Below are positions 1-64,000 of a DNA stretch of 64,000 nt, in pieces. The notes below the pieces were generated by a model. It made no database searches. It was not told where the DNA came from and saw only the letters and a program-made list of their open reading frames with translations. The translations under genes and the position numbers were made by a program. Source of the DNA: Carcharhinus amblyrhynchos (lineage: Eukaryota); the NCBI GenBank assembly GCA_965287045.1, contig OZ336882.1, positions 80,476,001 to 80,540,000 on the forward strand. The letters run 5' to 3'. Position 1 is the stretch's first letter, and each line of letters starts with the position of its first letter.

Positions 1-1039
1 CAATTATTGTTCTTGGAAACAAGAAGAGAATCCTTTTATTATCTTCGATAATTACTCTAATTTGTTGTGCTATTTGAATTTAAAAAGTTAACAATAAAAA
101 GGGCAGGAGGATTCTCTCGGATGTGTGGAAAGAAATGCTTTCCTGCAACTGCCGGTACTCTGGACACAGGGGCCGAAATGGAAGCATAATGAAGAGTGGA
201 AGCCGAGCCCGTCAGTAAGAATGTGGGTTTACAAAAAGAACAAATACTGCAGGCAGCGGGTAATAAACAAACCAACATTTTCACAGAAGTAAGGAACAAG
301 GAACAGAACAATTGGTCTTCAAGTACAAATCATGGTAAATACTCATAGGCATGAACAGAAAAGAATTATATAATCGCAGTTTTGAGGCGATCAAACAAGA
401 GTCTGCTGTTAAGGATGAAAAAAAAATCCCTCAAATATTGCGCAACAATCCACTCCATTGCCACATTTGCTTTTCGATTACACATACTCCATCATGATAT
501 TTCTCATTTGATGTCCAGGGTCGGGTAGATCAACGGTCTCTGATAATGCCCGGAAGACACTAAGTTTATTCCAGTTGATACATTTCTGTTTTACTTCAGA
601 TTGTTAAATTTGTTGCGTTCTGCCTTTTGCTTCTATTTTCCTTCTTCAATTCACATTTCTGCTTTTAGAAAGTGTTGTAATTGATTGCAATGTCCCTTCT
701 CTCCAGAAGAGGGAGTGAGAGAGCTGCATCTCTCCATCTTCTGAGCAACCTTTATTCCAAATGATTAGAAATTAATGCGCCTCGCTTTCGATCTTATACT
801 TGTAGGAAGTTGGTGTAATGTATTTGAAAAAGGAAAGTCACATTTTGGGACATCCAAAATCTAAACCACCAGATGCTTGTCATTAGTATACTTCGGCCGT
901 TTTTGCATCCATTATCTTGATCAAATATTTAAATGTTTTGATTTAATGTTTCAGTAAGGATTGCCATGGAACGAATCAATTCCACCCTCCCAGGTTATCT
1001 GGATCCTTGACAGTTCGCCCAGGGCCATAACAGGTCTAA

Positions 1040-1950
1040 GAAGATGCGATGTCCCTGACCCTACACATAACCCTGGATCACCAGGATAACAAATACACCT
1101 TTGTCATACTTCGAGTTATAGACAACACCATTATTCCTACGGAATTCATCTTCAAAATCCATGGCTTGGCACTCGGCTTCTCCCTTCGTACTTGGATCCT
1201 AGACTGCAACTAACCGCAATCAGAAAGAATAAGCAACGGCATCTCCCCCACAATCATCCCCAACTCCAGTGCCCTATAAGGCTGTGTCCTCAGCCCCTTA
1301 CTATACTCCTTATTCACCGATGACAGTATGGCCAACTTCCCCTCCAACTCGATTTTCAAGTTTGCTGATGATATCACAGTATTGGATCGGATCTCGAACA
1401 ATAATGAGATAGAGTACAGGGAAACGATGGAGTTGGGCGGCACAGTGGCATGCACTGCTGCCTCACAGTGCCAGGGACCCAGTTTCAATTTCGGCCTTCA
1501 GTCACTGACTGTGTGGAGATTGAATGCTCTCCATGAGTCTCGTGTTTTTCCTCTGGTGCTCCGGTTTGCTCGCATGATCCAAAGATGTGCGGGTTAGGTT
1601 GAATGGCCTGTTAAATTGACCATTAGTATCAGGGGGACTAACAGGGTAAATACATGGGGACAAAGGGAAAGAGCCTGGGTGGGATTATTGTCAGTGCAGC
1701 CTCAATTGGGCAGCTGGCTTTCTTCGGCATTGTAGAGAATGAAAGTTTCTATGAATCTGGTGCGCTGGTGCGACGACAATAATCACTCCCTGAAAGTCAG
1801 CAAAACGAAGAAGATTTTCATCCACTTCAAGGAACATAGTGCAGGGCAAGTCCCTGTCTACATTCACGGAGCCGAACTGGAAATGAACGAGACCTTCAAG
1901 TTCCGAAGTGAACAGATCTTCAACAATCTCTTCTGGTCTCTCTACACTGT
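1040..1950 (+). mobile_element. Decayed Rex1/Babar-like LINE RT fragment, split by a SINE
   Basis: Translates to RT motifs GCVLSPLLYSL and NSIFKFADDITVLDRISNNNEIEYRE (1280-1425). It resumes after the SINE as NLVRWCDDNNHSLKVSKTKKIFIHF (ORF 1739-2041). Boundaries approximate. Confidence 0.75.
1435..1740 (+). mobile_element. tRNA-derived V-SINE/HE1-like SINE
   Basis: Head gggcggcacagtggc..gcactgctgcctcacagtgccagggaccc, followed by V-domain-like tgtgtggag..ttcctctggtgctccggttt. Inserted into the Rex1-like RT. Confidence 0.7.
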
Positions 1951-3379
1951 GGCCACGGAGGCGAGTGAAATTAGGCGAAGGAAAGAAGGGGAGGGGATAT
2001 TTCAAATTTCTTTTAAATATATTTACCACCCAAAAAACTGACCTGAAACATGTGTGCTTCCTCCAACGCGCTTCAGATAGAGCAGATAAAAGTGCAAATA
2101 AACAGGCATAAATACTCAACTATCACTTTTCCTTCAGTATGAGAAGTTCGCGCTGTCTCATCACCTTTTCTTTCAGGCACTTCAGCAGAGCGCTCCAATC
2201 CAGAGAGCTATTAAATCAAGGCACCCAAAGGTATGAATTTGGCGCCCTTACAGCGCACATTGGGACTTCCGTATTGACAAGACGCGCAACTGCGACGCAC
2301 AATCTCCGTAAGTCTTGATTCTATACCGACGTTATGACCCAATAACTTGTTCATTTTTTGTGGTTTCCTGAAATTGAAAGCAGCGCCCATGCACTGAGTA
2401 GCACATTGAACCCTCAGGCTAAATGTTTTACGTCCAATGTGAAGCGCCATAGCTGCCTTCACTGTTTGACTAAAGGCACGACTCCCTCTTTTATTTTCGC
2501 ATTCCGTTCTTTGGTAACTTACCCTCTCCAGCGCATTTCCCTCACATACAGACTGGCTTCATTTGAGAAGTCGTCTGACTTTCCCCTTGCCAATGGCGTG
2601 TGATGTGACAATTGCTGTTACCCATTATCTGCGCTGCTTCTTCAACGGGTTTGAAGATTGCATTAATTTTAGGGAGACAAAAAGCCAGAGATGGATTGTG
2701 CGAGTCAGAAAGGGTTTTATTTGGTATTCGATAGGGTTGCGTGTGAATGAAGGAAAATGTGTTTGGTAAAGTTCTAAATTGTGTGAATCATAAAATGTAG
2801 GGGAGTAAGTCGGTACATCAATCCGAGTCTTCATCAAAGACATTTCACTATTTATCCCTCCCGAGTCTTTCCTATCTCACGTAGAGTAACATAAATTGTT
2901 GCATCCTTTCACACAGTTCTTGCTGCAACCATTCAACATGTTATTCTGCATTTGCAAAAATCCTCCAATAAAAACAAAATAATAAATATGAATCTGCTGC
3001 AGCAATTAACGGAGTAAGAGAGATGTACAGTGGTAGATGACAGCTAACAGAGATTTCACAAATACGTCACGGAACACAAGCCAAAGGGAGTTTTGATGAT
3101 AGCCTTAAAAATTGAAGTTTATTTTAGCGGTGCAATGTAAGAGACTGTGCGAATAGGAAAAGAAAAGTTAGAACTTTATAAAAGCAAAACATAAGAACGT
3201 GGGATAGATGTACTTCTGGGGTAGGTGCAGCATTGGAACCAAATTGATTCAAAAAGGGGGGATAACTAACAGATTTGATACTAACAGACTATGGGCCTCC
3301 AGAACCTTTATGCAGCATTTTCCTGTCTTTCTCGACGTCGCTGTTTTGTTTTGACGCCATGCTTAGAACAAATTCAAAA

Positions 3380-3443
3380 AGGCGCCGCTGAGTTTTGAAC
3401 TCAGGGTCTCCTGTTGACGAGACAGGCGCTTTGACCAACTAAG
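3380..3443 (-). pseudogene. 5'-truncated tRNA-Thr(CGT) pseudogene
   Basis: Minus strand reads CTTAGTTGGTCAAAGCG CCTGT CT-CGT-CA ACAGG AGACC CTGAG TTCAAAA CTCAG CGGCGCCT, then a T-run. This resembles vertebrate tRNA-Thr, with intact anticodon and T stems, but the 5' acceptor strand (~10 nt) is missing. Confidence 0.75.
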
Positions 3444-3674
3444 GAATTTGCGGTTGCCGTTGCGACGGAAAAGCTTCGGACTGCTTTGAGGTTTGCATTT
3501 ATTAATGGCACTTATTGTATTGTGGAAACATCAATGGAAGGATAAAATGGTTGGTTTCACGGATTGCAAAATTATTGAATATTCGGTTTGCCGTTGTAAA
3601 TTGCGATCCCATCTATTCCTTGCCACTCTTTCCTGTGTAATGTTAAGTAACATCAATCAATCAATTCTGTATTT

Positions 3675-3840
3675 AAAAAAAAACAGAAAATAATGAAAAA
3701 TGTCTGGAGATCTGACGAAAAGTTATCCTGATACGTAAACTTGGTTTTCTTAGCTCTCCAGAGATGCTGTCAGACCTGATCCGACTTCTGAGCATTTCTG
3801 GAATTGCTTCAGATTGCAGCGTCCGCAATATTTTGTTGTT
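3675..3840. repeat. Decayed Penelope-like terminal repeat (elasmobranch-type)
   Basis: aaaacagaaaat...tctgacgaaaagttatcctgatacgt...ctctccagagatgctgtcagacctg...catttctg...ttcagatt resembles a common shark repeat recalled from memory. Confidence 0.4.
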
Positions 3841-4254
3841 ACTGCTAAATTTGTTCACTTGTGCTCAGCGATCGGCGACAATAATTCAAAGCTCTTCCAT
3901 AAGCATCATCATCCAAAGGCACGAATGATCCAGTCTGGTTGCTTTATAGTGGAATATCAATCCAGAATTTTAGTTCGACTTTGTTAGTTTGATTTAATCT
4001 TCAAAACAGCTGTCTTCGTGTGTTTTCTTGTTTTTCTTTACGGATTTCGGCTTTTGTTAGTTTTTTTCTGTATTAGAAGAAGAAAGGACAAAGAAAATCA
4101 CTGCACAGGAACGCAGCTCTCCAAGCCTGCACCGACCATGCACAGATAACCCTACAGATTAATGCACTGATACATCCACAATCTATTTCCAAATATCACA
4201 ACTATTAACAAGGTTAATATATTTCGAGAGGAACTGAAGGTTAAAATAAGAATC

Positions 4255-4800
4255 TAATGCTTCAGTTACACAGCACAATGGCAAGAAGCAGACTTCGAAT
4301 ATTGTGTGGCATTTGAGTATTTGAGGCCAATATTTCTTTTAAGGAAGGATACAAGACTCGTTTTCGACGTGTTAACGCAGAAGGCGTCCGACAAGTTTAA
4401 CTCAAAGAACAAAGAACAACCCAGCACGGGAGACAGGCCCTTCGGCCCAAGGAGGGGACAAGGTTAAGTCATAAGATAAAGCTCATGGTATTCGTGTCAG
4501 TAAAGCATCGAGAGAAGGTTGGCTAATGGGGAGGAAACAGCGACTTGGGATAAGCGTTTTCTTTTCTGTTTGGCGATCAGTAAACATTGAACTCCCATGG
4601 GGATCAGTGCTGGGGCCGCAGTTGTTTACAATACATGTTATAACTCGGAAGAAGGAAGCGAACGCACCACAGTCAATTTGATAGGTAGCACAAATACAGG
4701 ACAAAAGTCTGTTTGCGAGAATGATAAAAACATTTTAAAACTTAGATATATTAACTAAGTGGGAAAACATTGGGCAAACATGTGGGTAAATGTCAGCCAT
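4255..4800 (+). mobile_element. Old degraded CR1-like LINE fragments
   Basis: gctcatggtatt..ggttggctaatggggaggaaacagcga..ggggatcagtgctggggccgcagttgtttacaatac ([11 protein letters not shown]). An antisense LINE/SINE tail aaagaacaaagaacaacccagcac..ggcccttcggccca sits at ~4405-4450. Confidence 0.6.
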
Positions 4801-4809
4801 ATAGCCTCA

Positions 4810-6560
4810 AGAAAATGTTTTGAATGTCTCAGTGAATTTGATAAACTTATCAAAGAGCATTTCAAAAGTCATCGGTATTATGCCTCAGGAAGACTAGCGT
4901 TTTAGTTCTCAGGGCCTATGCTAGGTTCATCACTAGACCGGCAGAGCGATTCAGAAACCAATTCACTAATGAAGTAAAATATGTTAAAAACCATTCCATG
5001 TTAGTTCATTAAACACGAGATGTGAGTCACGTATGACAAATTAACAATACATTTGAGCTATGTGGCCAACAACGCTGCAGTGGGGTAAAATATTTTCCAG
5101 CTACAATCCCATATTTTTGATTGTCTGGAGGTAATGATTTTTGGAATTCGTTGCAAATTGTGGTTTATAGTTTGAAAATTCGTCGTGGTCAGAGCCTCGA
5201 TGATGAATGATGAATGGGATGGATAGGATAGAGGTGGAGAGACTCTTCCCGCTCAGAAAGGATAATAGGACTAGGGGGCACAGCCTCAAGATAAAGGCGG
5301 GGGGGGGGGGGCGATTTAGAACGGAGTTGAGGAGGAACTTCTTCACTCAAAGGGTGGTGAATCTCTGGAATTCTCTGCCCGTTGAAGTGGTGGAGGCTGC
5401 CTCGCTAAATATTTTTAAGACGCGGGTTGATGGGTTTTGGATAAGAGAGGGGATTAAGGGTTGTGGGGAGAGGGCGGGAATGTGGAACTCAGCCACGACA
5501 GATCAGCTATGATCTTATTGAATGGCGGGGCAGGCTCGCAGGGCTAGATGGCCTACTCCTGCTCCTATTTCTTATGTTGTTATGTTCTTAAGACGGGAGG
5601 AATCTATCCAGATCTAGACAAGACTGCGCAATGCAAGCCCCCGTGAATTGTTCATCCCATGCTCCAATTTCTTTTTGACTTGAATCTGCAATACTGCAAT
5701 AGAATCCAACTCTATATCTTCTATCGAACTGTTCAAATAATTTTTTTTCGGTTTCCATACATCCGTGGAATATATTGCAATCAGTCTTGGAACAGGCAAA
5801 TTTAAAACTTTTGTCAAGAGTTTTGAATACCAGGTGGCTCTCTCGTGCATATGCCGTTTTGACGTTGAAAATGAACTTTCTTGATATGAAAGAAGTCGTT
5901 TCAGACATTTCCGCATCAAATTTAAAAAAAGAGTGAAAGTTGAAGCAATTTTTTTAGCAGAGAAATTTGAAATGTATGATATTGCTGTTTTTAATGTTTT
6001 GTGGAACCATTTGCTTCAAAAAATTAATGCCACCAGAAAACCACTGCTAAATATTGATGCAACTTTACGGAATGTTTCAGAATTGTGAGCGTCAGCTAAT
6101 AGTTTTGTCATGCGTGTTCAAAATGACTACAGCTCAATGGAAGCAGAGGTACACTAACATTAGCAAAACAATCATGACCCTCTGAAGGTGAAAAGCGCGC
6201 AAGACACAGGAAGTCATTTTTTTGATGAAACTGGAAACAATGGCACCGTTTTCAGAACGGAAATAAAAGATCATCATTGAGAATATCAATGTTATTTGTG
6301 ACCAAAGAATGATGAAATTGCAGAATAGAAGTGAACCTCTGAAGAAAACTTTGTGTATTTCGACAGATGTTTGGATGAGAATACTAAAGGCTATTGAAGT
6401 AAGACCGCAATATAGAACATTCTTCTCGGCATCCTCAGATGAAGTAAGTGTCGATTTCAATTCAGCAATTACAGGCATAGTTTTCAGAAGTTAAGAACAA
6501 ACACGAAAGCAGTTCATCAGCGACGAACTTGCATACTATTGTGAACTGTGCTTCTCTGTC
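4810..6560 (+). mobile_element. Decayed hAT (ZMYM1-like) DNA transposase remnant, interrupted by a CR1
   Basis: Frameshifted motifs appear in the expected order: NEVKYVKNHSMLVH*TRDVSH..LTIHLSYV (~4970-5065), IRRGQSLD (~5180-5200), RELFIPCSNFFL (~5640), NTRWLSRAYAV (~5825), VLWNHLLQKINATRKPL (~6000). Boundaries approximate. Confidence 0.65.
5203..5590 (+). mobile_element. 5'-truncated young CR1/HER1-like LINE 3' end
   Basis: ORF2 C-terminus MMNGMDRIEVERLFP..RRNFFTQRVVNLWNSLP, 3' UTR, and tail tttcttatgttgttatgttctta. Confidence 0.92.
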
Positions 6561-6645
6561 CTCAGGGCGATAGTGGAAGGGGCATGACGTCATTGGAGTG
6601 TTGTAATTGAGGTGGGGTTGGGGGCTGATTTGAAGGTGAGCAATC

Positions 6646-6990
6646 GTTTTTATTCAGTTATGGGATGGGGACGCTGCTGGTAGAAGTCATAATTCACTAC
6701 TAATCCCAAATCGTCCTTAAGAGAGCAGTTAAGAGTCAAATAGGTTGCTGTATGTCTGGGCTGGCATACAGACGACAACAGGTGAGGATGGCATGTTCCC
6801 TTTCGTATTGGCATCAGTGAAGCAGACAGGTATTTATGACAATCCATTCATGGTGATCACTGGATTTTTAAAAAATAATGATTTGTAATTCTGCAACCTG
6901 ATGCAGAACTCCTGCACCCTCAGAACTCCTGAATATACTTTTGATGTCTGAATTGCTACGACTAGATTACAATACTGCTAAGTCAACTGC
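6646..6990 (-). mobile_element. Old decayed SINE-like repeat
   Basis: gagcagttaagagtcaa..ggtgaggatggca..tatttatgacaatccattcatggt. A homologous copy sits near the end of units 2-4 (e.g. 32489-32830). Orientation inferred. Confidence 0.45.
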
Positions 6991-7574
6991 AAAAAAAGAA
7001 CTACCCTAAAACTTGTCAGTATTATGACTATTGTTTTTCGTCATTTTGGGACATTTTCCATCGTTCAGCTTTTCCGACTAAATAGTGAAGAATAGTTCTT
7101 TTAAATCAACAGAGTCCAGAGCCGAACATGCACATGAGTCAGTTTGAGGATTAAGATGCAATTTATTTAAAGATATAACATTTGTTTAATTGACTGTGTC
7201 ATATCATGCAAGAACCCAATGGCTGACAGGAAGCAAAAAAAAAAGACAATATATAATACATCAACTTCAGAAAGAGAAACAGTGTTGTTTGATAACTTTG
7301 CAGAATAAGTGACTTGTAAAACACAATTCTAATTGACAGAAACGATAAAGGAGAAGACCAATATTTATAACACAACAATTGGGTGATTTACAATTATATT
7401 ATTCAAAAAATGAAAGTATCTTTCCAGCAACAATTTGATCTGTTTGGCTGGGCACTATGTGGCACTCATCTCTCAACTTAGGCTCCCAGTAGCTGCTGAA
7501 ATTAAGTTTAAGCTCTGTTTAGTTATTAGTGCCACATGTCGGCTTACATTTACACTGCAATGAAGTGACGATGA

Positions 7575-7775
7575 AATTTGCCAAGTCGCCATACTCCAGT
7601 GCCGATACGGGTAATCTGAAGGAGAAGTTAGCACCGCCAAAGCAGTTAACATTCTGACAGTATTAGGAAGCAGGAAAAGCCGGAGGGAACCCACGAAGAG
7701 ACGGGGAGAACGTGCAGACCCCGCATATACAGTGACCCAGGCCAGGAATCCAACGCGGCTGCTTCCATAGCACGG
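7575..7775 (-). mobile_element. Decayed V-SINE-like element, antisense
   Basis: ccggagggaacccacgaagagacggggagaacgtgcagacccc..cagtgacccaggcc is the reverse complement of the V-domain and head seen at 1435-1740. Confidence 0.6.
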
Positions 7776-7984
7776 TAAATTACTTCTGAGAGTGAGATCA
7801 AATAGGTGAGCATAGCTGATGTGCCGAGGTCGTCGGTGAGACATGGCTAGCCAACCTGAGTGTGAGAAGTCTTACTGACTACGTGGAAGAAACGACTAAC
7901 AAATTGAGTTTAATTGACTGTGTCAGATCGTGCAAGATCCCAATGGCTGGCAGGAAGCAAAAAAAAGACAATATATACAATATA

Positions 7985-9825
7985 TCATCATTGCTTTCAT
8001 CCCCAGAGGGACCAATCCTGAATTCATCAAACGCGGATTCTCTGAAGACGCCACTCCCTGACAATATCGACATCGACAATCTGAGCAAAAATTGATAACT
8101 TTACTGCCAGAGTCAGCACAGATAACCAAACTTGGGGAGGTGTGATCCTGAAAAACGCATTTGGCAAAAGCAACAGCAACGGTCTGCTTTGCTTGCAATT
8201 TAACGCTGAGCATGAACTTCTAAGCCGCGCAGTTTTCTGGCTCCAATGTCAAATTCAGACATCCTGAACGCGTTGACGGGAAAGCTGGCCATTGGAATCT
8301 CATGAACGACATAATTGTCAGGAAGGATGGCAGACAGGATGTAAGGATGATTCAGACCACGCGTGGCACCGACTGTTGGATTGAGCACAAGTATGTTATC
8401 TCCAAAGCATGTCTGAAGATTCAGCTAAAGTGACACCCTCAAGGCAATACGATCACCGAACGACTGAAAATCTCAAGCTTGAAGATTGACCACACCCAAC
8501 TGCAGCTCACTGATGATCTGTGGCGGCCAAGTGACCTTCAGAAACCCGAAGACAAGATCGAGGATCTTTGGGGTTTCTGACGGGATACAGTATATGCCAC
8601 AGCTGAACGGTTATTGGGTCGCACAAGGAGTAAGCACCAGGACTGGCTTGAAGGAAATGGCCCTGAAATCCGGCATCCTTTTGAAAAAAAAATACAAAGT
8701 ACACAGAGCATACCTAAATGAAAATCCGGAGGCAAAATAACTGTTTATAACACTATTCGTAGCACAGTTCAAGGCAGATTACATGAAATGCAGGGCAAGT
8801 GGCTGAGACAAAAGACAGATGAAACACAAGCCTGTGTTGTCAAAACATACACGAGGCACCACTACGAATCTGTCAGGATGTTCCTTAGGGTTCACCCAGA
8901 CAATTGCTCTCCGCTATTCAGTGTTTCAGAGACGACACTACTCACAGTGTAATTTCTGATGTTAGAGACGGCTGTGTCTTTCAAAAACACCCACAATTGG
9001 CCATCCCATATTAATGATGAAGTTGCAAGTAAACATCCCCAGTCAATACCAGCGCTTGCTCGGGACTTCACCCACACTGTTTGAAAGAGAGAAAGCCTTC
9101 GAGTAATTGTCAAATGACAAAGTCCCTGGAGCCGATCAAATTCCAGTAGACATCTATACATATGGTGCATCATGGAAACTCAGAATGTCCACCCACCTCT
9201 GAAGTTCACATGCAAGCAACGGATCCTCCCACAATGCTTCAATGACTGTTTCTTTGCTTATATCTGCAAACATGAAGTCAAACTCCAGTCCTGTGACAAA
9301 CACAACTGATTATATGAGCTGACTATTTCCGGAAAGGACTTTGCCAGAACCCTTCTAAACCGACTCACCTGAGCAAGGTTCTTTCCGGAGAGCAATTTTT
9401 GTCAGGGCAAACAAAAATGGAACCATCGACATGGCATTTGTTGTTCACCAAATGCAGGAGAAATGCCCAAACCAAAATGTTGAACAAGGCACCAAATTCA
9501 TCCATCTTGCCAAGTCTTCGAAATTGTTAGCAGCGAAGGACTCTGATGTATTTATAGTAAGTTTGGGCTTCCATACTAACTCAATCAGATGGCTCGACAG
9601 TTGTACAATGGCCTGCAGGCCCGGCTGCGCCTTGACAATATGATTTCGGCCCCGTTCTGTGTCATCAATGGAGTGTAACAGTGCTGCATACTGGCACTAG
9701 TCCTCTTGCGCATCATGTTCTTAGTCGCGCACACTAATGCCATCGAGGCTAAGGATTAGGAATAGAAATCAGTTATGGAATAGACAGCCGGACTTTCAAT
9801 TTGAGACGCCACAAAGTCAAGAAGT
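7985..9825 (+). mobile_element. Decayed RTE/BovB-like LINE (endonuclease plus RT), longest copy
   Basis: Motifs: NFTARV..WGGVI..GKSNSNGLL..AEHELL, HWNLMNDIIVRKDGRQDVR..RGTDCWIEH, KHQDWLEGN, MAFVVHQMQEKC, NGV*QCCILA, FNLRR. Many stops and frameshifts. Confidence 0.8.
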
Positions 9826-10734
9826 CCAAAATGCCAGAATAAGAGAATAATAAATCTTCGCAAATCTTTGGGTGGTAGTCATGATAGAGATGGGCAGCAG
9901 CGTAGCCATGAGCGATTTGTATTTAAGGGCCAGGGCTTTAAAATGGAGGCATTGCTCGTCCAGAGACAAAAAAAACATTTGGTCAAATTAAATACTGACC
10001 AAGTGGTCAGGAAGACTCCTGCAAAAAGTTTCAATCGATGAAACATCGTGTCCACACGGCAAGGAGCTATTTTCATCGCTTGTTGATGGACTGAACTCTC
10101 AAATAGGGAAAATATATCAACGTACTGTGAAATTTTCTTTGCAGCTCGGCTGCACTGAGTTCAATCGCCAGCAATAGCTTAGTGCCACTCGTTCAGAGTG
10201 ATGCAACGTGTCCGTCAAGCTGTGTCAAGCTCTGGGTCTCAAATTCTCATTGGTGCGTCAGAGGGGTAGTAAAGAATGATACCAAACCTAATCTCTATTT
10301 CACGGGTTGGCACGGGACACTCTGAAATAGTATCACCTCAAGTAATGATTCAGTAGATCATACATATTTAAGTTCAGTTAGCATTGATAATGATAGATTA
10401 ACATGAATGGTAAATTTGTAGTTTAGTTCCTACAATTCAGATTGTAGTAAAGACACAGGAGAGTAAGATAATTGTCACAAGTAAAAACGACTATTCATCA
10501 CTAATTATCACAATGCCCATCAAGTGAAAATTTATGGACACAGGAGCGAAATACAAATAAGCTGTACATTAGATGCATGCATTTAAATCAGTGCATGATG
10601 AAACTGGCAGAATCAAACATTGTGTCCACGGGGATGGCCCATTCTGTCTTCTGGGAACCAGCGCAGAACACATGAGCTCCAGGATTCCTTTCAGATCACT
10701 GATGTTATTTGACGGAGCTTCATGGACTGACTGA

Positions 10735-10930
10735 GTGTCGATTGGCCTACAAGGATTCCCTCCTGAGGAAAGGGACTTTGTTGATTTAATTTGGTGAATA
10801 TGACGCAATGAGTGCGTAGCCTGATTTTTTTCCTCCAGGGAATGTATTACAGTACAAAAAGGGGAGAGTTTAGGAATCGTTTATACAACGGTGCATCGAG
10901 CGAAACCTTTGCATTCTCCTCGAAATCACA
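10735..10930 (+). promoter_or_regulatory. Candidate proximal promoter of GPCR copy 1 (equivalent in each unit)
   Basis: Reverse CCAAT (ATTGG at 10741), TGACGCAAT (10801), TACAAAAAGGGG (10853; TATAAAAAGGGG in copy 3 at 35528), and strong Kozak acaATGG. Motif-based only. Confidence 0.4.
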
Positions 10931-13900
10931 ATGGCCCGCCCATTAATTGAACAGATCAATGATCATTTCTATCCTGTGCTGGCAGCTTTTGGTGCTCCCG
11001 GTAAGTCAATGTATCATGTTGTCTCATAGTTGCCGAGGACCTCACTGCTCACTGATTCAGCAACTGAACGCGAGAAGGTCATTATTGCAATGTCTTTTCT
11101 CTGCCGAGGTAAATTGTTGAATATCAGTGAGAGTCTCAACGGTTCGCATGGCCTGTGAGCCGCGGTTCAGCTCGGAAGAATGTGACACCTGGAGTTTAAC
11201 TTCCCTCTCCACATTTTCGGAGATGGAGGCTGATTCTCTGCCCTTCCAACACTTCATAGATCTGTATGCGATTTATTTGCAGTGACAATCTGTATCGTTT
11301 CCCCTTTAAGATGACAATAACTGGAAATGCGGCCTCTCCGGAAAGCAAAAATCATTGGATGATAGTTCAAGGAAAAATTGCTGCCCAGGAGGTTGCTCAT
11401 CCTCAGAGTTGCAAATCCGTTCCGTTGTTTCCCTTTCTGTGCCCGACAGCTCCCTTCCGCTGATGATAAACATTAGAATCCCACCGTCTCGAATTAATTT
11501 CAAGAGCTATTTTCTCACCTCATTGATGCATATGAAAGACTTACTATTATTTACATAACGTGTGAATATTGCGTTTAGCGCCCCTGATATTAGATGCAGC
11601 TCTTGAAATTTAACTGAAGACACTAAATTCAATCGATTGCCCCACCGTGCCGCTGCGCTCACTCCTACAATTGGTCGGTGCATCACCTGACACAAGCCTC
11701 GTGGTGGATGGATTTATTTGTCAGAGCTGCAGCACAGGGAATTACTGTATAGAAATCAATCATTTGTTTGGTTGAATTTACTTTATCCATTTGTGTGATG
11801 TGGGAATCGATGTCCTATATTGTTCATTCGTCGTTGCCCTTCGGATGCGGGTGGTGAGCTGCCTTCCTGATCCGCTGCTGTCCATGTGGTAAGTGCACCC
11901 ACAGTGCTGGTCGAGGGAAAGAGAGTTTCAAGATTTTGGTACAACTACAGTGAAGGAACAGTGATATATTTTCCACTCAGTTTGTCCAGTGACTTTGGGA
12001 GAAGATTAAGACGGCGGTGTTCCAATCTATCTGCTGCCCTTGAATTTTTAGATGATAGTGGTCGAGGCTTTTGTATAATGCCGTGTAAGGTGCCTGGTGA
12101 GTTTCAGTAAATGCTGTTCACGGCTGGCCCAGCGTGCCTGCGGTAGAGGTAGTGAACATTTTGTGGGCGGGTTAGCATTCCAACCGCCTGCTTCATCCTT
12201 CATTGTCTAGAACATCTTGAGTGTCTTTGGAGCCGCCCTCGCGCAGGTAAATGGAGAGTATTCCATCACTCCATCAACTTATAAACGGTGCACAGGATAT
12301 TGGGAGACAAGAGGTCTGTTATTCACCGCAGGATTCCTAACCGCTGATCTGCTTTTGTGGACACTATTTATTTGCTAAAATAAGCAAAATACAGTGGATG
12401 CTGGAATCTGAAACAAAAGTAAAGAATGCCAGAAAAACACGGACTGTTTTCTTCCCTGACGGAAACTGTCAGCCCTGCTGAGATTTTCTAATTTTTTTTG
12501 TCATATGGCTCGCCCAGTTCAGGTTGTGTTCACGGTTGATGCTAATAGTTGCGGACTCAGTGATGGCATTGCGTGTCAAGGGGAAATGGTTAGATTATGT
12601 GTTGTTGTCGGCGGTCATTTCTTAAACTTGTGTGACACAGGCGTTATTTCCCACTTGTCAGCCCAAACCTGGATGTTGTCTACACCTTGCTGCATTTGGA
12701 CACCGGCAGCCTCGGTATCTGAAGGCTGACGTATGATACGGTATATTGTGCAGCCATCAATGATCATTCCCACTTCTGACCTTATATTGAAAGAAAGGTT
12801 ATGATGAAGCAGCTGAAGACGTTTGAGCCTAGGACATTCACTGGGGAAATGACGGAATGTAGAATTTATTGAACAAACCGGAATTTCCTTTCTGAGGATT
12901 TCCCTTAGTATGAGGTTTGATTTCGACTTCGGGTGAATGGAGTTTCAGACCAGTGTCAGGGCTGATGCTTACTGTAATTAAATCGATATGGATGGAAGGA
13001 AGCTGATCCCAGATCACCCTGTTTATCCAAGTCTCCGAAATCACAATTGATCCCAATTGAGACTTGGGTTCTTTTGTTGACGATTGTGCTGAGGGGAACT
13101 TTCCATTAACATTCTGTACAATGAATCCGGCGACCCTCCGCTCAATATGTGGAAAAAAAAGACTTAAATTATTGCAATGGGGATAATATCGCAGGTGCCT
13201 AAATATTGAGTTTATGGCGATCTGTTTCAATAAAAATATCACCTCTGCTCGCTTGTACAATAGAAGGAGTCCATGTCAATAACTGAGTAAAGATGCACCC
13301 AAACATTTCACTAAAGTATGCTTTGAGTGTTACCAGACTGTTTCCATGACTTGGCTCTTCTCCCTCGTTTTTACAGCGAATCTCGTGACCATCGTGATCC
13401 TCGCCAAAGGAAATTGTGGCCTTTCCAGATGTGTCTCTATCTACATGGTGGCCATGGCAACAGCAGATTTGTTGGTGATGCTCATCAATGTAATTTTGTA
13501 TAACCTTCTAAGAAAACGTTTTCCGAATTCATTCCTCTCCTACACTGTTGTTTGCAAATTAATGATATATATGCTTTGTAATAACCTGTATATGTCAGTA
13601 TGGTTTACAGTCTCATTCACAGTTGACCGATATGTTGCTATATGTAGTCAGAAGTTTAGAACAATCTATTGCACCGCGAGAAGAGCGACTGCAGTTTTAA
13701 CAACAGCCTCAGTCCTCATCTATTTACAGAACTTGTATGTTTGGTTTGCATTTGAACATAAACGCACAATTAATGGTGTTCAATGGGGTGTCCTCCCCAG
13801 CCAGGATTTTTATACTTCTCAAATTGGTGATACAGTCGTCTTGTTACAAAGTATCTTATTGAACTGGATTCCCTTCATTTTGATATTACTATTAAACTTT

Positions 13901-14314
13901 TTGACAATCAGAAGGATTTTGTTGTCCAGCAAAGCCCGTGCAGGCCTGCGGGGTCAAAACAGCGAGAATCAGAATGATCCAGAGATACAGAACCGAAGGA
14001 AGTCCATTATTCTATTGTTCACTATTTCTAGTAGCTTTCTATTGTTGTGGGCGACAAGAGTCATTACGTATTTAGCCAGTCGGATGCTCGTTTATGTCCG
14101 GTCCGATTACACGTCCGCTGCATATATCGCCGCCGAAGCCGGAACACTGCTCATTCATTTAAGTTCATGCACAAACACGTGCATTTATGCAGCTACACAA
14201 GCTAAATTCAGGGAAGAGCTAAAGAAGATCGCGAAATCTCCTTGGACAATAATTCTGATGTTGCAAAAATATGTAAAATTAAAGAATGCCGTCCTTCCTG
14301 CCACAAAAATATAA
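10931..14314 (+). CDS. GPR139/GPR142-like class A GPCR, copy 1; join(10931..11000,13377..14314), 335 aa
   Basis: Exon 1 encodes MARPLIEQINDHFYPVLAAFGAP+G and ends at donor G|GTAAGT. The acceptor ctcttctccctcgtttttacag|CG is phase 1 and restores TM1 GAPANLVTIVIL. Other motifs: TM2 MATADLL, TM3 SVWFTVSFTVDRYVAIC, TM5 WIPFILILLLN, TM7 SSCTNTCIY, helix 8 KFREEL. Confidence 0.92.
11810..12850 (-). mobile_element. Old antisense CR1/L2-type LINE fragment in the GPCR intron (present in all units)
   Basis: Reverse complement at 12800-12848 reads PQ-x-VLGSNVFSCFI, similar to [17 protein letters not shown]. It is interrupted at ~12378-12500 by a short repeat (aagcaaaatacagtggatgctggaatctgaaac). Equivalents lie at ~22125-24100, 36485-37525, 50425-51465 and 63095-64000. 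Confidence 0.55.
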
Positions 14315-14538
14315 CGTGTTTCTTGAAATAACGGCCTTCAGAAGCACTGTGCCATTTTTTGTTGTATCTTCTGATGCCTACTGCTATTCGCGAGTAATTT
14401 TTGCTGTTTCCTTCTGTAGCGGCTTACTCCAATCACTGTGCACAGAAAACACGAATGATATCATTCAACAGTGGAGTAAAATGGGTTCGTATCAGTCCTA
14501 GCTGCCGTACAGTGCACGCAATGCCTTATGCCGCATTT

Positions 14539-15813
14539 AAATTTAGTGGAGTTCTATGAGGATGTGTCTAGGGCGTTGGATAGAGGAGAGCCGGTGGATG
14601 TGGTCTTTCTTGATTTTCAGAAGGCGTTTGACAAGGTACCTCACAAGAGTTATTGCAGAAGGTAAGGGGGCATGGAGTTGGGGGTCGGGTGTTAGCGTGG
14701 ATAGAGGATTGGTTGTCAGATAGGAGGCAGAGAGTGGGGGTTAATGGGTGCTATTCGGATTGGCGGTTGGTGACTAGTGGAGTGCCCCAGGGGTCGGTGC
14801 TGGGCCCTCAGCTATTTAAAATTTATATAGATGATCTGGAGGAGGGATCCGAGTGTATGGCGTCGAAATTTGCTGATGACACCAAGATTGGTGGAACGGC
14901 AAATTGCGCGGAGGGTGTGGAGAGTCTCCAGAAGGATCTCGATAGGCTGGGCAAATGGGCCAGGAAATGGCAAATGGAATTTAATGTTGGTAAGTGCGAG
15001 GTGGTCCACTTTGGTAGCAATAATGGTAGGAAGGACTATTACTTACGTGGCGGAAAACTGCAGCAGGCGACGGTGCAGAGGGACCTCGGGGTCCTTGCGC
15101 ATGAGTCGCAAAAACCCAGCCTGCAGGTGCAGCAGGTGGTCAGGAAGGCTAATGGGATGCTGTCCTTCATAGCGAGGGGGATTGAATATAAAAGTAGGGA
15201 GGTCTTGCTGCGGCTGTATAGGGCATTGGTGAGGCCGCAGCTGGAGTACTGTGTGAAGTTTTGGTCGCCGTACCAACGCAAGGATATTTTGACCTTGGAG
15301 GGAGTGCAGAGGAGGTTTACTAGGCTGATACCGGAGTTGAGGGGGTTGAGCTATGAGGAGAGGCTGAATAAACTAGGCTTGTACTCGTTAGAGTTTAGAA
15401 GAATGAGGGGAGATCTCATTGAGACATATAAGATGATGATTGGGATGGACAGGATAGAGGTGGAGAGACTCTTCCCGCTCAGAAAGGACAGTAGGAATAG
15501 TGGGCACAGCCTCAAGATAAAGGGCAGGGGGGCGGTTTAGAACGGAGTTGAGGAGGAACTTCTTCACTCAAAGGGTGGTGAATCTCTGGAATTCTCTGCC
15601 CGTTGAGGTAGTGGAGGCTGCCTCGCTAAATATTTTTAAGACGCGGGTTGATGGGTTTCTGATAAGCGAGGGGATTAAATGATATGGGGAGAGGGCGGGA
15701 ATGTGGAACTGAGCCACGACACGTCAGGGATGATCTTATTGAATGGCGGGGCAGGCTCGAAGGGCTAGATGGGCTACTCCTGCTCTTATTTCTTTTGTTC
15801 TTATTATGTTCTT
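14539..15813 (+). mobile_element. 5'-truncated CR1/HER1-like LINE 3' of GPCR, unit 1
   Basis: RT motifs [29 protein letters not shown], plus 3' UTR and tail. Same insertion site in units 1-4. Confidence 0.95.
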
Positions 15814-15819
15814 TCTACG

Positions 15820-18125
15820 ATACATCGCAGGTACTGCCTTGCAGCGCTTCTATTGCCTTACATTGTAGGTACTACCTTACACCGCAGAAACCATCTTACA
15901 CCGCAGCACTGACTTAAACTACAGGAACTGCGTTGCACCATAGGTACTGCCTGTCCCGCAGGTATAACATTACACAGCAGGTATTGCTCACACCACTTTC
16001 TCCGCAGGCTCACCGCAGGTACCACCTTCTGGTACCTTCTGGTACTTCTGGTACTTCAGGCACTCTGCTACAAGGTGGTACCAGATGTTCCATGTTCCAG
16101 CACAGGTGGTTCATTGCACGACAGGAATCGCCCTGCCCTGCAGGCACTACCTTGAACCACAGTACCGCTTTATGCTGCGGCTTCTGCCTGACACCGCAGA
16201 CACTACGTTACACATCACTGCCTTACCTCGCAGGCATTGCATACACCACAGTTTCTCCCTCAAACTACAGTGGCTGCCTTGTACCGCAGACTGCCTTGCA
16301 CCTCAGGTCCCACATTCCACCGCATGTATTACCTCGAACCGCGGACGCCGCATTACACCACAGATGCGGCCTTGTAACAAAGATGCTGTTTTTCACTTAA
16401 ACTACTTTCTTACACAACAGGTACAACGCAGGGAACTGCTTACACGGCCGCTAGTGCCGGAAACCGGAGACACTGCATCACATTAAGAACATAAGAACTT
16501 AAGAAATAGGAGCAGGAGTAGGCCATCTAGCCCTTCGAGCCTGCCCCGCCATTCAATAAGATCATGGGTGATCTGTTGTGGCTCAGATCCACTTTCCCGC
16601 CCTCTCCCCATAACCCTTAATCCCCTCTCTTACCAAGAACCCATCAACCCGCTTCTTAAAAATATTTAGCGAGGCAGCCTCCACCACTTCAACGGGCAGA
16701 GAATTCCAGAGATTCACCTCCCTTTGAGTGAAGAAGTTCCTCCTCAACTCCGTTCTAAACCGCCTCCCCTTTATCTTGAGGCTGTGCCCCCTAGTCCTAC
16801 TGTCTTTTTTGACCACAGTTTGTGTCTCACGCCCAGGTGATGCACCGCAGCACAGCTACCGCCATTCCATTCATGTTCTTCCTTATAGAATAGATATGTC
16901 TTAAACCGATGGTCCTGCCTTACACCGCAGATATTGCCTTACACCACAGTTTCTGGTTACGGCACAGTTTCTGTCTGGCTCCGCAGTTAATGTCTCACAC
17001 CACAGGTTCTCCTTGATAACTCCACAATGCTATCTTGAACCAAAGGCTCTGCATTGAACTACCGATACTGCATTGTGCAACAGTTTTTACACCGAAGCTA
17101 CTTTCTTGCAAACACGATACCGCCTTATTTCAGAGGAACTTCATTGCACAACAGGTACTGCCTTGCACCACAGCTAATGATTTGCACAACAGATATTGCA
17201 GCTACTGCCTTATACCGCAGGTTCTGCCTTCCACTGCAGGCGCTCACTGACTCTAAAGGGACTAACTCACACTGCGTGCACCGCCTTAAAACCGCAGTGT
17301 CTATGTAAAGCAGAGGTACGACCTGGAACTTTAGATTCTGCATTACACCACAGGATTTAAACTGAAGCTACTTTCTTACACCATATGTACCACCTTTCAC
17401 TGTAAGCGCTCCCTTACACCGCGAGTACTTTTATTTAACATCTCCGCAGCCTCTTTATACTGCCCTGCAGCAATGGCATGCCTTCCACCACAAGTACTGC
17501 CTTCAGCGTCGTAACTGCCTTCATTGTAAGTACTGCCCTACGCCACACGTACTACCTTATACCGCAGGTATTGCCTTCTAAAGCCCGTATTGTCTTTACT
17601 CCAGAAACTGCACTACAGCGCAATAACTCATCTCAGATGCTTCCTTACACAACGGTACTGTCTTCACCAATGATGGGTGGCACAGTATACAAGGCCTTTC
17701 ATTGAGGTACTGCCTGACTCCACGGCTTTTGCCTTTCACAATAAGTACTTCGACAGACCACAGGTACTTTCTTCACTGCGGGAATTGGTTTCACCACAGT
17801 AGTTGTCTTGCCGAACAGTTATTGCCTTACACCTCAGTTGCTATCTACACAACAGCTGATGTCTTAATGTACAGGTGTTGCCTTACATCATACTTACAGC
17901 ATAGCTACTGTTTTAAACGACAGGTACTGCCCGGCACTTAATGCACAACATCGCTCCACAGCTATTGCCTTCACCGTAGACATTCCCTTACAAAACGGTT
18001 ACTGGCTTATACGGCAGATGCTACCTTAAACCACAAGTTTTGTGTTACGCCACAGACACCAATTTGTACCAGATACTGCCTGAGACCACAAGGAACGGCT
18101 TATAATACACAGGTAACGCTACTGT
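15820..18125 (+). repeat. Degenerate ~19-bp minisatellite, consensus approx. ACCGCAGGTACTGCCTTAC
   Basis: Many decayed repeats of caggtactgcctt(a/g)cacc(g/a). Internal short repeat ctggtac(c)tt near 16030-16060. Confidence 0.75.
16484..16812 (-). mobile_element. Antisense CR1 3' fragment (units 1 and 4 only)
   Basis: taagaacataagaac tail and ORF 16583-16816(-) KKDSRTRGHSLKIKG..NLWNSLP. Units 2 and 3 have the empty site cacattgcaagcactgtcttgcaccac. Confidence 0.93.
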
Positions 18126-18639
18126 GCTTTAAGAAATGCAAATTAATCACGTTCTCTGCAGTCATAACCTGTCACTGAGCCGCCTGCCTAAATGTCATTG
18201 AATTGCTCCTTAAATTATTAAATTGTTTATTTATTTATATTCAATCTGGGCCTAATGCACTCTCTTGGAGTTTATGGCAATTTTGGAATTGTTGGGTGCA
18301 GATATCTGACAGGGCAAGTGGAAGAGTTTTATTTTTTTCCTCGCAGGAATTATTTCACTTTCAGTTTCGGTTGCTGGTTTGTTAGAAATTGCTTGGACTC
18401 CAGGCTGGATGCAGTGTTTTTTCTCTACCTGGTATTAAAGATTCTGCTGCCTAGTAGGAATAGTCTTTCCTTCTTTTCAGCATGAACATTTTGCTGAAAA
18501 GTACGTCTTACTTGAGCATTTTACTAGCTGGAGGAAAGCAGTGGCACTGTATCCACCTGGAGTCTGGGAGTCTCAGAATGCAGCATGCAGTGTTTCACTT
18601 CTCCATCCAAATGATTAATATCCACAGGGTTTGCAGAGC

Positions 18640-20150
18640 TGTCGGGAAGGATGGCAGATAGGATGTAAGGATGATTCAGACCATGCGTGGCAACGACTGT
18701 TTGATTGAGCACAAGTATGTTATCTCCAAAGCATGTCTGAAGATTCAGCTGAAGTGACACCCTCAAGGCAATACGATCACCGAACGACTGAAAATCTCAA
18801 GCTTGAAGATTGACCACACCCAACTGCAACTCACTGATGATCTGTGGCGGCCAAGTGACCTTCAGAAACCCGAAGACAAGATCGAGGAACTTTGGTGTTT
18901 CTGACGGGATACAGTGTATGCCACTGCTGAACGGTTATTGGGTCGCACAAAGAGTAAGCACCAGGACTGGCTTGAAGGAAATGGCCCTGAAATCCGGCAT
19001 CCTTTTGAAAAAAAAATACAAATTAGACAGAGCATACCTAAATGAAAAATCCGGAGGCAAAATGACTGTTTATAACACTATTCGTAGTACAGTTCAAGGC
19101 AGATTCCATGCAATGCAGGGCAAGTGGCTGAGACAAAAGGCAGATGAAACACAAGCCTGTGTTGACAAAAATTACACGAGGCACCACTACGAATCTGTGA
19201 GGATGTTCCTCAGTGTTCACCCAGGCTATTGCTCTCCGCTATTCAGTGTTTCAGAGACGACTCTACTCACAGTGTAATTTCTGATGTTAGAGACAGCTGT
19301 GTCATTCAAAAACACCCACAATTGGCCATCCCATATTAATGATGAAGTTATAAGTAAACATCCCCAGTCAATACCAGCGCTTGCTCGGGACTTCACCCAC
19401 ACTGTTGGAAAGAGAGAACGCTTTCGAGTAATTGTCAAATGACAAAGTTCTTGGAGCCGATCAAATTCCAGTAGAAATCTATACATATGGTGCATCATGG
19501 AAAGTCAGAATGTCCATCCACCTCTGAAGTTCACATGCAAGCAACGGATCCTCCCACAATGCTTCAATGACTGTTTCTTTGCTTATATCTGCAAACATAA
19601 AGTCAAACTCCAGTCCTGTGACAAACACAACTGATTCTATGAGCTGACTATTACCGGAAAGGACTTTGCCAGAATCGTTCTAAACCGACTCACCTGAGCA
19701 AGGTTCTTTCCGGAGAGCAATTCTTGTCAGGGGGAAAAAAAAATGAAACCATCGACATGGCATTTGTTGTTCACCAAATGCAGCAGAAATGCCCATAATA
19801 AAATGTTGAACAAGGCACCAAATTCATCCATCTTACCAAGTCTTCGAAATTGTTAGCAGCGACGGGCTCTGATGTATTATGAGTAAGTTTGGGCTTCCAG
19901 ACTAACTCAATCAGATGGCTCGACAGTTGTACAATGGCATGCAGGCCCGGCTCCGCCTTGACAATATGATTTCGGCCCCGTTCTGTGTCATCAATGGAGT
20001 GTAACAGTGCTGCATACTGGCACTGGTCCTCTTGCGCATCATGTTCTTAGTAGTGCACACTGATGCTATCGAGGCTAAGGATTAGGAATAGAAATCAGTT
20101 ATGGAATAGACAGCCGGACTTTCAGTTTGCGACGCCACAAAATCAGGAAG
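18640..20150 (+). mobile_element. Decayed RTE-like LINE, unit 2
   Basis: Collinear with 8317-9825. Confidence 0.78.
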
Positions 20151-21245
20151 TCCAAAATGCCAGGATAAGAGAATAATAAATCTTAGCAAATCTTTGGGTG
20201 GAAGTCATGACAGAGATGGGCAGCAGCGTAGCCATGAGCGATTTGTATTTAAGGGCCAGGGGCCAGGGGCATTGCCCTTCCAGAGACAAAAAACATTTGG
20301 TCAAATTAAATACTGGCCAAGTGGTCAGGAAGACTCATGCAAAAAGTCTCAATGGATGAAACATCGTGTCCACACGGCAACGAGTTATTTTCATCGCTTG
20401 TTGATGGACTGCACTCTCAAATAGTTCAAATATATCAACGTACTGTGAAATTTTCTTTTCAGCTCGGCTGCACTGAGTTCAATCGCCAGCAATAGCTTAG
20501 TGCCACTCGTTCAGAGTGATGCAAGGTGTCCGTCAAGCTGTGTCAAGCTCTGGGTCTCAAATTCTTATTGGTGCGTCAGAGGGGTAGTAAAGAATGATCC
20601 CAAACCTAATCTCTATTTCACGGGTTGGCACGGGACACTCTGAAATGGTATCCCCTCAAGTAATGATTCAGTATTCATACATATTTAAGTTCAGTTAGCA
20701 TTGATAATGATAGATTAACATTAAAGGTAAATTTGTAGTTTAGTTCCTACAATTCAGATTGTAGTAAAGACACAAGAAAGTAAGATAATTGTCACAAGTA
20801 AAAACGGCTATTCATCACTAATTATCACAATGCCCATTAGTGAAAATTTATGGACACAGGAGCAAAATACAAATAAGCTGTACATTAGATGCATGCATTT
20901 AAATCAGTGCATGATGAAACTGGGAGAGTCAAACATTGTGCAAATGGGAATGGTCCATTCTGTATTCTGGGAACCAGCGCAGAACACATGTGCTCCAGGA
21001 TTTCTTTCTGATCAGTCATGTTAATTGACGGAGCTTCATGGACTGACTGAGTGTCGATTGGCCAACAAGGATTCCCTCCAGAGGAAAGGGAATTTTTTGA
21101 TTAAATTTGGTGAATCTGACGCAATTAGTTCGTAGCCTGATACTTTCCCCCAGGGAATGTATGACAGTACAAAAAGGGGAGAGGTTAGGAACCTTTTATG
21201 CAACGGTGCATCGAGCGAAACGGTTGCATTCTTATCGAAATCACA

Positions 21246-24200
21246 ATGGCCCGCCCATTAATTCTACAGATCAAGGAACTTTTCTATCCAGTGCTGGCAG
21301 CTTTTGGTGCTCCCGGTAAGTCAATGTACCATGTTGTCCCATAGTTGCCGAGGACCTCACTGCTCACTGATTCAGCAACTGAATGCGAGAAGGTCATTAT
21401 TGCAATGTCTTTTCTCTGCCGAGATAAATTGTTGAATATCAGTGAGATCCTCAACGGTTCGCATGGCCTGAGAGCCGCGGTTCAGCTCGGAAGAATGTGA
21501 CACCTGGAGTTTAACTTCCCTCCCGACATTTGCGGAGATGGAGGCTGATTCTCTGCCCTTCCAACAGTTCACAGATCTGTATGCGATTTATTTGCAGTGA
21601 CAATCTGTATTGTTTCCCCTTTAAGATGACAATAAGTGGAAATGCGGCCTCTCCGGAAAGCAAAAATCATTGGATGATAGTTCAAGGGAAAATTGCTGCC
21701 CTGGAGGTTGCTCATCCTCAGAGTTGCAAATCCGTTCCGTTGTTTCCCTTTCTGTGCCCGACAGCTGCCTTCCGCTGATGATAAACATTAGAATCCCACC
21801 TTCTCGAATTAATTTCAAGAGCTATTTTCTCACCTCATTGATGCATATGAAAGACTTATTATTATTTACATAACGTGTGAATGTTGCGTTTAGCGCCCCT
21901 GATATTAGATGCAGCTCTTGAAATTAAATTTAAGACACTAAATTCAATCGATTGCCCCACCGTGCCGCTGCGCTCACTTCTACAATTGGTCTGAGCATCA
22001 CCTGATACAAGCCTCGTGGTGGATGGATTTAGTTGTCAGAGCTGCAGCACAGGGAATTACTGTATAGAAATCAATCATTTGTTTGGTTGAATTTACTTCA
22101 TTCATTTGTGTGATGTGGGCATCGATGTCCTTTATTGTTCATTCTTCGCTGCCCATCGGATGCGGGTGGTGAGCTGCCTTCCTGATCCGCTGCTGTCCAA
22201 ATTGTAAGTGCACCCACAGTGCTGGTCGAGGGAAAGAGAGTTTCAAGATTTTGGTACAACTTCAGTGAAGGAACAGTGATATATTTTCCACTCAGTTTGT
22301 CCAGTGACTTTGGGAGGACGTTAAGACGGTGGTGTTCCAATATATCTGCTGCCATTGAATTTCGAGACGGTAGTGGTCGAGGGTTTTGTATAATGCCGTG
22401 TAAGGTGCCTGGTGAATTGGTGCCTGGCAAATTGTGCGGAGGGTGTGGAGAGTCTGCAGAAGGATCTAGATAGGCTGGGCGAATGGGCCAGGAAATGGCA
22501 AATGGAATTTAATGTTGGCAAGTGTGAGGTGGTCCACTTTGGTAGGAAGAATGGTAGGAAGGACTATTACTTACGGGGCGAAAAACTGCAGCAGGCGACG
22601 GTGCAGAGGGACCTCGGGGTCCTTGTGCATGAGTCGCAAAAACCCAGCCTGCAAGTGCAGCAGGTGGTCAGGAAGGCGAATGGGATGCTGGCCTTCATAG
22701 CGAGGGGGATTGAATATAAAAGTAGGGAGGTCTTGCTGCAGCTGTATAGGGCATTGGTGAGGCCGCAGCTGGAGTACTGTGTGCAGTTTTGGGCGCCGCA
22801 CCTGCGCAAGGATATTTTGGCCCTGGAGGGAGTGCAGAGGAGGTTTACTAGGCTGATACCGGAGTTGAGGGGGTTGAGCTATGAGGAGAGGCTGAATAAA
22901 CTAGGCTTGTACTCGTTAGAGTTTAGAAGAATGAGGGGAGATCTCATTGAGACGTATAAGATGATGAATGGGATGGATAGGATAGAGGTGGAAAGACTCT
23001 TCCCGCTCAAAAAAGACAGTAGGACTAGGGGGCACAGCCTCAAGATAAAGGGGGGGCGGTTCAGAACGGAGTTGAGGAGGAACTTCTTCACTCAAAGGGT
23101 GGTGAATCTCTGGAATTCTCTGCCCGTTGAAGTGGTGGAGGCTGCCTCGCTAAATATTTTTAAGAAGCGGGTTGATGGGTTTTTGATAAGAGAGGGGATT
23201 AAGGGTTATGGGGAGAGGGCGGGAAAGTGGAACTGAGCCACGACAGATCAGCCATGATCTTATTGAATGGCGGGGCAGGCTCGAAGGGCCAGATGGCCTA
23301 CTCCTGCTCCTATTTCTTATGTTCTTATGTTCTTATGTTCTTATGGTGAGTTCCTGTAAATGCTGTTCACGGCTGGCCCAGCGTGCCTGCGGTAGAGGTA
23401 GTGAACATTTTGTGGGCGGGTTAGCATTCCAACCGCCTGCTTCATCCTTCATTGTCTAGAACATCTTGAGTGTCTTTGGAGCCGCCCTCGTGCAGGTAAA
23501 TGGAGAGTATTCCATCACACCATCAACTTCTAAACGGTGCACAGGATGTTGGGGGACAACAGGTCTGTTATTCACCGCAGGATTCCTAACCGCTGATCTG
23601 CTTTTGTGGACACTATTTATTTGCTAAAATATGCAAAATACAGTGGATGCTGGAATGTGAAACAAAAATAAGGAATTCCAGAAAAACACGGACTGTTTTC
23701 TTCCCCGACGGAATCTGTCAGCCCTGCTGAGATTTTCTAAATTTTTCTGTCATGTGGCTCGCCCAGTTCAGGTTGTGTTTACGGTTGATGCAAATAGTTG
23801 GGGACTCAGTGATGGCATTGCGTGTTAAGGGGAAATGGTTAGATTATGTATTGTTGTTGGCAGTCATGCCCTAAACTTGTGTGACACAGGCGTTATTTCC
23901 CACTTGTCAGCCCAAACCTGGATGTTGTCTACATCTTGCTGCATTTGGACACCGGCAGCCTCGGTATCTGAAGGCTCACATGTGATACGCTATATTGTGC
24001 AGTCATCAATGATCAATCCCACTTCTGACCTTATATTGGAAGAACGTTTATGATGAAGCAGCTGAAGACGTTTGAGCCTAGGACATTCACTGGGGAAATG
24101 ACGGAATGTACAATTTATTGAACAAACCGGAATTTCCTTTCTGAGGATTTCCCTTAGGAGACGCGGTATGAGGTTTGATTTCGACTTCGCGTGAATGGAG

Positions 24201-25571
24201 TCTGAGACCAGTGTCAGGGCTGGTGCTTACTGTAATTAAATCGATATAGATGCAAGGATGCTGATCCCAGATCACCCGGTATATACAAGACTCCAAAATC
24301 ACAATTGACCCCATTTGAGGCTTGGGTTCTTTTATTGTCGATTGTGCTGAGGGGAAATTTCAATTAACATTCTGTAGACTGAATCCGGCGACCCTCCGCT
24401 CAATATGTGGAAAAAAAAGACATAAATTATTGCAATGGGGATACCATCGCAGGTGCCGAAATTTGAGTTCATGGCGATCTGTTTCAATAAAAATATCACC
24501 TCTGCTCGCTTGTACAATAGAAGGAGTCCATGTCAATAACTGAGTAAAAGTGCACCCATACATTTCGCTAAAGCATGCTTTGAGTGTTACCAGTCTGCTT
24601 CCATGACTTGGCTCTTCTCCCTCGTTTTTACAGCGAATCTCGTGACCATCGTGATCCTCGCCAAAGGAAATTGTGGCCTTTCCAGATGTGTCTCTATCTA
24701 CATGGTGGCCATGGCAACAGCAGATTTGTTGGTGATGCTCATCAATGTAATTTTGTATTATATTCTGAGAAAACGTTTTCCAAATTCATTCCTCTGCTTC
24801 ACTGTTGTTTGCAAATTAATGATATATATGCTTTGTAATAACCTATATATGTCAGTATGGTTTACAGTCTCATTCACAGTTGACCGATATGTTGCTATAT
24901 GTAGTCAGAAGTTTAAAACAATCTATTGCACCGCGAGAACAGCGACTGCAGTTTTAACAACAGCCTCAGTCCTTATCTATTTACAGAACATGTATGTTTG
25001 GTTTGCATTTGAACATAAAAGCACAATTAATGGTGTTCAATGGGGTGCCCTCCCTAGCCAGGATTTTTATACTTCTCAAATTGGTGATGCAGTCGTCTTG
25101 TTACAAAGTATCTTATTGAACTGGATTCCCTTCATTTTGATATTACTATTAAACCTTTTGACAATCAGAAGGATTTTGTTGTCCAGCAAAGCCCGTGCGG
25201 GCCTGCGGGGTCAAAACAGCGGGAATCAGAATGATCCAGAGATACAGAACCGAAGGAAGCCCATTATTCTATTGTTCACTATTTCTAGTAGCTTTCTATT
25301 GTTGTGGGCGACAAGAGTCATTACGTATTTAGCCAGTCGGATGCTCGTTTATGTCCGGTCCGATTACACGTCCGCTGCATATATCGCCACCGAAGCGGGA
25401 ACACTGCTCATCCATTTAAGTTCATGCACAAACACGTGCATTTATGCAGCTACACAAGCTAAATTCAGGGAAGAGCTAAAGAAGATCGCGAAATCTCCTT
25501 GCACAATAATTCTGATGTTGCAAAAATATGTAAAATTAAAGAATGCCGTCCTTCCTGCCACAAAAATATAA
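21246..25571 (+). CDS. GPR139/GPR142-like GPCR, copy 2; join(21246..21315,24634..25571), 335 aa
   Basis: Exon 1 encodes MARPLILQIKELFYPVLAAFGAP. Donor GTAAGT at 21316, acceptor ttttacag ending at 24633, open frame to TAA. The intron is enlarged by a CR1. Confidence 0.92.
22416..23343 (+). mobile_element. Young CR1 inserted in the intron of copy 2
   Basis: Uninterrupted ORF2 C-terminus (ORF 22412-23236) and (TTCTTATG)n tail, flanked by TGGTGA at 22410-22415 and 23344-23349. Absent from the other units. Confidence 0.95.
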
Positions 25572-25795
25572 CGTGTTTCTTTAAATAACGGCCTTCAGAA
25601 GCACTGTGCCATTCTTTGTTTTATCTTCTGTTGCCTACTGCTATTCGCGAGTAATTTTTGCTGTTTCCTGCTGTAGCGGCTTACTCCAATCAGTGTGCAC
25701 AGAAAACACGAATGATATCATTCAACAGTGGAGTAAAATGGGTTCGTATCAGTCCGAGCTGCCGTACAGTGCACGCAATGCCTTATGCCGCATTT

Positions 25796-27082
25796 AAATT
25801 TAGTGGAGTTCTATGAGGATGTGTCTAGGGCGTTGGATAGAGGAGAGCCGGTGGATGTGGTCTTTCTTGATTTTCAGAAGGCGTTTGACAAGGTACCTCA
25901 CAAGAGTTATTGCAGAAGGTAAGGGGACATGGAGTTGGGGGTAGGGTGTTAGCGTGGATAGAGGATTGGTTGTCAGATAGGAGGTAGAGAGTGGGGGTCA
26001 ATGGGTGCTATTCGGATTGGCGGTTGGTGAGTAGTGGAGTGCCCCAGGGGTCGGTGCTGGGGCCTCAGCTATTTACCATTTATATAGATGATCTGGAGGA
26101 GGGAACCGAGTGTATGGTGTCGAAATTTGCTGATGACACCAAGATTGGTGGAACGGCAAATTGTGCGGAGGGTGTGGAGAGTCTGCAGAAGGATCTCGAT
26201 AGGCTGGGCGAATGGGCCAGGAAATGGCAAATGGAATTTAATGTTGGTAAGTGCGAGGTGGTCCACTTTGGTAGGAATAATGGTAGGAAGGACTATTACT
26301 TACGTGGCGAAAAACTGCAGCAGGCGACGGTGCAGAGGGACCTCGGGGTCCTTGCGCATGAGTCGCAAAAACCCAGCCTGCAGGTGCAGCAGGTGGTCAG
26401 GAAGGCGAATGGGATGCTGTCCTTCATAGCGAGGGGGATTGAATATAAAAGTAGGGAGGTCTTGCTGCGGCCGTATAGGGCATTGGTGAGGCCGCAGCTG
26501 GAGTACTGTGCGCAGTTTTGGTCGCCGTACTAACGCAAGGATATTTTGACCTTGGAGGGAGTGCCGAGGAGGTTTACCAGGCTGATACCGGAGTTGAGGG
26601 GGTTGAGCTATGAGGAGAGGCTGAATAAACTAGGCTTGTACTCGTTACAGTTTAGAAGAATGAGGGGAGATCTCATTGAGACATATAAGATGATGCATGG
26701 GATGGATAGGATAGAAGTGGAGAGACTCTTCCCGCTCAGAAAGGACAGTAGGACTAGGGGGCACAGCCTCAAGATAAAGGGCGGGGGGGGGGGGGGGGGC
26801 GCGGTTTAGAACGGAGTTGAGGAGGAACTTCTTCACTGAAAGGGTGGTGAATCTCTGGAATTCTCTGCCCGTTGAGGTGGTGGAGGCTGCCTCGCTAAAT
26901 ATTTTTAAGACGCGGGTTGATGGGTTTTTGATAAGCGAGGGGATTAAGCGATATGGGGAGAGGGCGGGAATGTGGAACTGAGCCACGACAGATCAGGCAT
27001 GATCTTATTGAATAGCGGGGCAGACTCGAAGGGCTAGATGGCCTACCCCTGCTCCTATTTCTTATGTTCTTCTTATGTTCTT
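25796..27082 (+). mobile_element. CR1/HER1-like LINE 3' of GPCR, unit 2
   Basis: Equivalent of 14539-15813, with in-frame stops (TAG ~25985, TAA 26531) and an expanded poly-G. Confidence 0.95.
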
Positions 27083-27087
27083 TCTAC

Positions 27088-30000
27088 GATACATCGCAGG
27101 TACTGCCTTGAAGCGCTTCTATTGCCTTACATTGTAGGTACTAGCTTACACCGCAGAAACCATCTTACACCACAGCACTGACTTAAACTACAGGAACTGC
27201 GTTGCACCATAGGTACTGCCTGCACCGCAGGTATAACATTACACAGCAGGTATTGCTCACACCACTTCCTCCGCAGGCTCACCGCAGGTACCACCTTCTG
27301 GTACCTTCTGGTACTTCTGGTACTTCAGGCACTCTGGTACCAAGGTGGTACCAGATGTACCACCTTCCAGCACAGGTGATTTATTGCACGACAGGAATCG
27401 CCCTGCCCTGCAGGCACTACCTTGAACCACAGTACTGCTTTATGCTGCGGCTTCTGCCTGACACCGCAGACACTACCTTACACATCACTGCCTTACATCG
27501 CAGGCAATGCATACACCACAGTTTCTCCCTCAAACTACAGTGGCTGCCTTGTACCGCAGACTGCCTTGCACCTCAGGTCCCACATTCCACAGTATGTATT
27601 ACCTCGAACCGCGGACGCCGCATTACACCACAGATGCGGCCTTGTAACAAAGATGCTGTTTTTCACTTAAACTACTTTCTTACACAACAGGTACAACGCA
27701 AGGAACTGTTACACCGCCGCTCGTTCCGGAAACCGGAGACACTGCATCACATTGCAAGCACTGTCTTGCACCACAGGTTCTGTCTTACGCACAGGCGATG
27801 CAGCGCAGCACAGCTACTGCCATTCCATTCATGTTCTTCCTTAGAGAACAGATATGTCTACAACCGATGGATCTGCCTTACAGCGTAGATACTGCTTTAC
27901 ACCACAGTTTCTGGTTACGGCACAGTTTCTGTATTACTCCGCAGCCAATGTCTCACACCAAAGGTTCTCCTTGAAAACACCACAATACTAACTTGAACCA
28001 TCTTAAAGGGAATTGCTTGATAGGGCAGACGCAACACGGTTTCATTAAAGGGAAGTCGTGTCTGACAAATTTACTGGAGTTCTATGAGGATGTGTCTAGG
28101 GCAGTGGATAGAGGAGAGCCGGTGGATGTGGTCGTTCTGGATTTTCAGAAGGCGTTTGACAAGGTACCTCACAAGAGGTTATTGCAGAAGGTCAGGGGAC
28201 ATGGAGTTGGGGGTAGGGTGTTAGCGTGGATAGAGTATTGGTTGTCAAATAGGAGGCAGAGAGTGGGGGTCAATGGGTGCTATTCGGATTGGCGGTTGGT
28301 GACTAGTGGGGTGCCCCAGGGGTCGGTGCTGGGGCCTCAGCTATTTACCATTTATATAGATGATCTGGAGGAGGGAACCGAGTGTATGGTGTCGAAATTT
28401 GCTGATGACACCAAGAGTGGGGGAAAGGCAAATTGTGCGGAGGGTGTGGAGAGTCTGCAGAAGGATCTAGATAGGCTGGGCGAATGGGCCAGGAAATGGC
28501 AAATGGAATTTAATGTTGGCAAGTGTGAGGTGGTCCACTTTGGTAGGAAGAATGGTAGGAAGGACTATTACTTACGTGGCGAAAATCTGCAGCAGACGAC
28601 GGTGCAGCGGGACCTCGGGGTCCTTGTGCATGAGTCGCAAAAACCCAGCTTGCAGGTGCAGCAGGTGGTCAGGAAGGCGAATGGGATGCTGGCCTTCATA
28701 GCGAGGGGGATTGAATATAAAAGTAAGGAGGTCTTGCTGCAGCTGTATAGGGCATTGGTGAGGCAGCAGCTGGAGTACTGTGTGCAGTTTTGGGCGCCGC
28801 ACCTGCGCAAGGATATTTTGCCCTTGGAGGGAGTGCAGAGGAGGTTTACTCGGCTGATACCGGAGTTGAGGGGGTTGAGCTATGAGGAGAGGCTGAATAA
28901 ACTAGGCTTGTACTCGTTAGAGTATAAGAAGAACTGAGCCACGACAGATCAGCCATGATGTTATTGAATGGTGTGGCAGGCTCGAAGGGCTAGATGGCTT
29001 ACTCCTGCTCCTGTTTCTTATGTTCTTATGTTCAAAGGCTCTGACTTGAACTACCGATACTGCATTGTGCAACAGTTTTTACACCGAAGCTACTTTCTTG
29101 CCAAGACGATACCGCCTTATTCCATAGGAACTTTATTGCACGACAGGTCCTGCCTTGCACCGCAGCTGATGATTTGCACAACAGATATTGCAGCTACTGC
29201 CTTATACCACAAGTTCTGCCTTACACTGCAGGTGCTCACTGACTCTAAAGGGACTAACTCACACTGCGTGCACCGCCTAAAAACCGCAGTGTCTATGTAA
29301 AGCACAGGTACTACCTGGAAGTTTAGATTCTGCATTACACCACAGGATTTAAACTGAAGCTACTTTCTTACACCATATGTACCACCTTTCCCTGTAAGCA
29401 CTCCCTTACACCGCGAGTACTTTTTTTTACATCTCCGCAGCCTCTTTATACTGCCCTGCAGCAATGGCATGCCTTCCACCACAAGTACTGCCTTCAGCGT
29501 AGTAACTGCCTTCATTGTAAGTACTGCCCGACGCCACACGTACTACCTTATACCGCAGGTATTGCCTTCTAAAGCCTGTATTGTCTTTACTCCAGAAACT
29601 GCACTACAGCGCAATAACTCATCTCAGATGCTTCCTTACACAACGGTACTGTCTTCACCAATGATGGGTGGCACAGTATACAAGGCCTTTCATTGAGGTA
29701 CTGCCTGACTCCACGGCTTTTGCCTTTCACAACAAGTAATTCGATAGACCACAGGTACTTTCTTCACTGCGGGAATTGGTTTCATCACAGCAGTTGCCTT
29801 GCCGAACAGTTATTGCCTTACACCTCAGTTGCTATCTACACAACAGTTGATGTCTTAATCTACAGGTGTTGCCTTACATCATACTTACAGCATAGCTACT
29901 GTTTTAAACCACTGGTACTGCCCGGCACTTAAAGCACAACATCGCTCCACAGCTATTGCTTTCACCATAGACACTCCCTTACAAAGCGGTTACTGGCTTA

Positions 30001-31820
30001 GACGGCAGATGCTACCTTAAACCACAAGTTTTGTGTTACGCCACAGACACCAGTTTGTACCAGATACTGCCTGAGACCACAAGGAACGGCTTATAATGCA
30101 CAGGTAACGCTACTGTGCTTTAAGAAATGCCAATTAATCACGTTCTCTGCAGCCATAACCTGTCACTGAGCCGCCTGCCTAAATGTCATTTAATTGCTCC
30201 TTAAATTATTAAATTGTTTATTTGTTTATATTCAATCTGGGCCTAATGCACTCTCATGGAGTTTATGGCAATTTTGGAATTGTTGGGGGCAGATATCTGA
30301 CAGGGCAAGTGGAAGAGTTTTATTTTTTTCCTCGCAGGAATTATTTCACTTTCAGTTTCGGTTGCTGGTTTGTTAGAAATTGCTTGGACTCCAGGCTGGA
30401 TGCAGTGTTTTTTCTCTACCTGGTATTAAAGATTCTGCTGGCTAGTAGGAATAGTCTTTCCTTCTTTTCAGCATGAACATTTTGCTGAAAAGTACGTCTT
30501 ACTTGAGCATTTTACTAGCTGGAGGAAAGCAGTGGCACTGTATCCACCTGGAGTCTGGGAGTCTCAGAATGCAGAATGCAATGTTTCACTTCTCCATCCA
30601 AAGGATTAATAACCACAGGGTTTGCAGTGCTGAAAAAACACTGAGCATATGTATTTACTGTGTTAAATCGAAATTAAGTGCATATGTTACTAAGTCTGTT
30701 CTGTTAGTACAGAACATTGAGCGATGGAGGTTTACAACATCATGGTTTTTTTCTGTTATTGTTAGTCATTGGTAAAAGTTACTGCTAATTTTCTTTCGGT
30801 GAGTTCACTGTATTCTGGAATTAAATTTGTGTGATAAAAGCTCATCGGTCTGTCATTTAATTCAAGCCTGAGGTGAAACATCTCATGGTTACCCGCACCA
30901 TATTCAATTTGCAAAACATAAAGTGCAGGCTGACCTCATAAAACACGTGAAATTTCTGACCTGGATTATAACACAGGCAAGTACTGGGTTAGGCAGCGGT
31001 TGCTGCGTTACACCACAGGTGCTACCTTATGCACAAGGTACTTGCTGACATCATCGCTTCTGCCTTACACCACTGGAGTATCTTGACAGCGCAGGAACTG
31101 ATTTCACCACAGGTATTGTATTGTACCATACTCACATCCTTACACTGCACGTACTGGTGTACACCGCAGGTACTACCGTCCAAATGCAAGTAACGTCGTC
31201 ACTGTAGGAACTGCCTCACAGAGCAGTAACGATGTTACATAGGTTTTACTGTCTTACACCGTCGGATAATACCTCACCCCATAGATACTGCCTGCACCAC
31301 AGGAGCTGCCTCCACTTCAGAAGTGTCTTATATTGCAGGTACTACATTATATCAAAGGCTTACGTAACTGGTGCCACATACTACAGATATGCTGCCTTGC
31401 ACCACAGATATACCTTAAACGGCAGGAAGTGTCTTTCACCACAGGTTCCGTTTCGCACCACAGACACTGCCTTACATCACAGATGCTGCCTTGCACGAAA
31501 GTTAATACCATACACCACAGTTCTGCCTTACACATCAGTTATCCTGTGAAACTGCTGGATCAGCCGAAAATCATATGTGCCTTACCTGATTACGCCTCAC
31601 ACCACAGCTACTGCATTACACCACAAGTACAACCGGACACTGCGGTTTCCTCTGAAACTGCAGCAATTCTTTCAGACCAGATACTGCTTTATTCTGTGGA
31701 TCGACTTACAGTACAGTTGCTGTGTAACACAGAGTTAGTGCCTTGTACTACAACTGCCGCGTGTTACCACAGACAGCGTCACAGCACAGATAATTGCACA
31801 CGGCAGGTGTCACCTGATGC
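27088..31820 (+). repeat. Degenerate minisatellite blocks, unit 2 (27088-30115 and 30965-31820)
   Basis: Same caggtactgccttacacc-type repeats, interrupted by a CR1 and an AT-rich spacer. Confidence 0.7.
28001..29032 (+). mobile_element. CR1 insertion private to unit 2, with ~300-bp internal deletion
   Basis: ORF 27993-28937 reads QHGFIKGKSCLTNLLEF..KFADDTK. It jumps from LEY(agaa) to gaactgagcc in the 3' end. The empty site cttgaaccaaaggctctg is present in the other units. Confidence 0.93.
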
Positions 31821-32996
31821 TTCATGTGGTATAATGTCATTCTCTAATTCAATGCCAAATGTAAGAGTTTAAAATGACCAAAATCTTTCCATTCTTTGTC
31901 ATTTGTCTCCGATCCGCAGTTCATCCAAGCACTGTGCGTTTATCTATCCTGTTCTAGTTCTTCTCCTATACAATCACCTGATCAGAATTCGTCAGCATGC
32001 ATGGACCTGATATCTATTCAGGATCTGGTCAATGTCAAAAGGCACAGTTTAACCAGTTGATGGATCGCTTCGTCCAGGAGATTGTTTTGTCTTTACATTA
32101 CTGAGCAGCACACAATAGCTGATATAGGTTGGCAGCTGAAGCAATGAAAGGGGAAATGCAGGATAGATACCAGTCAAACTTCTTCAACACCTCCATCTGG
32201 AAAAGCTTGCCAGAAAATAATCGAATGTCTCCTGTTCAGTGTTGTGCAAAGGCTGACCTTCACTGAGTCTGTGCGTGTAAAATTACTGAACTAGACATGA
32301 AACAATCAAGATGTAATTTCCGTGATGTTGTCCTCAACAATTGCTCAGAAACATGCTCCATCATGTGGGCAATATCGCAGCAAGAAATTATTAATATCAA
32401 GAAGGGAGTGAGTACATACATCAAACTCACCCGGATGACTCGGGTGTTATATACATATGATGGCACATTAAATAAACGAAGGGCGACAGTTTTTATCCAT
32501 TTATGGGATGGGGGAGCTGTTTGGCCCCGGATACAATTTACTGTTCGTCTGAAATGGCCCCGGAGAGAGCACTTAGCAGTCAACTAAATTGTTGTGTGGC
32601 TGGAGAAAGGAAACAAACAAGGTGAGGAAGGCATGTTTAATTCGTCATTGAGCATACATTAACGAGATGGTTATTTACGACAATCCACTCATGGTCATCC
32701 CGGAGATTTTGAAAAAAATATTGATTTCAAATTCCACAACATGAAGGTATTCGAACCCAGAATCCTACAATAAACGATCGGTATCTCCGTTTCTATTACT
32801 GGTTTGCATTGCCACAAAGATAAATGCATATACAGTTAACCTGTAACTTACCAGTAGTATGCCTATTGCCTTTTTTTGCTTCCTTTTGTGATACCCCTGT
32901 TCATTCACTTTTTCAGACTGAGTAGCAAAGAATAATCACATTAAATCAACAGTTACCAAGGCGGACACTGCATCAAAGGTTAGGGTCAGAAGTACG

Positions 32997-34508
32997 TAAT
33001 TGTCGGGAAGGATGGCAGACAGGATGTAAGGTTGATTCAGACCATGCGTGGCAACGACTGTTGGATTGAGCACAAGTATGTTATCTCCAAAGCATGTCTG
33101 AAGATTCAGCTAAAGTGACAACCTCAAGGCAATACGATCACCGAACGACTGAAAATCTCAAGCTTGAAGATTGACCACACCCAACTGCAGCTCACTGATG
33201 ATCTGTGGCGGCCAAGTGACCTTCAGAAACCCGAAGACAAGATTGAGGAACTTTGGGGTTTCTGACAGGATACAGTGTATGCCACAGCTGAACGGTTATT
33301 GGGTCGCACAAAGAGTAAGCACCAGGACTGGCTTGAAGGAAATGGCCCTGAAATCCGGCATCCTTTTGAAAAAAAAAATACAAATTACACAGAGCACACC
33401 TAAATGAAAAATCCGGAGGCAAAATAACTGTTTGTAACACTATTCGTAGCACAGTTCAAGGCAGATTACATGCAATGCAGGGCAAGTGGCTGAGACAAAA
33501 GGCAGATGAAACACAAGCCTGTGTTGACAAAAATTACACGAGGAACCACTACGAATCTGTGAGGATGTCCCTCAGGGTTCACCCAGACTATTGCTCTCCG
33601 CTATTCAGTGTTTCAGAGACGACACTACTCACAGTGTAATTTCTGATGTCAGAGACAGCTGTGTCATTCAAAAACACCCACAATTGGCCATCCCATATTA
33701 ATGATGAAGTTGTAAGTAAACATCCCCAGTCAATACCAGCGCTTGCTCGGGACTTCACCCACACTGTTGGAAAGAGAGAACGCTTTCGAGTAATTGTCAA
33801 ATGACAAAGTCCCTGGAGCCAATCAAATTCCATTAGAAATCATCGATATGGCGCATCATGGAAACTCAGAATGTCCACCCACCTCTGAAGTTCACATGCT
33901 AGCAACGGATCCTCCCACAATGCTTCAACGACTGTTTCTTTGCTTATATTTGTAAACATAAAGTCAAACTCCAGTCCTGTGACAAACACAACTGATTATA
34001 CGAGCTGACTATTTCCGGAAAGGACTTTGCCAGAATCCTTCTAAACCGACTCACCTGAGCAAGGTTCTTCCCGGAGAGCAATTTTGTCCGGGAAAAAAAA
34101 GTGAAACCATCGACATGGCATTTGTTGTTCACCAAATGCAGGAGAAATGCCCAAAACAAAATGTTGAACAAGGCACCAAATTCATCCATCTTGCCAAGTC
34201 TTCGAAATTGTTAGCAGCGAAGTACTCTGATATATTTTGAGTAAGTTTGGTCTTCCATACTAACTCAATCAGATGGCTCGACAGTTGTACAATTGCACGC
34301 AGGCCCGCCTCCCCCTTGACAATATGACTTCGGCCCCGTTCTGTGTCATCATTGGAGTGTAACAGTGCTGCACACTGGCACTAGCCCTCTTGCGCATCAT
34401 GTTCTTAGTCGTGCACACTAATGCTAGCGAGGCTAAGGATTAGGAATAGAAATCAGTTATGGAATAGACAGCCGGACTTTCAATTTGAGACGCCACAAAG
34501 TCAAGAAG
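32997..34508 (+). mobile_element. Decayed RTE-like LINE, unit 3
   Basis: Collinear with 8312-9825. Confidence 0.78.
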
Positions 34509-35605
34509 TCCGAAATGCCAGGATAAGAGAATAATAAATCTTAGCAAATCTTTGGGTGGAAGTCATGACAGAGATGGGCAGCAGCGTAGCCATGAGCGAT
34601 TTGTATTTAAGGGCCAGCGGACAGGGGCATTGCTCGTCCAGGGACAAAAACCATTTGGTCAAATTAAATAGTGGCCAAGTGGTCAGGAAGACTCCGGCAA
34701 AAAGTTTCAATGGATGAAACATCGTGTCCACACGGCACGGAGCTATTTTCATCGCTTGTTGATGGACTGATCTCTCAAATAGGTGAAATATATCAACGTA
34801 CTCTGAAATTTTCTTTGCAGCTCGGCTGCACTGAGTTCAATCGCCAGCAATAGTTTAGTGCCACTCGTTCAGAGTGATGCAACGTGTCCGTCAAGCTGTG
34901 TCAAGCTCTGGGTCTCAAATTCTTATTGGTGCGTCAGAGGGGTAGTGAAGAATGATACCAAACCTAATCTCTATTTCACGGGTTGGCACGGGACACTCTG
35001 AAATAGTGTCACCTCAAGTAATGATTCAGTAGATCATACATATTTAATTTCAGTTAGCATTGATAATGATAGATTAACATTAATGGTAAATTTATAATTT
35101 AGTTCCTACAATTCAGATTGTAGGAAAGACACAGGAAAGTAAGATAATTGTCACAAGTAAAAACGGCTATTCATCAGTAATTATCACAATGCCTATCAAG
35201 TGAAAATTTATGGACACAAGAGCGAAATACAAATAAGCTGTACATTAGATGCATGCATTTAAATCAGTGCATGATGAAACTGGCAGAATCAAACATTGTG
35301 TCCACAGGGATGGTCCATTCTGTCTTCTGGGAGCCAGCGCAGAACACATGTGCTCCGGGATTCCTTTCTGATCACTGATGTTATTTGACGGAGCTTCATG
35401 GACTGACTAAGTGTCGATTGGCCAACAAGGATTCCCTCCAGAGGAAAGGGACTTTTTTGATTTAATTTGGTGAATCTGACGCAATTCGAGCGGAGCCTGA
35501 TTTTTCCCCCCAGGGATTGTATTATAGTATAAAAAGGGGAGAGTTTAGGAATCTTTTATACAACGGTGCATCGAGCGAAACGTTTGCATTCTTCTCGAAA
35601 TCACA

Positions 35606-38600
35606 ATGGCCCGCCCATTAATTCTACAGATCAAGGAACTTTTCTATCCAGTGCTGGCAGCTTTTGGTGCTCCCGGTAAGTCAATGTACCATGTTGTCTC
35701 ATAGTTGCCGAGGACCTCACTGCTCACTGATTCAGCAACTGAATGCGAGAAGGTCATTATTGCAATGTTTTTTCTCTGCCGAGATAAATTGCTGAATATC
35801 AGTGAGAGTCTCAACGGTTCGCATGGCCTGTGAGCCGCGGTTCAGCTCGGAAGAATGCGACACCTGGAGTTTAACTTCCCTCTCCACATTTACGGAGATG
35901 GAGGCTGATTCTCTGTCCTTCCAACACTTCATAGATCTGTATGCGATTTATTTGCAGTGACAATCTGTATCGTTTCCCCTTTAAGATGACAATAACTGGA
36001 AATGCGGCCTCTCCGGAAAGCAAAAATCATCGGATGATATTTCAAGGAAAAATTGCTGCTCAGGTCGTTGCTCATCCTCAGAGTTGCAAATCAGTTCCGT
36101 TGTTTCCCTTTCTGTGCCCGACAGCTCCCTTCCGCTGATGATAAACATTAGAATCCCACCGTCTCGAATTAATTTCAAGAGCTATTTTCTCACCTCATTG
36201 ATGCATATGAAAGACTTATTATTATTTACATAACGTGTGAATATTGCGTTTAGCGCCCCTGATATTAGATGCAGCTCTTGAAATTTAACTGAAGACACTA
36301 AATTCAATCGATTGCCCCACCGTGCCGCTGCGCTCACTTCTACAATTGGTCGGTGCATCACCTGACACAAGCCTCATGGTGGGTGGATTTAGTTGTCAGA
36401 GCTGCAGCACAGGGAATTACTGTATAGAAATCAATCATTTGTTTGGTTGAATTTATTTATTCATTTGTGTGATGTGGGAATCGATGTCCTTTATTGTTCA
36501 TTCTTCGCTGCCCTTCGGATGCGGGTGGTGAGTTGCCTTCCTGATCCGCTGCTGTCCAAATTGTAAGTGCACCCACAGTGCTGGTCGAGGGAAAGAGTGA
36601 TTCAAGATTTTGGTACAACTACAGTGAAGGAACAGTGATATATTTTCCACTCAGTTTGTCCAGTGACTTTGGGAGAAGATTAATACGGCGGTGTTCCAAT
36701 ATATCTGCTGCCCTTGAATTTTTAGATGATAGTGGTCGAGGGTTTTGTATAATGCCATGTAAGGTGCCTGGTGAGTTCCTGTAAATGCTGTTCACGGCTG
36801 GCCCAGCGTGCCTGCGGGAGAGGTAGTGAACATTTTGTGGGCGGGTTAGCATTCCAACCGCCTGCTTCATCCTTCATTGTCTAGAACATCTTGAGTGTCT
36901 TTGGAGCTCTCCTCGTGCAGGTAAATGGAGAGTATTCCATCACACCATCAACTTATAAACGGTGCACAGGATATTGGGAGGCAAGAGGTCTGTTATTCAC
37001 CGCAGGATTCCTAACCGCTGATCTGCTTTTGTGGACACTATTTATTTGCTAAAATAAGCAAAATACAGTGGATGCTGGAATCTGAAACAAAAGTAAAGAA
37101 TGCCGGAAAAACACGGACTGTTTTCTTCCCTGACGGAAACTGTCAGCCCTGCTGAGATTTTATAATTTTTTTTGTCATGTGGCTCGCCCAGTTCAGGTTG
37201 TGTTTACGGTTGATGCTAATAGTTGCGGACTCAGTGATGGCATTGCGTGTCAAGGGGAAATTTTTAGATTATGTATTGTTGTCGGCGGTCATGCCTTAAA
37301 CTTGTGTGGCACAGGCGTTATTTCCCACTTGTCAGCCCAAACTTGGATGTTGTCTACATCTTGCTGCATTTGGACACCGGCAGCCTCGGTATCTGAAGGC
37401 TCACATGTGATACGGTATATTGTGCAGCCATCAATGATCATTCCCACTTCTGACCTTATATTGGAAGAAAGGTTATGATGAAGCAGCTGAAGACGTTTGA
37501 GCCTAGAACATTCACTGGGGAAATGACGGAATGTACAATTTATTGAACAAGCCAGAAGTTCCTTTCTGAGGATTTCCCTTAGTATGAGGTTTGATTTCGA
37601 CTTCGGGTGAATGGAGTCTCAGACCAGTGTCAGGGCTGATGCTTACTGTAATTAAATCGATATAGATGCAAGGAAGCTGATCCCAGATCACCCGGTTTAT
37701 CCAAGTCTCCGAAATCACAATTGTTCCCAATTGAGACTTGGGTTCTTTTGTTGTCGATTGTGCTGAGGGGAACTTTCCATTAACATTCTGTAGAATGAAT
37801 CCGGCGACCCTCCGCTCAATATGTGCGGGAAAAAAAAGACTTAAATTATTGCAATGGGGATAACATCGCAGGTGCCTAAATATTGAGTTTATGGTGATCT
37901 GTTTCAATAAAAATATCACCTCTGCTCGCTTGTACAATAGAAGGAGTCCATGTCAATAACGGAGTAAAAGTGCACCCAAACATTTTACTAAAGTATGCTT
38001 TGAGTGTGACCAGACTGTTTCCATGACTTGGCTCTTCTCCCTCGTTTTTACAGCGAATCTCGTGACCATCGTGATCCTCGCCAAAGGAAATTGGGGCCTT
38101 TCCAGATGCGTCTCTATCTACATGGTGGCCATGGCAACAGCAGATTTGTTGGTGATGCTCATCAATGTAATTTTGTATAACCTTCTAAGAAAACGTTTTC
38201 CGAATTCATTCCTCTCCTACACTGTTGTTTGCAAATTAATGATATATATGCTTTGTAATAACCTGTATATGTCAGTATGGTTTACAGTCTCATTCACAGT
38301 TGACCGATATGTTGCTATGTGTAGTCAGAAGTTTAAAACAATCTATTGCACCGCGAGAACAGCGACTGCAGTTTTAACAACAGCCTCAGTCCTGATCTAT
38401 TTACTGAACATGTATGTTTGGTTTGCATTTGAACATAAAAGCACAATTAATGGTGTTCAATGGGGTGTCCTCCCTCGCCAGGATTTTTATACTTCTCAAA
38501 TTGGTGAGACAGTCGTCTTGTTACAAAGTATCTTATTGATCTGGATTCCCTTCATTTTGATATTACTATTAAACCTTTTGACAATCAGAAGGATTTTGTT

Positions 38601-38991
38601 GTCCAGCAAAGTCCGTGCGGGCCTGCGGGGTCAAAACAGCGAGAATCAGAATGATCCAGAGATACAGAACCGAAGGAAGTCCATTATTCTATTGCTCACT
38701 ATTTCTAGTAGCTTTCTATTGTTGTGGGCGACAAGAGTCATTACGTATTTAGCCAGTCGGATGCTCGTTTATGTCCGGTCCGATTACACGTCCGCTGCAT
38801 ATATCGCCGCCGAAACGGGAACACTGCTCATGCATTTAAGTTCATGCACAAACACGTGCATTTATGCAGCTACACAAGCTAAATTCAGGGAAGAGCTAAA
38901 GAAGATCGCGAAATCTCCTTGGACAATAATTCTGATGTTGCAAAAATATGTAAAATTAAAGAATGCCGTCCTTCCTGCCACAAAAATATAA
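35606..38991 (+). CDS. GPR139/GPR142-like GPCR, copy 3; join(35606..35675,38054..38991), 335 aa
   Basis: Exon 1 encodes MARPLILQIKELFYPVLAAFGAP. Canonical GT/AG, open frame, DRY retained, canonical TATAAAA at 35528. Confidence 0.92.
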
Positions 38992-39202
38992 CGTGTTTCT
39001 TTAAATAACGGCCTTCAGAAGCACTGTGCCATTCTTTGTTGTATCTTCTGATGCCTACTGCTATTCGCGAGTAATTTATTGCTGTTTCCTTCTGTAGCGG
39101 CTTACTCCAATCAGTGTGCACAGAAAACACGAATGATATCATTCAACAGTGGAGTAAAATGGGTTCGTATCAGTCCTAGCTGCCGTCCAGTGCACGCAAT
39201 GC

Positions 39203-39889
39203 TGTGAGAGGAGGAAGATGCAATTTTTGAAATCATGGGCTGACTGGCCGAGGGCGGGGAAATGGGGAAGGCAGGTGCTTAACCACCAGTATGAGATCAG
39301 TTGTTTGCGGTCAAAGTAACAGTCAGGGGTTGGGTTACAAAAGAAACGATTATCGCTGACCGTATAAGAAAAAAACTGGTGCCCGAGATAGGGTAGGGGG
39401 AAGGGAATGTAGATAAGGGCAGAACTAGCTAAATAAGTTTAAGATAAGAGGGCAGAACTCGCTAAATAAGTTTAAGATAAGAGGGCAGAACTAGCTAAAT
39501 AAGTTTAAGATAAGAGGGCAGAACTAGCTAAATAAGTTTAAGAGAAGGAAAGGCGGGACGTATGATGAACTCGCGAATGCATATAAGGTATGATCATGTA
39601 TTGTAAGGGTGTGTGTACCTACGGGACCACACCCGTTCTTGCAAGATCGAATAAAACTGACTTAGGAGAAAACGCACCCGTGTCTTTGATTTCGAAAGGG
39701 GTTAAGGGATCTGAAGTGGAATCGTGTCTCCAGAGGTGTCTCCTTAAAGGGGGGGTTGCCGCCGGTGGAAACCTAACGGTGATAACTAAGCCGGTCGAGC
39801 GTCCACCCCTCCAGGACTGGGTCAGTTGCTCGGGTGTAATCCATACAAACTGACCGGCCTCAGACTGGGAGCCGTTCTTACTTCCTACA
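39203..39889 (+). mobile_element. Solo LTR (687 bp) with 4-bp TSD ATGC
   Basis: TGT...ACA termini; ATGC at 39199-39202 and 39890-39893; empty site gcaatgccttatg in the other units; 33-bp tandem repeats; TATAA at 39582; AATAAA at 39650. Confidence 0.9.
39416..39543 (+). repeat. 33-bp tandem repeat x~3.9 in the LTR U3
   Basis: agggcagaactagctaaataagtttaagataag at 39416, 39449, 39482 and 39515, with one substitution. Confidence 0.95.
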
Positions 39890-39907
39890 ATGCCTTATGC
39901 CGCATTT

Positions 39908-41172
39908 AAATTTATTGGAGTTCTATGAGGATGTGCCTCGGGCTTTGGATTGAGGAGAGCCGGTGGATGTGGTCTTTCTTGATTTTCAGAAGGCGTTTGA
40001 CAAGGTACCTCACAAGAGTTATTGCAGAAGGTAAGGGGACATGGAGTTGGGGGTAGGGTGTTAGCGTGGATAGAGGATTGGTTGTCAAATAGGATGCAGA
40101 GAGTGGGGGTTAATGGGTGCTATTCGGATTGGCGGTTGGTGACTAGTGGAGTGCCCCAGGGGTCGGTGCTGGGGCCTCAGCTATTTACCATTTATATAGA
40201 TGATCTGGAGGACGGAACCGAGTGTACGGTGTCGAAATTTGCTGATGACACCAAGAACGGCAAATTGCGCAGAGGGTGTGGAGAGTCTGCAGAAGGATCT
40301 AGATAGGCTGGGCGAATGGGCCAGGAAATGGCGAATGGAATTTATTATTGGTAAGTGCGAGGTGATCCACTTTGGTAGGAATAATGGTAGGAAGGACTAT
40401 TACTTACGTGGCGAAAAACTGCAGCAGGCGACGGTGCAGAGGGACCTCGGGGTCCTTGTGCATGAGTCGCAAAAACCCAGCCTGCAGGTGCAGCAGGTGG
40501 TCAGGAAGGCTAATGGGATGCTGGCCTTCATAGCGAGGGGGATTGAATATAGAAGTAGGGAGGTCTTGCTGCGGCTGTATAGGGCATTGGTGAGGCCGCA
40601 GCTGGAGTACTGTGTGCAGTTTTGGTCGCCGTACTAACGCAAGGATATTTTGACCTTGGAGGGAGTGCACAGGAGGTTTACCAGGCTGATACCGGAGTTG
40701 AGGGGGTTGAGCTATGAGGAGAGGCTGAATAAACTAGGCTTGTACTCGTTAGAGTTTAGAAGAATGAGGGGAGATCTGATTGAGACATATAAGTTGATGA
40801 ATGGGATGGATAGGATAGAGGTGGAGAGACACTTCCCTCTGAGAAAGGACAGTAGGACTAGGGGGCGCAACCTCAAGATAAAGGTGGGGGGGAGGTTAGA
40901 ACGGAGTTGAGGAGGAAGTTCTTCATTCAAAGGGTGGTGAATCTCTGGAATTCTCTGCCCGTTGAGGTGGTGGAGGCTGCCTCGCTAAATATTTTTAAGA
41001 CGCGGGTTGATGGGTTTCTGATAAGCGAGGGGATTAAAGGATATGGGGAGAGGGCGGGAATGTGGAACTGAGCCACGACAGATTAGGCATGATCTTACTG
41101 AATGGCGGGGCAGGCTCGAAGGGCTAGATGGCCTACTCCTGCTCCTATTTCTTATGTTCTTATTATGTTCTT
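39908..41172 (+). mobile_element. CR1/HER1-like LINE 3' of GPCR, unit 3
   Basis: Equivalent of 14539-15813, with a small deletion after FADDTK and a TAA after WSPY shared with unit 2. Confidence 0.95.
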
Positions 41173-41177
41173 TCTAC

Positions 41178-44100
41178 GATACATCGCAGGTACTGCCTTG
41201 CAGCGCTTCTATTGCCTTACATTGTAGGTACTACCTTACACCGCAGAAACCATCTTACACCACAGCACTGACTTAAACTACAGGAACTGCGTTGCACCAT
41301 AGGTACTGCCTGCAACGCAGGTATAACATTTCACAGCAGGTATTGCTCACACCACTTTCTCCGCAGGCTTACCGCAGGTACCCCCTTCTGGTACCTTCTG
41401 GTACTTCTGGTACTTCAGGCACTCTGGTACCAAGGTGGTACCAGATGTACCACCTTTCAGCACAGGTGGTTTATTGCACGACAGGAATCGCCCTGCCCTG
41501 CAGGCACTACCTTGAACCACAGTACTGCTTTATGCTGCGGCTTCTGCCTGACACCGCAGACGCTACCTTACACATCACTGCCTTACCTCGCAGGCAATGC
41601 ATACACCACAGTTTCTCCCTCAAACTACAGTGGCTGCCTTGTACCGCAGACTGCCTTTCACCTCAGGTCCCACATTCCACCGCATGAATTACCTCGAACC
41701 GCGGACGCCGCATTACACCACAGATGCGGCCTTGTAACAAAGATGCTATTTTTCACTTAAACTGCTTTCTTGCACAACAGGTACAACGCAAGGAACTGCT
41801 TACGCGGCCGCTAGTGCCGGAAACCGGAGATACTGCATCACATTGCAAGCACTGTCTTGCACCACAGGTTCTGCCTTACGCCCACGCGATGCACCGCAGC
41901 ACAGCTACCGCCATTCCATTCATGTTCTTCCTGATAGAACAGATATGTCTTTAACCGATGGTTCTACCTTACACCGCAGATACTGCCTTACACCACTGTT
42001 TCTGGTTACGGCACAGTTTCTGTCTAACTCCGCAGCCAATGTCTCACACCACAGGTTCTCCGTGAAAACACCACAATCCTATCTTGAACCAAAGGCTCTG
42101 CCTTGAACTACCGATACTGCATTGTGCAACAGTTTTTACACCGAAGCTACTTTCTTGCAAACACGATACCGCCTTATTTCAGAGGAACTTCATTGCACAA
42201 CAGGTCCTGCCTTGCACCACAGCTCATGATTTGCACAAAGATATTGCAGCTACTGCCTTATACCGCAGGTTCTGCCTTACACTGCAGGTGCTCACTGACT
42301 GTAAAGGGACTAACTCACACTGCGTGCACCGCCTTTAAACCGCAGTGTCTATGTAAAGCACAGGTACTACCTGGAACTTTAGATTCTGCATTACACAACA
42401 GGATTTAAACTGAAGCTACTTTCTTACACCATATGTACCACCTTTCACTCTAAGCGCTCCCTTACACCGCGAGTACTTTTCTTTACATCACCGCAGCCTC
42501 TTTATACTGCCCTGCAGCAATGGCATGCCTTCCACCACAAGTACTGCCTTCAGCGTAGTAACTGTCTTCATTGTAAGTACTGCCCTACACCACACGTACT
42601 ACCTTATACCGCAGGTATTGCCTTCTAAAGCCCGTATTGTCTTTACTCCAGAAACTGCACTACAGCGCAATAACTCATCTCAGATGCTTCCTTACACAAC
42701 GGTACTGTCTTCACCAATAATGGGTGGCACAGTCTACAAGGCCTTTCATTGAGGTACTGCCTGACTCCACGGCTTTTGCCTTTCACAACAAGTAATTCGA
42801 TAGACCACAGGTACTTTCTTCACTGCGGGAATTGGTTTCACCGCAGTAGTTGTCTTGCCGAACAGTTATTGCCTTACACCTCAGTTGCTATCTACACAAC
42901 AGCTGATGTCTTAAACTACAGGTGTTGCCTTACATCATACTTACAGCATAGCTACTGTTTTAAACCACAGGTACTGCCCGGCACTTAAAGCACAACATCG
43001 CTCCACAGCTATTGCCTTCACCGTAGACATTCCCTTACAAAGCGGTTACTGGCTTATACGGCAGATGCTACCTTAAACCACAAGTTTTGTGTTACGCCAC
43101 AGACACCAATTTGTACCAGATACTGCCTGAGACCACAAGGAACGGCTTATAATGCAAAGGTAACGCTGCTGTGCTTTAAGAAATGCAAATTAATCACGTT
43201 CTCTGCAGTCATAACCTGTCACTGAGCCGCCTGCCTAAATGTCATTTAATTGCTCCTTAAATTATTAAATTGTTTATTTATTTATATTCAATCTGGGCCT
43301 AATGCACTCTCTTGGAGTTTATGGCAATTTTGGAATTGTTGGGGGCAGATATCTGACAGGGCAAGTGGAAGAGTTTTATTTTTTTCCTCGCAGGAATTAT
43401 TTCACTTTCAGTTTCGGTTGCTGGTTTGTTAGAAATTGCTTGGACTCCAGGCTGGATGCAGTGTTTTTTCTCTACCTGGTATTAAAGATTCTGCTGGCTC
43501 GTAGGAATAGTCTTTCCTTCTTTTCAGCATGAACATTTTGCTGAAAAGTACGTCTTACTTGAGCATTTTACTAGCTGGAGGAAAGCAGTGGCACTGTATC
43601 CACCTGGAGTCTGGGAGTCTCAGAATGCAGAATGCAGTGTTTCACTTCTCCATCCAAAGGATTAATAACCACAGGGTTTGCAGTGCTGAAAAAACACTGA
43701 GCATATGTATTTACTGCGTTAAATCGAAATTAAGTGCATATGTTACTAAGTCTGTTCTGTTAGTACAGAACATTGAGCGATGGAGGTTTACAACATCATG
43801 GTTTTTTTTCTGTTATTGTTAGTCATTGGTAAAAGTTACTGCTAATTTTCTTTCGGTGAGTTCACTGTATTCTGGAATTAAATTTGTGTGATAAAAGCTC
43901 ATCGGTCTGTCATTTAATTCAAACCTGAGGTGAAAAATCTCATGGTTACCCGCACCATATTCAATTTGCAAAACATAAACTGCAGGCTGACCTCATAAAA
44001 CACGTGAAATTTCTGACCTGGATTATAACACAGGCAAGTACTGCGTTAGGCAGCGGTTGCTGCGTTACACCACAGGTGCTACCTTATGCACAAGCTACTT

Positions 44101-44880
44101 GCTTACATCATAGCTTCTGCCTTACACCACTGGAGTATCTTGACAGCGCAGGAACTGATTGCACCACAGGCATTGTATTGCACCATACTCACATCCTTAC
44201 ACTGCACGTACTGGTGTACACCGCAGGTACTACCGTCCAAATGCAAGTAACGTCTTCACTGTACGAACTGCCTCACAGAGCAGTAACGATGTTACATAGG
44301 TTTTACTGTCTTACACCGTTGGATAATACCTCACCCCATAGATACTGCCTTCACCACAGGAGCTGCCTCCACTTCAGAAGTGTCTTATATTGCAGGTTCT
44401 ACATTATATCAAAGGCTTACGTAACTGGTGCCACATACTACAGGCATGCTGCCTTGCACCACAGATATACCTTAAACGGCAGGAAGTGTCTTTCACTACA
44501 GGTTCCGTTTCACACCACAGATACTGCCTCACATCACAGATGCTGCCTTGCACTAAAGTTAATACCATACACCACAGTGCTGCCTTACACATCAGTTATC
44601 CTGTGAAACTGCTGGATCAGCCGAAAATCACATGTGCCTTCCCTGGTTATACCTCACACCACAGCTACTGCATTCCACCACAAGTACAACCGGACACTGC
44701 GGTTTCCTCTTAAACTGTAGCAATTCTTTCAGACCAGATGCTGCTTTATTCTGTGGATTGACTTACACTACAGTTGCTGTGTAACACAGAGTTAGTGCCT
44801 TGTACTACAACTGCCGCGCTTGACCACAGGCAGCTTCACACCACAGATAATTGCACACGGCAGGTGCCACCTGATGCTTC
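41178..44880 (+). repeat. Degenerate minisatellite blocks, unit 3 (41178-43170 and 44020-44880)
   Basis: Same repeats, without CR1 insertions. Confidence 0.7.
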
Positions 44881-45474
44881 ATGAAGTATAATGTCATTCT
44901 CCAATTCAACGCCAAATGTGAGAGTTTAAAATGACCATAATCTTTCCATTCTTTGTCATTTGTCTCCGATCCTCAGTTCATCCAAGCACTGTGCGTTTAT
45001 CTATCCTGTTCTAGTTCTTCTCCTATACAATCACCTGATCAGAATTCGTCAGCATGCATGGACCTGATATTTATTCAGAATCTGGAGAATGTCAAAAGGC
45101 ACAGTTTAACCAGTTGATCGATCGCTTCGTCCAGGAGATTGTTTTGTCTTTACATCACTGAGCAGCACACAATAGCTGATATAGGTTGGCAGCTGAAGCA
45201 ATGAAAGGGGAAATGCCGGATAGATACCAGTCAAACTTCTTCAACCCCTCCATCTGGAATAGCTTGCCAGACAATAATCGAATGTCTCCTGTTCAGTGTT
45301 GTGCAAAGGCTGCCCTTCACTGAGTCTGTGCGTGTAAAATTACTGAACTAGACATGAAACAATCAAGATGTAATTTACGTGATGTGTTCCTAAACAATTG
45401 CTCAAAAACATGCTCCATCACGTGGGCAATATCGCTGCAAGAAATTATTAATATGAGGAAGGGAGTGAGAACAT

Positions 45475-46358
45475 GGAGGGGCTACGTTACGAGGAAAGGT
45501 TGGAGAAACTGGGACTATTCTCCTTGGAAAGACGGAGATTGAAGGGGGGACATGATAGAGGTATATAAGATACTGAAGGGAATAGATAGAGTTAATAGTG
45601 AGAGACTGCTCCCTAGACTGGGTACAAACACGAGAGGTCATGATTTTAGGGTGAGGGGGGAGAGGTATAATTTGGAAGTGAGAGGAAGGTTCTTTACGCA
45701 GAGAGTTGTGGGGGTATGGAACGCGCTACCGAGTAGGGTGGTGGAGGCAGGAACATTGGACTCGTTTAAGGTTCAGTTAGATAGACACATGAGTGAAACG
45801 AGGATGGAGGGTTATGGTAGGGGCTATTAAATAAGGTTAGAACCTCGGGAGTCACCGGAAAAGCAGGCTTGTAAGATTAACGTTTTTGTCTTTTTATTCC
45901 GCAGGTGGAGGTCCACCTCGTGTCAAACGAGGGGCATGCACACGGTGGGTCGTGCGTGGGCTGCTCTTGGAAGTTCCGGGAGTGGCCTAGTACTTCGTGT
46001 CGGTGTGTGTGCTTGATCCTGGACCGGTAGACGGGCGCCGCAACAGCTCGGTGACGAGCACTGCTGGCTGTGCAGATACATTGATTTGAGACTGTGTCTG
46101 TGGGAGTTTGCGCATTCTCCCTGTGGTTGCGTGGGTTTCCTCCGGGCGCTCCGGTTTCCTCCCACACCCCAAAGATGTGCTCTTAGGCTGATTGCTTTTA
46201 CCAAATTGACACTATTCTCCCCTGAATCTGGCTACGTTAGGGGTTCCATTCGTAGACACGCAGGGTAGAATAGGTGTAGGGTGATGCGGCGGCGCGGGCT
46301 CGTTGGGCCGAAGGGCTTGTTTCCCGTGCTGGGTTGTTCTTTGTTCTTTGTGTTGTTT
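45475..46358 (+). mobile_element. Second CR1-family LINE 3' end with long 3' UTR containing a V-SINE-like core (unit 3 only)
   Basis: ORF2 end EGLRYEERLEKLGLFSLERRRLKGDMIEVYK..FFTQRVVGVWNALP..GY* (stop at 45830). V-domain gagtttgcgcattctccctgtggttgcgtgggtttcctccgggcgctccggtttcctccca at ~46100-46165. Tail gggccgaagggcttgtttcccgtgctgggttgttctttgttcttt. Empty site gtgagtacatacatcaaact in units 2 and 4. Confidence 0.88.
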
Positions 46359-46934
46359 ATCAAACTGAACCGGATGGCTCGGGTGTTATATACATATGAT
46401 GGGACATTAAATAAACGAAGGGCGACAGGTTTTATCCATTTATGGGATGGGGGAGCTGTTTGGCCCCGGATACAATTTACTGTTCGTCTGAAAAGGCCCC
46501 GGAGAGAGCACTTAGCAGTCAACTAAATTGTTGTGTGGCTGGAGAAAGGAAACAAACAAGGTGAGGAAGGCATGTTTAGTTCGTCATTGAACATACATGA
46601 ACTACATGGTTATTTACGACAATCCATTCATGGTCATCCCGGAGATTTTGAAAAAACATTGATTTCAAATTCCACAACATGAAGGTATTCGAACCTAGAA
46701 TCCTACAATAAACGATCGGTATCTCCATTTCTATTACTCGTTTGCATTGCCACAAAGATAAATGCATATACAGTTAACCTATAACTTACCAGCAGTATGC
46801 CTATTGTCTTTTTTTGCTTCCTTTTGTGATACCCCTGTTCGTTCACTTTTTCAGTCTCAGTAGCAAAGAATAATCACATTAAATCAACAGTTACCAAGGC
46901 GGACACTGCATCAAAGGTTAGGGTCAGAAGTACG

Positions 46935-48448
46935 TAATTGTCAGGAAGGATGGCAGACAGGATGTAAGGATGATTCAGACCACGCGTGGCAACGACTGTT
47001 GGATTGAGCACAAGTATGTTATCTCCAAAGCATGTCTGAAGATTCAGCTAAAGTGACACCCTCAAGGCAATACGATCACCGAACGACTGAAATTCTCAAG
47101 TTTGAAGATTGACCACACCCAACTGCAGCTCACTGATGATCTGTGGCGGCCAAGTGACCTTCAGAAACCCGAAGACAAGATCGAGGAACTTTGGGGTTTC
47201 TGACGGGATACAGTGTATGCCACAGCTGAACGGTTATTGGGTCGCACAAAGAGTAAGCACCAGGACTGGCTTGAAGGAAATGGCCCTGAAATCCGGCATC
47301 CTTTTGAAACAAAAAACAAATTACACAGAGCATACCTAAATGAAAAATCCGGAGGCAAAATAACTGTTTATAACACTATTCGTAGCACAGTTGAAGGCAG
47401 ATTACATGCAATGCAGGACAAGTGGCTGAGACAAAACGCTGATGAAACACAAGCCTGTGTTGACAGATATTACACGAGGCACCACTACGAATCTGTCAGG
47501 ATGTTCCTTAGGGTTCACCCAGACAATTGCTGTCTGCTATGCAGTGTTTCAGACACGACACTACTCACAGTGTAATTTGTGATGTTAGAGACGGCTGTGT
47601 CTTTCAAAAACACCCACAATTGGCCATCCCATATTAATGATGAAGTTATATGTAAACATCCCCAGTCAATACCAGCGCTTGCTCGGGACTTCACCCACAC
47701 TGTTGGAAAGAGAGAAAGCTTTCGAGTAATCGTCAAATGACAAAGTCCCTGGAGCCGATCAAATTCCAGTAGAAATCTATAGATATGGCGCATCATGGAG
47801 GCTCAGAATGTCCACCCACCTCTGAAGTTCACGTGGAAGCAACGGATCCTCCCACAATGCTTCAATGACTGTTTCTTTGCTTATATCTGCAAACATAAAG
47901 TCAAACCCCAGTCCTGTGACAAACACAACTGATTCTATGAGCTGACTATTTCCGGAAAGGACTTTGCCAGAATCCTTCTAAACCGACTCACCTGAGCAAG
48001 GTTCTTTCCGGAGAGCAATTTTTGTCAGGGGGAAACAAAAATGAAACCATCGACATGGCATTTGTTGTTCACCAAATGCAGGAGAAATGCCCAAAACAAA
48101 ATGTTGAACAAGGCACCAAATTCATCCATCTTACCAAGTCTTTGAAATTGTTAGCAGCGAAGGACTCTGATGTATTTTGAGTAAGTTTGGTCTTCCAGAC
48201 TAACTCAATCAGATGGCTCGACAGTTGTACAATGGCATGCAGGCCCGGCTGCGAATTAACGATATGATTTCGGCCCCGTTCTGTGTCCTCAATGGAGTGT
48301 AACAGTGCTGCATACTGGTTCTAGTCCTCTTGCGCATCATATTCTTAGTCGTGCACACTAATGCTATCGAGGCTAAGGATTAGGAATAGAAATCAGTTAT
48401 GGAATAGACAGCCGGACTTTCAATTTGAGAAGCCACAAAGTCAAAAAG
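46935..48448 (+). mobile_element. Decayed RTE-like LINE, unit 4
   Basis: Collinear with 8312-9825. Confidence 0.78.
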
Positions 48449-49545
48449 TCCAAAATGCCAGGATGAGAGAATAATAAATCTTAGCAAATCTTTGGGTGGA
48501 AGTCATGACAGAGATGGGCAGCTGCGTAGCCATGAGCGATTTGTATTTAAGGGCCAGGGGCCAGGGGCATTGCTCGTCCAGGGACAAAAACCATTTGGTC
48601 AAATTAAATACTGGCCAAGTGGTCAGGAAGACTCCGGCAAAAAGTCTCAATGGATGAAACATCGTGTCCACACGGCAAGGAGCTATTTTCATCGCTTGTT
48701 GATGGACTGAACTCTCAAATAGGGAAAATATATCAACGTACTGTGAAATTTTCTTTGCAGCTCGGCTGCACTGAGTTCAATCGCCAGCAATAGCTTAGTG
48801 CCACTCGTTCAGAGTGATGCAACGTGTCCGTCAAGCTGTGTCAAGCTCTGGGTCTCAAATTCTTATTGGTGCGTCAGAGGGGTAGTAAAGAATGATACCA
48901 AACCTAATCTCTATTTCACGGGTTGGCACGGGACACTCTGAAATAGTATCATCTCAAGTAATGATTCAGTAGATCATACATATTTAAATTCAGTTAGCAT
49001 TGATAATGATAGATTAACATGAATGGTAAATTTGTAGTTTAGTTCCTACAATTCAGATTGTAGTAAAGACACAGGAAAGTAAGATAATTGTCACAAGAAA
49101 AAACGACTATTCATCACTAATTATCACAATGCCCATCAAGTGAAAATTTATGGACACAGGAGCGAAATACAAATAAGCTGTACATTAGATGCATGCATTT
49201 AAATCAGTGCATGATGAAACTGGCAGAATCAAACATTGTGTCCACGGGGATGGCCCATTCTGTCTTCTGGGAACCAGCGCACAACACATGTACTCCAGGA
49301 TTCCTTTCTGATCACTGATGTTATTTGACGGAGCTTCATGGACTGACTGAGTGTCGATTGGCCAACAAGGATTTCCTCCAGAGGAAAGGGACTTTGTTGA
49401 TTTAATTTGTGAATATGACGCAATGAGTGCGTAGCCTGATTTTTTTCCTCCAGGGAATGTATTACAGTACAAAAAGGGGAGAGTTTAGGAATCGTTTATA
49501 CAACGGTGCATCGAGTGAAACCTTTGCATTCTTCTCGAAATCACA

Positions 49546-52500
49546 ATGGCCCGCCCATTAATTGAACAGATCAATGATCATTTCTATCCCGTGCTGGCAG
49601 CTTTTGGTGCTCCCGGTAAGTCAATTTATCATGTTGTCTCATAGTTGCCGAGGACCTCACTGCTCACTGATTCAGCAACTGAACGCGAGAAGGTCATTAT
49701 TGCAATGTCTTTTCTCTGCCGAGGTAAATTGTTGAATATCAGTGAGAGTCTCAACGGTTCGCATGGCCTGTGAGCCGCGGTTCAGCTCAGAAGAATGTGA
49801 CACCTAGAGTTTAACTTCCCTCTCCACATTTACGGAGATGGAGGCTGATTCTCTGCCCTTCCAATACTTCATAGATCTGTATGCGATTTATTTGCAGTGA
49901 CAATCTGTATCGTTTCCCCTTTAAGATGACAATAAGTGGAAATGCGGCCTCTCCGGAAAGCAAAAATCATTGGATGATAGTTCAAGGAAAAATTGCTGCT
50001 CAGGAGGTTGCTCATCCTCAGAGTTGCAAATCCGTTCCGTTGTTTCCCTTTCTGTGCCCGACAGCTCCCTTCCGCTGATGATAAACATTAGAATCCCACC
50101 TTCTCGAATTAATTTCAAGAGCAATTTTCTCACCTCATTGATGCATATGAAAGACTTATTATTATTTACATAACGTGTGAATATTGCGTTTAGCGCCCCT
50201 GATATTAGATGCAGCTCTTGAAATTAAATTTATGACACTAAATTCAATCGATTGCCCCACCATGCCGCTGCGCTCACTTCTACAATTGGTCGGTGCATCA
50301 CCTGACACAAGCCTCGTGGTGGATGGATTTAGTTGTCAGAGCTGCAGCACAGGGAATTACTGTATAGAAATCAATCATTTGTTTGGTTCAATTTACTTTA
50401 TCCATTCGTGTGATGTGGGCATCGATGTCCTTTATTGTTCATTCGTCGCTGCCCTTCGGATGCGGGTGGTGAGCTGCCTTCCTGATCCGCTGCTGTCCAT
50501 GTTGTAAGTGCACCCACAGTGCTGGTCGAGGGAAAGAGAGTTTCAAGATTTTGGTACAACTACAGTGACGGAACAGTGATATATTTTCCACTCAGTTTGT
50601 CCAGTGACTTTGGGAGAAGATTAAGACGGCGGTGTTCCAATATATCTGCTGCCCTTGAATTTTTAGATGATAGTGGTCGAGGGTTTTGTATAATGCCGTG
50701 TAAGGTGCCTGGTGAGTTCCAGTAAATGCTGTTCACGGCTGGCCCAGCGTGCCTGCGGTAGAGGTAGTTAACATTTTGTGGGCGGGTTAGCATTCCAACC
50801 GCCTGCTTCATCCTTCATTGTCTAGAACATCTTGAGTGTCTTTGGAGCTCTCCTCGTGCAGGTAAATGGAAAGTATTCCATCACTCCATCAACTTATAAA
50901 CGGTGCACAGGATATTGGGAGACAAGAGGTCTGTTATTCACCGCAGGATTCCTAACCGCTGATCTGCTTTTGTGGACACTATTTATTTGCTAAAATAAGC
51001 AAAATACAGTGGATGCTGGAATCTGAAACAAAAGTAAAGAATGCCAGAAAAACACGGACTGTTTTCTTCTCCGACTGAAACTGTCAGCCCTGCTGAGATT
51101 TTCTAATTTTTTTTGTCATATGGCTCGCCCAGTTCAGGTTGTGTTCGCGGTTGATGCTAATAGTTGCGTACTCAGTGATGGCATTGCGTGTCAAGGGGAA
51201 ATGGTTAGATTATGTATTGTTGTCGGGGGTCATGCCTTAAACTTGTGTGGCGCAGGCGTTATTTCCCACTTGTCAGCCCAAACTTGGATGTTGTCTACAT
51301 CTTGCTGCATTTGGACACCGGCAGCCTCGGTATCTGAAGGCTCACATGTGATACGGTATATTGTGCAGCCATCAATGATCATTCCCACTTCTGACCTTAT
51401 ATTGGAAGAAAGGTTATGATGAAGCAGCTGAAGACGTTTGAGCCTAGAACATTCACTGGGGACATGACGGAATGTAGAATTTATTGAACAAACCGGAATT
51501 TCCTTTCTGAGGATTTCCCTTAGTATGAGGTTTGATTTCGACTTCGGGTGAATGGAGTCTCAGACCAGTGTCAGGGCTGATGCTTACTGTAATTAAATCG
51601 ATATAGATGCAAGGAAGCTGATCCCAGATCACCCGGTTTATACAAGTCTCCGAAATCAATATTGATCCCAATTGAGACTTGGGTTCTTTTGTTGTCGATT
51701 GTGCTGAGGGGAACTTTCCATTAACATTCTGTAGACTGAATCCGGCGACCCTCCGCTCAATATGTGGAAAAAAAAGACTTAAATTATTGCAATGGGGATA
51801 ATATCGCAGGTGCCTAAATATTGCGTTTATGGCGATCTGTTTCAATAAAAATATCACCTCTGCTCGCTTGTACAATAGAAGGAGTCCATGTCAATAACTG
51901 AGTAAAGATGCACCCAAACATTTCACTAAAGTATGCTTTGAGTGTGACCAGACTGTTTCCATGACTTGGCTCTTCTCCCTCGTTTTTACAGCGAATCTCG
52001 TGACCATCGTGATCCTCGCCAAAGGAAATTGTGGCCTTTCCAGATGTGTCTCTATCTACATGGTGGCCATGGCAACAGCAGATTTGTCGGTGATGCTCAT
52101 CAATGTAATTTTGTATAACCTTCTAAGAAAACGTTTTCCGAATTCATTCCTCTCCTACACTGTTGTTTGCAAATTAATGATATATATCCTTTGTAATAAC
52201 CTGTATATGTCAGTATGGTTTACAGTCTCATTCACAGTTGACCGATATGTTGCTATATGTAGTCAGAAGTTTAGAACAATGTATTGCACCGCGAGAACAG
52301 CGACTGCAGTTTTAACAACAGCCTCAGTCCTCATCTATTTACAGAACTTGTATGTTTGGTTTGCATTTGAACATAAACGCACAATTAATGGTGTTCAATG
52401 GGGTGTCCTCCCTAGCCAGGATTTTTATACTTCTCAAATTGGTGATACAGTCGTCTTGTTACAAAGTATCTTATTGAACTGGATTCCCTTCATTTTGATA

Positions 52501-52929
52501 TTACTATTAAACTTTTTGACAATCAGAAGGATTTTGTTGTCCAGCAAAGCCCGTGCGGGCCTGCGGGGTCAAAACAGCGAGAATCAGAATGATCCAGAGA
52601 TACAGAACCGAAGGAAGTCCATTATTCTATTGTTCACTATTTCTAGTAGCTTTCTATTGTAGTGGGCGACAAGAGTCATTACGTATTTAACCAGTCGGAT
52701 GCTCGTTTATGTCCGGTCCGATTACACGTCCGCTGCATATATCGCCGCCGAAGCCGGAACACTGCTAATTCATTTAAGTTCATGCACAAACACGTGCATT
52801 TATGCAGCTACACAAGCTAAATTCAGGGAAGAGCTAAAGAAGATCGCGAAATCTCCTTGGACAATAATTCTGATGTTGCAAAAATATGTAAAATTAAAGA
52901 ATGCCGTCCTTCCTGCCACAAAAATATAA
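49546..52929 (+). pseudogene. GPR139/GPR142-like GPCR, copy 4, nonsense allele; join(49546..49615,51992..52929)
   Basis: Splice sites are intact. TTG>TAG at 52660-52662 in TM6 (FLL*W versus FLLLW); the frame continues intact to the normal stop. Confidence 0.85.
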
Positions 52930-53153
52930 CGTGTTTCTTGAAATAACGGCCTTCAGAAGCACTGTGCCATTCTTTGTTGTATCTTCTGATGCCTACTGCT
53001 ATTCGCGAGTAATTTTTGCTGTTTCCTTCTGTAGCGGCTGACTGCAATCAGTGTGCACAGAGAACACGAATGATATCATTCAACAGTGGAGTAAAATGGG
53101 TTCGTATCAGTCCTAGCTGCCGTACAGTGCACGCAATGCCTTATGCCGCATTT

Positions 53154-54428
53154 AAATTTAGTGGAGTTCTATGAGGATGTGTCTAGGGCGTTGGATAGAG
53201 GAGAGCCGGTGGATGTGGTCTTTCTTGATTTTCAGAAGGCGTTTCACAAGGTACCTCACAAGAGTTATTGCAGAAGGTAAGGGGGCATGGAGTTGGGGGT
53301 CGGGTGTTAGCGTGGATAGAGGATTGGTTGTCAGATAGGAGAGAGAGAGTGGGGGTTAATGGGTGCTATTCGGATTGGCGGTTGGTGACTAGTGGAGTGC
53401 CCCAGGGGTCGGTGCTGGGGCCTCAGCTATTTACCATTTATATAGATGATCTGGAGGAGGGATCCGAGTGTATGGTGTCGAAATTTGCTGATGACACCAA
53501 GATTGGTGGAACGGCAAATTGCGCGGAGGGTGTGGAGAGTCTCCAGAAGGATCTCGATAGGCTGGGCGAATGGGCCAGGAAATGGCAAATGGAATTTAAT
53601 GTTGGTAAGTGCGAGGTGGTCCACTTTGGTAGCAATAATGGTAGGAAGGACTATTACTTACGTGGCGGAAAACTGCAGCAGGCGACGGTGCAGAGGGACC
53701 TCGGGGTCCTTGCGCATGAGTCGCAAAAACCCAGCCTGCAGGTGCAGCTGGTAGTCAGGAAGGCTAATGGGATGCTGTCCTTCATAGCGAGGGGGATTGA
53801 ATATAAAAGTAGGGAGGTCTTGCTGCGGCTGTATAGGGCATTGGTGAGGCCGCAGCTGGAGTACTGTGTGAAGTTTTGGTCGCCGTACCAACGCAAGGAT
53901 ATTTTGACCTTGGAGGGAGTGCAGAGGAGGTTTACTAGGCTGATACCGGAGTTGAGGGGGTTGAGCTATGAGGAGAGGCTGAATAAACTAGGCTTGTACT
54001 CGTTAGAGTTTAGAAGAATGAGGGGAGATCTCATTGAGACATATAAGATGATGAATGGGATGGATAGGATAGAGGTGGAGAGACTCTTCCCGCTCAGAAA
54101 GGACAGTAGGAATAGTGGGCACAGCCTCAAGATAAAGGGCAGGGGGGCGGTTTAGAACGGAGTTGAGGACGAACTTCTTCACTCAAAGGGTGGTGAATCT
54201 CTGGAATTCTCTGCCCGTTGAGGTAGTGGAGGCTGCCACGCTAAATATTTTTAAGACGCGGGTAGATGGGTTTCTGATAAGCGAGGGGATTAAATGATAT
54301 GGGGAGAGGGCGGGAATGTGGAACTGAGCCACGACAGGTCAGGGATGATCTTATTGAATGGCGGGGCAGGCTCGAAGGGCTAGATGGGCTACTCCTGCTC
54401 TTATTTCTTTTGTTCTTATTATGTTCTT
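53154..54428 (+). mobile_element. CR1/HER1-like LINE 3' of GPCR, unit 4
   Basis: Near-identical to the unit 1 copy (295-aa ORF 53268-54155). Confidence 0.95.
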
Positions 54429-54433
54429 TCTAC

Positions 54434-57400
54434 GATACATCGCAGGTACTGCCTTGCAGCCCTTCTATTGCCTTACATTGTAGGTACTACCTTACACCGC
54501 AGAAACCATCTTACACCGCAGCACTGACTTAAACTACAGGAACTGCGTTGCACCATAGGTACTGCCTGCACCGCAGGTATAACATTACACAGCAGGTATT
54601 GCTCACACCACTTCCTCCGCAGGCTCACCGCAGGTACCACCTTCTGGTACCTTCTGGTACTTCTGGTACTTCAGGTACTCTAGTACCAAGGTGGTACCAG
54701 ATGTACCACCTTCCAGCACAGGTGGTTTATTGCACGACAGGAATCGCCCTGCCCTGCAGGCACTACCTTGAACCACAGGACTGCTTTATGCTGCGGCTTC
54801 TGCCTGACACCGCAGACACTACCTTACACATCACTGCCTTACCTCGCAGGCAATGCATACACCACAGTTTCTCCCTCAAACTACAGTGGCTGCCTTGTAC
54901 CGCAGAATGCCTTGCACCTCAGGTACCACATTCCACCGCATGTATTACCTCGAACCGCGGACGCCGCATTACACCACAGATGCGGCCTTGTAACAAAGAT
55001 GCTGTTTTTCACTTAAACTACTTTCTTACACAACAGGTACAACGCAGGGAGCTGCTTACACGGCCGCTAGTGCCGGAAACCGGAGACACTGCATCACGTT
55101 AAGAACATAAGAACAGAAGAAATAGGAGCAGGAGTAGGCCATCTAGCCCTTCGAGCCTGCCCCGCCATTCAATATGATCATGGCTGATCTGTTGTGGCTC
55201 AGTTCCACTTTCCCGCCCTCTCCCCATAACCCTTAATCCCCTCTCTTATCAAGAACCCATCAACCCGCTTCTTAAAAATATTTATCGAGGCAACCTCCAC
55301 CACTTCAACGGGCAGAGAATTCCAGAGATTCACCACCCTTTGAGAGAAGAAGTTCCTCCTCAACTCCGTTCTAAACCGCCTCCCCTTTATCTTGAGGCTG
55401 TGCCCCCTAGTCCTACTGTCTTTTTTGACCACAGGTTCTGTCTTACCGCAGCACTGCTACCGCCATTCCATTCATGTTCTTCCTTATAGAACAGATATGT
55501 CTTAAACCGATGGTCCTGCCTTACACCGCAGATATTGCCTTACACCACAGTTTCTGGTTACGGCACAGTTTCTGTCTAGCTCCGCAGTTAATGTCTCACA
55601 CCACAGGTTCTCCTTGATAACTCCACAATGCTATCTTGAACCAAAGGCTCTGCATTGAACTACCGATACTGCATTGTGCAACAGTATTTACACCGAAGCT
55701 GCTTTCTTGCAAACACGATAGCGCCTTATTTCAGAGGAACTTCATTGCACAACAGGTACTGCCTTGCACCACAGCTAATGATTTGCACAACAGATATTGC
55801 AGCTACTGCCTTATACCGCAGGTTCTGCCTTACACTGCAGGCGCTCACTGACTCTAAAGGGACTAACTCACACTGCGTGCACCGCCTTAAAACCGCAGTG
55901 TCTATGTAAAGCACAGGTACGACCTGGAACTTTAGATTCTGCATTACAACACAGGATTTAAACTGAAGCTACTTTCTTACACCATATGTACCACCTTTCA
56001 CTGTAAGCGCTCCCTTACACCGCGAGTACTTTTTTTTACATCTCCGCAGCCTCTTTATACTGCCCTGCAGCAATGGCATGCCTTCCACCACAAGTACTGC
56101 CTTCAGCGTAGTAACTGCCTTCATTGTAAGTACTGCCCTACACCACACGTACCACCTTATACCGCAGGTATTGCCTTCTAAAGCCTGTATTGTCTTTACT
56201 CCAGAAACTGCACTACAGCGCAATAACTCATCTCAGGTGCTTCCCCACACAACGGTACTGTCTTCACCAATGATGGGTGGCACAGTATACAAGGCCTTTC
56301 ATTGAGGTACTGCCTGACTCCACGGCTTTTGCCTTTCACAACAAGTAATTCGATAGACCACAGGCATTTTCTGCACTGGGGAATTGGTTTCATCACAGTA
56401 GTTACCTTCCAGAACAGTAATTGCCTCACACCTCAGTTGCTATCTACACAACAGCTGATGTCTTAATCTACAGGTGTTGCCTTACATCATACTTACAGCA
56501 TAGCTACTGTTTTAAACCACAGGTACTGCCCGGCACTTAAAGCACAACATCGCTCCACAGCTATTGCCTTCACCATAGACACCCCCTTACAAAGCAGTTA
56601 CTGGCTTAGACGGCAGATGCTACCTTAAACCACAAGTTTTGTGTTATGCCACAGACACCAATTTGTACCAGATACTGCCTGAGACCACAAGGAACGGCTT
56701 ATAATGCACAGGTAACGCTACTGTGCTTTAAGAAATGCAACTAAATCACGTTCTCTGCAGTCATAACCTGTCACTGAGCCGCCTGCCTAAATGTCATTTA
56801 ATTGCTCCTTAAATTATTAAATTGTTTATTTATTTATATTCAATCTGGGCCTAATGCACTCTCATGGAGTTTATGGCAATTTTGGAATTGTTGGGGGCAG
56901 ATATCTGACAGGGCAAGTGGAAGAGTTTGTTTTTTTTCCTCGCAGGAATTATTTCACTTTCAGTTTCGGTTGCTGGTTTGTTAGAAATTGCTTGGACTCC
57001 AGGCTGGTTGCAGTGTTTTTTCTCGACCTGGTATTAAAGATTCTGCTGGCTAGTAGGAATAGTCTTTCCTTCTTTTCAGCATGAACATTTTGCTGAAAAG
57101 TACGTCTTACTTGAGCATTTTACTAGCTGGAGGAAAGCAGTGGCACTGTATCCACCTGGAGTCTGGGAGTCTCAGAATGCAGAATGCAGTGTTTCACTTC
57201 TCCATCCAAAGGATTAATAACCACAGGGTTTGCAGTGCTGAAAAAACACTGAGCATATGTATTTACTGTGTTAAATCGAAATTAGGTGCATATGTTAGTA
57301 AGTATGTTGTGTTGGTACCGAATATTGAGCTATGGAGGCTTACAACATCATGGTTTTTTTTCTGTTATTGTTAGTCATTGGCGAAAGTTACTTTTAATTT

Positions 57401-58435
57401 TCTTTCTGTTAGTTAACTGTATTCTGGAATTAAATTTGTGTGATAAAAGCTCATCGGTCTGTCATTTCATTCATACCTGAGGTGAAACATCTCATGGTTA
57501 CCCACACCATATTCAATTTGCAAAACATAAAGTGCAGGCTGACCTCATAAAACACTTGAAATTCCTGACCTGGATTATAACACAGGCAAGTACTGCCTTC
57601 GGCAGCAGCTGCTGCGTTACACCACAGGTGCTATTTTATGCACAAGCTACTTGCTGATATCATAGCTTCTGCCTTACACCACTGGAGTTTCTTGACAGCG
57701 TAGAAACTGATTGCACCACAGGTATTGTATTGCATCAGACTCACATCCTTACACTGCACGTACTGGTGTACACCGCAGGTACTACCGTCCAAATGCAAGT
57801 AACGTCTTCACTGTAGGAACTGCCTCACAGAGCAGTAACAATGTTACATAGGTTGTACTGTCTTACACCGTCGGATAATACCTCACCCCATAGATACTGC
57901 CTTCACCACAGGAGCTGCCTCCACTTCAGAAGTGTCTTATATTGCAGGTACTACGTTATATCAAAGGCTTACGTAACTGGTGCCACATACTACAGACATG
58001 CTGCCTTGCGCCACAGATATACCTTAAACCGCAGGAAGTGTCTTTCACCACAGGTTCCGTTTTGCACCACAGATACTGCCTTACATCACAGATGCTGCCT
58101 TGCACCAAAGTTAATACCATACACCACAGTTCTGCCTTACACATCAGTTATCCTGTGAAACTGCTGGATCAGCCGAAAATCACATGTGCCTTGCCTGGTT
58201 ATGCCTTTTAGCACAGCTACTGCATTACACCACAAGTATAACCGGACGCTGCGGTTTCCTCTGAAACTGTAGCAACTGTTTCAGACCAGATGCTGCTTTA
58301 TTCTGTGGATTGACTTACAGTACAGTTACTGTGTAACACAAAGTTAGTGCCTTGTACTACAACTGCCGCATTTGACCACAGACAGCTTCACACCATAGAT
58401 AATTGCACACGGCAGGTGCCACCTGGTGCTTCATG
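54434..58435 (+). repeat. Degenerate minisatellite blocks, unit 4 (54434-56722 and 57575-58435)
   Basis: Same repeats. Confidence 0.7.
55100..55428 (-). mobile_element. Antisense CR1 3' fragment shared with unit 1
   Basis: Same junctions as 16484-16812. Confidence 0.93.
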
Positions 58436-59604
58436 TGGTATAATGTCATTCTCTAATTCAATGCCAAATGTAAGAGTTTAAAATGACCATAATCTTTCCA
58501 TTCTTTTTCATTTGTCTCCGATCCTCAGTTCATCCAAGCACTGTGCGTTTATCTATCCTGTTCTAGTTCTTCTCCTGTACAATCACCTGATCAGAATTCG
58601 TCAGCATGCATGGACCTGATATCTATTCAGGATCTGGACAATGTCAAAAGGCACAGTTTAACCAGTTGATCCATCGCTTCGTCCATGAGATTGTTTTGTC
58701 TTTACATTACTGATTAGCACACAATAGCTGTTACAGGTTGGCAGCTGAAGCAATGAAAGGTGAAATGCAGGATAGATACCAGTCAAACTTCTTCAACCCC
58801 TCCATCTGGAATAGCTTGCCAGAAAATAATCGAATGTCTCCTGTTCAATGTTGTGCAAAGGCTGACCTACACTGAGTCTGCGCGTGCAAAATTACTGAAC
58901 TAGACATGAAACAATCAAGATGTAATTTACGTGATGTTGTCCTCAACAATTGCTCAGAAACATGCTCCATCATGTGGGCAATATCGCTGCAAGAAATTAC
59001 TAATATCAGGAAGGGAGTGAGTACATACATCAAACTCACCCGGATGACTCGGGTGTTATATACATATGATGGCGCATTAAATAAACGAAGGGCGACAGTT
59101 TTTATCCATTTATGGGATGGGGGAGCTGTTTGGCCCCGGATACAATTTACTGTTCGTCTGAAATGGCCCCGGAGACAGCACTTAGCAGTCAACTAAATTG
59201 TTGTGTGGCTGGAGAAAGGAAACAAACAAGGTGAGGAAGGCATGTTTAATTCGTCATTGAGCATACATTAACGAGATGGTTATTTACGACAATCCACTCA
59301 TGGTCATCCAAGAGATTTTGAAAAAACATTGATTTCAAATTCCACAACATGAAGGTATTCGAACCCAGAATCCTACAATAAACGATCGGTATCTCCATTT
59401 CTATTACTGGTTTGCATTGCCAAAAAGATAAATGCATATACAGTTAACCTGTAACTTACCAGTAGTATGCCTATTGTCTTTTTTTTCTTCCTTTTGTGAT
59501 ATCCTTGTTCGTTCACTTTTTCAGACTGAGTACCAAAGAATAATCACATTAAATCAACAGTTACCAAGGCGGACACTGCATCAAAGGTTAGGGCCAGAAC
59601 TACG

Positions 59605-61118
59605 TAATTGTCGGGAAGGATGGCAGACAGGATGTAAGGATGATTCAGACCATGCGTGGCAACGACTGTTGGATTGAGCACAAGTATGTTATCTCCAAAG
59701 CATGTCTGAAGATTCAGCTAAAGTGACAACCTCAAGGCAATACGATCACCGAACGACTGAAAATCTCAAGCTTGAAGATTGACCACACCCAACTGCAGCT
59801 CACTGATGATCTAAGGCGGCCAAGTGACCTGCAGAAACACGAAGACAAGATCGAGGAACTTTGGGGTTTCTGACGGGATACAGTGTATGCCACAGCTGAA
59901 CGGTTATTGGGTCGCACAAAGAGTAAGCACCAGGACTGGCTTGAAGGAAATGGCCCTGAAATCCGGCATCCTTTTGAAAAAAAATACAAATTACACAGAG
60001 CATACCGAAATGAAAAATCCGGAGGCAAAATAACTGTTTGTAACACTATTCGTAGCACAGTTCAAGGCAGATTCCATGCAATGCAGGGCAAGTGGCTGAG
60101 ACAAAAGGCAGATGAAACACAAGCCTGTGTTGACAAAAATTACACGAGGCACCACTACGAATCTGTCAGGATGTTCCTCAGGGTTCACCCAGACTATTGC
60201 TCTCCGCTCTTCAGTGTTTCAGAGACGACACTACTCACAGTGTAATTTCTGATGTTAGAGACAGCTGGTTCATTCAAAAACACCCACAATTGGCCATCCC
60301 ATATTAATGATGAAGTTATATGTAAACATCCCCAGTCAATACCAGCGCTTGCTCGGGACTTCACCCACGCTGTTAGAAAGAGAGTGAGCTTTCGAGTAAT
60401 TGTCAAATGACAAAGTCCCTGGAGCCGATCAAATTCCAGTAGAAAAATATACATATGGCGCATCATGGAAACTCAGAATGTCCACCCACCTCTGAAGTTC
60501 ACATGCAAGCAACGGATCCTCCCACAATGCTTCAATGACTGTTTCTTTGCTTATATCTGCAAACATAAAGTCAAACTCCAGTCCTGTGACAAACACAACT
60601 GATTCTATGAGCTGACTATTCCCGGAAAGGACTTTGCCAGAATCCTTCTAAACCGACTCACCTGAGCAAGGTTCTTTCCGGAGAGCAATTTTTGTCAGGG
60701 GGAAACAAAAATGAAACCATCGACATGGCATTTGTTGTTCACCAAATGCAGGAGAAATGCCCAAACCAAAATGTTGAACAAGGCACCAAATTCATCCATC
60801 TTACCAAGTCTTCGAAATTGTTAGCAGGGAAGGACTCTGATGTATTTTGAGTAAGTTTGGTCTTCCATACTAACTCAATCAGATGGCTCGACAGTTGTAC
60901 AATGGCATGCAGGCCCGGCTGCGCCTTAACAAAATGATTTCGGCCCCGTTCTGTGTCATCAATGGAGTGTAACAGTGCTGCATACTGGCACTAGTCCTCT
61001 TGCGCATCATGTTCTTAGTCGCGCAGACTAATGCCATCGAGGCTAAGGATTAGGAATAGAAATCAGTTATGGAATAGGCAGCCGGACTTTCAATTTGAGA
61101 CGCCACAAAGTCAAGAAG
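59605..61118 (+). mobile_element. Decayed RTE-like LINE, unit 5
   Basis: Collinear with 8312-9825. Confidence 0.78.
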
Positions 61119-62214
61119 TCCAAAATGCCAGGATAAGAGAATAATAAATCTTAACAAATCTTTGGGTGGAAGTCATGATAGAGATGGGCAGCAGCGTAGC
61201 CATGAGCGATTTGTATTTAAGGGCCAGGGCTTTAAAATGGAGGCATTGCTCGTCCAGGGACAAAAACCTTTTGGTCAAATTAAATACTGACCAAGTGGTC
61301 AGGAAGACTCCTGCAAAAAGTTTCAATCGATGAAACATCGTGCCCACACGGCAAGGAACTGTTTTCATCTCTTGTTGAACTCTCAAATAGGAAAAATATA
61401 TCAACGTACTCTGAAATTTACTTTGCAGCTCGGCTGCACTGAGTTCAATCGCCAGCAATAGCTTACTGCCACTCGTTCAGAGTGATGCAACGTGTCCGTC
61501 AAGCTGTGTCAAGCTCTGGGTCTCAAATTTTTACTGGTGGGTCAGAGGGGTAGTAAAGAATGATACCAAACCTAATCTCTATTTCACGGGTTGGCACGGG
61601 ACACTCTGAAATAGTATCACCTCAAGTAATGATTCAGTAGATCATACATATTTCAGTTCAGTTAGCATTGATAATGATAGATTAACATGAATGGTAAATT
61701 TGTAGTTTATTTCCTACAATTCAGATTGTAGTAAAGACACAGGAAAGTAAGGTAATTGTCACAAGTAAAAACGGCTATTCATCACTAATTATCACAATGC
61801 CCATCAAGTGAAAATTTATGGACACAAGAACGAAATACAAATAAGCTGTACATTAGATGCATGCATTTAAATCAGTGCATTATGAAACTGGCAGAATCAA
61901 ACATTGTGTCCACGGGGATGGCCCATTCTGCCTTCTGGGAACCAGCGCAGAACACATGTGCTCCAGGATTCCTTTCTGATCGCTGATGTTATTTGACGGA
62001 GCTTCATGGACTGACTGAGTGTCGATTGGCCAACAAGGATTCCCTCCAGAGGAAAGGGACTTTGTTGATTTAATTTGGTGAATATGACGCAATGAGTGCG
62101 TAGCCTGATTTTTTTCCTCCAGGGAATGTATTACAGTACAAAAAGGGGAGAGTTTAGGAATCGTTTATACAACGGTGCATCGAGCGAAACCTTTGCATTC
62201 TTCTCGAAATCACA

Positions 62215-62284
62215 ATGGCCCGCCCATTAATTGAACAGATCAATGATCATTTCTATCCTGTGCTGGCAGCTTTTGGTGCTCCCG
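62215..62284 (+). CDS. GPR139/GPR142-like GPCR, copy 5, exon 1 (exon 2 expected beyond the window)
   Basis: Encodes MARPLIEQINDHFYPVLAAFGAP+G, donor GTAAGT at 62285; the intron is collinear with the other units to the window end. Confidence 0.85.
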
Positions 62285-64000
62285 GTAAGTCAATGTACCA
62301 TGTTGTCTCATAGTTGCCGAGGACCTCTCTGCTCACTGATTCAGCAACTGAACGCGAGAAGGTCATTATTGCAATGTCTTTTCTCTGCCGAGGTAAATTG
62401 TTGAATATCAGTGAGAGTCTCAACGGTTCGTATGGCCTGTGAGCCGCGGTTCAGCTCAGAAGAATGTGACACCTGGAGTTTAACTTCCCTCTCCACATTT
62501 ACGGAGATGGAGGCTGATTCTCTGCCCTTCCAACACTTCATAGATCTGTATGCGATTTATTTGCAGTGACAATCTGTATCGTTTCCCCTTTAAGATGACA
62601 ATAACTGGAAATGCGGCCTCTCCGGAAAGCAAAAATCATTGAATGATATTTCAAGGAAAAATTGCTGCCCAGGAGGTTGCTCATCCTCAGAGTTGCAAAT
62701 CCGTTCCGTTGTTTCCCTTTCTGTGCCCGACAGCTCCCTTCCGCTGATGATAAACATTACAATCCCACCGTCTCGAATTAATTTCAAGAGCTATTTTCTC
62801 ACCTCATTGATGCATATGAAAGACTTATTATTATTTACATAACGTGTGAATATTGCCTTTAGCGCCCCTGATATTAGATGCAGCTCTTGAAATTAAATTT
62901 ATGACACTAAATTCAATCGATTGCCCCACCGTGCCGCTGCGCTCACTTCTACAATTGGTCGGTGCATCACCTGACACAAGCCTCATGGTGGGTGGATTTA
63001 GTTGTCAGAGCTGCAGCACAGGGAATTACTGTATAGAAATCAATCATTTGTTTGGTTGAATTTATTTATTCATCTGTGTGATGTGGGAATCGATGTCCTT
63101 TATTGTACATTCTTCGCTGCCCTTCGGATGCGGGTGGTGAGCTGCCTTCCTGATCCGCTGCTGTCCAAATTGTAAGTGCGCCCACAGTGCTGGTCGAGGG
63201 AAAGAGTGATTCAAGATTTTGGTACAACTACAGTGAAGGAACAGTGATATATTTTCCACTCAGTTTGTCCAGTGACTTTGGGAGGACATTAAGACGGCGG
63301 TGTTCCAATATATCTGCTGCCCTTGAATTTTTAGATGATAGTGGTCGAGGGTTTTGTATAATGCCGTTTAAGGTGCCTGGTGAGTTCCAGTAAATGCTGT
63401 TCACGGCTGGCCCAGCGTGCCTGCGGTCGAGGTAGTTAACATTTTGTGGGCGGGTTAGCATTCCAACCGCCTGCTTCATCCTTCATTGTCTAGAACATCT
63501 TGAGTGTCTTTGGAGCTGCCCTCGTGCAGGTAAATGGAGAGTATTCCATCACACCATCAACTTATAAGCGGTGGACAGGATTTTGGGGGACAAGAGGCCT
63601 GTTATTCACCGCAGGATTCCTAACCGCTGATCTGCTTTTGTGGACACTATTTATTTGCTAAAATAAGCAAAATACAGTGGATGCTGGAATCTGAAACAAA
63701 AGTAAAGAATGCCGGAAAAACACGGACTGTTTTCTTCCCTGACGGAAACTGTCAGCCCTGCTGAGATTTTCTAATTTTTTTTGTCATATGGCTCGCGCAG
63801 TTCAGGTTGTGTTTCCGGTTGATGCTAATAGTTGCGGACTCAGTGATGGCATTGCGTGTCAAGGGGAAATGGTTAGATTATGTATTGTTGTAGGCGGTCA
63901 TTTCTTAAACTTGTGTGACACAGGCGTTATTTCCCACTTGTCAGCCCAAACCTGGATGTTGTCTACATCTTGCTGCATTTGGACACCGGCGGCCTCGGTA

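Follow-up and report, generated by a model that had tools for sequence, protein, structure and literature searches.

Self-BLAST of the window, meaning the whole 64,000-nucleotide stretch of Carcharhinus amblyrhynchos DNA analysed here, showed five head-to-tail units of 10-14 kb, with starts near 8304, 18640, 32994, 46932 and 59597 and all features on the forward strand. The same layout was found in each copy: an exon 1 of 70 nt (from the ATG to a GTAAGT donor) and, after an AG acceptor, an exon 2 of 938 nt, which together predict a G-protein-coupled receptor (GPCR) of class A with 335 aa. The initial annotation had described this arrangement, with one two-exon seven-transmembrane (7TM) gene per unit, and self-BLAST, exon mapping and Pfam 7tm_1 matches confirmed it.

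The receptor copies and their protein class

Unit 1 (8304..18640, ~10.3 kb, approximate boundaries) contains exon 1 at 10931..11000, which encodes the N-terminus and the first half of TM1, ends in a phase-1 donor and is homologous to the N-termini of shark relatives, and exon 2 at 13377..14314, which runs from position 1.49 in TM1 to the stop and completes an intact gene. A truncated LINE reverse-transcriptase fragment (14539..15813, Pfam RVT_1), which we take to be CR1-like, lies behind it and has a counterpart in all units, the copies being 94.5-98.7% alike. Unit 2 (18640..32993, ~14.4 kb) carries exon 1 at 21246..21315, exon 2 at 24634..25571 and the LINE counterpart at 25796..27082. It also has a second LINE fragment of its own (28067..28938) and an extra LINE 3' fragment (22426..23342) found only in the intron of this copy by self-BLAST and by intron length, which is 3318 nt here and 2376-2378 nt in the others. 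Copy 2 is intact and differs from copy 1 at 19 of 335 aa, and this exact count agrees with the earlier one.

In unit 3 (32994..46931, ~13.9 kb) exon 1 lies at 35606..35675, exon 2 at 38054..38991 and the LINE fragment at 39908..41172; the frame is open, and its C37W change hits an ICL1 cysteine conserved in 108 of 120 homologues. Unit 4 (46932..59596, ~12.7 kb) has exon 1 at 49546..49615, exon 2 at 51992..52929 and the LINE fragment at 53154..54428, and its gene is a pseudogene with a TAG at codon 247 in TM6 (52660-52662). Unit 5 (59597..64000) extends ~4.6 kb past the window end; exon 1 is at 62215..62284 and exon 2, fully open, follows 661 bases after the last window position (G000:C13:80540661). 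The initial count of three intact copies, one with a nonsense codon and one partial thus holds for copies 1-4, while copy 5 was partial only because of the window edge, so that four of the five are intact when the sequence beyond it is included. The array is real: over 6,169 gap-free columns its units differ by 2.6-4.9%, with insertions specific to individual units, more than would be expected for uncollapsed haplotypes.

All three tested frames of exon 2 matched Pfam 7tm_1 (E 1e-16 to 1e-17) and the structure model of copy 1 showed seven helices plus helix 8 (mean pLDDT 90.3); with N1.50, D2.50 and DRY, these features place the products in class A (rhodopsin-like). Pfam matches were restricted to 7tm_1 and Srw, and the OR, TAAR, V1R, V2R, T1R and T2R families gave no match at E<=0.001 in any of the three copies. 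The Srw cut-off (PF10324, 22.2 bits) was passed weakly by copy 2 (26.5) and copy 3 (23.9), and Srw also matches true GPR139 proteins. Nematode srw is presumably a chemoreceptor bloom of the same FMRFamide/MIP-receptor-like superclade and, if so, a precedent for co-option of that branch. The ESM Atlas search returned only generic 7tm_1 and 'GPR139' clusters. The best PDB sequence match was human GPR139 (E 1.2e-10). Fold neighbours were peptide and chemoattractant receptors, and the fold search was rejected as a ranking of relatives since GPR139 (7vug) reached only rank 4 among near-equal scores.

Ancestry beside GPR139 and GPR142

GPR139 and GPR142 are orphan class A receptors for L-Trp and L-Phe in brain, pancreas and gut, according to PMC7318219. 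As database names imply, the copies could be duplicates of these genes with their sensing of aromatic amino acids retained: among the best 120 homologues, 111 carry the name 'probable/putative GPR139', human GPR139 is the top PDB match and the intron position is common to both. This explanation is very improbable. In a 39-protein tree the shark family groups with single amphibian and sturgeon genes (100/100), GPR139 and GPR142 form a separate clade (100/100), and an AU test rejected a single clade of all three (p=0.0105), which refutes orthology. Moreover, a search of this genome for true GPR139/142 scored 125 candidates, of which only two reached E<=1e-15, one copy each (at C18 and C21), and this GPR139 is 88% identical to that of birds. 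The earlier claim that the copies are not true GPR139 or GPR142 is therefore upheld.

The agonist pocket of GPR139 (E3x32, F3x33, H5x43, W6x48, R6x51 and N7x38, as listed in PMC7318219) points the same way. The window copies retain two of the six residues, W6x48 and R6x51, and L, C, Q and T, respectively, stand at the other four; the pocket positions vary freely across the family and are invariant in all seven GPR139/142 rows. Trp/Phe sensing is thus unlikely. The phase-1 intron before N1.50, which divides the family genes and GPR139/142 alike into two coding exons, was common to all ten genes checked in the GPR139/142 superclade, and a TM7 motif without proline is likewise general there, bar a minority with NPxxY (18 of 120 homologues in the family). 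NTCIY in place of NPxxY, which had been thought to set the copies apart, does not do so, as human GPR139 and both genes of this genome also lack the proline (NFFLY). Further differences from GPR139/142 lie in C3.25, which the family has and they do not, and in number, single genes against ~1,500 loci.

The tree recovered three vertebrate orphan lineages beside GPR139/142 (97/86). This genome has one gene for each of two of them (L032 and L033), and the third comprises the shark family with the amphibian and sturgeon genes; the family was already multi-copy earlier than the chimaera-shark split. It is almost certain that the window genes belong to an orphan class A family from one of these three ancient lineages sister to GPR139/GPR142. 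Regarding the proposal of young lineage-specific paralogues, the array is indeed young, but the family expanded across chondrichthyans from the third, older orphan lineage and is no offshoot of GPR139/142. PMC6504862 describes a 'GPR210' orphan group, whose three subtypes occur in coelacanth, gar and some fishes and stand beside GPR139/142 as the three lineages recovered here do. The family lineage probably belongs to this group, an equation that we infer, as the Ensembl ids of that paper could not be matched to the proteins analysed here. Its main text mentions neither sharks nor an expansion.

The literature searched contained no description of the expansion. Family names gave no match in the supplement of PMC13188829 (8 files) or in four of the five supplementary files of PMC11589584, and the supplements of PMC13200729 (5 files) and PMC8455134 (24 files) contained only a row for the true GPR139 orthologue and one GPR142 orthogroup line, respectively.

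Family size, turnover and selection

Two disjoint exact TM3 motifs marked 1,386 and 175 loci genome-wide, 1,561 in total, with 0 in controls; 29 of 30 checked motif loci belong to the family, and L044, a chance motif, was dropped before the counts. A C-terminal motif (305 matches, control 3) was rejected as a family total because it is absent from large subfamilies, being carried by none of 14 motif-A genes (C39/C41 grid samples) and none of 20 C32 genes. The loci are arranged in megabase arrays, with 313 motif matches in the C41 subfamily; density sampling, done outside C35-C38 and C42-C48, maps the location of most loci only in part. Exon 2 was open in 50 of 68 sampled loci and broken in 18, and subfamilies with open frames are only 40-50% identical to one another. 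Furthermore, 928 protein clusters (90% identity) matched, the best 120 from many shark and ray genomes, and the blooms are large and species-specific. The five window genes are a recent tandem bloom within a very large cartilaginous-fish family, and the scale of five copies gives way to ~1,500 loci. Clustered arrays with open and broken loci support the birth-and-death evolution suggested initially, and membership of a diversified repertoire is supported as well; large size, clustering and such turnover are features of a chemosensory repertoire, and the family has them.

Uncollapsed haplotypes or false duplication are a highly improbable source of this copy number. Two pairs of identical exon-2 sequences were found among 48 C41 genes, but the median pairwise protein identity in C41 is 86%, DNA identity is at least 99% in only 7 of 903 pairs, and the window units and the homologues from other genomes, as given above, also speak against it.

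Codon models were custom code on fixed FastTree trees. They covered 46 C41 sequences (L118-L121, from another subfamily, and two identical sequences were excluded), a local set without L004, L006 and one 5'-truncated relative, and 10 C32 sequences (the filter missed four of the 14 open C32 genes). In C41, dN was about fivefold higher in the outer half than in the inner half (0.131 vs 0.026); dS was also threefold higher there, with region-wide omega below 1 (0.66-0.81). Inner-half omega was 0.25-0.47 in two subfamilies. M2a was preferred over M1a (2dL 202.6), and of its 21 sites 17 lie in the outer half (p=1.7e-4); this preference persisted in all four outer-containing fragments with their own trees. 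However, recombination was detected (p=5e-4) and an inner fragment (codons 162-224) favours M2a too; with the outer rise in dS, this means that site tests may be inflated, and on these alignments the outer-half signal of positive selection is to be read as confounded by gene conversion. The C32 subfamily gave 2dL 23.2 for its 10 sequences. For 14 open local relatives omega was 0.55, below 1 (p=6e-5), and M2a was not significant (p=0.15); the six youngest copies had values of 0.59-0.73 with confidence intervals spanning 1.

Among the five window copies, 35 of ~775 nonsynonymous and 11 of ~230 synonymous sites were variable (p=0.86, dN/dS near 1), both at half the rate of noncoding sequence (484 of 4,941), and divergence was 1.9% in coding and 4.4% in noncoding sequence. 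The low coding divergence was not counted as purifying selection, since synonymous sites are equally low; exon homogenisation fits better than selection at the protein level. The initial annotation had held that dN/dS near 1 throughout the family would speak for neutral passengers, and this value was found in the window copies but not in the wider family. Arrays that are mostly neutral duplication products of recombination-prone chromosome ends or small chromosomes, with few members that matter, would also agree with the intervals of the youngest copies, the 18 broken loci, the LINE fragments common to the units and the position of the window, less than 1 Mb from the end of its contig. Such an origin is nevertheless quite improbable given the inner-half omega, the fivefold dN contrast, the frames kept open across such divergent subfamilies and a multi-copy state older than the chimaera-shark split. 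A conserved G-protein face with a diversified ligand face, another feature of chemosensory repertoires, was found here. From these patterns, we put the probability that the family is a functional ligand-recognition repertoire at roughly 0.85.

Possible roles of the repertoire

In such a repertoire, the conserved inner face (DRY/DRF, the basic ICL3-TM6 motif and helix 8) would couple to one G-protein pathway, and with the varied pocket (TM2/TM3/ECL2/TM5/TM6/ECL3/TM7) the ligands, small water-soluble molecules or short peptides, would differ between members, while turnover of the copies would come from unequal crossing-over and gene conversion. All five genes in the window probably share one specificity, as variants that are nearly redundant. 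Four sequencing runs were rejected as expression data: reads cover the intron and cross exon borders, the exon 1-exon 2 joint is absent among the 15 of 47 joints listed, and the runs behave as DNA of related organisms.

The most likely use would be external chemosensation, in the nose, taste or skin chemosensory cells, to which we give slightly less than an even chance. OR, TAAR, V1R/ORA, V2R/OlfC, T1R and T2R genes likewise form clustered arrays with birth-and-death turnover and species-specific blooms (PMC10869828, PMC6368271, PMC10116579), and ORs and TAARs share the short N-terminus and variable outer half; all differ in ancestry, and the shark family has one intron in TM1. On the other hand, catshark olfactory neurons are reported to be nearly all Go/TRPC2 microvillous, with V2Rs dominating expression (PMC10116579), which is a point against. 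No GPCR is among the 50 genes most specific to a catshark brain-plus-olfactory library (PMC11979771), a weak result as V2Rs are absent too.

Mammalian FPRs and MRGPRs, which are class A peptide-type receptors with tandem expansion and a variable pocket, serve immunity, itch and vomeronasal sensing and survey microbial or parasite products. By analogy, the repertoire could serve immune or barrier surveillance, with receptors on leukocytes or mucosa that detect metabolites or peptides of microbes or parasites. Outer-half positive selection with gene conversion characterises host-pathogen arms races no less than odorant receptors, which counts against the chemosensory reading, and the species-specific blooms and the fold neighbours would fit as well. 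This role is still unlikely: no immune genes were seen within the window, and neural/endocrine GPR139/142 are relatives of the sister lineages. FPRs and MRGPRs, likened by description and not by sequence, belong to an unrelated lineage of tens of genes against more than 1,000. Rather less probable again is the sensing of metabolites or peptides inside the body (gut, brain, gonad or sperm) as an extension of GPR139/142 nutrient sensing. The closest characterised relatives (PMC7318219) and the retained W6x48 and R6x51 favour it, but receptors for endogenous ligands are usually few and conserved, like GPR139 here, and one internal ligand does not agree with a variable pocket across ~1,500 loci.

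A bolder form of the external chemosensory reading can be offered only tentatively: an unrecognised chemoreceptor family unrelated to OR, TAAR, V1R and V2R, of which some sharks would have more than 1,000 intact genes, with one or few expressed per olfactory neuron, as the main repertoire of the shark nose. Cartilaginous fishes have many sensory neurons but a mean of 43.8 (20-62) olfactory receptor genes (PMC10869828), and the shark family is ~30 times this published repertoire. If true, this proposal would resolve the mismatch between large shark olfactory organs and ~40 known receptor genes, and the single amphibian and sturgeon genes would be relicts of a chemoreceptor family in bony vertebrates.

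In surveys, the olfactory repertoire of cartilaginous fishes, with that mean, ranks as the smallest of all vertebrates (PMC10869828), and their GPCRs are described as relatively few (PMC8455134). A class A family of ~1,500 loci contradicts this paucity for the present genome, whatever the function, and if the family is sensory the first statement would be overturned too. The family has been hidden under the automatic label 'probable GPR139', and caution is needed, as 'GPR139' matches in shark transcriptomes are mostly other than GPR139.

Structure and surroundings of the array

Self-comparison of the window revealed five head-to-tail units, with starts near 8304, 18640, 32994, 46932 and 59597, and the reading of the exons bore out the proposal of the initial annotation that all of them carry the same two-exon 7TM gene. 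In each unit this gene is built from an exon 1 of 70 nt with a GTAAGT donor and an exon 2 of 938 nt, which give a protein of 335 aa. Copy 1 (exon 1 10931-11000; exon 2 13377-14314), copy 2 (exon 1 21246-21315; exon 2 from 24634) and copy 3 (exon 1 35606-35675; exon 2 38054-38991) are open, and copy 4 (exon 1 from 49546; exon 2 from 51992) presents a TAG at codon 247. The nonsense codon and the 19 amino acid differences between copies 1 and 2 had been reported previously and were reproduced. However, copy 5 (exon 1 from 62215), which had been taken as partial, is only cut by the window edge: its exon 2 starts 661 bases beyond the end and is open, so the open copies are 1, 2, 3 and 5 and not three.

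The units diverge by 2.6-4.9% (6,169 gap-free columns) and share a truncated LINE fragment, while further LINE insertions are unit-specific. This divergence and the unit-specific insertions argue against uncollapsed haplotypes. Two further such genes, 95-97.6% alike, are located about 240 kb upstream of the window. By itself, the five-copy array is an ordinary young tandem duplication.

Regarding the sequence between the genes, the 3' part of the units (15900-18640, 27100-32400, 41200-45400 and 54500-59000) is taken up by a degenerate minisatellite-like sequence (18-19 bp), whose spurious long open frames gave no Pfam match. A 33-bp four-copy repeat is found in unit 3 only (39416-39547). Only units 1 and 4 have an inverted 330-bp LINE 3' piece on the minus strand, some 700 bp beyond the forward LINE fragment (16485-16812 and 55101-55428), which marks them as sisters. 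At the unit boundaries (8304-10200 and the start of every unit) lies a decayed element, with frames that resemble an old LINE and gave no Pfam match; it is a possible crossover point.

The copies also differ in exon 1, which is of two types, ILQIKELFYP in copies 2 and 3 (homologue-like) and IEQINDHFYP in copies 1, 4 and 5, with five nonsynonymous base changes in six codons of the extracellular N-terminus and the top of TM1. Furthermore, copy 3 has the changes C37W, where 108 of 120 homologues retain the cysteine, and N186I; though open, it may be impaired.

The window is less than 1 Mb from one end of an 81-Mb contig, inside a cluster of several megabases formed by a large cartilaginous-fish family of orphan class A GPCRs to which the five copies belong. 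A divergently oriented gene of another subfamily (G000:C13:80473529-80474529; loci L027 and L156 of this genome) is placed 1.5 kb before the window start, with 74% identity to a Mustelus protein and a stop-bearing duplicate at 80.23 Mb (L030). Another subfamily is represented 22 kb beyond the window end (C13:80562547-80569300; L022, L159). Small contigs are largely filled with the family, with one gene per ~12-25 kb in mixed orientation (C41 at 0.24-4.2 Mb, C32 at 0.1-2.6 Mb and beyond, C39 and C40). On contig C48 (1735321-1743066 and 151147), matches of equal score are just 2-5 kb apart, which is unusually close for a two-exon gene; these are possibly partial duplications.

A lineage separate from GPR139 and GPR142

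The true GPR139 of this shark was located on contig C18 by motif search and is 98% identical to Mustelus GPR139, which suggests that the shark is probably a carcharhiniform. When it was used as query, only two of 125 scored candidates matched at E<=1e-15, namely itself and GPR142 on C21. In a 39-protein tree, GPR139 and GPR142 form one clade (100/100), and the shark family clusters with genes of amphibians and sturgeon (100/100) and, at the next level, with the lineages of L032 and L033 (97/86). The family alone is a clade at 90/85, a 72-row quick tree agrees, and forcing it together with GPR139/142 was rejected (AU p=0.0105). The earlier view that the window genes are not true GPR139 is thus confirmed by the separate clade, the AU rejection and the gene on C18. 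The same phase-1 intron precedes N1.50 in 10 of 10 genes checked, GPR139 and GPR142 included, and the resemblance is therefore due to real common descent.

L032 (G000:C22:47.73 Mb; 64% to coelacanth) and L033 (G000:C7:106.8 Mb) are two more single genes, found with a coelacanth relative as query. Both are conserved single-copy orphan GPCRs of the same superclade, with ERF/ERY in TM3. Three orphan subtypes beside GPR139/142 have been named GPR210 in PMC6504862. The shark family and the L032 and L033 lineages would probably be this GPR210 group, and L032 and L033 would extend the probable GPR210 subtypes to sharks. Among the 25 matches of a word-limited search, the sister gene was represented by 20 amphibian clusters, a single one for each species, and by one sturgeon; none of the 25 came from amniotes or teleosts. 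A chimaera protein nests within the family next to a gene of this genome (97/93), and therefore the family was already multi-copy before the chimaera-shark split.

The NTCIY motif had been offered as a sign of non-GPR139 identity, but it fails as proof, since GPR139 and GPR142 themselves carry NFFLY. The agonist-pocket residues are a better argument. Of the six listed in PMC7318219, two (W248 and R251) are retained in the window copies, and the other four are replaced by L90, C91, Q181 and T280. All six positions are the same in 7 of 7 GPR139/142 rows, but freely variable across the family.

At the protein level, Pfam 7tm_1 was found in the three copies tested, two of them with a weak Srw match. 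AlphaFold (84-sequence alignment) predicted seven helices plus helix 8 (mean pLDDT 90.3). The Foldseek neighbours are peptide-type receptors of class A; GPR139 ranks fourth among them at nearly equal scores, and the best solved relative by sequence is human GPR139 (E 1.2e-10). A protein search matched 928 clusters, of which the best 120 all belong to sharks and rays and do not exceed 65% identity; 111 of these 120 are named 'probable/putative GPR139' and nine bear unrelated automatic names. The window copies keep C3.25 (C83) and have QWGVLP where 99 of 120 homologues present W-x-C with the ECL2 cysteine, so the usual TM3-ECL2 disulphide has probably been lost in the local branch (window copies, L012, L017-L025). 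No N-glycosylation sequon was found in copy 1.

Family size and selection

Protein search of the genome gave 2,979 candidates, and all 150 scored match at E<=5e-37. The genome-wide copy count proposed in the initial annotation yielded 1,561 loci, the sum of 1,386 exact matches to a back-translated TM3 motif and 175 to a disjoint variant (control 0 for each). The first 30 motif loci by position comprised 29 family members and one chance match. None of the 120 proteins from the GPR139/142 search contains the first motif, and of 120 homologues in other sharks only 50 do, so that the count is an underestimate more probably than an overestimate. Motifs of subfamilies gave 313 (C40/C41 type) and 587 matches, and grid sampling found 17 loci in 200 kb on C41, 4 in 100 kb on C39 and 1 in 100 kb on C40. 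Exon 2 was open and full-length in 22/29, 12/14, 2/4, 0/1 and 14/20 loci of five samples (50/68), which would mean roughly 1,100 intact genes, as extrapolated from exon 2 alone in motif-picked samples that lean to intact ones. The 48 C41 genes include two identical pairs, their proteins have a median identity of 86%, and a DNA identity of 99% is reached by just 7 of the 903 pairs formed by distinct genes.

With the outer half of the bundle (2.57-3.38, 4.55-5.46, 6.48-7.43) set by topology anchors after the variable columns were seen, dN was 0.131 in the outer versus 0.026 in the inner half for 46 C41 genes, and 0.096 versus 0.025 for 14 open local relatives (inner-half omega 0.25-0.47). Site models, run with our own codon-model code, favoured M2a over M1a in C41 (2dL 202.6), where 12% of sites have omega 3.6 and the outer half holds 17 of the 21 flagged sites (p=1.7e-4), and also in ten C32 genes (2dL 23.2). 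With their own trees, 4/4 outer-containing and 1/2 inner C41 fragments retained the signal. However, outer-half dS in C41 is also threefold higher, region-wide omega is below 1 and recombination was detected (p=5e-4); this is what homogenisation of the inner half by conversion looks like, and it inflates site tests.

That the copies are mostly neutral passengers, as dN/dS near 1 throughout the family would suggest, agrees with the five window copies, where nonsynonymous (35/~775) and synonymous (11/~230) changes are equal (p=0.86), both at half the noncoding rate. It does not agree with the 14 local genes, where omega is 0.55, below 1 (p=6e-5), although they give no M2a signal (p=0.15), and mostly neutral copies are quite improbable. 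The window copies, being too recent or too strongly homogenised, do not show family-wide selection and may be near-redundant. From the outer-inner contrast and the omega results, the whole family is therefore constrained yet diversified on the ligand face.

A probable repertoire for ligand recognition

In its arrays, the family multiplies a receptor that has a short N-terminus and a class A bundle, and whose G-protein face is conserved while its pocket and loops vary. It is very probable (roughly 0.85) that it constitutes a functional ligand-recognition repertoire. Copies would arise and vanish through gene conversion and through unequal crossing-over of the 10-14-kb units, each pocket variant would have its own ligand, a small soluble molecule or a short peptide, and all variants would signal via one common G protein. 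In genomic terms, the family behaves like a chemoreceptor repertoire outside every named chemoreceptor family and GPR139/142. The initial annotation, sound in its observations except for copy 5, holds only in part in its interpretation.

A repertoire of such size and shape fits the demands of external chemosensation or immune surveillance and not one internal ligand, and internal sensing is accordingly improbable. Immune or barrier use of the same repertoire, which fits equally well, is rated unlikely. For cartilaginous fishes, PMC10869828 gives 43.8 (20-62) known olfactory receptor genes alongside many sensory neurons, and the catshark has 40 v2r and 8 or genes (PMC6368271). The balance tilts to chemosensation on published context of this kind, and external chemosensation is a tentative reading at somewhat under even odds. 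In the catshark, where the neuronal layer is nearly continuous, the seven labelling probes together account for ~13 cells per mm (PMC10116579); this could reflect neurons without an assigned receptor or, alternatively, probe sensitivity. On the other side, V2Rs dominate catshark olfaction according to the same source, and the 50 genes most specific to brain plus olfactory tissue in PMC11979771 include no GPCR. That the family is an olfactory receptor family is possible but less likely than not.

Regarding prior description, a full-text literature search, mostly judged from abstract starts and covering few subscription journals, found none of the expansion. PMC8455134 instead describes cartilaginous fishes as relatively poor in GPCRs, and the accessible text of PMC10620051 makes no mention of the expansion. 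The genes are already annotated in public databases, with a name that misleads, and the family as such seems undescribed. The array matters as the visible tip of a ~1,500-locus orphan GPCR family of cartilaginous fishes.
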